Assembly: GCA_030390025.1 (NCBI GenBank) | Contig: JASTWF010000034.1 | Location: 3,038,001 to 3,102,000, forward strand | Source of the DNA: Squalus acanthias | Taxonomy: Eukaryota | Direction of reading: 5' to 3' | DNA length: 64,000 nucleotides | Notes under the pieces: model-generated | The model's input: the letters and a program-made list of their open reading frames with translations, nothing else | What the model was told of the DNA's origin: nothing | The model's database searches: none | Shown here: in pieces, positions 1-64,000 of the stretch | How positions within the stretch are numbered: the first letter of the stretch is position 1 | Layout of the letters: each line of letters opens with the position of its first letter | Program-made: the position numbers and the translations under genes

Positions 1-3000
1 GAAATGGTACCCTCTAGACCGGGGAATAAAGTTACAGTTAATTGTTAATTTCGACATGGGGCCCTCTACACTGGGGAATATAGTTACAGTTCATTGTTAA
101 TTGAGACGTGATATCCTTCAATCCGGGGAATAATTTTACAGTTAATTGTTAATTTAGACATGATAAACTCTGCACTGTGGATTAAAGTAACAGATAATTG
201 TTAATTTAGACATGATATCCTCTACACCATAGAATAAAGCTACAGTTAATGTTTACTTTGACATGATATCCTGTACACGAGAGAATAAATTTACAGTTAA
301 TTTTTAATCTGACATAATATCCTCTACACCGTGGAATAAAGTTAATTTAATTGTTAATTTGACATGATATCCTCTACACTGGGGAAAAATGTTACAGTTA
401 ATTGTTAATTTAGACATGATACTCTCTGCACCAGAGATTAAAGTTAAAGTTATGTGTTAATTTGGACATGATACCCTCTACACCAGAAAATAAAGTTACA
501 GTTAATTGTTGAATTTACATGATACCCTCAACACTGTGGAATAAAGTTACAGTTATTTTTTTTAACATGGTAATCTGTACACTGGGGAATACAGATACAG
601 TTAATTTGAAATGGTACCCTCTACACCGGGAAAAAAAATACAGTTAATTGTTAATTTTGACATGATACACTCTACACCCTGAAATAAAGTTAAAGTCAAT
701 TGTTAGTTTGATATGATACCCTCGACACCGTGGAATAAAGTGAAGATCAATCGTTAAATTAGACATTAAATCCTCTAAACCGGGGAATAACGTTACAGTT
801 AATTGTTAATTCGACATGCTGTCCAATACACTGGTGAATAAAGTTATTGTTAATTGTTAATTTCGACGTGACGCCCTCTACACCGGTGAATAAAGTTACA
901 GTTAATTGTTAATTTAGATATGATGCCTTCTACATACGGGAATAAATTTACCGTTATTTGTTAGTCCAGATATGATTCCCTCCGCACCGTGAAATAAAGT
1001 TACAGTTAATTGTAAATTAAGAAAAGATTCCCACCACACCAGGGAATAAAGTTACTGTCAATTGCTAATTTGACATGATACCCTCTACACCAGAGTATAA
1101 AGTTACAGTTAATTGTTAATTTAGAAATGATACCCTCTACACCGGGGAATAAAGTTACAGTTAATTGTTAATTTGACATGATACCCTCTACACTGGGGAA
1201 TAAAGTTACAGTTAAATGTTAATTTGACATGATTCCCTCTACACTGGGGAATTAAGTTACAGTTAATTGTTAATTTGAAATTATGCCCTCTAAACCGGGG
1301 AATAAAGTTACAGTTAATTGTTAATTTAGACATGATACCTTCTACACAGGCGAATAAATTTAAAGTTAATTGTTAATTTAGACATGATTTTCTCTTCACG
1401 GGGGAATAAAGTTGCAGTTAATTGTTAATTTAGAAATGATTCCTTCTACATCGCAGAATAAATTTACAGTTCATTGTTAATTGAGACATGATAACCTTGA
1501 CAATGGGGAATAAAGGTATAGTTAATAGTTAATTTAGGCATGATGAGCTCTGCACTGTGGATTAAAGTAACAGATATTGGTTAATTTAGACATGATATCC
1601 TCTACACCAGGGAATAAAGTTACAGTTAATTTTTAATTTAAATTATATCCTGTACACAAGAGAATACATTTACACTAAATTTGAATTTGACATGATACCC
1701 TCGACACCGGGGAATAAAGTTACAGTTAATTATTAATTTGACATGATACCCTCTACACCGGGGAATAAAGTTACAGTTAATTGTTAATTCGACATGATGT
1801 CCGCTACACTGGGGAATAATGTTATAGTTAATTGTTAATTTCGACGTGATGCCCTCTACACCGGTGAATAAAGTTATAGTTAATTGTTAATTTAGATATG
1901 ATGCCTTCTACATACGGGAATAAATTTACAGTTATTTGTTAATTCAGATATGTTTCCCTCCACACCTTTAAACAAATTTACAGTTAATTGTAAGTTAAGA
2001 AAACATTCCCACCACACCAGGGAATAAAGTTACTGTCAATTGCTAATTTGACGTGATACTCTCTACACCTGGGTATAAAGTTACAGTTAATTGTTAAAAT
2101 AGACATCTTGGCCTCTACACTGAGGAGATAAGGTTACAGGTAATTGTTAATTTGACATGATACCCTCTACAACGGGGAATAAAGTTACAGTTAATTGTTA
2201 CTTTGACATGCTACCCTCTACACCGGGGAATAAAGTTACAGTTAATTGTTAATTTTACATGATGCACTCAACACCGGGGAATAAATTTGAAGCGATTTGT
2301 TAATCTGTCATGATACCCTCTATACTGGGGAATAAAGTTACAGTTAATTGTTAATTTAGACATTGAAGGATCCAGCTTGTTCCCAAAGAACTCTGGGATA
2401 CTTGACTACATTACCCTCTACTTATTTCGGATAGTAGGTTTAGCTAATTAAGGCATATTTGTAGACTGGAAGGTGCCTCTCTCCCCTTATCAAACCTTGG
2501 GATATATGTATTCACAACCTCAGTAGAGCCATTGTCAAAGCACAGCCTGGCCTCCCAAGAGATAAGGGAGCAATTAACAACCAACACAGTTCCAGGCACG
2601 GTGGGTACATCTACTATTCGAACCTGGTCGCCCAAGAGATAAGGGAGCAATTAATGACCAACACGGTTCCAGTCACGGAGCATCCAAGCCATTACGGCCT
2701 TGAGCCACCCCGCTCTGTCCGACAGCCAGGGATAAAATATGTTTTCTCAAACTATAAACTATGCCCGCAAAGGAAGAGATAACAGCAAGAATTTGGGGAG
2801 TAGGATGAGGCAACCAACATCTGTGACTGGCATGGTCAGGGTTCAAGGGGAGGGCCCGACAGTTGAGTGACTAACCATATAACCAATAGAGAGTAACTGT
2901 AGTGACACTGTTTGTACGTGTACGCCCCATTCTGTAGTAAGTGGGCGGTGCTTATAGAAATGTATAACTTGAATGAACCATTACTTGTTCCTCAGAGAGT

Positions 3001-6000
3001 GCGCCCCAAGCTTGAGGAAGCTGAGTGGCTCTCCCTTGTGCACAAGTCTTTTGTTTATTTTAATAAATTCTGAACTTGTCCTCAATTCCGTCTCCGTCTA
3101 GAGTTTCTCCAAATTCGAATCTAACAACATGATACCCTTTATACCAGGTAAAAAAAGTTACAGCTAATTGTTAATTTGACATGATCACCTCTGCACTGGG
3201 GAATAAAGTTTCAGTTAATTGTTAATTTGACATGATACCCTCTACACTGGGGAATTACGTTACAGTTAATTGTTAATTTGACAAGATGACCTCTACCCCG
3301 GGGAATAAAGTTACAGTTCATTGTTAATTGAGAGACGATACCCTCTACACCGGGGAATAAGTTTACAGTTAATTTTTAATTTTGATTTGATACACGCTAC
3401 ACCGGGGAATAAAAGTGCACTCAATTGTTAATTTGACATGATACCCTCTGCACCGGGGAATAAAGTAAATGTCAATTGTTAATTTAGACATGATATCCTC
3501 TACACCAGGGAATAAAGTTACAGTTAATTTTTAATTTAAATTATATCCTGTACACAAGAGAATATATTTACACTAAATTTTAATTTGACATGATACCCTC
3601 TACACCGGGGAATAAAGTTACAGTTAATTATTAATTTGACATGATACCCTCTACACCAGGGAATAAAGTTACAGTTAATTTTTAATATAAATTATATCCT
3701 GTACACAAGAGAATATATTTACAGTAAATTTTAATTTGACATGATATCCGCTACACTGGGGAAAAAAGTTACAGTTAATTATTAATTTGACATGATACCC
3801 TCTACACCGGGGAATAAAGTTACAGTTAATTGTTAATTTTGACATGATACCCTCTACACCGGGGAATAAAGTTACAGTTACTGTTAATTTGACATGATAC
3901 CCTCTACACTGGGGAATAAAGTTACAGTTAATTGTTAATTCTGACATGATACCCTCTACGCCGGGGAATAAACTTACAGTTACTGTTAATTTGACATGAT
4001 ACCTTCTACACTGGGGAATAAAGTTACAGTTAACTGTTAATTTGACATGATATCCTCTACACCGGGGATTAAAGTTATCGTTAATTGTTAATTTAGACAT
4101 GATGCCCTCTACACCAGAAAATAAAGTTACACTTAATTGTTGAATTTACATGATGCGCTCTGCACTGTGGAATAAAGTTACAGTTAATTTTGTTTAACAT
4201 TGTAATCTCTACACTGGTATACAAAGATACAGTTAGTTTGAAATGGTATCCTCTACACCGGGGAATAAAGTTACAGTTAATTGTTAATTTGACATGATAA
4301 CCTCTATACCGGGGAATAAAATTACAGTTAATTGTTAATTTGACATGATACCCTCGACACCGGGGAATAAAGTAAAGATCAATCGTTAAATTAGACATTA
4401 TATCCTCTACACCGGGGAATAACGTTACAGTTAATTGTTAATTCGACATGATGTCCACTACACTGGTGAACAATGTTATTGTTAATTGTTAATTTCGACG
4501 TGACGCCCTCTACACCGGTGAATAAAGTTACAGTTAATTGTTAATTTAGATATGATGCCTTCTACATACGGGAATACATTTACCGTTACTTGCTAATTCA
4601 GATATGTTTCCCTCCACATCGTGAAATAAAGTTACAGTTAATTGTAAATTAAGAAAAGATTCCCACCACACCAGGGAATAAAGTTACTGTCAATTGCTGA
4701 TTTGACATGATACCCTCTACACCAGGGTATAAAGTTACAGTTAATTGTTAATTTAGACATGATACCCTCTACACCAGGGAATAAAATTACAGTTAATTGT
4801 TAATTTGACATGATACCCTCGGCACCGGGGAATAAAGTAAATGTCAATTGTTAATTTAGACATGAAGCCCTCTACAGCAGGGAGTAAATTACAGATAATT
4901 GTTAATTTGACATGATATCCTCTACACTGGGGAATAATGTTAAAGTTAATTGTTAATTTGTCATGATGTCCGCTACAGCGGGGATTAAAGTTATAGCTAA
5001 ATGTTAATTTCAACGTGATGCCCTCTACACTGGTGAATAAAGTTACAGTTCATTGTTAATTTAGACATGATACCTTCTACACATGGGACTAAATGTACAG
5101 TTATTTGAAAATTTAGATATGTTTCCCTCCACACTGTGAAATCTTGTTACAGTGAATTGTAAATTAAGAAAAGTTTCCACCACACCAGGGAATAAAGTTA
5201 CTGTCAATTGCTAATTTGACATTATATCCTCTACACCGGGGAATACAGTTACCTTTAATTGTTAATTTAGACATGATACCCTCTACACCAGAAAATAAAG
5301 TTACAGATAATTGTTGAATTTTCATCATACGCTCTACATTGTGGAATAAAGTTACAGTTTTTTTTTAACATGTTAATCTCTACACTGGGGAATAAACAGT
5401 ACAATTATTTGAAATGGTACCCTCCACACCGGGGAATTAAGTTACAGGTAATTGTTAATTTGACATGATACCCTCTACACCGGGGAATAAAGTTACAGTT
5501 AATTGTTGATTTTACATGATGACCACAACACCGGGGAATAAAGTTGAAGTTAATTGTTAATCTGTCATGATACCCTCTACACTGGGGAATAAAATTACAG
5601 TAAATTGTCAATTTAGACATGAGACCCTCTACACCAGAGAATAAAGTTACAGCTAATTGCTGAAATGACGTGATACCCTCCACACTGTGTAATAAAGTTA
5701 CAGTCAATTTTTTTGAACATGATAATCTCTACACCGGGGAATAAAGAGGCACTTAATTGGAAATGGTACCCTCTAGACCGGGGAATAAAGTTACAGTTAA
5801 TTGTTAATTTCGACATGGGGCCCTCTACACTGGGGAATATAGTTACAGTTCATTGTTAATTGAGACGTGATAACCTTTAATCTGGGGACTAATTTTACAG
5901 TTAATTGTTAATTTAGACATGATAAACTCTGCACTGTGGATTAAAGTAACAGATAATTGTTAATTTAGACATGATATCCTCTACACCACAGAATAAAGCT

Positions 6001-9000
6001 ACAGTTAATGTTTAATTTGACATGATATCCTGTACACGAGAGAATAAATTTACAGTTAATTTTTAATCTGACATAATATCCTCTACACTGGGGAATAAAG
6101 TTAATTTAATTGTTAATTTGACATGATATCCTCTACACTGGGGAAACATGTTACAGTTAATTGTTAATTTAGACATGATACCCTCTACACCAGAAAATAA
6201 AGTTACACTTAATTGTTGAATTTACATGATTCCCTCAACACTGTGGAATAAAGTTACAGTGAATTTTTTTTAACATGGTAATCTCTACACTGGGGAATAT
6301 AGATACAGTTAATTTGAAATGGTACCCACTACACCGGGAAAAGAATTACAGTTAATTGTTAATTTTGACATGATACACTCTACACCCTGGAATAAAGTTA
6401 AAGTCAATTGTTAGTTTGAAATGAAACCCTCGACACCGGGGAATAAAGTAAAGATCAATCGTTAAATTAGACATTAAATCCTCCACACCGGGGAATAACG
6501 TTACAGTTAATTGTTAATTCGACATGATGTCCACTACACTGGTGAATAAAGTTATTGTTAATTGTTAATTTCGACGCGACGCCCTCTACACCGGTGAATA
6601 AAGTTACAGTTAATTGTTAATTTAGATATTATGCCTTCTACATACGGGAATACATTTACCGTTATTTGTTAATTCAGATATGTTTCCCTCCACACCGTGA
6701 AATAAAGTTACAGTTAATTGTAAATTAAGAAAAGATTCCCACCACACCAGGGAATAAAGTTACTGTCAATTGCTAATTTGACATGATACCCTCTACACCA
6801 GGGTATAAAGTTACAGTTAATTGTTAATTTAGACATGATACCCTCTGCACTGGGGAATAAAGTTACAGTTAATTGTTAATTTGACATGATGCCCTCAACA
6901 CCGGAGAATAAAGTTACAGTTAATTGTTAATTTTAAATGATGCGCTCAACACCGGGGAATAAAGTTGAAGTGATTTGTTAATCTGTGATGATAACCTCTA
7001 TACTGGGGAATAAAGTTACAGCTAATTGTTAATTTGACATGATAACCTCTGCACTGGGGAATAAAGTTACAGTTAATTGTTAATTTGACATGATATCCTC
7101 TACACTGGGGAATAAAGTTACAGTGCATTGTTAATTGAGAGACGATACCCTCTACACCGGGGAATAAGTTTACAGTTAATTGTTAATTGAGACATGATAC
7201 GCACTACACCAGAAAATAAAGTTACACTTAATTGTTAATTTGACATGATGCCCTCTGCACTGCGGAATAAAGTTACAGTTAATTGTTAATTTGACATGAT
7301 ACACTCTACACCGGGGAATAAAATTACACTCAATTGTAAATTTGACATGATACCCTCTGTACCGGGGAATAAAGTAAATGTCAATTGTTAAATTAGGCAT
7401 GAAACCCTCGACGACAGGGAATAAAGTTAGAGTTAATTATTAATTTGATTTGATATCCTCTACACTGGGGAATAATGTTAAAGTTAATTGTTAATTTTGA
7501 AATGATAACCTCTGCACAGGAGGATAATGTTACAGTTAATTGTTAATTTGACATGATGACCTCTACACTGCGGAATAACATTACAGTTACATGTTAATTT
7601 TGACATGATGCCCTCTACACCGGGGAATAAAGTTACAGTTAATTATTAATTTGACATGATACCCTCTACACTGGGGAATAAAGTTACAGTTAACTGTTAA
7701 TTTATAAATGATACCCTCTACAATGGGGTATAACATTAAAGTTAATTATTTATTTGATATGATCCCTCTTTTCCAGAGTATAAAGTTACAGTTAATTGTA
7801 AATTTGACATGATTCCCTCTACACCGGGGAATTAAGTTACAGTTAATTGTTAATTTGAAATTATGCCCTCCACACCGGGGAATAAAGTTACAGTTAATTG
7901 TTAATTTAGAAAAGATACCTTCTACACTGGGGAATAAATTTAAAGTTAATTGTTAATTTAGACACGATACCCTCTACATCGGGGAATAAAGTTACAGTTA
8001 ATTGTTTATTTAGACATGATTTTCGCTACACAGGGGAATAAAGTTACATTTAATTGTTAATTTAGACTTGATATTCTCTACACAGGGGAATAAAGTTACA
8101 GTTAATTGTTAATTTAGAAATGATTCCTTCTACATCGCAGAATAAATTTACAGTTCATTGTTAATTGAGACATGATAGCCTTGACAATGGGGAATAAATG
8201 TACAGTTAAATGTTAATTTAGACATGATAAACTCTGCACTGTGGATTAAAATAACAGATAATTGTTAAATTAGACATGATATCCTCTACACAAGGGAATA
8301 AGGTTACAGTTAATTTTTAATTTAAATTATATTCTGTACACAAGAGAATACATTTACAGTAAATTTTAATTTGACATGATATCCGCTACACTGGGAAAAA
8401 AAGTTACAGTTAATTGTTAATTTAGACATGATACCCTCTACTCCAGAGAATAAAATTACAGTTAATTGTTAATTTGACATGATGCCCTCTACACTGCGGA
8501 ATGAAATTACAGTTACATGTTAATTTTGACATGATGCCCTCTACACCGGTGAATAAAGTTGCAGTTAATTATTAATTTGACATGATACCCTCTACACCGG
8601 GAAATAAAGTTACAGTTAATTGCTAATGTTGACATGATACCCTCTACACCGGGGAATAAAGTTACAGTTAATTGTTAATTTGACATGATACCCTCTACAC
8701 TGGGGAATAAAGTTACAGTTAATTGTTAATTTGAGATGATATCCTCTACACTGGGGAATAATGTTCAAGTTAATTGTTAATTTGACATGTTGCCTCTGCA
8801 TTGGAGAATAAAGTTACAGTTAATTGTTAATTTGACATTATGCACTCTACATCGGGGAATAAAGTTACAGAGAATTGTTAATTTAAACATGATGCCCTCT
8901 ACACTGGGGAATAAAGTTACAGTTAATTGTTAATTTAGACATGATACCTTCTACACAGGGGAATAAAGGTACAGTTAATTGTTAATTTAGACAGGATTCC

Positions 9001-9692
9001 CTCAACACCGGGGAATATAGTTACAGTTAATTGTTGATTTAGAGGTGATACCCTCTACATCGGGGGAATAACGTTACAGTTAATTGTTAATTTAGACATA
9101 ATTCCTTCTACATCGGGTAATAAAGTTACAGTTAATTGTTAATTTGACATGATGCCCTCAACACCAGTGAATATAGTTACACTTAACATTTAATTTGAAA
9201 TGATGCCTCTACAACGGGGAATAAAGTTACAGTTAATTGTTAATTTAGACATGATGCCCTCTACACCGGGGAATAAAGTTACAGTTAATTGTTAATTTTT
9301 AAATGATACCCTGTACACCGGGGAATAAAATTATAGTTAATTGTTAATTTAAACATGATACCTTCTACAAAGGACACTAAAGTTACATTTAATTCTTTAT
9401 TTAGACATGATTCCCTCCACACCGGGGAATATAGTTACAGTTAATTGCTAATTTTGACATAATACCATCCACACCGGGTAATAAAGTTACAGTTAATTAT
9501 TAATTTAGACATGATACCCTGTACACCAGAGAATAAAGTTACAGTTAATTGTTGAATTGACATGATACCCTCCACACTGTGGAATATAGTTACAGTCATT
9601 TTTTTAACATGATAATCTCTACACGGGGGAATAAATGTACAGTTATTGTTAATTTCGACATGATACATTCTACACCGGGGAATAAAGTTAAT
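1..9692. repeat. 51/52-bp satellite array (continues beyond window start)
   Basis: Monomer GACATGATACCCTCTACACCGGGGAATAAAGTTACAGTTAATTGTTAATTT(A) repeated head-to-tail; the 17-aa periodic minus-strand ORFs (YHVKLTINCNFIPRCRG) reflect the 51-bp period. Ends abruptly at the Harbinger TIR. Confidence 0.97.
2364..3126 (+). mobile_element. Solo LTR inserted in the satellite
   Basis: 763 bp non-satellite block, TG...CA ends (TGAAGGA...TCTAACA), flanked by 4-bp TSD ACAT (2360-2363, 3127-3130); AATAAA at 3062-3067; internal direct repeat at ~2561-2601 / ~2638-2678. Confidence 0.9.
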
Positions 9693-10469
9693 GGCCCAAA
9701 AATTAGTCTCAGTATGCGAGAGTACGCACTGTGTACTCTCGCGTATTCTGTCTCCAATTGCCGGTTTTCTGCATGCACTGCGCATGCGCTGAAAACCGGC
9801 ACTTCATGTTGGTTCACCTGCAGGTATCTCCGTGGAATCGCGTGGGCTGGAGATTCTGCGCGTGCGTCCTGAACTTTAATATTTTTCTGAATGAAAGTAG
9901 TGTGTGTAAGCTCCTAGCAGTTACACATGTAAAAAGCAGGAGTAAGAGACATTTTTGAAGATCCGGAGACAGCAGGAGGAATAAATCCTTTTGCAGTGGG
10001 GCTACTGAAGTGAGTTTTTTTAAATCTGAAAGCCACCAATGTTTATTTAATTAAGTCTTAGGTAAGTTTGCAATTTTAAAAAAAGTTAAAAACGGGTTTT
10101 GACCATTTGGAGTAGTATAGGAACTGTGGGTGTGTACAAGGCATATTTAGGTATCTATCATAAATGTGAAAATGAAAGTTTAAAAATGAACTATTTACAT
10201 TTCAAAAAGTTTTAAAGATGAAAATGAGTAAGTAAGTATGTATGTATGTATGTATGCATGTATGCATTAATTTATGAAAATGTTACAGTTCTGGAAAATC
10301 AACTAGGGCCGTGTGGCGGGTAGATGTGCTCCCAATCCGATAGCGCACGTTTCCCACCATAGCCCGACCTGATTTTATAGCCACTCACTTTACTAAAGTT
10401 ACTTTAACAACTATTTCCATTTTTTCATTACAACTTTCTCTTTGAAGAGGAAGCCTGTGAGGGAGAAAG

Positions 10470-11618
10470 ATGCCCTTTCACTATCAATTCTTGTTCCTCT
10501 GTGGGATTGTGTATCAGTGAATTTTTGACGCCAGACAACAAATCAGAAGGAGGAACCAAGCCCGTCTCCTCCTGAGAAGGAGAAACTACTACCCACCAAA
10601 TAGAGTGTACAGGGAGAGGCTGTCATTTGAGATGCTGTCGGAGGAGTTGTGTGTGAGGAGGCTGCGCTTCAGTAAAGAGTCAATTGGCCGAATCTGTGAG
10701 ATGTTAAAGGAGGACCTTCAAACACGCTCGAAGAGCCGCACTGCATTGTCAGTGAGCATGAAGGTAACCACAGAACTGAACTTCTTTGCAAGTGGGACTT
10801 TTCAGGCAAGCACCGGTGACATTTCCAACATATCCAAGAATGCTGCGAGGGCCTGCATTCACCAGGTCACAGAAGCCATTTTCCGTAGGGCTTCTGAGTT
10901 CATTAACTATGACTTGTCCGCTCGCCATCAAAAGGAGATGGCGCTTGCATTTCATAACATTGCTGGATTCCCCAAAGTGATTGGGGTCTTCGATTGTACC
11001 CATGTAGCATTGAAGGCACCAGGGGTTGCACCTGTGACATTTATCAACAGGAAGGGGTTTCATTCATTGAATGTCCAGATTGTCTGTGATGCGCATCTCA
11101 GGATTTTAAATGTGAATGCAAGTAACCGTGGAAGTAATCATGACTCCTTCGTCCTCCGTAACTCTAACTTATATGGCGCCCTCAACGCATTGCCTCCAGG
11201 ATCCGCATGGATATTGGGCGACAAGGGCTACCCGCTAAGACCATGGCTGATGACTCCCTACCGCAAGACCAATAATGAGGCTCAGGAGAGATACAACCAG
11301 GCACACGTGTCCACACGGCAAGTGGTGGAGAGGACAATCAGACTTCTGAAATCACGCTTCCGGTGCCTGGACAGGTCAGGGGGGACCTTGCAGTATTCTC
11401 CTCTGAAAGTGGCAAAGATTGTGGTGGCCGGTTATGCTTTGCATAACTTTGCCCTGCGGGAAGGACTGACCCTTAACGCTGCAGAGGAACTACCTGCTGA
11501 AATGGAGGACGTGGACAATGCCAATGTGCCTGTGGGAAGGCCTGATGGGGACGAACCAAGTGCTGCTCAAAGTAAGGCTGTTCCGGAGCAGCTGGTAGCC
11601 AACACCTTCACGAGGTAG
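10470..11618 (+). pseudogene. Harbinger (HARBI1-family, DDE_Tnp_4) transposase with one premature stop
   Basis: Motifs GVFDCTHV, FINRKGFHSLNVQIVCD, GSNHDS, ILGDKGYP, RQVVERTIRLLKSRFRCL, ALHN. ATG at 10470 is in frame with ORF 10605-11618 but interrupted by TGA at 10518-10520; remainder open. Confidence 0.9.
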
Positions 11619-12157
11619 TGTCGCCTTGTACCTCCCCCTCCCCCTCCCTCTCCCCCAGCAAGGAAAAGAAAGGAACAGACACAATTTAAAGTGAAACAGT
11701 GCTCTTTCATTGCAGCATTAAAGACTTCTGAGGTTCAGTGTTGATGTACATAGTTTAGAACTTTTCAATGTTAACTAGCTATTTTCAGCTTTTCAAACAT
11801 TCGTAAACATAAATAGGTTAGAATAAAATTTGTAAACAGTTTACAGTGACTTTTTTGGTTTGTTACTGCAAAAAAGACATTCAAGATGGAAAATAACTGT
11901 TTTCTAAATCTAAAAGAGTTTTAATGTTAAATTATTTTTTCAAATAAACAATTTGAATTTTTTCAAAGTGAAAAGAGTCTGTACTTTTTCAATGAAAAGG
12001 TTACATACACTTTCAGTGACAAATATATATTTCAATAAAAAAAACAATGAAAACATGTAACTTTTAAATTAAACGAAAAATTAAACAATTGAACGATTTA
12101 CCCGCTCGCATCTATGCCTGAGGGTCAATGGATGTGCATTGTGGAAAAGGTAACACC

Positions 12158-13752
12158 CTACCGTCTACTGCGCTTTCCCGCTCCCCGTGACCGGATTCCT
12201 CTGCTGCGACTTGAAAGGGACCTGTTTGCCATCTCTTGCCCTTCAGCAATTGCCTCCTGACAGGGTTGCTGCTGCTGCTGCAGCTGCTGCTGCTGCTGCT
12301 GCAAGGCAATGTTTGCTTGCATCATAGCTGACGAACCAGCTGGCTCTTGGACCTGCACTGTTTCTGCGCTGGGAGCAGGTAAGGGCGGTTCTGCGGGAGT
12401 CACAGTAATGGCAGCAGAAGGTGGTTGAAGCATGTGCAAGAGTCCAACGAGAGACTCATTTATTTTATGAAGCTCCATTCTCACATCTGGTTTCTGCAAG
12501 ATTCCAATGAGAGACTCATTTATTTTATGAAGCTCCATTCCCACATTTGGTTTCTGAAAGAGTCCAATGAGAGACTCATTCATTTGATTAAATGACATGT
12601 ACATAGAATCCATTCCCTGCCTGATCGAGGCAAGACACTCAACTTGTTTCTCTGTAAGAGAACACATCGATTGCCTCAACCCTTCAAGATGGTGGATCTG
12701 ACCTTGTAACTCCTGTTCTGTTGCATGTATATCTGCATGCATATCTGTTTCTCCCACATGCACTGCAGTATCAAGCTGTTGTCTGTCTGGCACAGAGCCA
12801 GAGGGGCCAGGAGATGGAGAGGACCTCTCCAGCAACCCAGATTCCAGATCCTCCAGTTCCAGTACAGCAACAATTTCCTCTTGCTCCTCCACCACCACCA
12901 CCTCACTCGCAGCTCCCATTGCCTCAACATGCCCTTCCCCAAAGCCCTCTTCGGCTGCAGACTCAACGCACTGCTCATCCCGCGAGTGAGAAGTCTGCTG
13001 TAAACCTATGGAAAGGAAACAGTTAATATTAGCAAAGGTAAAGCATGATGTTCCACATCACAGAAGCTGATATTCAACACACATCACCTGCGTCGATTGG
13101 TTCAGCTTCAAAGGGGCAGCCGCTATGAAATCCGAATAGATGCTCGAGCCTTTCCTCATGTTCAGTTAAAGCCCTTAACGTGACAACACGCCCGCCTGTC
13201 AGTGCACGTTCTCTGGCGTTGTGAGCAGTTTTAGTCTAAAATGAAAACAGAAAATATGAAATGTCATGAAATGTAAGGTTTTTACAACCAAACTGCATTG
13301 GCACACACACAGTTAACTCACTAAACAACTCAAAGCAGTGGAATCAAGATAAGAGCACAATGGATGACCCTGCCTTGGCCCCAAAAGCCATAAAAATTTA
13401 TGGCAGCATCTTGTGACTGCAGTTAACTCAGTTGAGTAAACAAACACATACATATCTTTATTTAAAAGTAGTTCACTTAAATTTAAATACATTTTACATT
13501 TGACTTTTGTAATAACTATACAAACCTTGAGAGTTCACAATAAATCACTGAATTTCTTGCGTCATTGTTCTGCTGTCCGTGGAATGGTGGAGTTCGCGCT
13601 TACAACCAAGCTAACATTTGGCCTTTTCGTGGGGCTTTGGACTTCTCAGTTCCAATGATCCTTACGCGCTTCACCTCAACCTCGTCGAGGAGTGTGCTGA
13701 GATCAGCGTCACTGAAATTTTGAGTTCTTTTGATAATTTGAATATTGCTCAT
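12158..13752 (-). pseudogene. Harbinger Myb/SANT-like DNA-binding gene of H1, 3 exons (13752-13526, 13235-13088, 13005-12158)
   Basis: Exon 1 reads MSNIQIIKRTQNFSDADLSTLLDEV...PRTAEQ*RKKFSDLL*TLK (stops, frameshift); GT-AG introns; exon 2 TKTAHNARERALTGG...; exon 3 joins in frame to ORF 12158-12919 (acidic tract, 60-bp/20-aa repeat, polyQ, basic tail). Confidence 0.85.
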
Positions 13753-14235
13753 TGCAGCCACTTTCACTTTGCTGATTAAATAAAGTAAAATGAATGAAAA
13801 ACATGATTTCAGGGTTTTTAAAACTATTTAAATTACTTCAACTCTCTTTACAACTGTTTAAAATTATTCCAATTCATGTAAAAGTCTTCACATGTTTGCA
13901 AAACATGCATTTAAATACGACTTACTTTAATAGCAAGGTCCAGCGTCGGTAGAAATCTCTGTGCTGATGTTTAGAAAGTAGCCTGGAGTGAAAAAAAATT
14001 GGGGGCGTGGCCTATGGTAATGCGACCTTGCAGGGCGTGTCTTCACTGCCCACCACACCGGAGGAAACGCGCACGCTGCGCTGCAGGGCGGTGTGAAGTC
14101 AGACGCTGCACTGCAGTGCTGCTCAGAAAAACCGAAGTTCATGCGGGGGAAATGAAAAACGGCCGAGGCGGTATGTAATATCGCGCGGGATCCTTACCCC
14201 CGCGGCAAGTCTCCGAGTCTAATTTCTGGCCCAAT

Positions 14236-15276
14236 CATTATGAAGAACTGGTGTCCTAGCACCGATCCCTGCGGTATCCCACTAGTCACTGCCTGCCACT
14301 CGGAAAAGGACCCGTTTATTCCAACTCTTTGCTTCCTGTCTGCCAACCAGTTTTCTATCCAAGTCAGTACCTTACCCCCAATCCCATGTGCTTTAACTTT
14401 GCACGCTAATCTGTTATGCGGGACCTTATCGAAAGCCTTCTGAAAGTCCAAATGAACGATATCCACTGGTTCTCCCTTATCTATTCTACCAGTTACATCA
14501 TCAAAAAATTCCAGTAGATTAGTCAGGCATGATTTACCTTTTGTAAATCCATGTTGACTTTGTCCGATCCTGTCACTGTTTTCCAAGTGCTCTTCGATTA
14601 CATCTTTTATAATGGACTCTAGCATTTTCCCCAATACCGATGTCAGGCTTACCAGTCTATAATTCCCCATTTTCTCTCTACCACATTTTTTAAGTAGTGT
14701 GATTACATTAGCTACCCTCCAATCCATGGGAATTGTACCAGAATTTTGGAAGATGATCAGCAATGCATCTACTATTTCTAGGGCCACTTCCTTAAGTACC
14801 CTAGGATGTAGATTATCAGGCCCTGGGGATTTATCAGACTTCAATCCCGTCAATTTCCCGAACACAATTTCTCTGCAAATACTGATTTCATTCAGTTCCT
14901 ACCTCTCATTGGACTCTTTGTTCCCCGACATCTCTGGGAGGTTATTTGTGTCCTCCTTTGTGAAGACAGAACCAAAGTATGTATTTAATTGTTCTGCCAT
15001 TTCTTTGTTCCCCAATATAAATTCCCCTGATTCTGACTGCAAGGGACATATCCATAGAAGATTTTATAATCAGTTTTTATGTTCGCTGCTTGCTTACTCT
15101 CATACTCTATTTCCCCCCTCTTAATTAATCCCTATGTCCTCCTTTGCTGAATCCTAAACTGCTCCCAATCCTCATATTTACTTCGTTTTCTGGCCAATTT
15201 ATATGACCTCTCCTTGGACCTTATGCTATCCCGAATTTCCCTTGTTAGCCATGGTTGAGTCTCCTTTTTTGTTTTA
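14236..15276 (-). mobile_element. CR1/HER1-type LINE ORF2 fragment (3' part missing)
   Basis: KSPGPDNLHPRVLKE...NYRLVSLTS...QHGFTKGKSCLTNL...DFQKAFDKVPH...SGIPQGSVLG; cut at the H1 right TIR before the FADD motif. Confidence 0.92.
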
Positions 15277-15884
15277 TTTTTGTACGTTTCCCCGGAGCCG
15301 CCATCTTTGTGCTGGTCGCGGGTGCCGCATTTTTTTGTGCGGGGCGCGGATGCCGCCATCTTTGAGTTGGGCAGCGGAGCCGCCATCATTGACCGGAGCC
15401 CCGAAGCAGCTATCTTTGTGCGGTGCGCCGGTGCCGCCATCTTTGTGCTGGGCCCCAGAGCCGCCATCTTTGAGCGGAGACCCGGAGCCGGCATCTTTGT
15501 GCTGGGCCCCAGAGCCGACATCTTTGTGCTACACGCGAGTGCCGCCATCTTTGTGCGGGGCCCCGGAACCACCATCTTTGTGCTGGGCGCGTTGCCGCCA
15601 TCTTTGTGATGGGTGCGGCTGCCGCCATTTGTGTACGGACACCGGAGCTGCCATTTTTGTGCCGGGCCGTGGAACCGCCATTTTTGTGTGGTGCCCCGAA
15701 GCCACCAACATTGAGCTGAGCGTAGGTGCCGCCATATTTGTCCTTGGCGGTGGTGCCACCATCTTTATGCGGGGCGCCTGTGCTGCCATCTTTATGCGGG
15801 GCACCGGTGCCGCCATCTTTGTGCGGAGCCCCGGAACCGCCATCTTTGTACGGATGCGGAGATGCCGGTGTTGGACGAGAGTGG

Positions 15885-16141
15885 ACAAAAATGAGAAGTC
15901 GCACAACACCAGGTTATAGTCCAACAGATTTATTTAAAATGTGCTGTGCTCTGGTGTGTCTTTGATGTAAGGCCTCCCTGAAAGATCGTATCTCTGCAGT
16001 TTCTGTGTTTATATACTGTGTAATATTGTAGATTCACTCATTGTACCTTTACCTGACGAAGGGGTGACAGCTCCGAAAGCTTGTAATTTTAAATAAATCT
16101 GTTGGACTATAACCTGGTGTTGTACGACTTCTCATCTTTGT
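15885..16141. mobile_element. Penelope-like non-autonomous fragment with 56-bp inverted ends
   Basis: Arms 15885-15940 and 16086-16141 are reverse complements with 2 mismatches; hammerhead motif immediately inside the right arm, as in Penelope pseudo-LTR ends. Confidence 0.75.
16049..16086 (+). ncRNA. Minimal type I hammerhead ribozyme motif
   Basis: TTAC-CTGACGA-A-GGGG(TGACAG)CTCC-GAA-AGCT-T-GTAA: stem I TTAC/GTAA, CUGANGA and GAAA cores, stem II, palindromic AGCT in place of stem III. Confidence 0.75.
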
Positions 16142-16286
16142 ACGGGGCGCGGGTGACGACATCTTTGTGCGTGCCCCGTAGCCGCCATCTTTGTGATGGT
16201 CCCTGAGCGCCATCTTTGTGCGTGGGGCCAGAATATCATTGCCCAGGGAGCTCTCAAATCTCGGGCTGCAAAGTCTCCGCTTTTTC

Positions 16287-17176
16287 TCATCCTTTAATGA
16301 ATTTTACAATCAGAGTAAAGGGATATTTCAACTGCTCTCTGAACTTAGTCTGGGTCACGGCATAAATCCCAGTGTTTGTGCAGCAACTCAGCAGCTGGAG
16401 CATGAATCCCAGTTCCAGTACATAACTAGGTAGAAGTACAGACCGATACCCCAACCACCACATGCGGTACCATATGGAATACAGCATAAACACTGCCCAT
16501 AACAGGCTGAAATTGCTGGAGATAACAAGCAGTAAAATGATGGATTTCCTGCGGCTCTCCATCTCTGGGTCTCTGTGACTCTCCCCATTGCTGGGACCCC
16601 GGAGTCTCCTGCGGGCTCTGCTGGCCACTAAAATGTGTCTGACGGTGACAGCATTGAGCAGCAGAATCACAACAAATGGGACACACGGGGTGAGAATATA
16701 ATGAAGGAACTCGATTGGTCCCCAGACCCGTGAATACAGAACATCCATTGTGACATCACAAAACCAGGGGCTGTTCGCAAGCCAATACCGATCTGTGAAC
16801 ATAAAATACCAGATGATGTTCTTTAAACCACTCAGCACAGTCACTGTACCCAAAACCACAGCCGCCATTTTCTCGGTGCAATATTTAGTTTTCAGCTTCT
16901 GGCAACAAATGGCCACAAATCGATCAAAGGTGAAAGTGACAGTGAACCAGACAGAACAGTCTGTGGCTGCGAACAGCAGGCCGGCGTGGATATTACACAC
17001 GCGGATAAACACCAGGAAGATAAACTGTCCCCAGTAAACAATCGGAATGTGCCTCAATATAAGGTCGAGGATAACGACCAGTAGATCCGCCGCTGCCATG
17101 GCCACCAGGTAGCGAGTCACACATTTGGAGAGACCACACTTTCCCCGAGACAGGATCCCAATCGTCACTAAGTTAA
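16287..17176 (-). CDS. Class A GPCR, GPR139/GPR142-like expansion family; main (7TM) coding exon
   Basis: Open frame NLVTIGILSRGKCGLSKC...YLVAMAAADLLV...FTFDRFVAIC...NTGIYAVTQTKFREQL; polypyrimidine + CAG acceptor (cttcccttccacacag) ending at 17177; needs a phase-1 upstream exon. Confidence 0.93.
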
Positions 17177-18489
17177 CTGTGTGGAAGGGAAGTAAACAGA
17201 AATTAAACATCAGGCTGGGAGCAAAAGCAGCAGTTTGATGGCATTCGGGCTGAAATCCGCAACTCATTATAGACATTCAATGATATAATCTAATTATTTT
17301 ACCTGTGGAGCTGAATAAAGTGTTTATTGTAAGTATAATCGGAAATACATTGTGGAATCAATAAATTAAATGGGAATAAATACAAGATAAAAGTAACAGA
17401 TGTTTGATCAAGGAGAGATTAAATGATCAATCTACCTTTAGCCCAGCAGACAAAAGCACCGCCCGAGGTACCAGGGGCACAAATGACCAGAACCTTTCAG
17501 GAAGCCTTCGTGTCCCGGGATCTGTCAGCATTTGGAGCGGTGCAAGTCGCTTCTGTGCCCCTGTGTTAGGGAGGGTTAAATCCCGATTGGATTCCTGCTC
17601 TTGGTTAGAATATCAATTATCTTTGAACTGAAAATGAATGCAGCAGCAAAATACAGAAACTGTAACCTTGGCATGCAATAATTAAAGGCAATTGTATGTA
17701 AAATGTACGTGTGTAATACGACAATGCTAAGATAATAAATACAAGTGCACTGCAGTTATAAATATAACTGGGCTATCAGATATGTTTTGAAGATTGAGTT
17801 TTCTGCATTTTTTTGAAATACACAAATTGTAGCTCATTGAAAGGAAGATTTGTCAAATAACACTGCAAATAATGGACTCTGAATTAAAGTAAATCGTGAT
17901 GATTGACCAGGTAATGTCCCACTAAATGCATTTATCAGTATCGAAATCAGACGACTTATCCCACAGGCAAAGTGCCATCGAATGCTTTTGCAAAATACCT
18001 GAACACAAATGGAAGAGAATTATCCTTTTACTTTTTCAACTGTTGTTTCCAACTTGTGCAGAGAATATTAGACGAGAAGATATCAAAGTATTTTCGTATC
18101 CTCAGTACTTCAGTTACAATCAGCTGGGGTTGTTTATCCTGAAGTACAGCAGGAATAGAGAATCACTATGGGTCTCACTGAGAGATCCACTGAAACGTGC
18201 CAGACGGTCATGGGATCCAATTGTGAATTCAAAACAATGATTGGAAATAAATGTATTGAACTCTGGCTGAATGATCATTTTATGAGTGTATAAATTATCC
18301 TTGTAATCCTACTTTTCCCTTCAGAAGCAGTGCTTACTAATGCAGAACTGTAGAGGTTGGGAAAGGAGACACTGACTGGAACTGAATGATTAGCAGATAT
18401 TTCAGTCAATTAAAGATGTGGATGTGATCTGCCAGGATTTCTTCCTGTGATTCTGTAAGTAACCATACCGAGCATTAGGTGAAAAGAAA

Positions 18490-18612
18490 CGCAAAATACT
18501 GCGGATACTGAAAATCTGAAATTAAAACATAAAATGGTGGAAATAATCAGCGGGTCAGGCAGCATCTGTGGAGAGAGAGAGAAACAGAGTTAACGTTTCA
18601 GGTCGATGACCT
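18490..18612 (-). mobile_element. Penelope-like terminal fragment (hammerhead truncated)
   Basis: Same sequence as arm 32322-32440; has stem II/GAAACGTTAAC but lacks the CTGA core. Confidence 0.75.
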
Positions 18613-19328
18613 TTGGCCATTAGGTGAAAAAAGTCTCCTAAACCAAGACAGCATTCTTCTGATCTGATACTAATGTTCAGTGTCGGTAGCAGACTGAAAT
18701 TCGTTAAACAAAGTGTCACCTCCAATAAATTTACTTAAGTTTAATATCGTCACATTTGCATCCTGGTAACACGATATCAGCTTCAGAATCAATAGCTGAC
18801 AGCACTGCGGATGTGATGGGGAAGGACAAAGAGAGAAACACGGTTAAACATGCGCGGTAAAGTCGGTTGGTTAGTGCCTCCCCTTAGCGACTTTGGGGCT
18901 GCTAATGAGACGCTAGATACTTAGATCCCGAGCGCAGCTATTTTAGCTCTGCTCGCGAAATTGGCCAGTTGTTTTGCAGCGGCGCTACAGACTACCGCCA
19001 AGATCTCCTGCGCCCGCAGATCGTGACATAATGCCAGCGTGCATCGCCCCGGCCCGGATATTGAGTTGCGTCCCCTGCCTTTCCGCCTGCCGTCGGAACG
19101 ACAGGTAGAGGGGAACGTTTTCAAGTCGGGAAGTGGCTGGGGGAGCGCTATTTAAAGGCGGCCGGTTCCTGCCTTTTCTTGTCGGCAAAATGTTTGGTAC
19201 ACGCAGGTTGAGAGGGCGAGAGACGTCTGCAGAGATTTGACGCTGACCGAAAGAATTTTGGTTCCTGAGAACCACTTTGGAGGCTCATATTTATTTCACC
19301 TTCCTTCTAACGATATTTAGAAGCTTCG

Positions 19329-20480
19329 ATGGGGCTGCGCTAACTCGGGGCGTCGTCGTCCAGCTTCACCTTCGGAGGGAGCAGACGTGCAGAGAGAGAG
19401 TGGCAAACGTGGCCAGAAGGAGGAGGGACATCAGGCCTCGGCACAGGAGACCTTCCCCTCTCAAGGCATTCAGCGAGTAATTCTCATCCTATATCCATTT
19501 GTCTGAGGAGCAGTGTTTTCAATGGCTGCGTTTCAGCAAGTAGGTGCTCACTGACCTCTGCCACCTCTTGCAACCAGATCTGCAGCTTCAGCTCAGGACC
19601 AGGACATCTCTGTCGGTGGCAGTAACGGTGACAGTGGCTCTGAATTTCTAAGTCAGCGGCTCCTTTCAGGCTTCTACTGTGGACATAGCGAATATCTCAC
19701 AGTTCGCTGTTTATTGTTGCATCCAGGAGGTGACAAAGGCTTTGTAGAAGAGGAGACGCCAGTACATCTCTCCTCATGGCACAGGACAAACAGCACAAAC
19801 GCGCATGTGGCTTTGCAAGGATAGTGGGCTTCCCCATGGTTCAGGGCACCATTGAATGCAAGCATATGGCATTTGGGACACCTCATGAAAATGCAGAGGT
19901 CTTCCAAAACCACAAGGGCTTCCACTCTCTGAATATCAAGTTGGTGTGTGACCACAGACAGCTCATACTCACCAGCAATGCCCGCTATCCTGGCCGCAGC
20001 CACAATGATTTATCCTGCGGCAGATCAGTGGCGCATACCTTTTCCAACCACCGCATCAACCTCGTGGATGTCTCCTCGGGGACAAGGGTTGTCCACTCTG
20101 CACCTGGCTGATGACACAGATCCATAACTCGAACACCCCTGCCTAGCTGCAATACAGTGAGAGCCGAAGCGCAACCAGGAACCTCATAGAGCAGACGATC
20201 GGGGTCTTGAAACAACGGTTCCGGTGTCTTGACCAGTCAGGGGGAGCCCTGCAGTTCTCTCCCGAGCGAGTCTCCCTCTTCATTGATGTGTGCTGCATGC
20301 TTCATATCATTGCAATCATGAGGACTCAGCCATTGCCACCAGGGATTGGTGCAACACCTGAGGAGGAGGAGGAAGAGAGAGAGGAGGACCAGCAGCACCA
20401 ACGAGGGAGGGAGGCGCACAATGTTGCCACTGAAAGGGCCGTCCGTGAATGGCTCATACGACACCGATTCTATTCCCTTA
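19329..20480 (+). pseudogene. Harbinger transposase pseudogene (H2)
   Basis: LSEEQCFQWLRFSK*, VALNF*VSGSFQA, GFPMVQGTIECKHM, NHKGFHSLNIKLVCD, GDKG, KQRFRCLDQSGGALQFSPERV, CCMLH; multiple stops and frameshifts. Confidence 0.9.
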
Positions 20481-20724
20481 CTGAGAAGATGGCTTCTGGG
20501 ATGAAAAAGCACATAATTGAAAGCATCCCGCACCCCCTATTGCCGGGCAAAGCTGCAATAAGTCAAATCAGGAAAGATGTAAAGTAACAATAAAAAAAAA
20601 GTTTATGTTACAAACTCTGTCATTTATGCAGGACAAACAATTAGAAACAAACCCATCAATTAATGAAGTAACTAAACTCGTTGTCACAACATGGAGATAA
20701 ACGGCAAAACTGTTAACAAATGTT

Positions 20725-21484
20725 GGGCCAGAAATTCGGCTTTCTGGCTTCCTGCGGTTGTAAGCATCGCACGGGTACTTGCCGACCACGCCTGCAGTTG
20801 TGCTTTGTGCCCACGACGACTTCGGGTCCTGGGCCTCCTGCAGCTGCCGGCGCGCAGTGCTTGCGTATCCCAGGGGCACAGTTAGTTCGAAGCGTCCCCT
20901 GGGATCACGTGGGCCAAGGCGAGCCAATCCTAGAAGGGCATTTTCATTCATAGATTTGACAAGACCTGTCAAATCTATGAATAGAGTTCGGCCCCAAAAC
21001 CACATTTAAACTTTAAATAAATTTTTAAAAAACATCACATTTTTAATATAACTATATGTTACATGAATTAACTACTTTAAACAAAAATGTAAATTTTTGA
21101 AATAATGTATTATACTTTTTAACGTTGCTAAAAATAAACTTACCTTTCTTTAAAGTATCTAAAAAAGCTAAACCTGTTGAAAAAATGTTTAAATTGTAGT
21201 TAATTTACCATTTACCTTGTTAAAAACGGGCCATGCGCCTCCTTTTTAAAAGTGCAGCTTTTCCATACCTACCCTCCCGGAGAAACCTGAAGAAAACCCC
21301 AAGGTTCGCTGCGTGTGCGCAGCCTCTGCCGCGCATGCGTTCGACTTCTGAACCCCTCCCTTCAGGGGAATGGAAGGTCCGGTTTCCCGCGCATGCGCAG
21401 TGCATGCAGGAAATCGCCACTTCAGGGGCCTGACGGGTGAGTACACAGCGCGTACTCACCCGACAAGAGCCGAATTTCTAACTC
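20725..21484 (-). mobile_element. Harbinger MITE (H1-related ends), nested in H2
   Basis: TIR GGGCCAGAAATTCGGC / degenerate GCCGAATTTCTAACTC; colinear with 24326-25080; no clean TSD. Confidence 0.85.
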
Positions 21485-21541
21485 ATAATAACAACAACCT
21501 GGAACTTTCCCACAAACATTCCACCGATTTATTGACAGATT

Positions 21542-23898
21542 CTACTTTTGGTCCTTCGAGGGTGACCTCCATCCCTTGCGCACTTCCCACCTTCCTACCT
21601 TACTGTTCCTCCTAATGTGGCCATAGTGGCTGCAGCAAGGCTGGTGGAAGGTTGCTGAATGCTGGATCCAGAGATTGCCTTGAAGGTCGCCTTCGACCAG
21701 CTCTGGGCCTGGAAGGCCGGCTGCAGACTGAACCAACGCTGCAAAGGCGGCAGCAGTCTGGGCTGGCTGTGTTGCAGGCCTTGCCAAGTGCAATGGGGAA
21801 GTGGCAGTGGTGGGAGCAGGAATGCTGCAATCCTGAGAGAGGACAGCACCTTCCTGCTCGACCATCACACTGCTACTCCCCCGGGGCAGAACCATAGCAT
21901 CCGGAGCAATCTGCTCGAGCAGAGATTGGTGGCCTGCTGCAGTACCTTGAGATCCCCGAGGGACTGTGGACGACCCAGCGAGGATGGCAGCAGTCGGCGC
22001 TTGAAAGACAACAATCTGAGACTGCATGAGAGCAGTCTGATACTGGATGGCACCAGCCAATGTCTCAATTGAAGCACTAAGACATTGCATTGCATCGGCC
22101 TGTGCTGCATTGAATCCTGCCTCCTCACACATTATACGCGACATGGGCTCTGGTTCCCCACAGTCTCCCTGCAGTATAAACATCCTCTGCAACGAGGCAA
22201 GGATGGGTTGAAGGGTTTTCACACAAATGAGAGCTGTGCTAATGGTGGACTCCACCACAAACATAGGCAGACCATCCATGCTGTCGGCCACCCTTGCTAT
22301 TGCACCTATCAGATCAGTGTGTATGCTCAATGCCTGTCTATTCATGGCCGCTGTATCGAGGTCCTCATCCGAGTCCTGTACAGCAGAACTCATGCACCTT
22401 CTCACCCACTGGGGAGATAGCTCCCGAGTTTCCCTATCCCCGTGACATTGCTGCAGCCCACTGGGTCCATGAGCTTCGCCCTCATCAGACCCTAACACGC
22501 TGCTCCCCTACAGGGAAGGAGTGGCACCAATGTCTGATGTGTCACCCTCGGGACACGCAGGCGGTGAGGCTCCGGCTTCCTCTTCCTCCTCGTCTGTCGC
22601 ATCGCTGCCACTGGCCGGCTGAGGGACAGGCTGGTCAGCTGGTGGTTCACCACCGGTCCACCTCCCTTGCATTGCTGCTCCCGTCTGTTATGACAGAGCT
22701 TGGACTGCAAGAAAAAGGACAGCGTGTGAGTGAGTTTACAGACATGTGTTTGGCAGATGTTCCTACCATAGTTAATTAGCCGTTATTGTGTGCAGCCATG
22801 TGTTTGGCAGATGTGTCTACCATAGTTGAATAGCCGTTACTGTGTGCAGCCATGCGTTTGGCAAATGTGCCTACTGACATGAATCATTTCATTCATGTGG
22901 AAATGACTTATGAAGTAATACTGGGCGGTCTGCTGGTGGCGCTGTCCAGAGAGAGTATAAATACACGGGCATGGGCCCAGCTTGCTCAGGACATTCCTTA
23001 ACAGGAACTAGGTAAGGCCACAACTAGATCTCCATGTTGAAAAACAGTTGATTGAAGCTTTGTTTAACGCTTAGACCAATTGCCTAGTAGTTTTCTTACG
23101 TCACCTACCACAGTTGAATTGCTGGTATTGTGTGCAGCCCTGTGTTTGGCAGATGTACCTACTACAACTGAATAGCTGTTATTGTGTGCAGCCCTGTGTT
23201 TGGCAGATGTGCCGACCATAGCTGAATAGACGTTATTGTGCGCAGCCATGTGTTTGGCAGATGCACCAACAGAGTTGAATAGCATTTACTGTGTGCAGCT
23301 ATGTGCTCATCAGATGTGCCTACCACAGTGGAATAGCCGTTATAGTGTGCAGCCACGTGTTTAGCAGATGTGCCTACCATAATTGAATAGATGTTATTGT
23401 GTGCAGACATGTGTTTGGCAGATGTGCCTACCATAGTTGAATAGCCGTTACGTTGTGCAGCCATGTGTTTAGCATATGTGCCTACCATAGTTGAATAACC
23501 GTTATTGTGTGCAGCCCTGTGTTTGGCAGATGTGTCTCCCGTAGTTGAATAGCCGTTTTTTGTGTGCAAGGTGTTATGCAGTGGCCATAGTTCTTGGATG
23601 AGTGTTGGGCATTTGGGTTTGTAAACCCTCTGCGCACAGAGTGAATTTAAGATGGAGGGTTGTAGAGGTAATGAAAAGCAGGTACTCACCCTGACCACCC
23701 GAAAAAGGTCGTTGAACTTCTTCTGACATTGGGTGTGGGTCCTCGGCACCAAGCTCCTTGTGGAGACGTACTGAGCCACCTCCCTCCACACCTGTCTAAC
23801 ATCCCTGGGCAATGGCGTCCTGCCACTCTCAGGGAACAGCACTGCCCATCGCCGTTCCACAGCGCCAACCAGAGCCACCAAAGCGCCCAGCTCATTCT
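21542..23898 (-). pseudogene. Harbinger Myb/SANT-like gene of H2 (5' truncated; exon ~23898-23690, next exon from 22704)
   Basis: ELGALVALVGAVERRWAVLFP...WREVAQYVSTRSLVPRTHTQCQKKFNDLFRVVR|GTGAGT; acceptor TTGCAG|SKLCHNRREQQCKGGG; low-complexity C-terminal ORF 21542-22498. Confidence 0.85.
22741..23567. repeat. 54-bp minisatellite in the H2 Myb intron
   Basis: Unit GCAGATGTGCCTACCATAGTTGAATAGCCGTTATTGTGTGCAGCCATGTGTTTG; 18-aa periodic ORF; interrupted by unique sequence ~22875-23100. Confidence 0.92.
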
Positions 23899-23946
23899 TT
23901 GAGCTTCTCCATTACTTAGAATTAATAACTTAACATAGATCATTAC

Positions 23947-24037
23947 TAGGAACACCAACAGCAATGAGATGGGGATAGTAGATATTTTGTTTATCATAAC
24001 ATATTCCTAATATCCTAAACTCTTCAAGCCAATCCAT
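23947..24037 (-). CDS. GPCR candidate first exon A (proximal)
   Basis: ATG 24037: MDWLEEFRILGICYDKQNIYYPHLIAVGVP + 1 nt, donor CTA|GTAATG (weak); 91 nt, phase 1, in frame with exon 16287-17176 (326 aa). Not in the ORF track. Confidence 0.7.
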
Positions 24038-24077
24038 GCCTTCCCTTCTGTGAGTGTCTGGTGGAATTTGTCCTGGA

Positions 24078-24208
24078 GGCAGCGCGCTGACTGTGTGAGG
24101 TGACACAGTAAAGGGAGCTCCTTATTTAGAGCAGAGGGAAATAACCGAGTGACATCATTAGGCCTCACTGTAACAGGCATTAATTACAGTCTTTGAACAT
24201 ACAGACTC
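24078..24208 (-). promoter_or_regulatory. Putative promoter of exon A, paralogous to 42362-42495
   Basis: Shared blocks on + strand: GGAGG..GCGCT.ACT, GGAG..CCTTATT.A.AG.AGAGGGAAA, CATTAATTACAGTC. Confidence 0.6.
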
Positions 24209-24325
24209 ATTGAACCATTGTCACAACCAGACTTTACCGCGACACAATCTAGCTCACCTTATTGCACACAGTTTTAAATTAAAAGTGAGCTAGTACGCAA
24301 TATTTCAACCGGCCATAAACATAAT

Positions 24326-25080
24326 GGCCCAGAAATTCGCCTCTCCGGTTTACCGCGGGGGTAAGGATCGTGCGCACACTTACCTACCGCGTCTGCCGTT
24401 CTGCTTCTGGCCCGACGGGGACGTCAGCTCCTGGGCCTGCCCAACTGCCGGCGCACAGTGCTTGTGTGTCTCAGGGGCGTAGTTAGTGCGATGCGTCCCC
24501 TTGGATCACGTGGGCTATGGAGAGCCAATGGCAGCAGACCATCTTTCATTCATAGATTTGACAGGAAGACCTGTTAAATCTATGAATTGAAATCGGCCCC
24601 AAAACAACAGCTAAACTTCAAATAATTTTTTAAAAATCCATCACATTTTTAAATTAACTATAAGTTAAATAAATTAACTACTTTAAACAAAAATTTTTGA
24701 AAAACTTTAAATACTTTTTAATAGTGCTAAAAATAAACCTCCCTTTCTTTAATGTATCTAAAAAGATAAACCTGTTGAATGTTTTTAAAATTATAGTTAA
24801 TTAACCATTACCTTGCTGAAAACGGGTCTTGCACCTCCTTTTTAAAAGCGCAGGTTCTTCAATACTTACCCTCCCAGGGAAACCTGAAAAAAACCCTAGT
24901 TTGCTGCGTGTGCGCAGCCTCTACCGCGCACGCGGTTCACCTCTGAACCGCTCCCTTCACGAGACCGGAAGTTGCGGTTTCCCGCGAATCCGCAGTGCAT
25001 GCAGGAAACCGGCACTTCAGGAGGCCTGACGGGTGAGTAAACAGTGGGTACTCACCCGGCAAGTGCCGAATTTTTGGCCC
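24326..25080 (-). mobile_element. Harbinger MITE (755 bp) with AAT TSD
   Basis: TIRs GGCCCAGAAATTCG / CGAATTTTTGGCCC, AAT at 24323-24325 and 25081-25083; left end shares CCGCGGGGGTAAGGATC with the reverse complement of the H1 right end; right end matches the reverse complement of the H1 left end. Confidence 0.92.
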
Positions 25081-25114
25081 AATAATATTAAGAATTAGGA
25101 GCAGGAGTAGAAAT

Positions 25115-28100
25115 AGTAGGATATTTCAAATGAATACGTGGCTAGAGGAATGGTGCAAGGGGGAGGGATTCAAATTCCTTAGACATTGGAACCGGTTCTG
25201 GGGGAGGTGGGACCAGTACAAACGGGACGGTCTGCACCTGGGCAGGACCGGAACCGATGTCCTAGGGGGAGTGTTTGCTAGTGCTGTTGGGGAGGGTTTA
25301 AACTAAAGTGGCAGTGGATTGGGAACCTGAGCAGGGAGACAGAGGAAATGGAAACAAGGATAAAAGCAAAAGACAGGCAGGAGAAAAACAAAAGTAGAAG
25401 GCAAAGAACTCAACGGTTTAAATCAAACATGGTCACAGTAAATAATAATTCATATAGGTCTGAGAGCGTTAAAAAAACAAGCCTGAAGGCTTTGTGTCTT
25501 AATGCAAGGAGCATTCGGAACAATGTGGATGAATTAGCTGCGCAAATTAAGGTAAATGAATACGATTTGACTGGGATTACAGAAACATGGCTCCAGGGTG
25601 GCCAAGGCAGGGAACTCTACATCCAGGGGTATTCAATATTTAGGAAAGAGAGGCAAAAAAGAAAGGGAGGTGGGGTAGCATTGCTGGTTAAAGAGGGGAT
25701 TAACACAATTGAAAGGAAGGATATTAGCTCTGATGATGCGGAATCTGTATGGGTAGAACTGAGAAATAACAAGGGGCAGAAAACGTTACTGGAAGTGGTA
25801 TATAGACCAAACAGTAATACGGAGGTTGGGGATGGCATTAAAAGGGGAATTAGAGAAGCATGCAGTAAGGGCATAGCAGTCATCATGGGTGACTTGAATT
25901 TACATAGAAATTGGGCTAACCAAATTAGTAAAAATACTGTGGAGGAGGAATTCCAAGAATGTTTACGGGATGGTTTTCTGGAACAATATGTCGAGGAACC
26001 AACCAGAGATCAGGCCATCTTAGATTGGGTATTATGTAACGAGAAAGGATTAATTAGCAATCTTGTTGTACGAGGCCACTTGGGTCAGAGTGATCATAAT
26101 ATGATAGAATTCTTCATTAGGATGGAGTGTGAAGTAGTTGAATCAGAGACTGGGTCCTGAATTTAAATAAAGGAAACTACGATGGGATGAGGCGCGAATT
26201 GGGTAGGATTGATTGGAGAATGTCACTCAAAGGGTTGACGGTGGATAGGCAATGGCAAACATTCGAAGACTGCATGGATGAACTACATCATTTGTTCATC
26301 CCAGTGTGGCATAAGAATAAAACAAAAAGGGTGACTCAACCGTGGCTAACAAGGGAAATTTGGGATAGCATAAGATCCAAGGAGAGGGCATATAAATTGG
26401 CCAGGAAAAGCGGCAACCCTGAGGATTGGGAGCAGTTTAGGATTCAGCAAAGGAGGACAAAGGGATTAATTAAGAAGGGGAAAATAGAATATGAAAGTAA
26501 GCCTTCAGCGAACATAAAAACTGACTGTAAGAGTTTTTATAGATATGTGAAGAGAAAAAGATTAGTGAAATCAAGTGTAGGTCCCTTGCAGTCAGAAACG
26601 GGGGAAGGGATAATGGGGAACAAAGAAATGTCAGACCAAATAAATGCATATTTTGGTTCTGTCTTCACAAAGGAGGACACAAATAACCTCCCAGAGATGT
26701 TGGAGAACATACGGTCTGCTGAAAGGGAGGAACTGAAAGAAATCAGCATTTGCAGGGAAATGGTGTTAGGGAAATTGACGGGATTGAAGGCCGATAAATC
26801 CCCAGGGCCTGATAATCTACATTCAAGGGTACTTTAGGAAGTGGCCCTAGAAATAGTAGATGCATTGCTGATCATCGTCCAACATTCGATGGAATCTGGA
26901 ACTGTACCCATGGATTGGAGGGTAGCTAATGTTACCCCACTATTCAAAAAGGATGGTGGAGAGAAAGCGGGGAATTACAGACCGGTAAGCCTGACATCGG
27001 TAGTGGGGAAAAAGCTAGAGTCCGTTATAAAGGATGTAATAGCTGAGCACTTGAAAAACAGTGACAGGATCGGACAAAGTCAACATGGATTTACAAATGG
27101 TAAATTGTGCTTGATTAATCTACTGGAAATTTTTGAGGATGGAACTGGAAAAATAGATAAGGGAGAACCAGTAGATGTGGTGTATTTGGACTTTCAAAAG
27201 GCTTTCGATAAGGTCCCGCATAAGAGATTAGCGTGTAAAGTTAAGGCACATGGGATTGGGGGCAAGGTATTGACTTGGATAGAAAACTGGTTGGCGGACA
27301 GAAAGCAAAGAGTAGGAATTAATGGGTCTCTTTCCGAGTGGCAAGCAGTGACTAAAGGGGTACCGCAGGATCAGTCCTTGGACCCCAGCTATTCACAATA
27401 TACTTTAATGATCTAGATAAGGGAACTAAATGTAATATCTCCAAGTTTGCAGATGACACAAAGCTGGGTAGGAGTGTGTGCTGCGAGGAGGATACCGAGA
27501 AACTCCAGGATGATTTGGACAGGTTGGGTGAGTGGGCAGAAGCGTGGCAGATGTAATATAACGTGGATAAATGCGAGGTTATCCACTTTGGTGTCAAAAA
27601 CAGGAAGGCAATAGATTGGGAGAAGGGGAAGTGCAACGACACCTGGGTGTCCTTGTGCACCAGTCGCTGAAGTTAAGCATGCAGGTGCAGCAGGCGGTGA
27701 AGAAGGCAAATGGTATGTTGGCCTTCATAGCGAAAGGTTTTTAGTATAGAAACAGGGATGTCCTGCTGCAGTTGTACAGGGCCTTGGTGAGACCACACCT
27801 TGAGTATTGTGTGCAGTTTTGGTCGCCTTATCTGAGGAAGAATGTTCTTGCCATGGAGGGAGTTCAGCGAAGATTCACAAGGCTGATACCTGGGATGGCA
27901 GAAATGACATATGAGGAGAGATTGGGGCGATTGGGCCTATACTCGCAGGAGTATAGAAGAATGAGAGGGGATCTCATCGAAACATATAAAATTCTGACAG
28001 GTCTGGACAAACTAGATGCAGGAAGAATGTTCCCGATGCTCTTAGAGTCCATAACCAGGGGTCATAATCTAAGGATAAGAGGTAAGCCATTTAGGACAGA

Positions 28101-28365
28101 AATCAGGGGGAATTTCTTCACCCAGAGAGTGGTGAACCTGTGGAATTCTCTACCACAGAAGGTAGTTGAGGCCAAGTCATTAAATATATTCAAGAATGAG
28201 TTAGATATATTTCTTAAAGCTAAAGTTATCAAGGGATATGGGGAGAAGGCAGGTACAGGGTACTGAGTTTGGATGATCAGCCATGATCTCATCGAATGGC
28301 GGAGCAGGTTCGAGGGGCCGAATGGCCTACTCCTGCTCCTATCTTCAATGTTTCTATGTTTCTAT
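25115..28365 (+). mobile_element. CR1/HER1-type LINE: ORF1 (esterase) tail + complete but disrupted ORF2 (APE endonuclease + RT) + 3' tail
   Basis: WGRWDQYKRDGLHL; LNARSIRN, GITETWL, IMGDLN, LGQSDHN; RT with KFADDTK; tail TTTCTATGTTTCTAT; several stops/frameshifts; inserted in an older minus-strand CR1 3' end. Confidence 0.95.
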
Positions 28366-28585
28366 ACGGCCCTTCGAGCCCTTCATTTAATAAGATCATG
28401 GCTGATCTTCGACCTCAAATCCACATTCGTCCCACAACGATCCCATCCTCATCCTCAAATCCCTTGATTCCTGTAGAGTCCGGAAGTACCGACGATAGAA
28501 TAGCGAAGTGAGAGTTTCTCTCCCTGAATTGATCGAAAGCTGAGAACAAAAGGCGAGAAAGTGAAAGAAAACATGATGTAATAAT

Positions 28586-29055
28586 GTGTTAGCTGTGGCT
28601 CAGTGGGTAGCACACTCGCTTCTGACTCAAAAGTTTGTGGGTTCAGTTCCCATTCCAGGGACTTGCATAAGATAAATCTAGGCTGACTGTCCAATGCTGT
28701 ATTGTGGGAGTGCTGCACTGTCGGAGGTGCCGTCGTTCGGGTGAAACGTTAAACCGAGGCCCTGTCTATGCTCTCAGTGGACGTAAAAGATCCCATGATC
28801 ATATTTCGAAGAGGAGCAGGGGAGTTATCCCCGGTGTCATGGCCAATATTTATCCCGCAATCAACATAACAGAAACAGATTATCTGGTCATTATCACATT
28901 GCTGTTTGTGGGAGCTTGCTGTGCACAAATTGGCTGCCGCGTTTCCCACACTGCAACAGTGACTACACTTCCAAAAGTATTTCATTGGCTGTAAAGCGCT
29001 TTGAGATTTCCGGTGGTCGTGAAAGGTGCGATATAAATGCAAGTCTTTCTCTCTT
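28586..29055 (+). mobile_element. tRNA-derived DeuSINE (SacSINE1-like)
   Basis: A box TGGCTCAGTGG, B-box-like GGTTCAGTTCC, Deu-domain-like AAAGATCCCATG...GGGGAGTTATCCCCGGTGTC.TGGCCAATATTT, tail ATATAAATGCAAGTCTTTCT. Confidence 0.85.
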
Positions 29056-29059
29056 AAAA

Positions 29060-31885
29060 GATAGAATCATAGAATGGTTACAACGCAGAAGGAGGTCATT
29101 CGGCCCGACGAGCCCGTGCCGGCTCTCTGCAAGAGCACTTCAGCAAGTCCCACTTTCCCTATAGCCCTGCAATATTTTTCCTTCAGGTACTTATCCAATT
29201 CCCTTTTGAAAGCCACGATTGAATCTGCCTCCTCCACTCGTTAATGCAGTGCATTCCAGATCCTAACCACTCGATGCGTAAAAAAGTTTTTTCTTATGTC
29301 CCCTTTGGTTATTCTGCCAATCACCTTTAATCTGTGTCCTCTGCTTCGTGACCTTTCAACCAATGGGTACAGTTTCTCTCTATCGACTCTGTCCAGATCC
29401 CTCGTGATTTTGAACACCTCTATCACATCTCCTCTCAACCTTCTCTGCTCCAAGGATAACAACCCCAGCTTCTCCACTCTATCCACGTAATGCAAGTCCC
29501 TAATCCCTGGAATCATTCTTGTAAACCCTTTCTGCACCCGTTCCATTGCTTTCAAATCCTTCCTGAAGTGCGATGCCCAGAATTGGACACAATAATCCAG
29601 TTGAGGCTGAACCAGTGTTTTATGCAAGTTCATCATAACTTCCTTGTTTCTGTACTCTTTGCCTCTATTTATGAAGCCCAGGATCCTGTTGCTTTTCACA
29701 CCCCTTTCTCAACCTGCCCTGCAACCTTCAACGATTTGTGCACATATACCCCCAGGTCTCTCTGTTTATTGTACCCTTTAGTTTATATTGTCTCTCCTCA
29801 TTCTTCCTACCAAATTGTATCATTTCACACTTTTCTGGCTAAATTTCAACTGCCACGTGTCAGCCCAATCCACCAGCATATCTATGTCGTCTTCAAGTCT
29901 ATCACTATGCTCCTCATTGTTCACTATACTTCCAAGTTTTGTTTCATCTGCAAATTTCGAAATTGTGCCCTGTACGCCCAAATCCAAGTCACTAGCATGC
30001 ATCAAGAAAAGCAGTGGTCCTAGTACCGACCCCTGGGGAATACCACTGTAGATCTTCCCCCCGTCCGGAAAGTTTCCTGTCACTTCGCCAATTTCGTATC
30101 CATGCTGCCACTCTCCCTTTTATTCCATGGGCTTCATCTTTGCTGGCAAATATATTATGTGGCACTTTATCAAATGTTTTTGGACGTCCATGTACACCAC
30201 ATCAACCACATTGACCTCATCAACCCTCTCTGTCACCTCATCAAAAAACTCGATCAAGTTAGTTAAACACGATTTGCCTTTGACAAATCCGTGCTGGCTT
30301 TCCTTAATTAATCCACACTTGTCCAAATGACTGTTCATTTTGTACCGGATTGTCGTTTCTAAAAGCTTCCAACCACCAAGGTTAAACTGGCTGGCTTACA
30401 GTTGCCGGATTATCTTTACACCCGTTTTGAACAAGAATGTAACATTTGCAATTCTCCTCATCGTATCTAAGGAAGATCGGAAGAGTATGGCCAGTAACTC
30501 CGCGGTTTCCACAATTACCTCCCTCAGTATCCGAGGATGCATCCCATCCGCTCCTGGTGACTTATCTACTTTAAGCACAGCCAGAGTTTCAAGTACCTCA
30601 TCCTTATCAATTTTTAGCCCATCCAGTATCTCAACTACCTCCTCTTTCACTATGACTTTGGCAGCAGTCTCTTCCTGGGTAGAGACAGATGCAAAGTATT
30701 CATTTAGTATCTCAGCCATGCCCTCTGCCTCCATTCGTAGGTCTCCTTTTTGGCCCATAATCGGCCCCACCCCTCCGCTTACTGCCTGTTTAAAATTTAT
30801 ATGCCAAAAGAAGACTTTTGGATTCCATTTTATGTTAGCTGCCAATCTATTCCAATGCTCGCTCTTTGCCCCTCTTATTTCCTTTTTCATTTCCTCTCTG
30901 AACTTTCTATATTCAGCCTGGTTCTCACTTGTATTCTGAACTTGACATCTGTCATACGCCCCATTTCTCTTTTCCTCTTGCTCTCAATCTTCCACTATCT
31001 CTTTCGTCATCCAGGGAGCTCTGGCTTTGGTTTCCCTACCTGTCCTCCTCGTGGGAATGTACCTCGATTGTACCTGAATCATCTCTTTTTTAAAGGCAGC
31101 CCATTGTTCGATTACAATTTTGCCTGCCAATCTTTGATTCAAATTCACGCAAGCCAGTTCCGTTCTCAACCCACTGAAATTGGCCCTCCCCCAATTAAGT
31201 ATTTTTACTCCAGGTTGCTCCTCGTCCTTTTCCATAGCTAATATAAACCTTATGATACTACGATCACCGTTCCCTAAATGTTCCCTTACTGAAATCTTCT
31301 CCACTTCACCTATCTCATTCCCCAGAACCAGATCCAGCAATGCCTCCTTCATCTTTGGGCTGGAAATGCACCAATCAAGAACGTTCTCTTGAACTCACTT
31401 CGGAAATTCTTCCCCCTCTCTACCCTTTATACTATTACTATCCTAGTCTATATTAGGATAACTGAAGTACCCCATTATTACTACTCTATGTTTCTTCCAC
31501 CTCTCTGCAATTTCCCTGCAAAAATGCTCCTCTATATCCTTTCCACTAGTTGGTGACCTATATAATACACCCAGCAGTGTAATGGTATCTCTATTGTTTC
31601 TTAACTCTATCCAAATAGATTCTGTCCTTGACCCCTCGAAGATATCCTCTCTCTCCAGCACTGTAATATTCTCCTTAATCAATACTGCTGCTCCACCTCC
31701 TTTCTTTCCTTCCCTATCTTTCCCCAACATCTTATATCCAGGTATATTTAGCACCCAATCCTGCCCTTTTTGAGCCAGGTCTCCGTTATCTTCACGACAT
31801 CACTTTTCTATGTGGCTATTTGCGCCTGCATCTCACCAACCCTATTTACCATGATTCTTGCATTTACACACATGCACTATAAACC
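29060..31885 (-). mobile_element. CR1-type LINE, near-complete disrupted ORF2
   Basis: Minus ORFs with KKGGGAAVLIK, GIPQGSVLGPLLF, KFADETK, PQLDYCVQFW; 3' tail ATAGAATCATAGAAT at 29060. Confidence 0.93.
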
Positions 31886-31894
31886 TATCTGACA

Positions 31895-32307
31895 GTGTCA
31901 GCTGTGGCTCAGTTGGTAGCAAACCAGACTCTCAGTCAGAAGTTTGTGAGGTCCAATTTCCACACCAGGGAGCGCTGCACTGTTGGAGGTGCCGTCTTTC
32001 GGATGAGACCCCGTTTGCTCTCTCAGTTGGACGTAAAAGATCCCATTGCACTAGTTCGAAGAAGAGTAGTGGAGTTATCCCTGGTGTCCTGGCCAATATT
32101 TATCGCTCAATCAACATAACAAAAACAGTTAATCTGGTCATTATCACATTGCTGTTTGTGGGAGCTTTCTGTGCGCAAATTGCCTTCCGATTTCTCACCT
32201 TACAATAGTGACTACACTCCAAAGGTTTTCATGGGCTGTAAAGCGCTTCGAGACCTCCGGTGCACGTTAAAGGCGCTATATAAATGTAAGTCTTTCTTTT
32301 TTTTTCT
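31895..32307 (+). mobile_element. DeuSINE (SacSINE1-like)
   Basis: Colinear with 28586-29055. Confidence 0.85.
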
Positions 32308-32414
32308 TAGACCTTACAGTTGCAAAATACTGCGGATGCTGGAAATCTGAAGTAACAACAGAAAACGCTGGAAACACTCAGCAGGTCAGGCAGCATCCGT
32401 GGAGAGAGAAGCAG

Positions 32415-32450
32415 AGTTAACGTTTCAGGTCTTGACCCTTCGTCAGAACT
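32415..32450 (-). ncRNA. Minimal hammerhead ribozyme motif
   Basis: Minus strand AGTT-CTGACGA-A-GGGTCAAGACCT-GAA-ACGT-T-AACT. Confidence 0.75.
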
Positions 32451-32964
32451 GGAAAACGTTTGAGATGTAACAGGTTTTAAGCAGGTGTAGGGGCAAGGAA
32501 AGGGGGTAGGGGAAGAAATAATAAAATGTACAATCTTTGATAGGGTGGGAGGCTGGAGTTGGTAAATGTTGCAAATGGGAATTGCAGAATCATCAAAAGC
32601 TGCTACCTGAAAAAATACGGGCGGGGTTATGTACTGAAATTGTTGAACTGAGTGTTGAGTCCAGAAGGCTGTAAAGTGCCGAATAAAAAGATGAGGTGTT
32701 GTTCCTCGAGCTTACGTTGTAAGAGGCCGAGGACAGAGAGGTCAGAGTGGGATTGGAGCGCTTGTCACTTTAATTCTCCGATCCAACTCCCACTTTGACT
32801 GCAGCTCAGGCGGCAGCTGTTGATGGTTCTGCCATCCCGATTTGCAACATTTAACTACTCCTGCCTTCCACCCTATCACAGACCGTCCCTTTTATTATTT
32901 CTGCCCCTCCCCCTTTCCATGCCCCTGCACCTGCTTACAATCAGTTTAATCAGTAACTTTTTCC

Positions 32965-33001
32965 AGTTCTGACGAAGGGTCAGAGACTTGAAACGTTAAC
33001 T
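32965..33001 (+). ncRNA. Minimal hammerhead ribozyme motif
   Basis: AGTT-CTGACGA-A-GGGTCAGAGACTT-GAA-ACGT-T-AACT; stem I AGTT/AACT, palindromic ACGT stem III. Confidence 0.72.
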
Positions 33002-33094
33002 CTGTTTCTCTCTCCACGGATGCTGCCTGACCCGCTGAGTGTTTCCAGCATTTTCTGTTTCTATCTTAGGCAATCTTATATTCTCTCTTAGTCT

Positions 33095-33800
33095 GATTCC
33101 TCCTAGCCCTCCATCACCATTCCAGGGTCTGCACAGACCCACCAGAGGTGGGGGCACAGGGGTATACAATCGGGAGGGAGAAACCCTGCGAGTCCTCAAC
33201 ATTGCCTATGCATATAATGAAGTCTCACGGCTTCCAGTCAGACATGGGCAAGGTAACTTGCTGCTGATTACCACCTACCGCCCTCCCTCAGCTGATGAAT
33301 CGGCACATTTCATGCTGAACAGCAGTTGATGGGAGCACCGAGAGCAGAAAGGGCACAAATTATACTCTGGGTCCCAAGTGGGAAACTTCAATGTCCATCA
33401 CCAAGAGTGGCTCGGAAGTACCATCATTATCCGAGCGCTGAAGAACACAGCTGCCGGACTCGGATTGCGGCAGGTGGTGAGAGAACCAAGATGGGAGAAC
33501 CAAGATCATCGACCTGAAACGTTAACTCTCTTTCTCTCTCCACGGATGCTGCCTGGCCGGCTGAGTTTTTCCAGCGTTTTCTGTTGTTATTTCGGATTTC
33601 CAGCATCCGCAGTATTTTGCTATCGTGAGAGAATAGCCTGCTTGACCTCGACCTCACCAACCTACTTATCGCATATGCATCTGTCTATATTGGTAGGACT
33701 AACCACTGGACAATATTTGTAGAGAATAAGTCTCGCCGTCACCCTGAGGACACCGTCCATCGTATCATGTGCCTCTAACATGGTGCCCATTGGGATGAAA
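33095..33800 (+). mobile_element. Old LINE endonuclease-domain fragment
   Basis: RGGGTGVY, LLITTYRPPS, GNFNVHHQEWLGS, LRQVVREP; interrupted by a Penelope fragment. Confidence 0.75.
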
Positions 33801-33959
33801 TTAGACAGAGTCAAGCGATCCCACAACCAACAGATCAGACTATTTCAAAGCTGTCATATTCTGTCGTGAATGGTAATGAACATTTAAACAGTTTCCACAT
33901 ACCCCTGAAAATTTCTCCTTTTCAAGTATATGTCCAATTATCTTTTGGAAGTTACAGTT

Positions 33960-35012
33960 AAGAAAGAAAGAATTACATTGATATAGCGCTTTTCACAACC
34001 CTGGGATGTACCAAAGCGCTTTACAGCCAATGAAGTACTTTTGAAGTGTAGTCACTGTTGAAATGTATGAAACGAGACAGCCAATTTGCGCACAGCAAGC
34101 TCACACAAACAGCATTGTGATAATGACCAGATAATCTGCTTTAGTGATGCTGATTGAGATAAATATTGGCCAGAACACCGGGGTTAACTCTGCTGCTCTT
34201 CATCGATATAATTCAATGGCATTTTTACGTCAACCTTAGAAAATGGAAGGAGCCTCGTTTTAACGTCTCATCCAAAAGACGGCCTCTCCGACAGTGCAGT
34301 GCTCCCGCTGTACTGCCCCTCTGACAGTGCAGTAACCCCTCAGTACTGCCCCTCTGACATTGCAGTGCTCCCTCTGTACTTCCCCTCTGACAGTGCAGTA
34401 CTCCCTCAGAATTGCCCCTCTGACAGTGCAGTACTCCCTCAGAACTGCCCCTCTGACAGTGCAGTACTCCGTCAGTGCAGCCCCACTGAAATTGCTCTGC
34501 TCCCTCAGTACTGCCCCACTGACAGTGCAGTGCTCCCTCAGTACTGCACCTCTGACAGTGCAGTAACCCCTCAGTACTGCCCCTCTGACATTGCAGTGCT
34601 CCCTCTGTACTTCCCCTCTGACAGTGCAGTACTCCCTCAGAACTGCCCCTCTGACAGTGCAGTACTCCCTCAGAACTGCCCCTCTGACAGTGCAGTACTC
34701 CGTCAGTGCAGCCCCACTGAAATTGCTCTGCTCCCTCTGTAGTGCCCCTCTGACAGTGCAGTACTCCCTCAGTACTGCCCCTCTTACAGTGCAGTGCTCC
34801 CTCAGTACTGCACCTCTGACAGTGCAGCGATCCTTCTGTACTGACCCTCTGGCAGTACAGCGATCCCTCAGTACTGTCCCTCCAACACTGCAGCGCTTCC
34901 TCAGTACTGCACTGGAGCTTTAGCCTAGATTTTTGTACTCAAGTCGCTGGATTAGGACTTGAACCCACAACCTTCTAACATAGAGCTGAGAGTGCTGTGA
35001 CTTGAGCCTACT
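33960..35012 (-). mobile_element. DeuSINE (SacSINE1-like) with internal minisatellite expansion
   Basis: Reverse complement of the 28586 SINE: tail at 33960, Deu-like core ~34160-34240, tRNA head 34920-35012. Confidence 0.85.
34290..34915. repeat. 33-bp minisatellite amplified inside the SINE
   Basis: Unit GACAGTGCAGTACTCCCTCAGTACTGCCCCTCT; 7-unit (231-bp) block duplicated, visible as the doubled peptide in ORF 34299-34742. Confidence 0.93.
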
Positions 35013-35744
35013 GAATCTGCTTTGACCAGACTTTCGGAGTTCATTCTCGATCATAAAAAACTCACTGTGTGACCAAGGTTCTTCTCCTCTGCCCCCTGTT
35101 TCTTTAACCAATTATCTTATATCTGTGCCCTTTTGGTAATGACAAGGCAAGGATTGGAAACACTTTCTCCTTTCTTAATGTATCAAAACCCCTCACCATT
35201 CTGAGCACTTCTATTCTAATCCCCTGCACTTGACAGTCAACAGCATTTCCATCACCGAATCCTCCAACATCAAAATCCTAAGGGTTCGCCATTAATCAGA
35301 AACTCAACTGGACCAGACACATAAATGCCGTGGCTACTACAGCAGGTCAGAGGCTGGGTGTTCTGCGGAGAGTAACTCACCTCTTAACTCAAGAAAACAT
35401 CTCCAACACCTACAAGGCACTAATCAAGAGTGTTAGGGATTACTATCTGTAGACAGAGGGATGACATGTGGGCAAGACCCTACTAATTGTAATAAATTTA
35501 TTAAACATTTCTCAATGTTAAGGACATGTATAAATATTAAAATTAAATGTCTGCCAAATAAGCAGGTTCTATGGTTTCATATTCAGGAGAAGATTAGAAT
35601 CTTTGAACGAACATTAATGAACTAATAATCTGTAAGGACAGATATGAGGGCCGAGAATATCCGATCGGAATTTGCGACCCGATAACGGCTGCTTTATGCC
35701 AACGCCCGAGAGCAATTTCTAGGCCGTTTTGTTTGCAGCGTTTT

Positions 35745-36632
35745 GTCTCTTTAAACAGCCCGTGTGACTGGTCCTGTTTCTTTAAATAGCCCGTGTGACT
35801 GGTCCTGTCTCTTTAAAAAGCCTCTGTGACTGATCCTGTCTCTTTAAATAGCCTGTGTGTCTGGTCCTGTCTCTTTAAAAAGCCTCTGTGACTGATCCTT
35901 TCCCTTTAAAAAGCCTGTGTGACTGATCCTTTTTCTTTAAAAAGCCTGTGTGACTCATCCTTTCTCTTTAAAAAGCCTGTGTGACTGGTCCTGTCACTTT
36001 AAAAAGCCTGTGTGACTGATTCTGTCTCTTTAAAAAGCCTGTGTGATTGGTCCTGTCTCAGTAAAAAGCCTGTGTGACTGGTCCTTTCTCTTTAAAAAGC
36101 CTGTGTGACTGATCCTTTCTCTTTAAAAAGCCTGTGTGACTGGTCCTGTCTCTTTAAAAAGCCTGTGTGACTGGTCCTGTCTCTTTAAAAAGCCTGTGTG
36201 ACTGGTCCTGTCTCTTTAAAAAGCCAGTGTGACTGGTCCTGTCTCTTTAAAAAGCCTGTGTGACTGGTCCTGTCTCTTTAAAAGCCAGTGTGACTGGTCC
36301 TGTCTCTTTAAAAAGCCTGTGTGACTGGTCCTTTCTCTTTAAAAAGCCTGTGTGACTGGTCCTGTTTCTTTACAAAGCCTGTGTGACTGGTCCTGTCTCT
36401 TTAAAAAGCCTGTGTGACTCGTCCTGTCTCTTTAAAAAGCCTGTGTGACTGGTTCTGTCTCTTTAAAAAGCCTGTGTGACTGGTCCTGTCTCTTTAAAAA
36501 GCCTGTGTGACTGGTCCTTTCTCTTTAAAAAGCCTGTGTGACTGGTCTTGTCTCAGTAAAAAGCCTGTGTGACTGGTCCTTTCTCTTTAAAATGCCTGTG
36601 TGACTGGTCCTGCCTCTTTAAAAAGCCTGTGT
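35745..36632. repeat. 31-bp minisatellite
   Basis: Unit CTCTTTAAAAAGCCTGTGTGACTGGTCCTGT, about 28 copies. Confidence 0.95.
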
Positions 36633-36838
36633 GCTAGTTTCAGTGTCACTGACTGTGGCTCCGCCCTCTTGTTTAGGTTTTCATTGCATGTTAAACAATT
36701 AAGAGCCAGAATGGAGGTTTTTTTTTGAACAGGGGACCATGGATTTTGGGACCACAGGGGTATTGCTGGTGCAGGATTACTGAGACTCGTTCTTTGACAC
36801 TGTAGTGACTTCACTGAGTTACGGAGAAATGAAGCCCT

Positions 36839-36955
36839 AGGCCTGGAAATCCGTCATTGACGGCAGTGGAGGTGAATATCAGCAGCGTCGTGTAACGGGC
36901 GCCCGATCCGATACAGCCCGATTAGCACCACCGCCCAAGACGAATTTCTCGGCCC
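36839..36955. mobile_element. Mini-MITE with Harbinger-like ends
   Basis: AGGCCTGGAAATCCGTC ... GACGAATTTCTCGGCCC imperfect 17-bp inverted repeat, CpG-rich interior; no clean TSD. Confidence 0.55.
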
Positions 36956-37136
36956 TTGTCTGTAGATAACGGCCGATATTAAATGTCACAGCGTGCTGTC
37001 GAATTGGACTAAGACTTTTCCTCTCAAAGACTCGGCTTGAATCCACTGAGAGTCATTTGTTATCTTCCGAGACAGATTGCTCGAGGGGTGGGGAGATGTA
37101 AGATCTAATTATAAAATTAATTACAAGCATTTCTGT

Positions 37137-37282
37137 CTCATCCAAAACTCTGCTGCCTGTGTCCTAACTCGCACCAAGTCCCGCTCCCCCGTCACCCCCG
37201 GACGACCCCCTTTGCGCTCGCTGACCGACATTGTCTCCCGGTCCGGCAATGCCTCGATTTTAAAATGTTCATCCTCGTGTTC
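37137..37282 (+). mobile_element. L2-like LINE 3' fragment
   Basis: LIQNSAACVLTRTKSRSPVTP; same family on minus strand at 41345-41815. Confidence 0.7.
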
Positions 37283-38049
37283 AGCCCAAACTCATTGCCA
37301 AGTGTCCAGTAAGGATTTGCATCCCGAAAATGCAAAACGTTAGTTTGTTTATATTTAGTATTTTACCGTAAGTACGTTTCATCCCCAGGGCCACAGGTGG
37401 ATTTCTAAAATTGGCATCAAGGGGACAAGAGGCACAGGGAAGGGGCTAGAATTCGGCTCAGACTGCAGAAGACCAAAATGTGCACAGTACTCCAGGTGTG
37501 TACATTAGTGAACCAGGTAGGTTTTTACAACAATCCGAACGTTTCATGGTCACCATTCCTGATCCTAGCTTTTCATTCCAGATTTGTTTAATTAATTGAA
37601 TTTAAATTCCCCAGCTGGTGGGAATTGAACTCTGGATCATTTGTCCAGGCATCTGGTTTACTAGTCCAGCAACATAACCACTATGCTTATTAACCCTTCA
37701 AATATATCGCTGTTCTTTCATCGTCACTCGGTCAAAAGCCTGAAATTCCTCCATAACAGTATTGTGGGAGCACCTTCACCACAGGGACTGCAGTGGCTCA
37801 AGTTGAAGGTTCACCATCTTCTCACGGGTGACTAGGGATATGCAGGAATACTGGCCATGACACCATGACCCATATCCTGAGAACAAACGATAGAAATAAT
37901 ATAATTAATGATTTTGTAATTCACTGATTGAAACCAGGCGAGACCTGAGATCAGAGCAGGGCGTTATGCTCCGCTGAACAAATTGTCTCACAATTTGGAT
38001 CACCAATTCAATGATTCTTTGATTGCTACTGCCCAAACTTTCCCAATCT

Positions 38050-38710
38050 CCCTATATTTTAAAATATGCTTGGTAAAGTAACACATAATACCAAAATTGA
38101 AGCCCATGGGATTAAAGTGGCAGTGGTAACATGGCTCGGAAATTGGCTAAGAAACAGAAGACAGCGAGTAGTGATAAACGGTTGTTTTTGATACTCAATA
38201 TACTGTGGTGTACCCCAGGAGTCGGTGTTGGGACCATTGTTCATTTCTTGTATATCAATGCCATGGACTTGGCTATACAGTTAGTAATTTGAAAGATTGA
38301 GATGACAGGAAACTCTGAAATGTTAATAAACAGTGAGAATGGCAGTAACAGACCTCAGGAGGACATGGACAGACTGGTGAAATGGGCAGACACATGGCAG
38401 ATACAAGTTAATGTAGAGAAGGGTGAAGTGATACATGTTGGTAGGAAGCATGAGCAGAGTCCTTGGCTTTACAAACAGAGACAAAGAGTAACAAAATCGA
38501 GGTAGAAATGCTAATTTTAAAAAATAATTGGTTAGACCCCAGATGGAGTATTGTGTCCAATTCTGAGCGCCACACTTTGGCAAGCATGTCAAGGATGAGA
38601 GAAGGTGTGGAAGAGATTTATCGGAATGGCAGCAGGGATCTGGGACTTCAGTCACGTGGAGAGTCAGGAGAAGCGGGGATTGTTCATTTTAGAGCAGCGA
38701 AGATTAAGAT
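38050..38710 (+). mobile_element. Degraded CR1 RT fragment
   Basis: GVPQESVLGPL, QEDMDRLVKWADTWQ, EYCVQF; continues at ~40920-41138 with 3' tail. Confidence 0.8.
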
Positions 38711-38721
38711 TCACAGAATTG

Positions 38722-40920
38722 TAGAATCATAGAAATTTACGGCACAGAAGGAGGCCATTTGGCCCATTGTGTCTGCGCGGTCGAAATAGAGCTATCCAGC
38801 CTAATCCCACTTTCTAGCTCTTGGTCCTTAGCCCTGTAGGTTACAGCACTTCAAGTGCATATCCAAGTACGTTTTAAACGTGATGAGGGTTTCTGCCTCT
38901 ACCACACTTTCAGGCCTTGAGTTCCAGACCCCCACCGCCCTCTGGGTGTAAACATTTTTCCCCATCTCCCCTCTAATCCTTCTACCAATTAATTTAAATC
39001 TATGCCCCCGGTTATTGACCTCCCTGTCAGGGCAAATAGTTCCTCCTTATCCACTCTATCTAGGCCTCTCATAATTTTATACACCTGAATTAAATCTTCC
39101 AAGCCTTTTCTGTTCAAAGTAAACAACCCCAGGCTATCCAATCTTTCCTCATAGCTAAAATTCTCCAGTCCTGGAAACATCCACGTAAATCTCCTCTATA
39201 ATGTCTCGCGTGCAATCACATCTTTCCTGTAATGTGGTGACCAGAACTTTACACTGTATTCTAGCTGTGGCCTAACTATTGTCTTATACAGTCCTAGCAT
39301 AACCTCCCTGCTTTTATATTCTGTGCCTTGGCTAATAAAGCAACGTATCCCACATGCCTTCTTAACCACCCTATCTATATGTCCTGATATTTCTAGAGAT
39401 ATGTGGAAATGTACTCCAAGGTCCCTCTGTTCCTCTACAATTCTCAGCATCTTACCATTTATTGTGTATTTACCCTTTTGTTTTTAGCCCACCAGAAATC
39501 CATTACCTCACACTTCTCCGAATGTAAGTCCATTTACCACTATTCTGACCACCTGATCAGTCTATTGTTGTCTTCCTGCTGTCTACAGCTATCTTCCTCA
39601 CTATCAACCACACAGCCGATTTTAGTATCATCAGCAAACTTCTTCATCATGTCCGCAACATTGATGTCTAAATCATTGATATATGCCACAAAAAGCAGGG
39701 GACCTCGTACTGAGCCCTGTGGAACCCCACTGGAAACAGCCTTCCAGTCACAAAAACACCCATCAACCATTACCCTTTCCTTCCTGCCATTGAAATAATT
39801 TTGGATCCAACTTGCCGCTTTTCCTTGGATCCCATGACCAACCTGTCATGTGGGACCTTCTCAAAGACTTTGCTAATATCTATGTGAACTACATCAAATG
39901 CAGTACCTTCATCGACCCTCCTCGTTACATCCTCAACAAAATCAATCAGGTTAGTCAGACACGACATTCCCTTAACATTACCATGCTGACTGTCCTTGAT
40001 TAATCTGTGCCTTTATAAATGCCGATATATACTGCCCTCAGAATTTTTCCAATACTTTTTTCACCACCAATGTTAGACTGACTGGCATGTAATTACTCGG
40101 CCTATCCTCTTCTCCCTTTTTGTAAAATGGTACAACGTTAGCAGCCCTCAAGTCCTCTGGCACCATTCCTGTAGCCAGAAAGGATTGGAAAATTTTTGTC
40201 TGAGCCACAGCTATTTCCTCCCTTGCCTCTCGTAACATCCTGGGATACATTTCATCCGGGCCTCGTGATTTATCTACTTTCAAAGATGCTAAACCCCTTA
40301 ATGTTTCTTCTCTCACTATGTTTATCTCATTTTATATTTCACACTCCTCCTCCTCAACTACAATGTCTGCAACGTCTAACTCTTCTGTGAAGACAGACAC
40401 AAAGTATGTATTAAGAAACATATCCACGTCTTCCACCTCTACACACAGGATAACTTTTTGGTCTTTAATAGGCCATACTCTTTCCTTAGTTGTTCTCTTG
40501 CTCTTGATGTTTGGGTTTGCCTTGATATTACTTGCCAATATTTTTTCATGCCCTCTCTTTGCTTTCCTAATTTCCTTTTTAATTTCACCCCTGCACTTTC
40601 TATACCCCTCTAGGCTTTCTGTAGCATTGAGTTCGCAGTATCTGACACGCTTCCCTTTTTGTTCGCTTATCCTACCTTGTATACCTCTTGACATCCAGGG
40701 GGCTCTAGATTTGGGAGAAGCAACCTTTTTCTTTGTGGGATTATATTTGCTCTGAGGCCTCACTATCTCCTCGTTAAATGCTTCCCACTGCTCCGACACT
40801 GATTTCCCATCAAGTAGCTGTTTCTAGTCCACTTTTGCAAAATCACATCTCAGAAAAATAAAACTGGCCTTTCCCCAATTGAAAACTTTTCAACCTGCTT
40901 TATCTTTGTCATTTTCTATT
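38722..40920 (-). mobile_element. CR1-type LINE, 5' truncated, disrupted
   Basis: GVPQGSVRGPLLF, KFADDTKIG, RPQLEYSVKFW; tail TAGAATCATAGAA at 38722. Confidence 0.92.
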
Positions 40921-41344
40921 AGGGGAGATTTTATTGTGATCTGGAATGCACTGACTGAGAACGTGGTGGAAGCAAAATTAATTGAAACTTTCGAAAGGGA
41001 ATTGGATAATTAGATGCCATTTTTTACAGGGCTCTGATTAAAGAGTAGGACAAAATTGATAACTCTTTCAAAGAGACGGCACAGACACGTTGGGCCGAAT
41101 GCCCTCCGTCGGTGCTGTACCGTTCTATGATTCTATGAGCAAGAGACAGAGAGAGAGAGAAGAGGGGGAGATAGAGAAAGGGAGAAAGAGTGAAATAAAA
41201 ATAGAGACTGAAAAACAGGGAGAGGTACCGAAGGAAAGAAATTAACTTTACAAGGGGAATTGAATAAATACCTGAAGGGGAACAATTTGCAGGACTAAGG
41301 GAACAAAGCAGGGGAATGGGAGCAATTGCAGTGGTGAGGCCTTG

Positions 41345-41815
41345 GTAGAATTTGAAAATGAGAATGAGAATATTAAAATCGAGGTGTTCTCGGATCGGGA
41401 GCCAATGTAGGTAAGTGATCACAGGGGTGATGGGTGAATGGGACATGATGCGATTTAAGATGCGGGCAGCAGAGTTTTGGATGAGCTCTAATTTATGGAG
41501 TCTTGTAACTGGGAGGCCGGCTAGGGGAGCATTGGAATAGTCGAGTCTGGATTTAACAAAGGCACGGATGAGGATTTATGCAGCGAAAGGGTTGAGGTGA
41601 AGCGGAGATTGGTGACATTTTGGAGGTGGTAGTAGGCAGGACTGGTGATTCAGAAGATATGAGTTCAGAACTCAGCTCAGGGACAAAGAGATCATCGGGG
41701 TTGCGAACAGTCTGGTTCTGCCTCAGACATTGGCAAGGGAGGGGGATTGAGTCAGGAGATAGAGAACGGAGTTTGTGACGAAGACCGAAGACAATGGCTT
41801 TGCTCCTTCCAAGAT
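41345..41815 (-). mobile_element. L2-like LINE fragment
   Basis: SHSPITPVITYLHWLPIREHLDFNILIL. Confidence 0.75.
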
Positions 41816-41819
41816 ATAA

Positions 41820-42100
41820 ATGACAAAAACAGCAATACAGTGCTGGATATGGAGACTTACCAGGGACACCAACAGCAGCAAAGAAGAGAGAGTAAATTAC
41901 AAGAACAGTAATACAGTTAGCAAAGGTTTGCAGAGTTAATAGCTGGATACAGAGACTTAACTGGAACAACAACCGCAACAAGGAGCGAAGAGTGAATGAC
42001 AAGAATAGTAATGCAGCTTTACATGGTTTATCGAATTAATAGCTGGATAGAGAGACTTACCAGGAACACCAACAGCAGCAAGGAGGGGATAGTAAATGTA
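41820..42100 (-). repeat. Three ~100-bp tandem copies of the GPCR exon-1 end and splice donor
   Basis: GTTGGTGTTCCTG|GTAAGTCTC (42061/42060), GTTGTTGTTCCAG|TTAAGTCTC (~41960, donor dead), GTTGGTGTCCCTG|GTAAGTCTC (41861/41860). Confidence 0.85.
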
Positions 42101-42283
42101 TTGAATAATCTTAAGTGCGTAATAGATCCGATATTCTAATTGTATTTCATCATAATATTCTGAAAGGAAGTCAAACACCGAGGACAAAGTCCTCTCCATT
42201 GTTGTAATATTCCAATCTACTGTTCTCAGATTCCGACCCATTGTTGTAACATTCCAATCTACTCTTCTCAGATTCCGACCCAT
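42061..42283 (-). CDS. GPCR candidate first exon B (distal)
   Basis: MGRNLRRVDWNVTTMGRNLRTVDWNITTMERTL...IQYIYYPLLAAVGVP + G, consensus donor CTG|GTAAGT; 223 nt, phase 1, joins exon 16287-17176 as ...VGVPVNLVTI... (370 aa; 24.9-kb intron). Confidence 0.82.
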
Positions 42284-42361
42284 TGTTGTAACATTCCAAT
42301 CTACTGTTCTCAGATTCCGACTCCTTCTCTGTGGAGCAGCGCGCTGATCCCTGTCAGTGCC

Positions 42362-42560
42362 GGAGGTGATGCGCTCACTGACACTATGGGATAACACATT
42401 GAAAGGAGTCCCTTATTAATAGAAGAGGGAAACCCTGCACTGATACAATAAGGTCAATTGAGACTGACATTAATTACAGTCACTAAACAAACAGCTTCAG
42501 TTAACCCGTGGAGACTGACATTAATTAAAGTCACTGAACAAAGAGTTTCAGTTAACCCCT
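42362..42560 (-). promoter_or_regulatory. Putative promoter of exon B
   Basis: TATA-like TATTAATAA (minus, ~42413-42421) about 130 bp upstream of the ATG; 48-bp duplication containing CATTAATTA (42460-42507, 42511-42558); homologous to 24078-24208. Confidence 0.6.
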
Positions 42561-43341
42561 TTCAATCCAACACTTTTTGTACCACAGTAAAGTAGAACAT
42601 GTACCCGGTCCGGATGGGATGTATGAGGGTTGCTGAGAGAAAGAATGTTTGAAGTAGCGCAGGCTCTGGCCAGAATCTTTCAATCCTCCTTGGATATGGA
42701 AGTGGTGCCAGAGGACTGGAGGTTTGAAAACGTTACACCCTGTTTAAAAAAGGAGAGAGGGACAAACCCTGTAAATGCAGACCAGTCAGCCTAACGTCAG
42801 TGGTGGGGAAGCTTCTGGAGGTCATATTCCAGGACAAAATTATCTGTCATTTGGAAAAACATGGATTAATAAATGACAACCAGCACAGATTGTTGAAAGT
42901 TCAGTCTGTCTGACAAACTTGATTGAGTTTCTGATGAAGTAACGGAGAGGGTTGATGAGGGTAGTGGGGTTGATGTTGTGTCTATGGACTTTCAAAATTT
43001 GTTTGATAAAGTGCCACTTAATAGACTTGATAGGGAAACGGAAAACCATGGGATTAAAGGGGCAGTGGCTGCGTTGATACAACATTGGCTGAGGCACAGA
43101 TAACAGAGGGTAGTGGTGAACGGGTGTTTTTTCAGACAGAAGGGAAGTGTACAGTGGTGTACCCCACGGTTCGATCTTAGGGCAAGTGCTCTTTTTGATA
43201 GACATTAATTACCGGGACTAAAGTCTAAAGGCATAATTTCAAAGTTTGGAAATGACACGGAACTCAGAAATGTAGTAAACAGTGAGGAGAGTGACAGACT
43301 TCAGGAGCACATAGACAGACTGGTGAAATGGGCAGAAACAT

Positions 43342-43811
43342 AAAAAAAGAAAGACTTACATTTATATTGCGGCTTTCAAGACCACTGACTGTCTCAAAGC
43401 GCTTTACAACCAATGATTACTTTTAGAGTGTAGTCACTTTCATAATGCGGGAAGCGCAGCAGCCAATTTGTACACAGCAAGCTCCCACAAACAGCAATGT
43501 AATAATGACCAGTTAATCTGGTTTTTATTGTTATGTTGGTAGAGCAATACATATTGGCCAGTACACCGGGTATAACTCCCCTTCTCTTCTTCGAAATAGT
43601 TCCATGGAATCTGTTATGTCCACCTGAGAGAGTGGACAGGTCCTCGGTTTAACGTCTCATTCAAAAGACAGCACCTCCGACAGGGCAGCACTCCCTCAGC
43701 AATGCACAGGAGTGTCAGCCTAGATTCATGTGCTCAAGTCCCTGGAGGGGGATTTGAACCCACAACCTTCTGACTCAGGCGAGTGTGCCACCCACTGAGC
43801 CACAGCTGACA
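43342..43811 (-). mobile_element. DeuSINE (SacSINE1-like)
   Basis: Reverse complement of the 28586 SINE, head ends CCACTGAGCCACAGCTGACA. Confidence 0.87.
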
Positions 43812-44473
43812 AATAACATTTAACACAGAGAAATGTGAAGTGATACACTTTGGGCAGAAAAATGAGGAGAAGCAATATGCACTAAATGGTGCCATTTTAT
43901 TAAATGCAGTGCAGGTACAGAGAGACCTGGGAGTTTATGTGCACACATTTTTGAATGTGGCAGGACAAATTGATAAGACTGTTAAAACACATACAGGATC
44001 TTGGGCTTTCTAAATAGAGGCATAGAATAGAAAAGCAAGGAAGTTATGCTAAACATTTATAAATTTTAGGCCAGAGTTGGAATATTGTGTTCAATTCTTG
44101 GCATCGCACTTCAGGAAGGACGTCAAGGCTTTGGAGCAGGCGCAGATAAGATTACGAGAATGGTACCAGAGATGAGAAGTTTCAGTTATATGGAGAGCCT
44201 GGAGACGGTGAGATTTTCCCCCTTCGAGCAGAGAAGGTTAAGTGGGGGAATTAAGAAAGGTGTTCAAGGGTTTGGATAGAATAAATAATGAGAAACTGTT
44301 TCCAGTTGCGGAAGGGTTGGTAATCAATAGACACAGATTTAAGATAATTGGCAAAATATCCAGAGGGAAGATGAGGAGAATGTTTTACGCAGCGAGTTGC
44401 TATGATCTGGAATGTACTACATGGAAAAGTGACAGAAGGTTATTCAATGATACATTTAAAAAGGGAATGGGGT

Positions 44474-46680
44474 CAATACGGCAGGGCAGGGTTTATAATT
44501 GGGGGAGGGGTAATTATGATGTGATTAGGCAAGAATTAGGGAGTATAAAATGGGAACAGAAACTATCGGGGAAAGGCACAAACGAAAAGTGGAGCATTTT
44601 CATGGAGCAATTACTGCGTGTCCTTGATAGGTATGTCCCTGTCAGGCAGGGAGGAAATGGCCGAGTGAGAGAACCATGGTTCACAAAAGAGGTTGAATGT
44701 CTAGTCAAGAGGAAAAAGGAAGCGTATGTAAGGATGAGAAAACAAGGTTCAGTTGGGTCGATTGAGGGGTACAAGGTAGCAAGGAATGAGCTAAAAAAAG
44801 AGCTTAGGAGAGCTAGGAGGGGGCATGAGAAGTCCTTGGCGGGTCGGATCAAGAAAAACCCCAAGGCTTTTTACTCTTATGTGAGAAATAAAAGAATGAC
44901 CAGGGTGAGGGTAGGGCCGGTCAAGGACAGTAGTGGGAACTTGTGCATGGAATCAGAAGAGATAGGAGAGGTGATGAATGAATACTTTTCGTCAGTGTTC
45001 ACCGAGGAGAGGGGCCATGTTCTTGAGGATGAGAGTGTGATAAAGGTGGATAGGCTGGAGGTGGTAGATGTTCTGAGGGAAGATGTTTTAGCAATTTTGA
45101 AGAACCTGAGGGTCGATAAGTCCCCTGGGCCAGATGGGATATATCCTAGGATTCTTTGGGAGGCAAGGGAGGAGATTGCAGAGCCTCTGGCTTTGATCTT
45201 TGGGTCCTCACTGTCCACGGGGATGGTGCCAGAGGACTGGAGAGTGGCGAATGTTGTTCCTCTCTTCAAGAAAGGAAATAGGAATGACCCTGGTAATTAT
45301 AGGCCGGTTAGTCTTACTTCGGTGGTTGGTAAGATAATGGAAAAGGTCCTGAGGGATAGGAATTATGACCATTTGGAAAGGGGCAACTTAATCAGGGATA
45401 GTCAACACGAATTCGTGAAGGGTAAGTCTTGCCTAACAAATTTGATTGAATTCTTTGAGGAGGTAACTAAGTGTGTAGATGAAGGTAGAGCAGTTGATGT
45501 CGTATACATGGATTTTAGTAAGGCGTTTGATAAGGTTCCTCATGGTCGTCTCATGAAGAAAGTAAGGAGTTATGGGATAGAGGGAAATTTGGCCGATTGG
45601 ATAAGTAACTGGCTATCTCATAGAAGGCAGAGGGTGGTGGTGGATGGAACATTTTCGGACTGGAGACCAGTTACCAGCGGTGTGCCACAGGGGTCGGTGC
45701 TGGGTCCTCTGCTGTTTGTGATTTTTATCAATGACTTGGAGGAGGGGACTGAAGGGTGGATCAGTAAATTTGCTGATGACACCAAGATTGGTGGAGTAGT
45801 GGATGAGGTGGAGGGCAGTTGTAGGCTGCAAAGAGACATTGATAGGATGCAGAGCTGGGCCGAAAAATGGCAGATGGAATTTAACCCTGATAAGTGCGAG
45901 GTGATTCATTTTGGTAGGGCAAATTTGAATAAGGATTACAGGGTCAACGGCAGGGTTCTGAGGAACGTGGAGGAGCAGAGGGATCTGGGGGTGCATATCC
46001 ACAGATCTCTGAAGGTTGCCACTCAAGTGGATAGAGCAGTAAAGAAGGCCTATGGTGTGTTGGCGTTTATTAACAGAGGGTTTGAGTTTAAGAACCGTGA
46101 GGATATGCTGCAACTGTACAGGACCTTGCTGAGACCACATTTGGAATATTGTGTGCAGTTCTGGTCACCTCACTATAGGAAGGACGTGGAAGCATTGGAA
46201 AGAGTGCAAAGGAGATTTACCAGGATGCTGCCTGGTTTGGGGGGGAGGTCTTATGAGGAAAGATTGAGGGAGTTGGGGCTTTTCTCTTTAGAGCGGAGGA
46301 GGATGAGAGGCGACTTAATAGAGGTTTATAAGATGATGAGGGGGATAGATAGAGTGGATGTTCAGAGACTATTTCCTCGGGTAGCGGCAGCTGTTACAAG
46401 GGGGCATAACTATAAGGTGCATGGTGGGAGATATAGAAGGGATGTCCGAGGTAGATTCTTTACTCAGAGAGTGGTTGGGGTGTGGAATGGACTGCCTGCT
46501 GTGATAGTGGAGTCGGACACTTTAGGAACTTTCAAGCGGTTATTGGATAAGCACATCGAGCACACCAGAGTGATAGGGAGTGTGATAGCTTGATCTTGGT
46601 CTCGGACAATGCTCGGCACAACATCGAGGGCCGAAGGGCCTGTACTGTGCTGTACTGTTCTATGTTCTATGTTCTATGTA
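44474..46680 (+). mobile_element. Young 5'-truncated CR1 LINE with uninterrupted RT frame
   Basis: Frame open to stop at 46593 with GVPQGSVLGPLLF and KFADDTK; (GTTCTAT)n tail; no endonuclease domain. Confidence 0.95.
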
Positions 46681-46964
46681 ATACTGGAAATGAGGGATTT
46701 GCAGGGCTATGGGAAAAGAACAGGGGATTGGGACTAATTGAATAGCTCTTTCAAAGGTCCGGCACAGGCCCCATGGACAGAATAGCCTCCTTCTGTGCTG
46801 TAATATTCTATGGATTCTCTGATAAAATAAGGCATTGAGTCCTTATCTCATGTGCAAAATCGAAGTTCTGCAGTTTTTGAGCCAGATTCTAATTGTTACT
46901 TGTAATCTGATAGGGGGAATCAGAATTGATTTCCCACTTACCCTCAGTAACAATCCAAGCAAGT

Positions 46965-48691
46965 GAGTGCGACAGACAAGGCTGAAGCGTTTTCAACCAT
47001 CTTCAGTCAAAAGTGCTGAGTGGATGATTCATATCAGCCTACTCCTGAGGTCCCCACCATCACAGAAGCCAGTCTTCAGCCAATTTGATTCACTCCACGT
47101 GATATCAAGAAACGGCTGAGCGCACTGGATACAACAAAGGCTATTGGCTCCGACAACATCCCGGCTGTCGTGCTGAAGACTAGTGCTCCAGAACTAGCCG
47201 CCCCTCTAGCCAATCTGTTCCAGTACATCTACAACACTGGCATATATCCGACAATGTGGAAAACTGCCCAGGTATGCCCTGTCCACCAAAAGCAGGACAA
47301 ATCCAATGCCGGCCAATTACCCCACCATATGTCTACTCTCATTCACCAGCAAAGTGACGGAAGGTGTCATCGACAGTGCTAGCGGCACTTACTCACCAAT
47401 AACCTGCTCACTGATGCCCAGTTTGGGATCTGCCAAGACCACTCTGCTCCCGACCTCATTACAGCCTTGGACCAAACATGAACAAAGGAGCTGAATTCCA
47501 GAGGCGAGGTGAGAGTGACTGCCCTTGACATCAAGGCAGCATTTGACCGAGTTTTGCATCAAGGAGCCCTAGTAAAACTGAAGTCAATGGGAATCGGGGG
47601 AATACTCTGCACTGGCTGGAGTCATACATAGCAGAAAGGGAGATGACTGTGGTGGCTGAAGGTCAATCATACAGCCCCAGGACATCGTTGCAGGAGTTCC
47701 TCAGGGGAGTGTCCTAGGCCCAATCAGCTTCAGCTGCTTCATCAATGACTTTCCCTCCAACATAAGGTCAGAAATGGGATTGTTCGCTGATGACTGCACA
47801 GTGTTCAGTGCCATTCACAGCTCTACAGAAAATGAAGCAGTCCATGCCCGCATGCAAAAAGACCTGGACGACATTCAGGCTTGGGCTTACAAGTGGCAGA
47901 TAATATTCGCGCAACAGACCTACCAGGCAATGACTATCTCCAACAAGCGAGAGTCTAACCAACGCCCCTTGATATTCAGCGACATTACCATCGCCGAATC
48001 ATACACCATCAACATCCTGTGTGTCACCATTGACCAGAAACTTAACTGGACCAACCACATAAATACTGTGGCAACAAGAGCAGGTCAGAGGCTAGCTATT
48101 CTGCGGCGAGTGTCTCATCTCCTCGCTCCCCAAATGCATTCCACCATCTACATCGCACAAGTAAGGAGTGTGATGGAATACTCTCCACTTGCTTGAATGA
48201 GTGCAGCTCCGAGAACACTCAAGAAGCTCGACATCATCCAGGACATAGCCGCCCGTTAGATTGACACTCCATCCACCACATTAATCATTCACTCCCTCCA
48301 CCACCGGCGTACCGTGGCTGCAGTGTGTACCATCTACAAGATGCACTGCAGCAACTTGCCAAGGCTTCTTCGGCAGCACCTCCCAAACCCGCGAACTCTT
48401 CCACCTAGAAGGACAAGGGCAGCAGGTGCATGGGAACACCAGCACCTCCAAGTTTCCCCCAAATCGCACATCATCCTGACTTAGAAGTTGATTGCCAATC
48501 TTTCATCGTCGCTGGGTCAAAAACCTGGAACACCCTCCCTAACAGCACTGTGGGAGTACCTTCAGCACACGGACTGCAGCGGTTCAAGAAAGCGGCTCAC
48601 CACCACCTTCTCAAGGACAATTAGTGATGGGCAATAAATGCAGACTTTGTCAGCGACGTCCACATTCCATAAACGAATAAAATAAAAAAAA
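46965..48691 (+). mobile_element. LINE (second CR1-clade family), disrupted RT with A-rich tail
   Basis: LKTSAPELAAPL, LDIKAAFDRV, GVPQGSVLGP, LFADDCTV, VRSVMEYSPLA; tail AATAAAATAAAAAAAA; fragments of same family at ~35225-35450 and ~37700-37890. Confidence 0.88.
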
Positions 48692-51600
48692 TGTTGTTGG
48701 CTTTTCCCGGTGTGCTGAGCCACGAACTCATTTGTTTCCTGAATGTGTTCTATAATTGACCCTAACCATTTCTGGTTGGCCGCTCCCTGGAGAAGTGGGG
48801 TGATGGGTGGAGTGAGGAGGTGGGCAGGCCTTCTCATTAACGACCCCGTCATATCCTGGTAAACTGAAATACCTGTGGTGCTATGTGGGGTTGCTCTCAT
48901 GATCTTCAAGCACTTGGGTAACATGTTAACCCACTGTGTGGGGTTGTCCATACAAATCTTTTCCTGCATGGTTTTAAGGGTTCGATTTCCCCACTCCACT
49001 ACCCTGATGATTGTGGGTGGTGCACCACATGCAATTTGTGGGAGATTTTCATGGGTCTCTGGCGTTCTCAGAAGATTTTGCCGGTAAAGTGTGTCCCTTG
49101 GTTACTACCCACCTGGATTGGTATTCCCCACCTGCAGACCACCTCACACAATAGCAGTTTTGCTGCTGTGAGGGCTGTGTTCATTCTTCAGGGGAAAGCC
49201 TCAATCCATTTCATCAATTTGTCTATAGGACCAGACAGTATTTGTAGCCCGTGGGCGCCATGACAAGGGGGCCTATAAAGTCGATCTTAATGTGTGTCCA
49301 GGGTCCGTCCGGGGTGGCGGCCGTTGTAAGAGCGCCCGATTGGAATGAGTGCCCGGGTATGCTGGAGGCACGAATGGCACCTCTGTGCCCTGGATTCAAA
49401 GTCGCATTCACAGCCCGGGTACCAGGCCATGGCGGATAATTTCTCCAGAGTGGTCTTTGCAGAATAACTTCCCCCCACGGTGTGAGCATGCAGTAAATCG
49501 AATAATTTGTCGACCATAGCTGGGGGGACGCAGGTGACGGAGATGTACATGGGTGTCGATCACATCCTGGGGAAGGGAGGTGAGCGAGGCCCACGGGGTT
49601 GGGCCCAGTAAAGGCTAGCCCTGCTGGTGCCATGCGATAACGACCCAGTATGGGTCGTACATGGCTTGCAAGGAGGCTAGCTCGTTGGCCGGGCTTATAG
49701 CTGAACGGGTAGTGGTTCAGTTTCGTGTTTTTTCACCCACAAACATGCGTCTATGGCGGCCTGCTTTGCTGCCTTGTCTGCCAAGGAGTTACCCCTAGCT
49801 AGTGGTTCCATGGAGCGGGAATGTGACCTAACCCTGCCCATATAGACAGGTGCCATACGTCCCCACAACACCGCGTCCAGAACCCGAAAAAGGACCGCGT
49901 GTAGCAAGGGTTCACCGTCGGTCGTGCAAACGTTATTCCGGGCATACAGGGGTAAGGAGAGAAGGGTGTTGATAGCATAGGCACTGTCGGACCAAATGTT
50001 CATACTTTGAGAACTGGTAATCTGAATGGCATTGACGAGGACAGCCACCCCAGCGTATTGTGCCGAATGAAGGGTACATTTGTACTGAATGACCTCATTC
50101 GGCAGGATAATGGCGAACCCGGTGCACGGTTTACCGTCCTTGTGAAATGCTGATCCCTCGATAAAGGCATCCGGTGGCTCCTTAAGCAGCTCTGCCTGGA
50201 CCAAAGGGGTGTGGAAGTCTAGCGGAGGAAGGGGACATCCGTGCGGAGGTCCGCCGTAGAGGAGGCGCTGAGGCACTGAGGTAGTTGGTTTGGGAGTGAC
50301 CTCCAGGTCGCGCGGAGTCAGTTCCAATGTCCAATGGCTCAGCCTGGCTGATGACACCAACGTGTTCCGGGCCGGAGCAACAGGTTCAGAGGTGAGTGTG
50401 GACTGAGCAGTATCACCCGTTTGAACCACATGGAATCTGCAGTATCACCCGCTTGATCGCCATATTGTAGGTGAACTGTTTGACGGCCCAGAACGTGGCC
50501 AACAAGTGTCTTTCGCAAGCGGATAAATCAGTTCGGCGCCCCTTAAGATTCTGAAGACCGATGCAATAGTTAGCAGTCCGCCCTGGTTATCTTGGCATCG
50601 GGCGGCGGTGGGCTTTTCTCCGTGGCTCCGACCTCCATATGGAAGGGTTTGCTGGGATTGGGTGAAACCAGAGATGTGGCCTGAGCGACGGCTTGCTTCA
50701 ACGGCGCCACTGCGTCCGTCCAGCCCTCAGTCCAGCCGGGTTGGACATGATGGTCATCTCCTTTAAGTAGTTCATGAAGCGGTGCAGCAGTCTCTTCGAG
50801 CCGTGGAATGAAGATCCGCTGATATCCCATCAGCCCAAGGAAGGAACGCAGTGCGGTCTTTGAGGTGGGCAGTTATAGAAGCTGGATGGTTTCGACTTTG
50901 TGCTGGTCCGGGTTGATGCCGGATTCACCGATTCGGAAGCCTGAAAAGGTAACACAGTCCTGCCCCAATTGGGCCTTACGTGGGTGAACTTTTAGTCCGA
51001 CCCCCTTCAGTATTCGCAGTAGTTCTTGTAGGGGGTTTAGGTGCTGGGCACGGTCTGTGGCAGCAAGCAGGATATCATCAACATATTGAATCAAACAGGA
51101 AGGTAGTGGAAAGCTCTTCAGAACCCTGGCCATGAGTTTGTGAAAATAGTGGGGGCATTATCGAACCCCTGCGGCAAGCACGATTGTGGCTCGAATATAT
51201 GGTACGCTCTCGGCTGGATACGAGTATTGTTTTACAGGAGAATGTACCGGGCCGTTGATCTCCTCGGGCTCAGTCATGCTTCCGCTATCATGTTTATGGG
51301 TTGTAAATGCGCCGGGACAGACTCTCGGACCGCCTGTACCACCGGGTCATCAGAGGTGGCTGGCTCGTATTCCTCTGTCTTTTTTAATCGCGAATACAGA
51401 GTGCGCGCTTGATACCGGAGTAGGGGTCCGTTTTTATGGTTCCACCAGATACAATTGTTGTCATAATCAATCACCACTCGGTGCCTTTTTAGCACATCGC
51501 TACCCATCAGTCTCTGCCCATTGTGCATAGACATAGAGATGGGAGACAGGAGAGAGACCTGAACCCCGTCCACATCTTACACCAAAGGAAGGGCCCCCTG

Positions 51601-53616
51601 TATGGTCGTCTGTGTCGAATTGTCGAAGCCCGATAGGACTTGGGACACGCCCTTTGTAGGATCAGGGTGGGGGTCATGAATGATGGTGGCGGCGGGGCTG
51701 GACTGGACCAACATCAATTGTTGACGGCCTCCGGAGTCAACAGTGCAGGCTTCCGGTCTCCCACCACCATGGTATCGGAGAGGGAAAATCCCCTCCCCCT
51801 GAGGGGCCTGCGGGAGTCACAGGGGAGGTGGAAATGACACCGTTGACTCGGGTTGCTGATGTACCACAGCGACCGGTCAGGCTCCCTGGCCGATGTTCAA
51901 AGCCCCAAATGCTGCCTCCATCCTTTCTAGTCGTCTCTCGAGTGAGTCGGGGCCTGCCTGTCTCGGGCGGTTGTCACCGTTGTTGCATTGATCGGTATAG
52001 AGGCCTCGACGGTGTCCGTGATAGCAGCGACCGAAGCACTTTACCTGGAGTTCTAGCTGGCCCTGACTTTTGGTTAGGCAGAGGGCCCTCAACGGCCGCT
52101 ACTGCAGCCTTGGCAGGTGTCCTAGGGATATTGGCACGGGTCTGATCCCAAGCAGTCCTGGCAGGGGTGCGTACTTGTTCCCACCGGTGTCTTTGGAGAC
52201 GTAAACGCCCAGCGCGTTATGGACCAATGGTTGGAGGCCATTCAAAAAGTGTGTTTTCAGTCCCGGGTTACTGAAGTAATTCCCTCCACATATCCTGGTG
52301 CGCTGGGAAATGTCATGGAGTTTATGCTCAAAGGCAGTCGGGCTTTCGGTATGGCCCTGTTTGGTGTTAGCTAGGACCTGGTGAAAATCATTGCCCTCCT
52401 ACCTCAGTGTTTGGCCTAGTTCTAATTAAATCTCATATATTGTGCCCCCCTCAGTATGTCCAGCTCAATTTCTTGTTTTAATCCAGAGGAACATTCATCC
52501 AGGAGGACCTGTGTGAGGTCGTTCCATTCTAGTTCTGGGCAGGTGATTATAAAAATCCTCCAGCGCTGCCTGAGTTTGAGGGGGCTGCTGTCCATATTCC
52601 CCGCTGACAGGTTAGCCTTTAGTGACCCTACTTCATCCGCGGTAAGGGACCGAAGCGTGGTTGTGGTAGAGGTTTCTGCCTCGCTACTAGTGGTGTTCGA
52701 GGAGGCCGCCTCGCCATGCGAGTCTTGGCCAGCCTGGCGCTTGGGTACGCGTGCTGCATTAGCTCGCTGACCACACACACTGGTATCGTCTCCACCGCCT
52801 CACCTTCCTTGTATGGTAGGGGTGCAGCAAGGGAAAAGTGGTCGTAGGTTTCTCAAGTATGTTGTCCCAGCAGAGGCCGGGATCTTTTGGTTTGATTTTG
52901 GAGACAGCAGACACCACTGCCCGTTGTTGGCCGATTTGTGCCTGAAGCTGTTGGATTGTTACGAAGCCCGGGATGTGGTCTGCTTCGGGGGATGCTGTGG
53001 TTTGGCGCCGGTTTAATTCCCTTAACGCTCCCCTTGCATCCTCCAACTCCTCACACAATCTGGTGTTTTCTGCCTGGAGTACAATATTCTGTTCGAGTAT
53101 TTGATCTAGTTTCTTTTGTGTATACTGAATTTTGTCGTGAATCTTTTGCTCCCAGCGCAACTGGTTGCGGAGGGAAGAAAGGTTTGCTCACCATTCACTT
53201 CTTTCTTCGCGCATCTGGCTTACTAATCTTTTAACTCTTTAGTCTCCCTATTTAAAAGGGCAGCTCACAACTGTGCCCCGTGAGCTAACCTGTCTCGGCC
53301 TCTCTTTATTTTAAGTTTGTTTTTCTGAACATCCTCAGAGAGTTTATCAATGATGTAGTCATAGTCCCCGTTACCGTCTTCTGTGATTTTTAGGAGGTCC
53401 GCTGCTCCGGACGTGCCGACTTTTCCTGTCAGGCTGTCTACTTGCTGTTCTCGATGACATGCCAACGCCATTGTACCTCTGCTTTTACCTTTACCCCACT
53501 CTCCCCCTGTCCTTTCTTTCATGGTGTCTTCTACTTAGTCACAAGCGACGATCACGCGTGGCAGACCAAGTCCCTCTGGTCCCCACAACCGGAACCTTAC
53601 ATCTCCCAACTGTGTG

Positions 53617-53634
53617 ATCCCACTTCTGACACCA
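53617..53634 (-). other. Primer-binding site, tRNA-Leu(CAA) type
   Basis: Minus strand TGGTGTCAGAAGTGGGAT one base after the LTR CA end; complementary to the vertebrate tRNA-Leu(CAA) 3' end ATCCCACTTCTGACACCA. Confidence 0.88.
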
Positions 53635-53635
53635 C

Positions 53636-54435
53636 TGTAAGTTTTGGATCACAGGTCACACATAGATTACCCAGAGGATATTAGAAGTTGTAAGGCTTTA
53701 TATGAGAGACCTACAGTTTAAGCCTCAACAGATACTACATGTGATTGAAATAGATACAGTGGATTACACCCCGTGACTGATGAGGGTGAGCTACGACCCC
53801 GGCGTGGAACGAAACGACCAGACAGAGGGACTGTGAGGCAGTACGTTGTTCCCGGATTGGGTGGAGTCATGCAGTCTGCGGCAGCGGTCACATCCGTTGG
53901 GTCGTCCCGTGAGCTGTTGGAGGTGTTAGGCCGTCAGCCAGCATTGATCAAACTCAGAGGCTAAACTTGACCAAGATGTTAGGCCGTAGCCTTCATGCAT
54001 CCAACTCGGAGAATCCTTCACCCTTAACTGCCTGTTTTCCTCTCTCGGTCGCCCGTTTTTATATCTTATTTCGATGGGCTGGTGTATACCTGGTATCAAT
54101 CATTTTCACCCATCCCAATTACAAGGGAAGGGAACCTCTGACAGGCCCCTTCCCATCATGCTGAGGTCAGATATGTCTCTATCTCTGTTCTAAATGCATT
54201 TTGTTTCTAAAGACATCTTGCTTATCCTATCAGCTCCATGCCGTCCTCTGTCTCAGATTAGGTATGTCTGCTGGGAGGCCTGTCCTTGTGATGATCTGAG
54301 CCCTCTGTGCTTAGCTAATATGATTGGAATTCTCTCTAGGTCATCAGCCAGCCCGAATCTGCTAAGTTGACAAACCAGCTTTTTACAGAATCGTTATTCC
54401 TTTTAAAATTTGCAATTTCTTTAAGATTTCTTACA
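53636..54435 (-). repeat. 5' LTR of R1 (800 bp)
   Basis: Perfect 6-bp inverted ends TGTAAG...CTTACA; adjacent PBS. Confidence 0.85.
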
Positions 54436-55374
54436 CTGTCCAACAATCATATTATCTTCTAAAAAAAGGATAAATGTTCCCACTTGGTCCAAGTTATTAA
54501 CACATTTTATTTGTTTATTTTACTCACTGAATCTCTTGTTGAACCCTTTATTTCCCAATATAATGCTATGTCATGCCCAAGTCCATTTTATCATTTCAAA
54601 ATTATACCCAATCGAACGAGCAGCGCTTTTGGACTGCCAAGACTTGTTAATGCTCATTTTTTTTGCCGCCAACACTTTCTTTGTTGATACACAGCATTTG
54701 ACAAGAACCACCTAGACTGACTTCCTCTCGTTTCTTGCAATGAAAATTTGCTTATCCCTTAAACATCAGGTAAATTTTCCCCTCAGGAGCGCATGAAACA
54801 GCTACTGATATCAATTTGTCTTGTCACTTCAAATTTCAGAAACAAATGATGCCCAGGCTTGGTGGTTTTAAAATAGAGACAGAAGTTTTTGGAATTATTT
54901 TCGTGTTATTCCCATATATCTCCCCCCACTCGAGCACTTTGACTGGGATGATAATAAATGATCTTGACTTGGTTCAAGGCAAGGCTTTCAAAAGCAAAGC
55001 CTTTAGTCCAACATTTCACCAGTCTGTGACATGTGATGTCTGGCAATTTCTGCAGATAAGGTCTTACATTATTGAGGCTACTTGATCTCTTCCTGCAACA
55101 TCATTTGATTTATAAGATCACGGTTCCCCTGTATAAAAGAAAATAAAATCATAGATTATATTGTGCCTCGGCTTGAGAGCCCAAGGTGTTAATTTGTGAA
55201 TTCATGATTTTCTTCTGTCACTATGGGGAAATATCCACTCAAAATAAAATAAACTTCAAATGTAATAATACCCAGTATATAATTGTACTTTCTGTAATAC
55301 AAAAGTTGTTGCGCGATGTATGGAAAACAGCTGTCAGTGGAAACTGTTAACTTCTTTATATGTTTAAGATTCAA

Positions 55375-55848
55375 AAATTGGCCGTGTTGTTGATAGTGAG
55401 GAAGAAAGCTGTAGACATCAGGAAGGTACCAATGGACTGGTCAGGCGGGCAGCAAAGTGGCAAATTGTTTCAATCCTGAGAAGCTTAAGGTAATGCATTT
55501 GGGGAAGGGTAACAAGGCAAGGGTATACACAATAAATGTTAGGTTAATGAGAAGTGTAGAGGAACAAAGCGATCTTGGAGTGCATGTCCAGAGATCCCTG
55601 AAAGTAGAGGACATGTAGATAAGGTGGTTAAGAAATCATACTGGATACTTTCCTTTATTAGCCGAGGCATGGAATAAAAAAGCAGGGCGTTTGTGGGTGA
55701 ACTGTATAAAACACTAGTTAGGCCACAGCTAGAGTACTGCGTACAGTTCTTGTCATCACATTACAGGAAATATGTGATTGCACTGGAGAGGTTATGGAGG
55801 AGATTTAGATGGACTCCTTCTTTGCCGTAATTTTCTATGATTCTATGA
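55375..55848 (+). mobile_element. Degraded CR1 3' fragment
   Basis: RT C-terminal motifs (LVRPQLEYCVQF) and TTCTATGATTCTATGA tail. Confidence 0.8.
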
Positions 55849-56539
55849 CGGTTAGGCGCCCCTGCACGTGTATTTTTAAATACAAAAAATAACCAAAGTT
55901 CATTTTACTTTTTTTAAAGTCTTTCGAACCTGAAAACCTCCTGAGGAATTAACTCTTCGGTTAGTTAATACCATCCAATTAAAAGATGTCTCCAGATTTC
56001 TACCACAGAGATAGAAGTTTCCACTTCAAATCATTAAACATCTGAGAAAACTTCAACTGCCATTTGTTACATTTGATGATCTCCTGTCCGGAGTTAGCGA
56101 TCGCCACATAGGCCACAATGATGCTCGGGTTCACACCATTTAATCAGTTAGTTAACTTCATAATTGCAACTTCTTTCAGTGCAATATTTTTGGAACTATA
56201 AAATACTGAATACAACTGAAGTAAAAAATAGTCTTAACAAATTAAATCTTTGTAACATTTTTACACATTGAGAAAGAAGGCAAAGCCACGGCACTGGCAC
56301 CAAAACATTCAGACAGGCTGTTTAAAGAGTCAGTCCGTCCGCTGAAAACAAAGGAACTCCTGCAGTTTGTGAGACTAGAAAGGAACAGAATCTGTCCGCT
56401 TCTCCTTCTTCATTCCATCATATTTACTGCCTTTTCTCCCAAACCAATTTACAATTCCTGATGAGTGTTACTTAGCCCAATTTGGAATAACAGTCAATTA
56501 TAACTAAGCTGTTCTGTTTACCCTTCTGAGTCCTTTCAA

Positions 56540-57225
56540 ATGGGCCAAATCAATCAATTTGCTAATTTCTTCACGGACCATGGCTCCAGGGACATGGCTA
56601 GAGGGCGTTTCAACTCCAGGTTCATATTGGGCACAGGTGAGGCAATCATTAATAATATCATTCATGGGCTGATCAATACTGGGTCACCGCACCTGCTGCA
56701 AATGCCTTTGGACCAGGCTTTCACCCTCCTGGTGCCCAGCAGGGGTGTGGCCCACCGGACACCTCGTTAGAAGTGACTGTAGGACCACCCATTTATCCGG
56801 ATCAAAACACACGGCATCCTGTACTGTAAATTGTCCTTTCTTTGAAGGCATCTTTGGGCCACGAGGCTTCACATTTGATGGACGACTGAACTGATTTAAT
56901 TCAAGAGTCCTCACCCTGCAACCCTGAATGAGAGAAAGGGGATGTTTCACTTCAAACTTTATTCATCTGGCCTGCAACACTCTTTGTGGTTCCCACACCT
57001 CCACGGTAAGCTAATCTCAAACGTTTTGGCTGGCTGCCGTGCATTGTCATTCTCACTGCCCATCAGGACCATGTTGGAATGGGCTCAGATTTTTACCACC
57101 CCTAGAGGCTGTTGCATCCTATCAGCATCTGTCAGAATCCACTGGACCTTCCCTGCCGAAGGTAACGACTTGCCGTCCACAGAAATAAATCCCCTTTTAT
57201 TCCAAATTACTTCTTGCTTGTCAGA
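56540..57225 (-). pseudogene. Ancient retrovirus-like pol remnant R3 (RNase H C-terminus + integrase HHCC)
   Basis: Manual translation: WNKRGFISVDGKSL...VVKI*AHS; then HTPAGHQ...QVR*PSIDQPMNDIINDCLTCAQYEP. Confidence 0.72.
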
Positions 57226-58589
57226 AGCTTAGTGGGTGTGGGAGGATGCAATCTCAAAGGCAGGTCTCGGACTTGCAGTAACAGAATTAAGAAAATAGTG
57301 CTTTTCAAAAGTTTCAATTCATTTCAAACAAGAACAGGCGTTTTTAATTTAATCTGCATGAAGCAATAGCAGTTTTTTAGCTGTAATCCCATTAGTACAA
57401 AGTGCTTTGAAGAAGTTCAAATTGATTTACTACCAGACACCATCCTATGATTGTAAATTGTCATCTTCAAAGCTGTATCGTATCTTTCTTATTGTAAATC
57501 AAACTTGTTGGTGCTTTTCAGTTACACAAGTAAACTTCAGCCAAAATAAATCCACACCAGCATCTTTAATTTAAAACCTGAATCACAAAAGTTTAAAATA
57601 TTGATCTCTGTAAAGGGTTATGAGCCCAGAAAGTGACTAAACTTAACCTGATATTCCCAGCTCGGGAGTCCATGAATTATTCCCACAGTTTAAATCTGTT
57701 CAAAACCAAGTAGCACTCAAAGTATCTCAAACATAATCCACATGTCTACACATACAAAGAGAAAATATTAACACACTTAAAGCAGCACATGCTTCTAGAA
57801 AGAGAAACGGGAAACAAACATCACACAGATACAATTTAATAGCGATTTACAAACAAAAGAAATGAAGTAGAAACATTCTCAGCATTCTTAATGTGAAGCC
57901 CTCGGCTCTTTTACACTGTCACACACATTTCCCTACACACTGAAACCACAAACAACAGCCTTTGCCTGCTGCGACAAGACTGATGTTAACCTGTTTCCAA
58001 AATTTTATCTTCCTTCTCAGCACCATCTCTGGCCCTTCTTCTAACAGATACACCCACTCATCAGCACCTGCTTCAAAGGAGTTTGACTGAAGGTCCTCTA
58101 CCTGGAACCAGTCCTCTCTCCATGGTAACTTCACCGCTATGTATTCTTGGATTGCTACTTCCATATTCCACCCGTGATACGCTCCACGCCTCTGTCCAGA
58201 AAACCCTCTTCCTTCTGGGACGTGAACACCATATTCACTGGAATCTACACACTGGTGACAACCTTTCTTTGTTTGACTATGTCAGGTCCCTGTTCGGCCG
58301 CCACTTATTCTGTCGGGATACAGATGTTCCATTGATTCGTGAACCTGGACAGTAGCCAGCCAGAGAAAGTCACTCTACTCTGTATATTAATTAATCAAAG
58401 TTACCTTTAGTGATTTAAACATTGCACACAGCATTAAAACAGTTTACACAAGCATCGAGACTGCAGCAAGCAATGCAAACGACTTTTAAACCAAGGATCT
58501 CAGCATCAAGGCAGAAGAGTGGTCTGCTCTCTCTCAGCCCTACAAGTTTCTTCTTTTTGTTCCTAGACGTTGTAAGAATAAAAATATAT

Positions 58590-59946
58590 AGAAACATAGA
58601 AGATTGAAGCAGGAGTTGGCCATTCGGCCCCTCGAGCCTGCTCCGCCATTTAATGAGATCATGGCTGATCATTTAAATGCAGAACCCTGTCCCTGCCTTC
58701 TCCCCACATCCCTTGATCACTTTAGCCTTAAGAAATATATCTAACTCCTTCTTGAATATGATATAATGAGTTGGCCTCAACTGCATTCTGTGGTAGAGAA
58801 TTCCACAGGTTCACCAATCTCTGGGTGAAGAAATTCCTCCTCATCTCAGTCCTAAATGGCTTAACCCTTATCCTTAGACCGTGACCCCTGGTTCTGGATT
58901 CCCCCTCCAACGGGAACAACCTACCTACATCTAGTCTGTCTCGTCCTGTTAGAATTTTATAAGTTTCAATGAAATCCCCTCTCAATCTTTCTAAACTCTA
59001 GCGAATACAAGCTCAATCGTCCCAATCTCTCTTCATACGTTATTCCTGCCATCCCAGATGTCAGTCTGGTGAATCTTCGCTGCACTCCCTCCATGGCAAG
59101 AACATTCTTCCTCAAATAAGGCGACTAAAACTGCACATTGGTTAGCCATTTCTTTCTTCCCCATTATAAATACCCGTTATTCTGACTGCAAGGGACCTAC
59201 GCTTCACTTCACCAATCTTTTTCTCTTCACTTATCTATAGAAGCTTTTACAGTCAGTTTTTATGTTCCCAGCAAGCCTACTCTATTTCCCCCCTCTTAAT
59301 TAATCCCTTTGTCCTCCTTTGCTGAAATCTAAACTGCTCCCAATCCTCAGGTTTGCTGCTTTTTCTGGCCACTTTATATGTCATCTCCTTGGATCTTATG
59401 CTATCCCTAATTTCCCTCGTTAGCCACGGTTGAGTGAGCTTTTTTGTTTTATTTTTATGCCAAACAGGGATGAACAAATGCTGTAGTTCATCCATGCGAT
59501 CTTTAAATGTTTGCCATTGTCTATCCACTGTCAACCCTTTAAGTAACGTTCGCCAATCCATCCTAGCCAATTCACGCCTCATACCATCGTAGTTTCCTTT
59601 ATTTAAATCCAGGACCCAAGTCTCTGAGTCAACTACTTCACTCTCCATCTTAATGAAGAATTCTATCATATTATGATCGCTCCTCCCCAAGGGGCCTCGC
59701 ACAACAAGATTGCTAGTTAATCCTTTCTCATTACATAATACCCAGTCTAAGATGGCCTGATCTCGAGTTGGTTCTTCGACATATTGGATCAGGAAACCAT
59801 CCGTATACACTCTAGGAATTCCTCCTCCACAGTATTGTTACTAATTTGGTTAGCCCAATCTAAATGTAGATTAAAAGTCACCCATGATAACTGCTGTGCC
59901 CTTATTGCACGCGTCTCTAATTTCCCATTTACTGCCATCCCCAAAC
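58590..59946 (-). mobile_element. CR1/HER1-type LINE with large internal deletion
   Basis: Same family as 25115-28365; endonuclease end (59277-59810) joined at ~59137 directly to RT C-terminus and 3' tail. Confidence 0.9.
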
Positions 59947-59949
59947 TCA

Positions 59950-62900
59950 GCATATGTTTTGTATGTGCGATGGACTTAAGACTATTAATATAAGATGTGT
60001 GTAATAAAGAAGAACTTGATGTGTACGGCCTCCCTGCTCAAGGCAACGGCGTGAAACTTAACAATTGAAACCTGCATAACAGTATAACCCCCCACAGAGA
60101 CAGAATCGCAAACCCATCGAAACTCAAGAGCCATTAAAAGGTGTTAACAAACAATTAACTTAATCAAGAAATGGCACCAGCCACTGCAGACAGACACATG
60201 TTCAAAGGAAAGGCAATCAAGAACTGCCATAAAACTGAGACCCAATCCTTCGGTCTTAGCAATTTAGACTGGAGATAGTGGACTTTAAGATATAAAATAA
60301 GGAACCGAAAGGCTCTAACTCTCTCTCTGGAGGACCACTCGGAAAAACAGGAAGCCCTCCCTCTACAGACCTGACCAAGAAGCAAGGAAAAAGGCCGCGT
60401 GCATTGCTTGACTCAGAGAAGTAAAAGTCTGTTTAAATTGAACCCATTGCCTTACCTGTTGTAATCGAGTAGAGTCCATCGGACACCAGTAGGCTATTGT
60501 TTTGATGTGCATGAGTGTGTGTGTTTAATAAACGTATTCCAAGTTGTATCAAATGAATTGGTCTTGCTGTCAATAAAAAGCTTACAAAACTGTTGGTTCG
60601 TCCAGGATCTGGCGAGACAGCTTTCGCTCATTCTTTTAAACAATTGGAAATTGCGGGAGTTGTGATTCAAACCTGTGGTACGAAGTTTAGAAATAAATTC
60701 AAAAGACGCAGGATGAAGGGTCGGGGGGCATACAAAAAGACAACAAAATACGTAGCTGTAGCCTTCCATGAGAACATATACGAAAAGGTATCCATAAGAG
60801 ACTTACAAGAGTTACGGGCACGATGCAACTGTAAGGGCCAACATGCGTCCTTTGGGAAGCTCGTGTCATTTATCCAGGAGAGGGTAGGTGAGGGAAAACT
60901 AAGGCCCAAACAGACAAACTGTCTCTTGGCATTCGGGGCACATTACTGTGCTCGGAGAGATGAGGAATTAATGAGGCAGGAAGCAAAAGAGATTCGAGAT
61001 TTAAAGGGAGAGATACAAGATTTAAAAGAACTAAAATTCAAAGAGATTCAACTAAAAGAAAAGGAGATTCAGAATATTAAAGAACAGAAAGAAGAAGGCA
61101 TCCAGCTTGTTAGACAGTTAAAGGAGTTTGAAATCCAGCATTTGAGACAAGAAATCGATCGATGAGGCCACAGTATCAGGCAACTAGAAAGAGGAGCCGA
61201 GCAGGCAGCTTCGTTGCTACAGCAACAAAACTTTTCACATTTAAATGCAGGAGCAGCTGTCGCGGCAGCAAATGAAATCAAATTAAAATCAAGAAATATA
61301 AATTGGAAAACCTGGGGCTCCGGCAGGAAGTAGAAGACGTTAGGGGGCATTAAGGGAAGCAATTAAGAAGCTACATAGGGAGGCAGATCACTCCCGGTGC
61401 CGCCTAGAAATAGCGCAGCTGAAGAGTAAATTAGGGCAGCAACAGGCTCTAGTATCCGCAGTAACACGGGGAGGCATAACAGAGACAACAGAAAGGGACG
61501 AGGGGAAGACAGATTTGGAAGAGGAAGGCAGTCAGTGTAATCCCCAGGAGGGCGGCGAAGGATGGGATACCTTGGAGACACAAGGGCCAACCATAGCAGT
61601 AGTGTTCACCTCTTTATGGCGTAATGTGCATGATCACATAACTAGTACCCATACCGACTCACGGCCCATATCTGGTGCTGACACCACGGCGTGTAGCCAC
61701 GAGTTGGGACCTGGTAGTTAATAGGAGGTGGGCAGATTTCAGGAGGGGTCACCCCGAGTTAGAAGAAGGAGACTTAACACGAATCCTCCTCTTGGCCTGT
61801 TCCACTTTTTAAAGAATAATCTGCCAGACGCGATCCTCCAGTGTGACCGATGCAGTCGTGACCGAGATCCTAAACCATTTCGGGATCCAAAACTTAAACT
61901 TAGTGGATTTGCTTATTCAGACCAAACAGCGCCCAGATGAGACCCCGAGAGCCTTCAGTAATCGCCTGTACGATATCTATGAACGGACCCAGAACCAGGC
62001 ACCCGCAAATGCTGCAGCAGGAAAGAATCAGGAACCATTCAAAAAGATGTTCCTGACCCAGCTCCACTCTTTAGTTAAAACCACACTGGGCATAGCCCTG
62101 AGGCCCGCCGATCAGTAGACAGATATAGAGATTAACGTTCAAAGATCCTGGGAGAAGTTAACAGCCCAGTTAAAGGTGAAGTAAACACCCACGGCAAAGA
62201 ACCAGTGTCAGCGGTGGAGGGATCTAGGTACTACCCCTTTAGAGGACAGTGGTTTAATTGTGAGAAGGAAGGTCACCTCGCAAAACACTGCAGGACACCC
62301 AGACAGGCACCGGACCACGATGCAACGCATAGATAGATCCCGAAGGATGAACCTGAACCCTCTGGGGTGGTACAAAAATTGGCTCAGTTAGTTAGCCTTT
62401 TAAAAAAGGATGAATTCAAGTCCTCTGGGACGGATCAATGATTGGACCAGTTGATAACCTTCATGAAAGCCCAAATTGTCACGGGGTGTGGGGGGGGGGG
62501 GGTGCAAAATCATTTACCGGTGCACGCAATCGCCAATGCACACCCATTGGGAATGCAAATTCCTATTGTCAATGCACACCCATTGGGGGGACCGCTCCAA
62601 GGATCCACCCTATGACAGGGTTTGGCCCCCAAAGATTGGTCGCAAGTGGGGTTCCGATATGATGGTAGCGGGAGACCAGTAGTCCTTGTTGTCTTAAAAG
62701 GGGACCGGCAGCAGATTATGATTATAGACACTGGCTCAGCCGTTACCATCATCCACACCCTATACCCTGAACGCCATCCAGCTGCGGGCAAGGGCTGTAG
62801 GCCCTTAAAGGGTTTATTGGTGATACAACCACCGCGTATACAGGGAAGGCCTCTGAACTTCAGTTGGGAGGCCTCACCTGTAAGGTCCCAGCGACGATGC

Positions 62901-64000
62901 TGATGACCACCCCCGACGGAAGGGGAATTTTAGGGACTGATGTGTTGGATCAGTATGGCGCGGTAATAGATTACAATCGGGACTGTGTTTGGATGGGATT
63001 GAGAAATAATGCAAAAGTGATAGAAATTTCCGATGCTCACTCGGTTTTTACTATTATAATGCTATCCGAGTTTGATCCTCCGGAAGCCATAAATGAAGCT
63101 GTGGCAAAACTAATTCAGGAACACCTAGCGATGCTGGCCACGTGCAAGCACGATTGTGGAAAAATGGGAGGCGAAGATTCTATTGAGGGACCCCCCCACT
63201 CATTCACTAAACAGTACCCCATCCCAAGAGAGAATCACCCGAGACAACATAAAATCACTAGTCGAGAAGGGTGGTGTTAGGACAGGCATTTCCACAACCA
63301 ATTCACCCACATGGCCGGTTAAAAAGCCTGATAGCAGCTGGCGACTGACTTCTGATTACAGAAAGTTAAATTCTGTAACGCCAGCCTGCTCACCGTTAGT
63401 AAGAGAAGCTCCCACCATATTATCTCAAATTCCTGCTGGTTCCAAGTACTTCTCGACCCTCGACATCGCCAATTGATTCTGGAGTATCCCTGTTAAAAGG
63501 GAGGACCAATACAAATTCGCGTTCACATTTGAGGACCAGAGCTACACCTGTCTCAGGGGTTCCACAATGCCCCCCATGATCTTCCACAAAAGAATGGCTG
63601 CAGTTTTAAAAGACTTTTCCTGCCCTACCTGCTTGCTACATTATGTAGACGATCTACTGCTGGCAACCGATAACATGGAGGAGCATCGGTCCCTTTTGCA
63701 TGAACTGGTGACATTGTTGGCTCAGGCGGGACTAAAGGTGAATCCCCGTAAGGCTCAGTTGGTAAAAGAACGGGTCACCTTTCTGGGAATGTCCATTTCT
63801 CCAGAGGGATCGTCTCCCGACTCCCACAAGGTGGAGATAATACAGCGACTAACATGACCCTCTTCCAAAACAGCCCTACGATCATTCTTCGGTTTGGTGG
63901 GCTACCAAAGGGACTTGATCCCAGGCGTTGCAGAGTGCGCAAACCCCTGTATGATTTGATAAAACTGCAGGGTGATGACATACTCCCGGCATGGACTGAT
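59950..64000 (+). mobile_element. Endogenous retrovirus-like element R2: LTR (to 60586)-PBS-gag-pro-RT, runs off window, pseudogenised
   Basis: TATAAAA 60291, AATAAA 60527, LTR end CTTACA 60586, degenerate tRNA-Pro PBS TGTTGGTTCGTCCAGGAT 60591-60608 (14/18); gag ATG 60713 with coiled coil and WFNCEKEGHLAKHC knuckle; protease IIDTGSAVT; RT WPVKKPDSSWRL, LDIAN, HYVDDLLLA. Confidence 0.92.

Follow-up and report, generated by a model that had tools for sequence, protein, structure and literature searches.

A shark GPR139-like receptor locus with one 7TM exon and two first exons, of which one is decayed

Introduction

GPR139 has a two-exon layout, split in TM1, and birth-and-death multigene clusters are a setting in which pseudo-exon relics are left behind. 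In UGT1, GCNT2 and clustered protocadherin, paralogous first exons lie in tandem upstream of a shared coding sequence; among the variable exons of such clusters, some are pseudogenes or relics, as described in parts of PMC1885805 and PMC3325998.

The 'probable GPR139' family is expanded in sharks (2554 matching clusters), with RefSeq or UniRef labels from Heterodontus, Heptranchias, Pristiophorus, Scyliorhinus, Stegostoma and skates. Family models consist of one first exon and one 7TM part, and in many of them the break between the N-terminal and 7TM parts falls at the same position in TM1. Among solved structures, human GPR139 (PDB 7VUG and 9M42) is the best match of family member P0007, with E 3.8e-11 over all seven helices. 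However, the human receptor is a distant paralog (46 bits), and its Trp/Phe ligand and single-copy orthology are not transferable; this score of only 46 bits and the number of family clusters argue against a one-to-one GPR139 ortholog. Cartilaginous fishes were described as relatively GPCR-poor in a part of PMC8455134, and the shark expansion is undescribed in the literature covered, which included parts of PMC8455134, PMC6504862, PMC12208981 and PMC11979771 and lay outside subscription papers and supplements, where family counts may stand.

A locus of this family in Squalus acanthias has the tandem arrangement of first exons, and its preliminary description proposed either a protocadherin/UGT1-like design or a tandem gene pair that had lost one 7TM exon.

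Results and discussion

Anatomy of the locus

In the window, i.e. the whole stretch of 64 kb that was analysed, we found one 7TM exon and two upstream phase-1 first exons, A and B, all on the minus strand. As had been described, the 7TM exon (17176-16287) begins in mid-TM1 in phase 1 and needs a phase-1 partner; it runs from the second half of TM1 to the C-terminus, stop codon included. Its Pfam 7tm_1 domain (E 1.2e-15) and its 72-80% identity to shark 'probable GPR139' proteins place it among the shark GPR139-like class A GPCRs. The acceptor is strong, with 18 of 22 pyrimidines followed by CAG; acceptor and non-repeat intron flank (17177..18370, minus strand) are common to paralogs in related sharks, and the flank is matched by contigs of all four runs aligned (X1, X5, X14 and X15) at 80% likeness or more.

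Both first exons would splice in frame with the 7TM exon, with computed open frames of 326 aa (A-7TM) and 370 aa (B-7TM), and both end in the family's YYP...GVP start of TM1. The N-termini had been given as 30 and 74 aa; these figures hold as exon lengths but not as extracellular lengths, because the last 11 or so residues of each first exon belong to TM1, leaving tails of about 20 and 64 aa. A first-exon HMM of the family detected exon B (54 bits), exon A (16 bits) and nothing else in the window, including the 21 kb upstream of B. In 7TM identity, break position and N-terminal repeat the locus is like the rest of the family; it differs in having two first-exon cassettes on one 7TM exon.

Exon B and the 7TM exon are intact

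Exon B (42283-42061, minus strand, 223 nt, 74 aa) is family-typical and intact. None of its residues is unseen among family first exons, and its PSSM score is 58.9 bits, the homolog median being 49.2. It is of the long type carried by 79 of the 88 classifiable homologs among the best 120; the other 32 models have no recognisable first exon and were left out, and first-exon class was assigned by regular expression, with some models, e.g. P0009, misclassed. A 42-bp repeat in three copies is present in exon B, whose tail consists of the 14-aa repeats also found in 55 of these 88 homologs, here carrying two N-glycosylation sequons. The donor, CTG/GTAAGT, matches the U1 consensus at eight of nine positions. 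The end of the exon and its donor are tandemly duplicated (41842..42098, minus strand, 100 bp x 2.6); a spare consensus donor at 41861 sits past an in-frame stop, the exon B frame ending at 41960.

The 7TM exon is equally free of decay: only two of its 295 residues are unseen in homologs (homolog median 3), and it departs at two conserved columns, against a homolog median of 5. On the other hand, it is without four residues present near the C-terminus of homologs and carries S instead of I at a column conserved in 109 of 119. Together with the duplicated B donor region and the 32 homolog models mentioned above, these features could mean that neither first exon serves the 7TM exon efficiently, B being an orphan or the locus a young pseudogene. 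We consider this improbable in view of the few departures at conserved columns and of the score of exon B, which lies above the median homolog beside a decayed exon A and so implies selection on B.

Exon A is decayed

Exon A (24037-23947, minus strand, 91 nt, 30 aa) is of the short type and is decayed in both protein and donor. C(-18), K(-15), N(-13), H(-8) and I(-6) each occur in none of the 106 family first exons compared, 18 of which are short like exon A; 33 of the 139 homologs were left out of the first-exon comparisons, and the rows P0036 (out of register) and P0071 (long branch) were also left out. Over 25 residues, a count of unseen residues as high as that of exon A is reached by 2 of the 106 annotated homologs; in the last 16 residues exon A has four and no homolog more than two, and its PSSM score there, 18.8 bits, is under all 87 leave-one-out scores. 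No sequon is present.

Few splice donors are without both -1G and +5G. The preliminary description was right in calling donor A weak and donor B consensus: donor A, CTA/GTAATG, matches U1 at five of nine positions and has lost both of these G residues, and no in-frame alternative scoring at least 6 was found between 23700 and 24037. In part of PMC1934990, positions +5 and -1 are described as each important separately. The first 45 nt of intron A (23902..23946, minus strand) are homologous to intron B, and this homology ends at the beginning of a start-less Myb frame.

The regions upstream of both exons are also homologous. Block A (24087..24216, minus strand), with a TATA-like word and a TAATTA motif, is 68% identical to block B (42378..42557, minus strand), which has a 51-bp internal duplication. 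In the alignment, 92 of 135 nt are identical (E 6e-16), and the local score of 46 compares with 18 for the best background among 844 window tiles. Homologous promoters had been claimed here; the homology holds, and the blocks are putative promoters by their position and the TATA-like word.

No second 7TM exon between the cassettes

A six-frame search of the window with the family 7TM HMM gave a single match, of 557 bits, any other score being 1 bit at most. With 139 homologs as tblastn queries, the best off-target hit had E 0.013 and lay on the opposite strand. Neither tblastn, blastn nor HMM revealed a degraded 7TM exon between the cassettes, where the preliminary description had found no second one. 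The interval (25095..41575) is filled with CR1/L2 LINEs, SINE-like repeats and minisatellites, and its HMM search gave no 7TM remnant. Repeats cover 85% of 24217-41840; the largest uncovered piece is 432 bp, therefore no gap fits an 890-bp 7TM exon.

Taken with the decay of exon A, this anatomy fits the tandem pair of the preliminary description: the locus is probably a tandem GPR139-like gene pair in which one 7TM exon was lost and exon A decayed, B-7TM being the one working receptor. Two two-exon genes of a birth-and-death family (B1-B2 and A1-A2) would have stood on the same strand, and a deletion inside the transposon-filled interval, suggested by the absence of a second 7TM exon, would have removed one 7TM exon and left two promoter/first-exon cassettes over the other. 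Given the strand and the order B, A, 7TM, one deletion suffices. Cassette A would then have decayed, acquiring a weak donor and polar residues in and before TM1, with its intron ending abruptly at a truncated Harbinger element. Transcription from promoter B and splicing from 42061 to 17176 over a 24.9-kb intron would yield a 370-aa receptor whose repeat tail is glycosylated; a surviving 7TM exon from A would make the working gene a B1-A2 chimera. A remnant of the lost exon or a deletion breakpoint was not found in the window, and exon A retains its ATG, an open in-frame CDS and GT, which counts against a relic of a tandem pair.

Like known pseudo-exon relics, cassette A is a partial gene copy, decayed at conserved sites and bounded by transposons; unlike them, it lies inside the intron of what is probably a working paralog and has kept its frame. 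As one of its first exons is visibly decayed, the locus is most likely commonplace debris from a large family of duplicated genes; a receptor with a switchable head is the less likely reading.

A 7TM exon could also have been lost in assembly, if the paralog cluster, rich in repeats, had been collapsed or misjoined, as 85% repeats between the cassettes, a 9.7-kb satellite within the window and thousands of paralogs might suggest. But the window is without N gaps, the decay of A is independent of assembly, and the A-Myb junction joins non-homologous sequences and not a repeat pair; an artefact thus seems hardly probable.

Harbinger sequences around exon A

Harbinger sequence lies on both sides of exon A. 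A broken Harbinger (PIF) transposase gene (19500..20584, plus strand), with DDE_Tnp_4 matches in two frames and a 56% DNA match to a Harbinger at 9.7-14.2 kb, is followed by one copy of a Harbinger-type MITE (20725..21477), which has a TIR and is an 82% direct repeat of 24325-25073. The second copy (24326..25079), with an AAT target duplication, lies upstream of block A at a distance of about 110 bp. Between the two, a Harbinger Myb/SANT gene remnant (21545..23887, minus strand) is 5'-truncated at the intron of exon A; its Myb_DNA-bind matches (E 1e-4 and 9e-4) are under the Pfam cut-offs, and its frame has no start codon after the upstream stop. A contig of run X5 matches the remnant at 23598-23875, its last 100 letters failing to align.

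Cassette A (about 0.4 kb) could thus be a fragment brought into the intron of gene B by Harbinger (Pack-type capture) or by a repair insertion, B-7TM being original and no 7TM exon having been lost here. Indeed, A replaces the 5' end of the element's Myb gene, a 12-bp inverted repeat (24230..24241 and 18853-18864) would enclose transposase, Myb and A, and most classifiable homologs have long, B-type first exons. The inverted repeats may be Harbinger ends or a chance pair. They are short (local E 0.021) and not flanked by a clean 3-bp target duplication, the right arm also aligns loosely with the upstream block of B, and an X14 contig aligns through the left arm from 18810; capture therefore seems rather unlikely to us.

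Of the 304 contig joints and 5470 loose ends of the four runs on 16200-24320, 15 and 24 respectively were listed, and none of those listed falls at 17176 or 23947. This alignment, at 80% likeness, was swamped by repeats, and exon B is outside its range. Contigs of X1 and X5 cover intron sequence too, therefore they do not show transcripts.

Variability lies largely in the 7TM exon

True alternative promoters, with A and B both spliced to the shared 7TM exon, would give two N-termini, one short and unglycosylated, the other long and glycosylated, as in a miniature UGT1 or protocadherin cluster. The two exons are in frame, have an ATG and homologous upstream blocks, and differ in sequons. The N-terminal segment is also one of the family's variable segments: in 121 close pairs, exon 1 shows 0.24 differences per site, ECL1, ECL2 and TM6-top/ECL3 show 0.22-0.29, and the remainder 0.01-0.11. 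However, three of these four hypervariable segments are in the 7TM exon, which is therefore not 'constant'. At least two intact first exons under selection characterise UGT1 and protocadherin clusters, with diversity in the variable exon and an invariant constant part; here the window has only two cassettes, one with five unseen residues and a 5/9 donor, and ECL1-3 vary like exon 1. Such clusters also keep their organisation in related species. All six pairs with at least 95% 7TM identity share their first exon at 23 or more of 25 positions, none providing an annotated relative in which a single 7TM exon has two first exons of the family, a weak test on protein clusters, as 90% clustering can hide isoforms. 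We thus did not retain the protocadherin/UGT1-like design, and alternative promoters appear very improbable.

As a single locus, a relic first exon within a paralog's intron is of little weight. Such relics will nevertheless look like alternative promoters and lead to wrong gene models in the GPR139-like family. The better lead is the family itself, with thousands of shark GPR139-like receptors whose variability is concentrated on the extracellular face.

Possible re-pairing of first exons and 7TM exons

Judged by similarity, the evidence on whether A or B was the original partner of the 7TM exon appears split. The best 7TM match, P0003 (1284, the next being 1234), has a short first exon, and the window 7TM exon shares an unstarred clade with P0052, the best exon match of A. 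None of the trees places the 7TM exon in a starred clade; one of these is a quick tree only, and the 31-row tree used 30 of the 139 homologs, picked by nearness. Conversely, there is a correlation of 7TM similarity with likeness to B (rho 0.24-0.27, p 0.013-0.005) but none with likeness to A (rho -0.06), in a reference set picked by similarity to the 7TM exon or to P0068, which may miss the subfamily of exon A.

The TM1 intron might be a recombination hinge at which deletions or unequal crossing-over between transposons of the intron give first-exon cassettes new 7TM partners. The locus would have been caught mid-way, with B on the 7TM exon of A and A possibly giving a minor short-tail isoform. 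We hold this possible but doubtful; should such re-pairing prove common, the receptors of cartilaginous fishes would have a further, combinatorial source of diversity. Hints of it come from first-exon type, which switches between short and long at least four times on the 31-row tree, and from a shared exon: P0046 and P0119 of Heterodontus have the same first exon of 58 aa, with 7TM parts only 85% identical, the median for such pairs being 29/46, and they are the only pair of 70 with first exons identical at 46/46.

Organization of the locus

The window, which contains no N gaps, carries on its minus strand one rhodopsin-family 7TM exon (17176-16287, 890 nt; Pfam 7tm_1, E 1.2e-15) that starts in mid-TM1, directly after a strong acceptor. 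Two phase-1 first exons lie upstream of it, A (24037-23947, minus strand) and B (42283-42061, minus strand), and either of them completes the frame, to give 326 aa with A and 370 aa with B. The promoter-like blocks upstream of the two exons align over 92/135 nt (E 6e-16), with a score of 46 as compared to a background best of 18 for 844 window tiles. When the six frames of the window were searched with a family HMM, we observed a single match, the rest being at or below 1 bit, and no second 7TM exon; a first-exon HMM matched only B (54 bits) and A (16 bits). The donors of A and B agree with the U1 consensus at 5/9 and 8/9 positions, respectively. The anatomy given in the preliminary description, including the weak donor of A and the consensus donor of B, is thus confirmed.

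The best-conserved part of both blocks is a TAATTA-containing word (24170-24190; 42460-42558, duplicated in B), which we take to resemble a homeodomain site. An out-of-frame ATG, in a weaker context than the main one, is present at 42294, 11 nt upstream of the B start and within a 42-bp repeat. Just downstream of the stop codon of the 7TM exon is a 27-bp GC-rich minisatellite (15276-15867 and 16133-16233), whose unit includes a word presumably resembling a YY1 site.

An expanded receptor family

A homology search with the 7TM exon gave 2554 clusters, of which the best 120 are shark proteins, mostly 72-80% identical to the exon; 119 of them are labelled 'probable G-protein coupled receptor 139'. 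Among solved structures the nearest is human GPR139, yet it is so distant (E 3.8e-11) that the locus belongs to an expanded paralog family and is not the GPR139 ortholog. In the best 120 homologs, the first exon is long and B-like in 79, short in nine and not recognisable in 32; a search directed at short-type first exons added 19 proteins. Exon A is of the short type (17/25 residues identical to the homolog P0068).

In 121 close family pairs, per-site differences reach 0.22-0.29 in ECL1, ECL2 and TM6-top/ECL3 and 0.24 in exon 1, and 0.01-0.11 elsewhere. Such variability, concentrated in the N-terminus, ECL1, ECL2 and TM6/ECL3 of thousands of shark GPR139-like clusters, would be expected of a ligand-diversifying receptor repertoire. 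Our literature searches found no paper describing this expansion.

Exon A is decayed, exon B and the 7TM exon are not

We compared the last 25 residues in register with 106 family first exons. Every residue of B is found in the family at its position, and five of A are not: Cys(-18), Lys(-15), Asn(-13), His(-8) and Ile(-6); five or more such unseen residues also occur in 2/106 homologs. If only the last 16 residues are counted, four of A are unseen and no homolog exceeds two. His(-8) and Ile(-6) fall within TM1, at columns that are hydrophobic and nearly always Ala in the family. In the PSSM, A scores 18.8 bits, less than any of the 87 leave-one-out values (minimum 20.8, median 49.2), and B scores 58.9 bits. 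The donor of A lacks both -1G and +5G, a joint loss especially damaging to a donor, and no in-frame alternative donor was found near A. Positions +5 and -1 are among those most often hit in human disease alleles (PMC1934990).

The 7TM exon lacks four C-terminal residues; it has two unseen residues in 295 (homolog median 3) and is not decayed. An intact B and an intact 7TM exon beside a decayed A would point to selection on the B-to-7TM combination. Exon A is very probably non-functional, when its readings as a relic, as a captured fragment and as part of a dead locus are summed. The locus could work like a two-promoter gene at a low level; true use of both A and B is very improbable.

Comparison with variable-first-exon loci

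The first option of the preliminary description was a protocadherin/UGT1-like design. In those loci, which are conserved across vertebrates, variable first exons stand in tandem upstream of the constant exons, and the recognition diversity resides in the variable part (PMC1885805). In contrast, the shark locus has just two cassettes, one of them decayed, and in its family the ECL segments of the 7TM exon vary as strongly as exon 1: whole genes diversify, 7TM exon included. In 6/6 pairs with at least 95% 7TM identity the first exon is common to both members, a weak test as 90% clustering can hide isoforms. The variable-first-exon design is therefore not supported.

Transposon surroundings

The homology of A and B stops about 45 nt into the intron, where a start-less Myb-like frame (weak Pfam matches) begins; its partner, a Harbinger transposase at 19.5-20.6 kb, is broken. 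A contig from another organism tracks this Harbinger/Myb element up to 23875 and then diverges. On the other side, a MITE with an AAT duplication lies 110 bp upstream of block A, followed by CR1. Repeats cover 85% of the interval between the cassettes, the largest uncovered piece being 432 bp. Exon A is thus a 0.4-kb island among transposons. A CR1 also bounds B upstream, so that transposon bounding alone does not discriminate.

Another Harbinger element (9692-14233) has both ends, AAT flanks, an open 365-aa transposase frame (10521-11615) and, convergent to it, the remnant of a Myb-type gene. The reverse transcriptase frame of a CR1-type LINE (44242-46590) is open over 783 aa. Broken LTR-retroelement-like frames lie at 48.5-53.2 kb (minus) and 60.5-64 kb (plus), with RNase H by Pfam (E 5.7e-11) and gag-, protease-, RT- and integrase-like parts by eye only. 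A 52-bp satellite occupies 4-9690 (about 190 copies, interrupted at 2364-3126), and minisatellites of 31 bp (x29, 35744-36633), 33 bp (x19, 34282-34910) and 54 bp (x9, 23104-23568) were also observed.

Origin of the order B, A, 7TM

In a tandem pair on one strand, a single deletion taking the 7TM exon of B would give the order B, A, 7TM, and the surviving gene would be a chimera. The loss of one 7TM exon from a tandem pair, the second option of the preliminary description, is supported by the decayed A, the intact B and 7TM exon and the absence of a second 7TM exon. Insertion of an A fragment into the intron of B would give the same order; a 12-bp inverted repeat at 18853 and 24230 hints at it faintly, but comes with no target duplication.

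Evidence on the original partner of the 7TM exon is split between A and B. In favour of A, P0003, whose 7TM part matches best (1284 versus 1234 for the next), carries a short exon, and P0052, the best match of exon A, falls with the window 7TM and five long-type genes in one clade (94/85). In favour of B, 11/12 top 7TM matches carry long-type exons, and B-likeness rises with 7TM similarity (rho 0.24-0.27; rows not independent); A-likeness shows no such correlation. The window sequence lies within no starred clade of the tree.

Possible exon re-pairing in relatives

Two Heterodontus homologs, P0046 and P0119, on contigs unequal in size, have identical 58-aa first exons and 7TM parts 85% identical, the converse of the A/B locus; P0019 and P0102 are similar (46/46, 90%). 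Exon re-pairing or conversion is possible for P0046/P0119. On the tree, at least four changes of first-exon type are seen, although both such switches and shared-exon discordance can also arise from automatic gene prediction and the choice of start codon. Re-pairing of exons across the TM1 intron of the family may be proposed as a testable idea.
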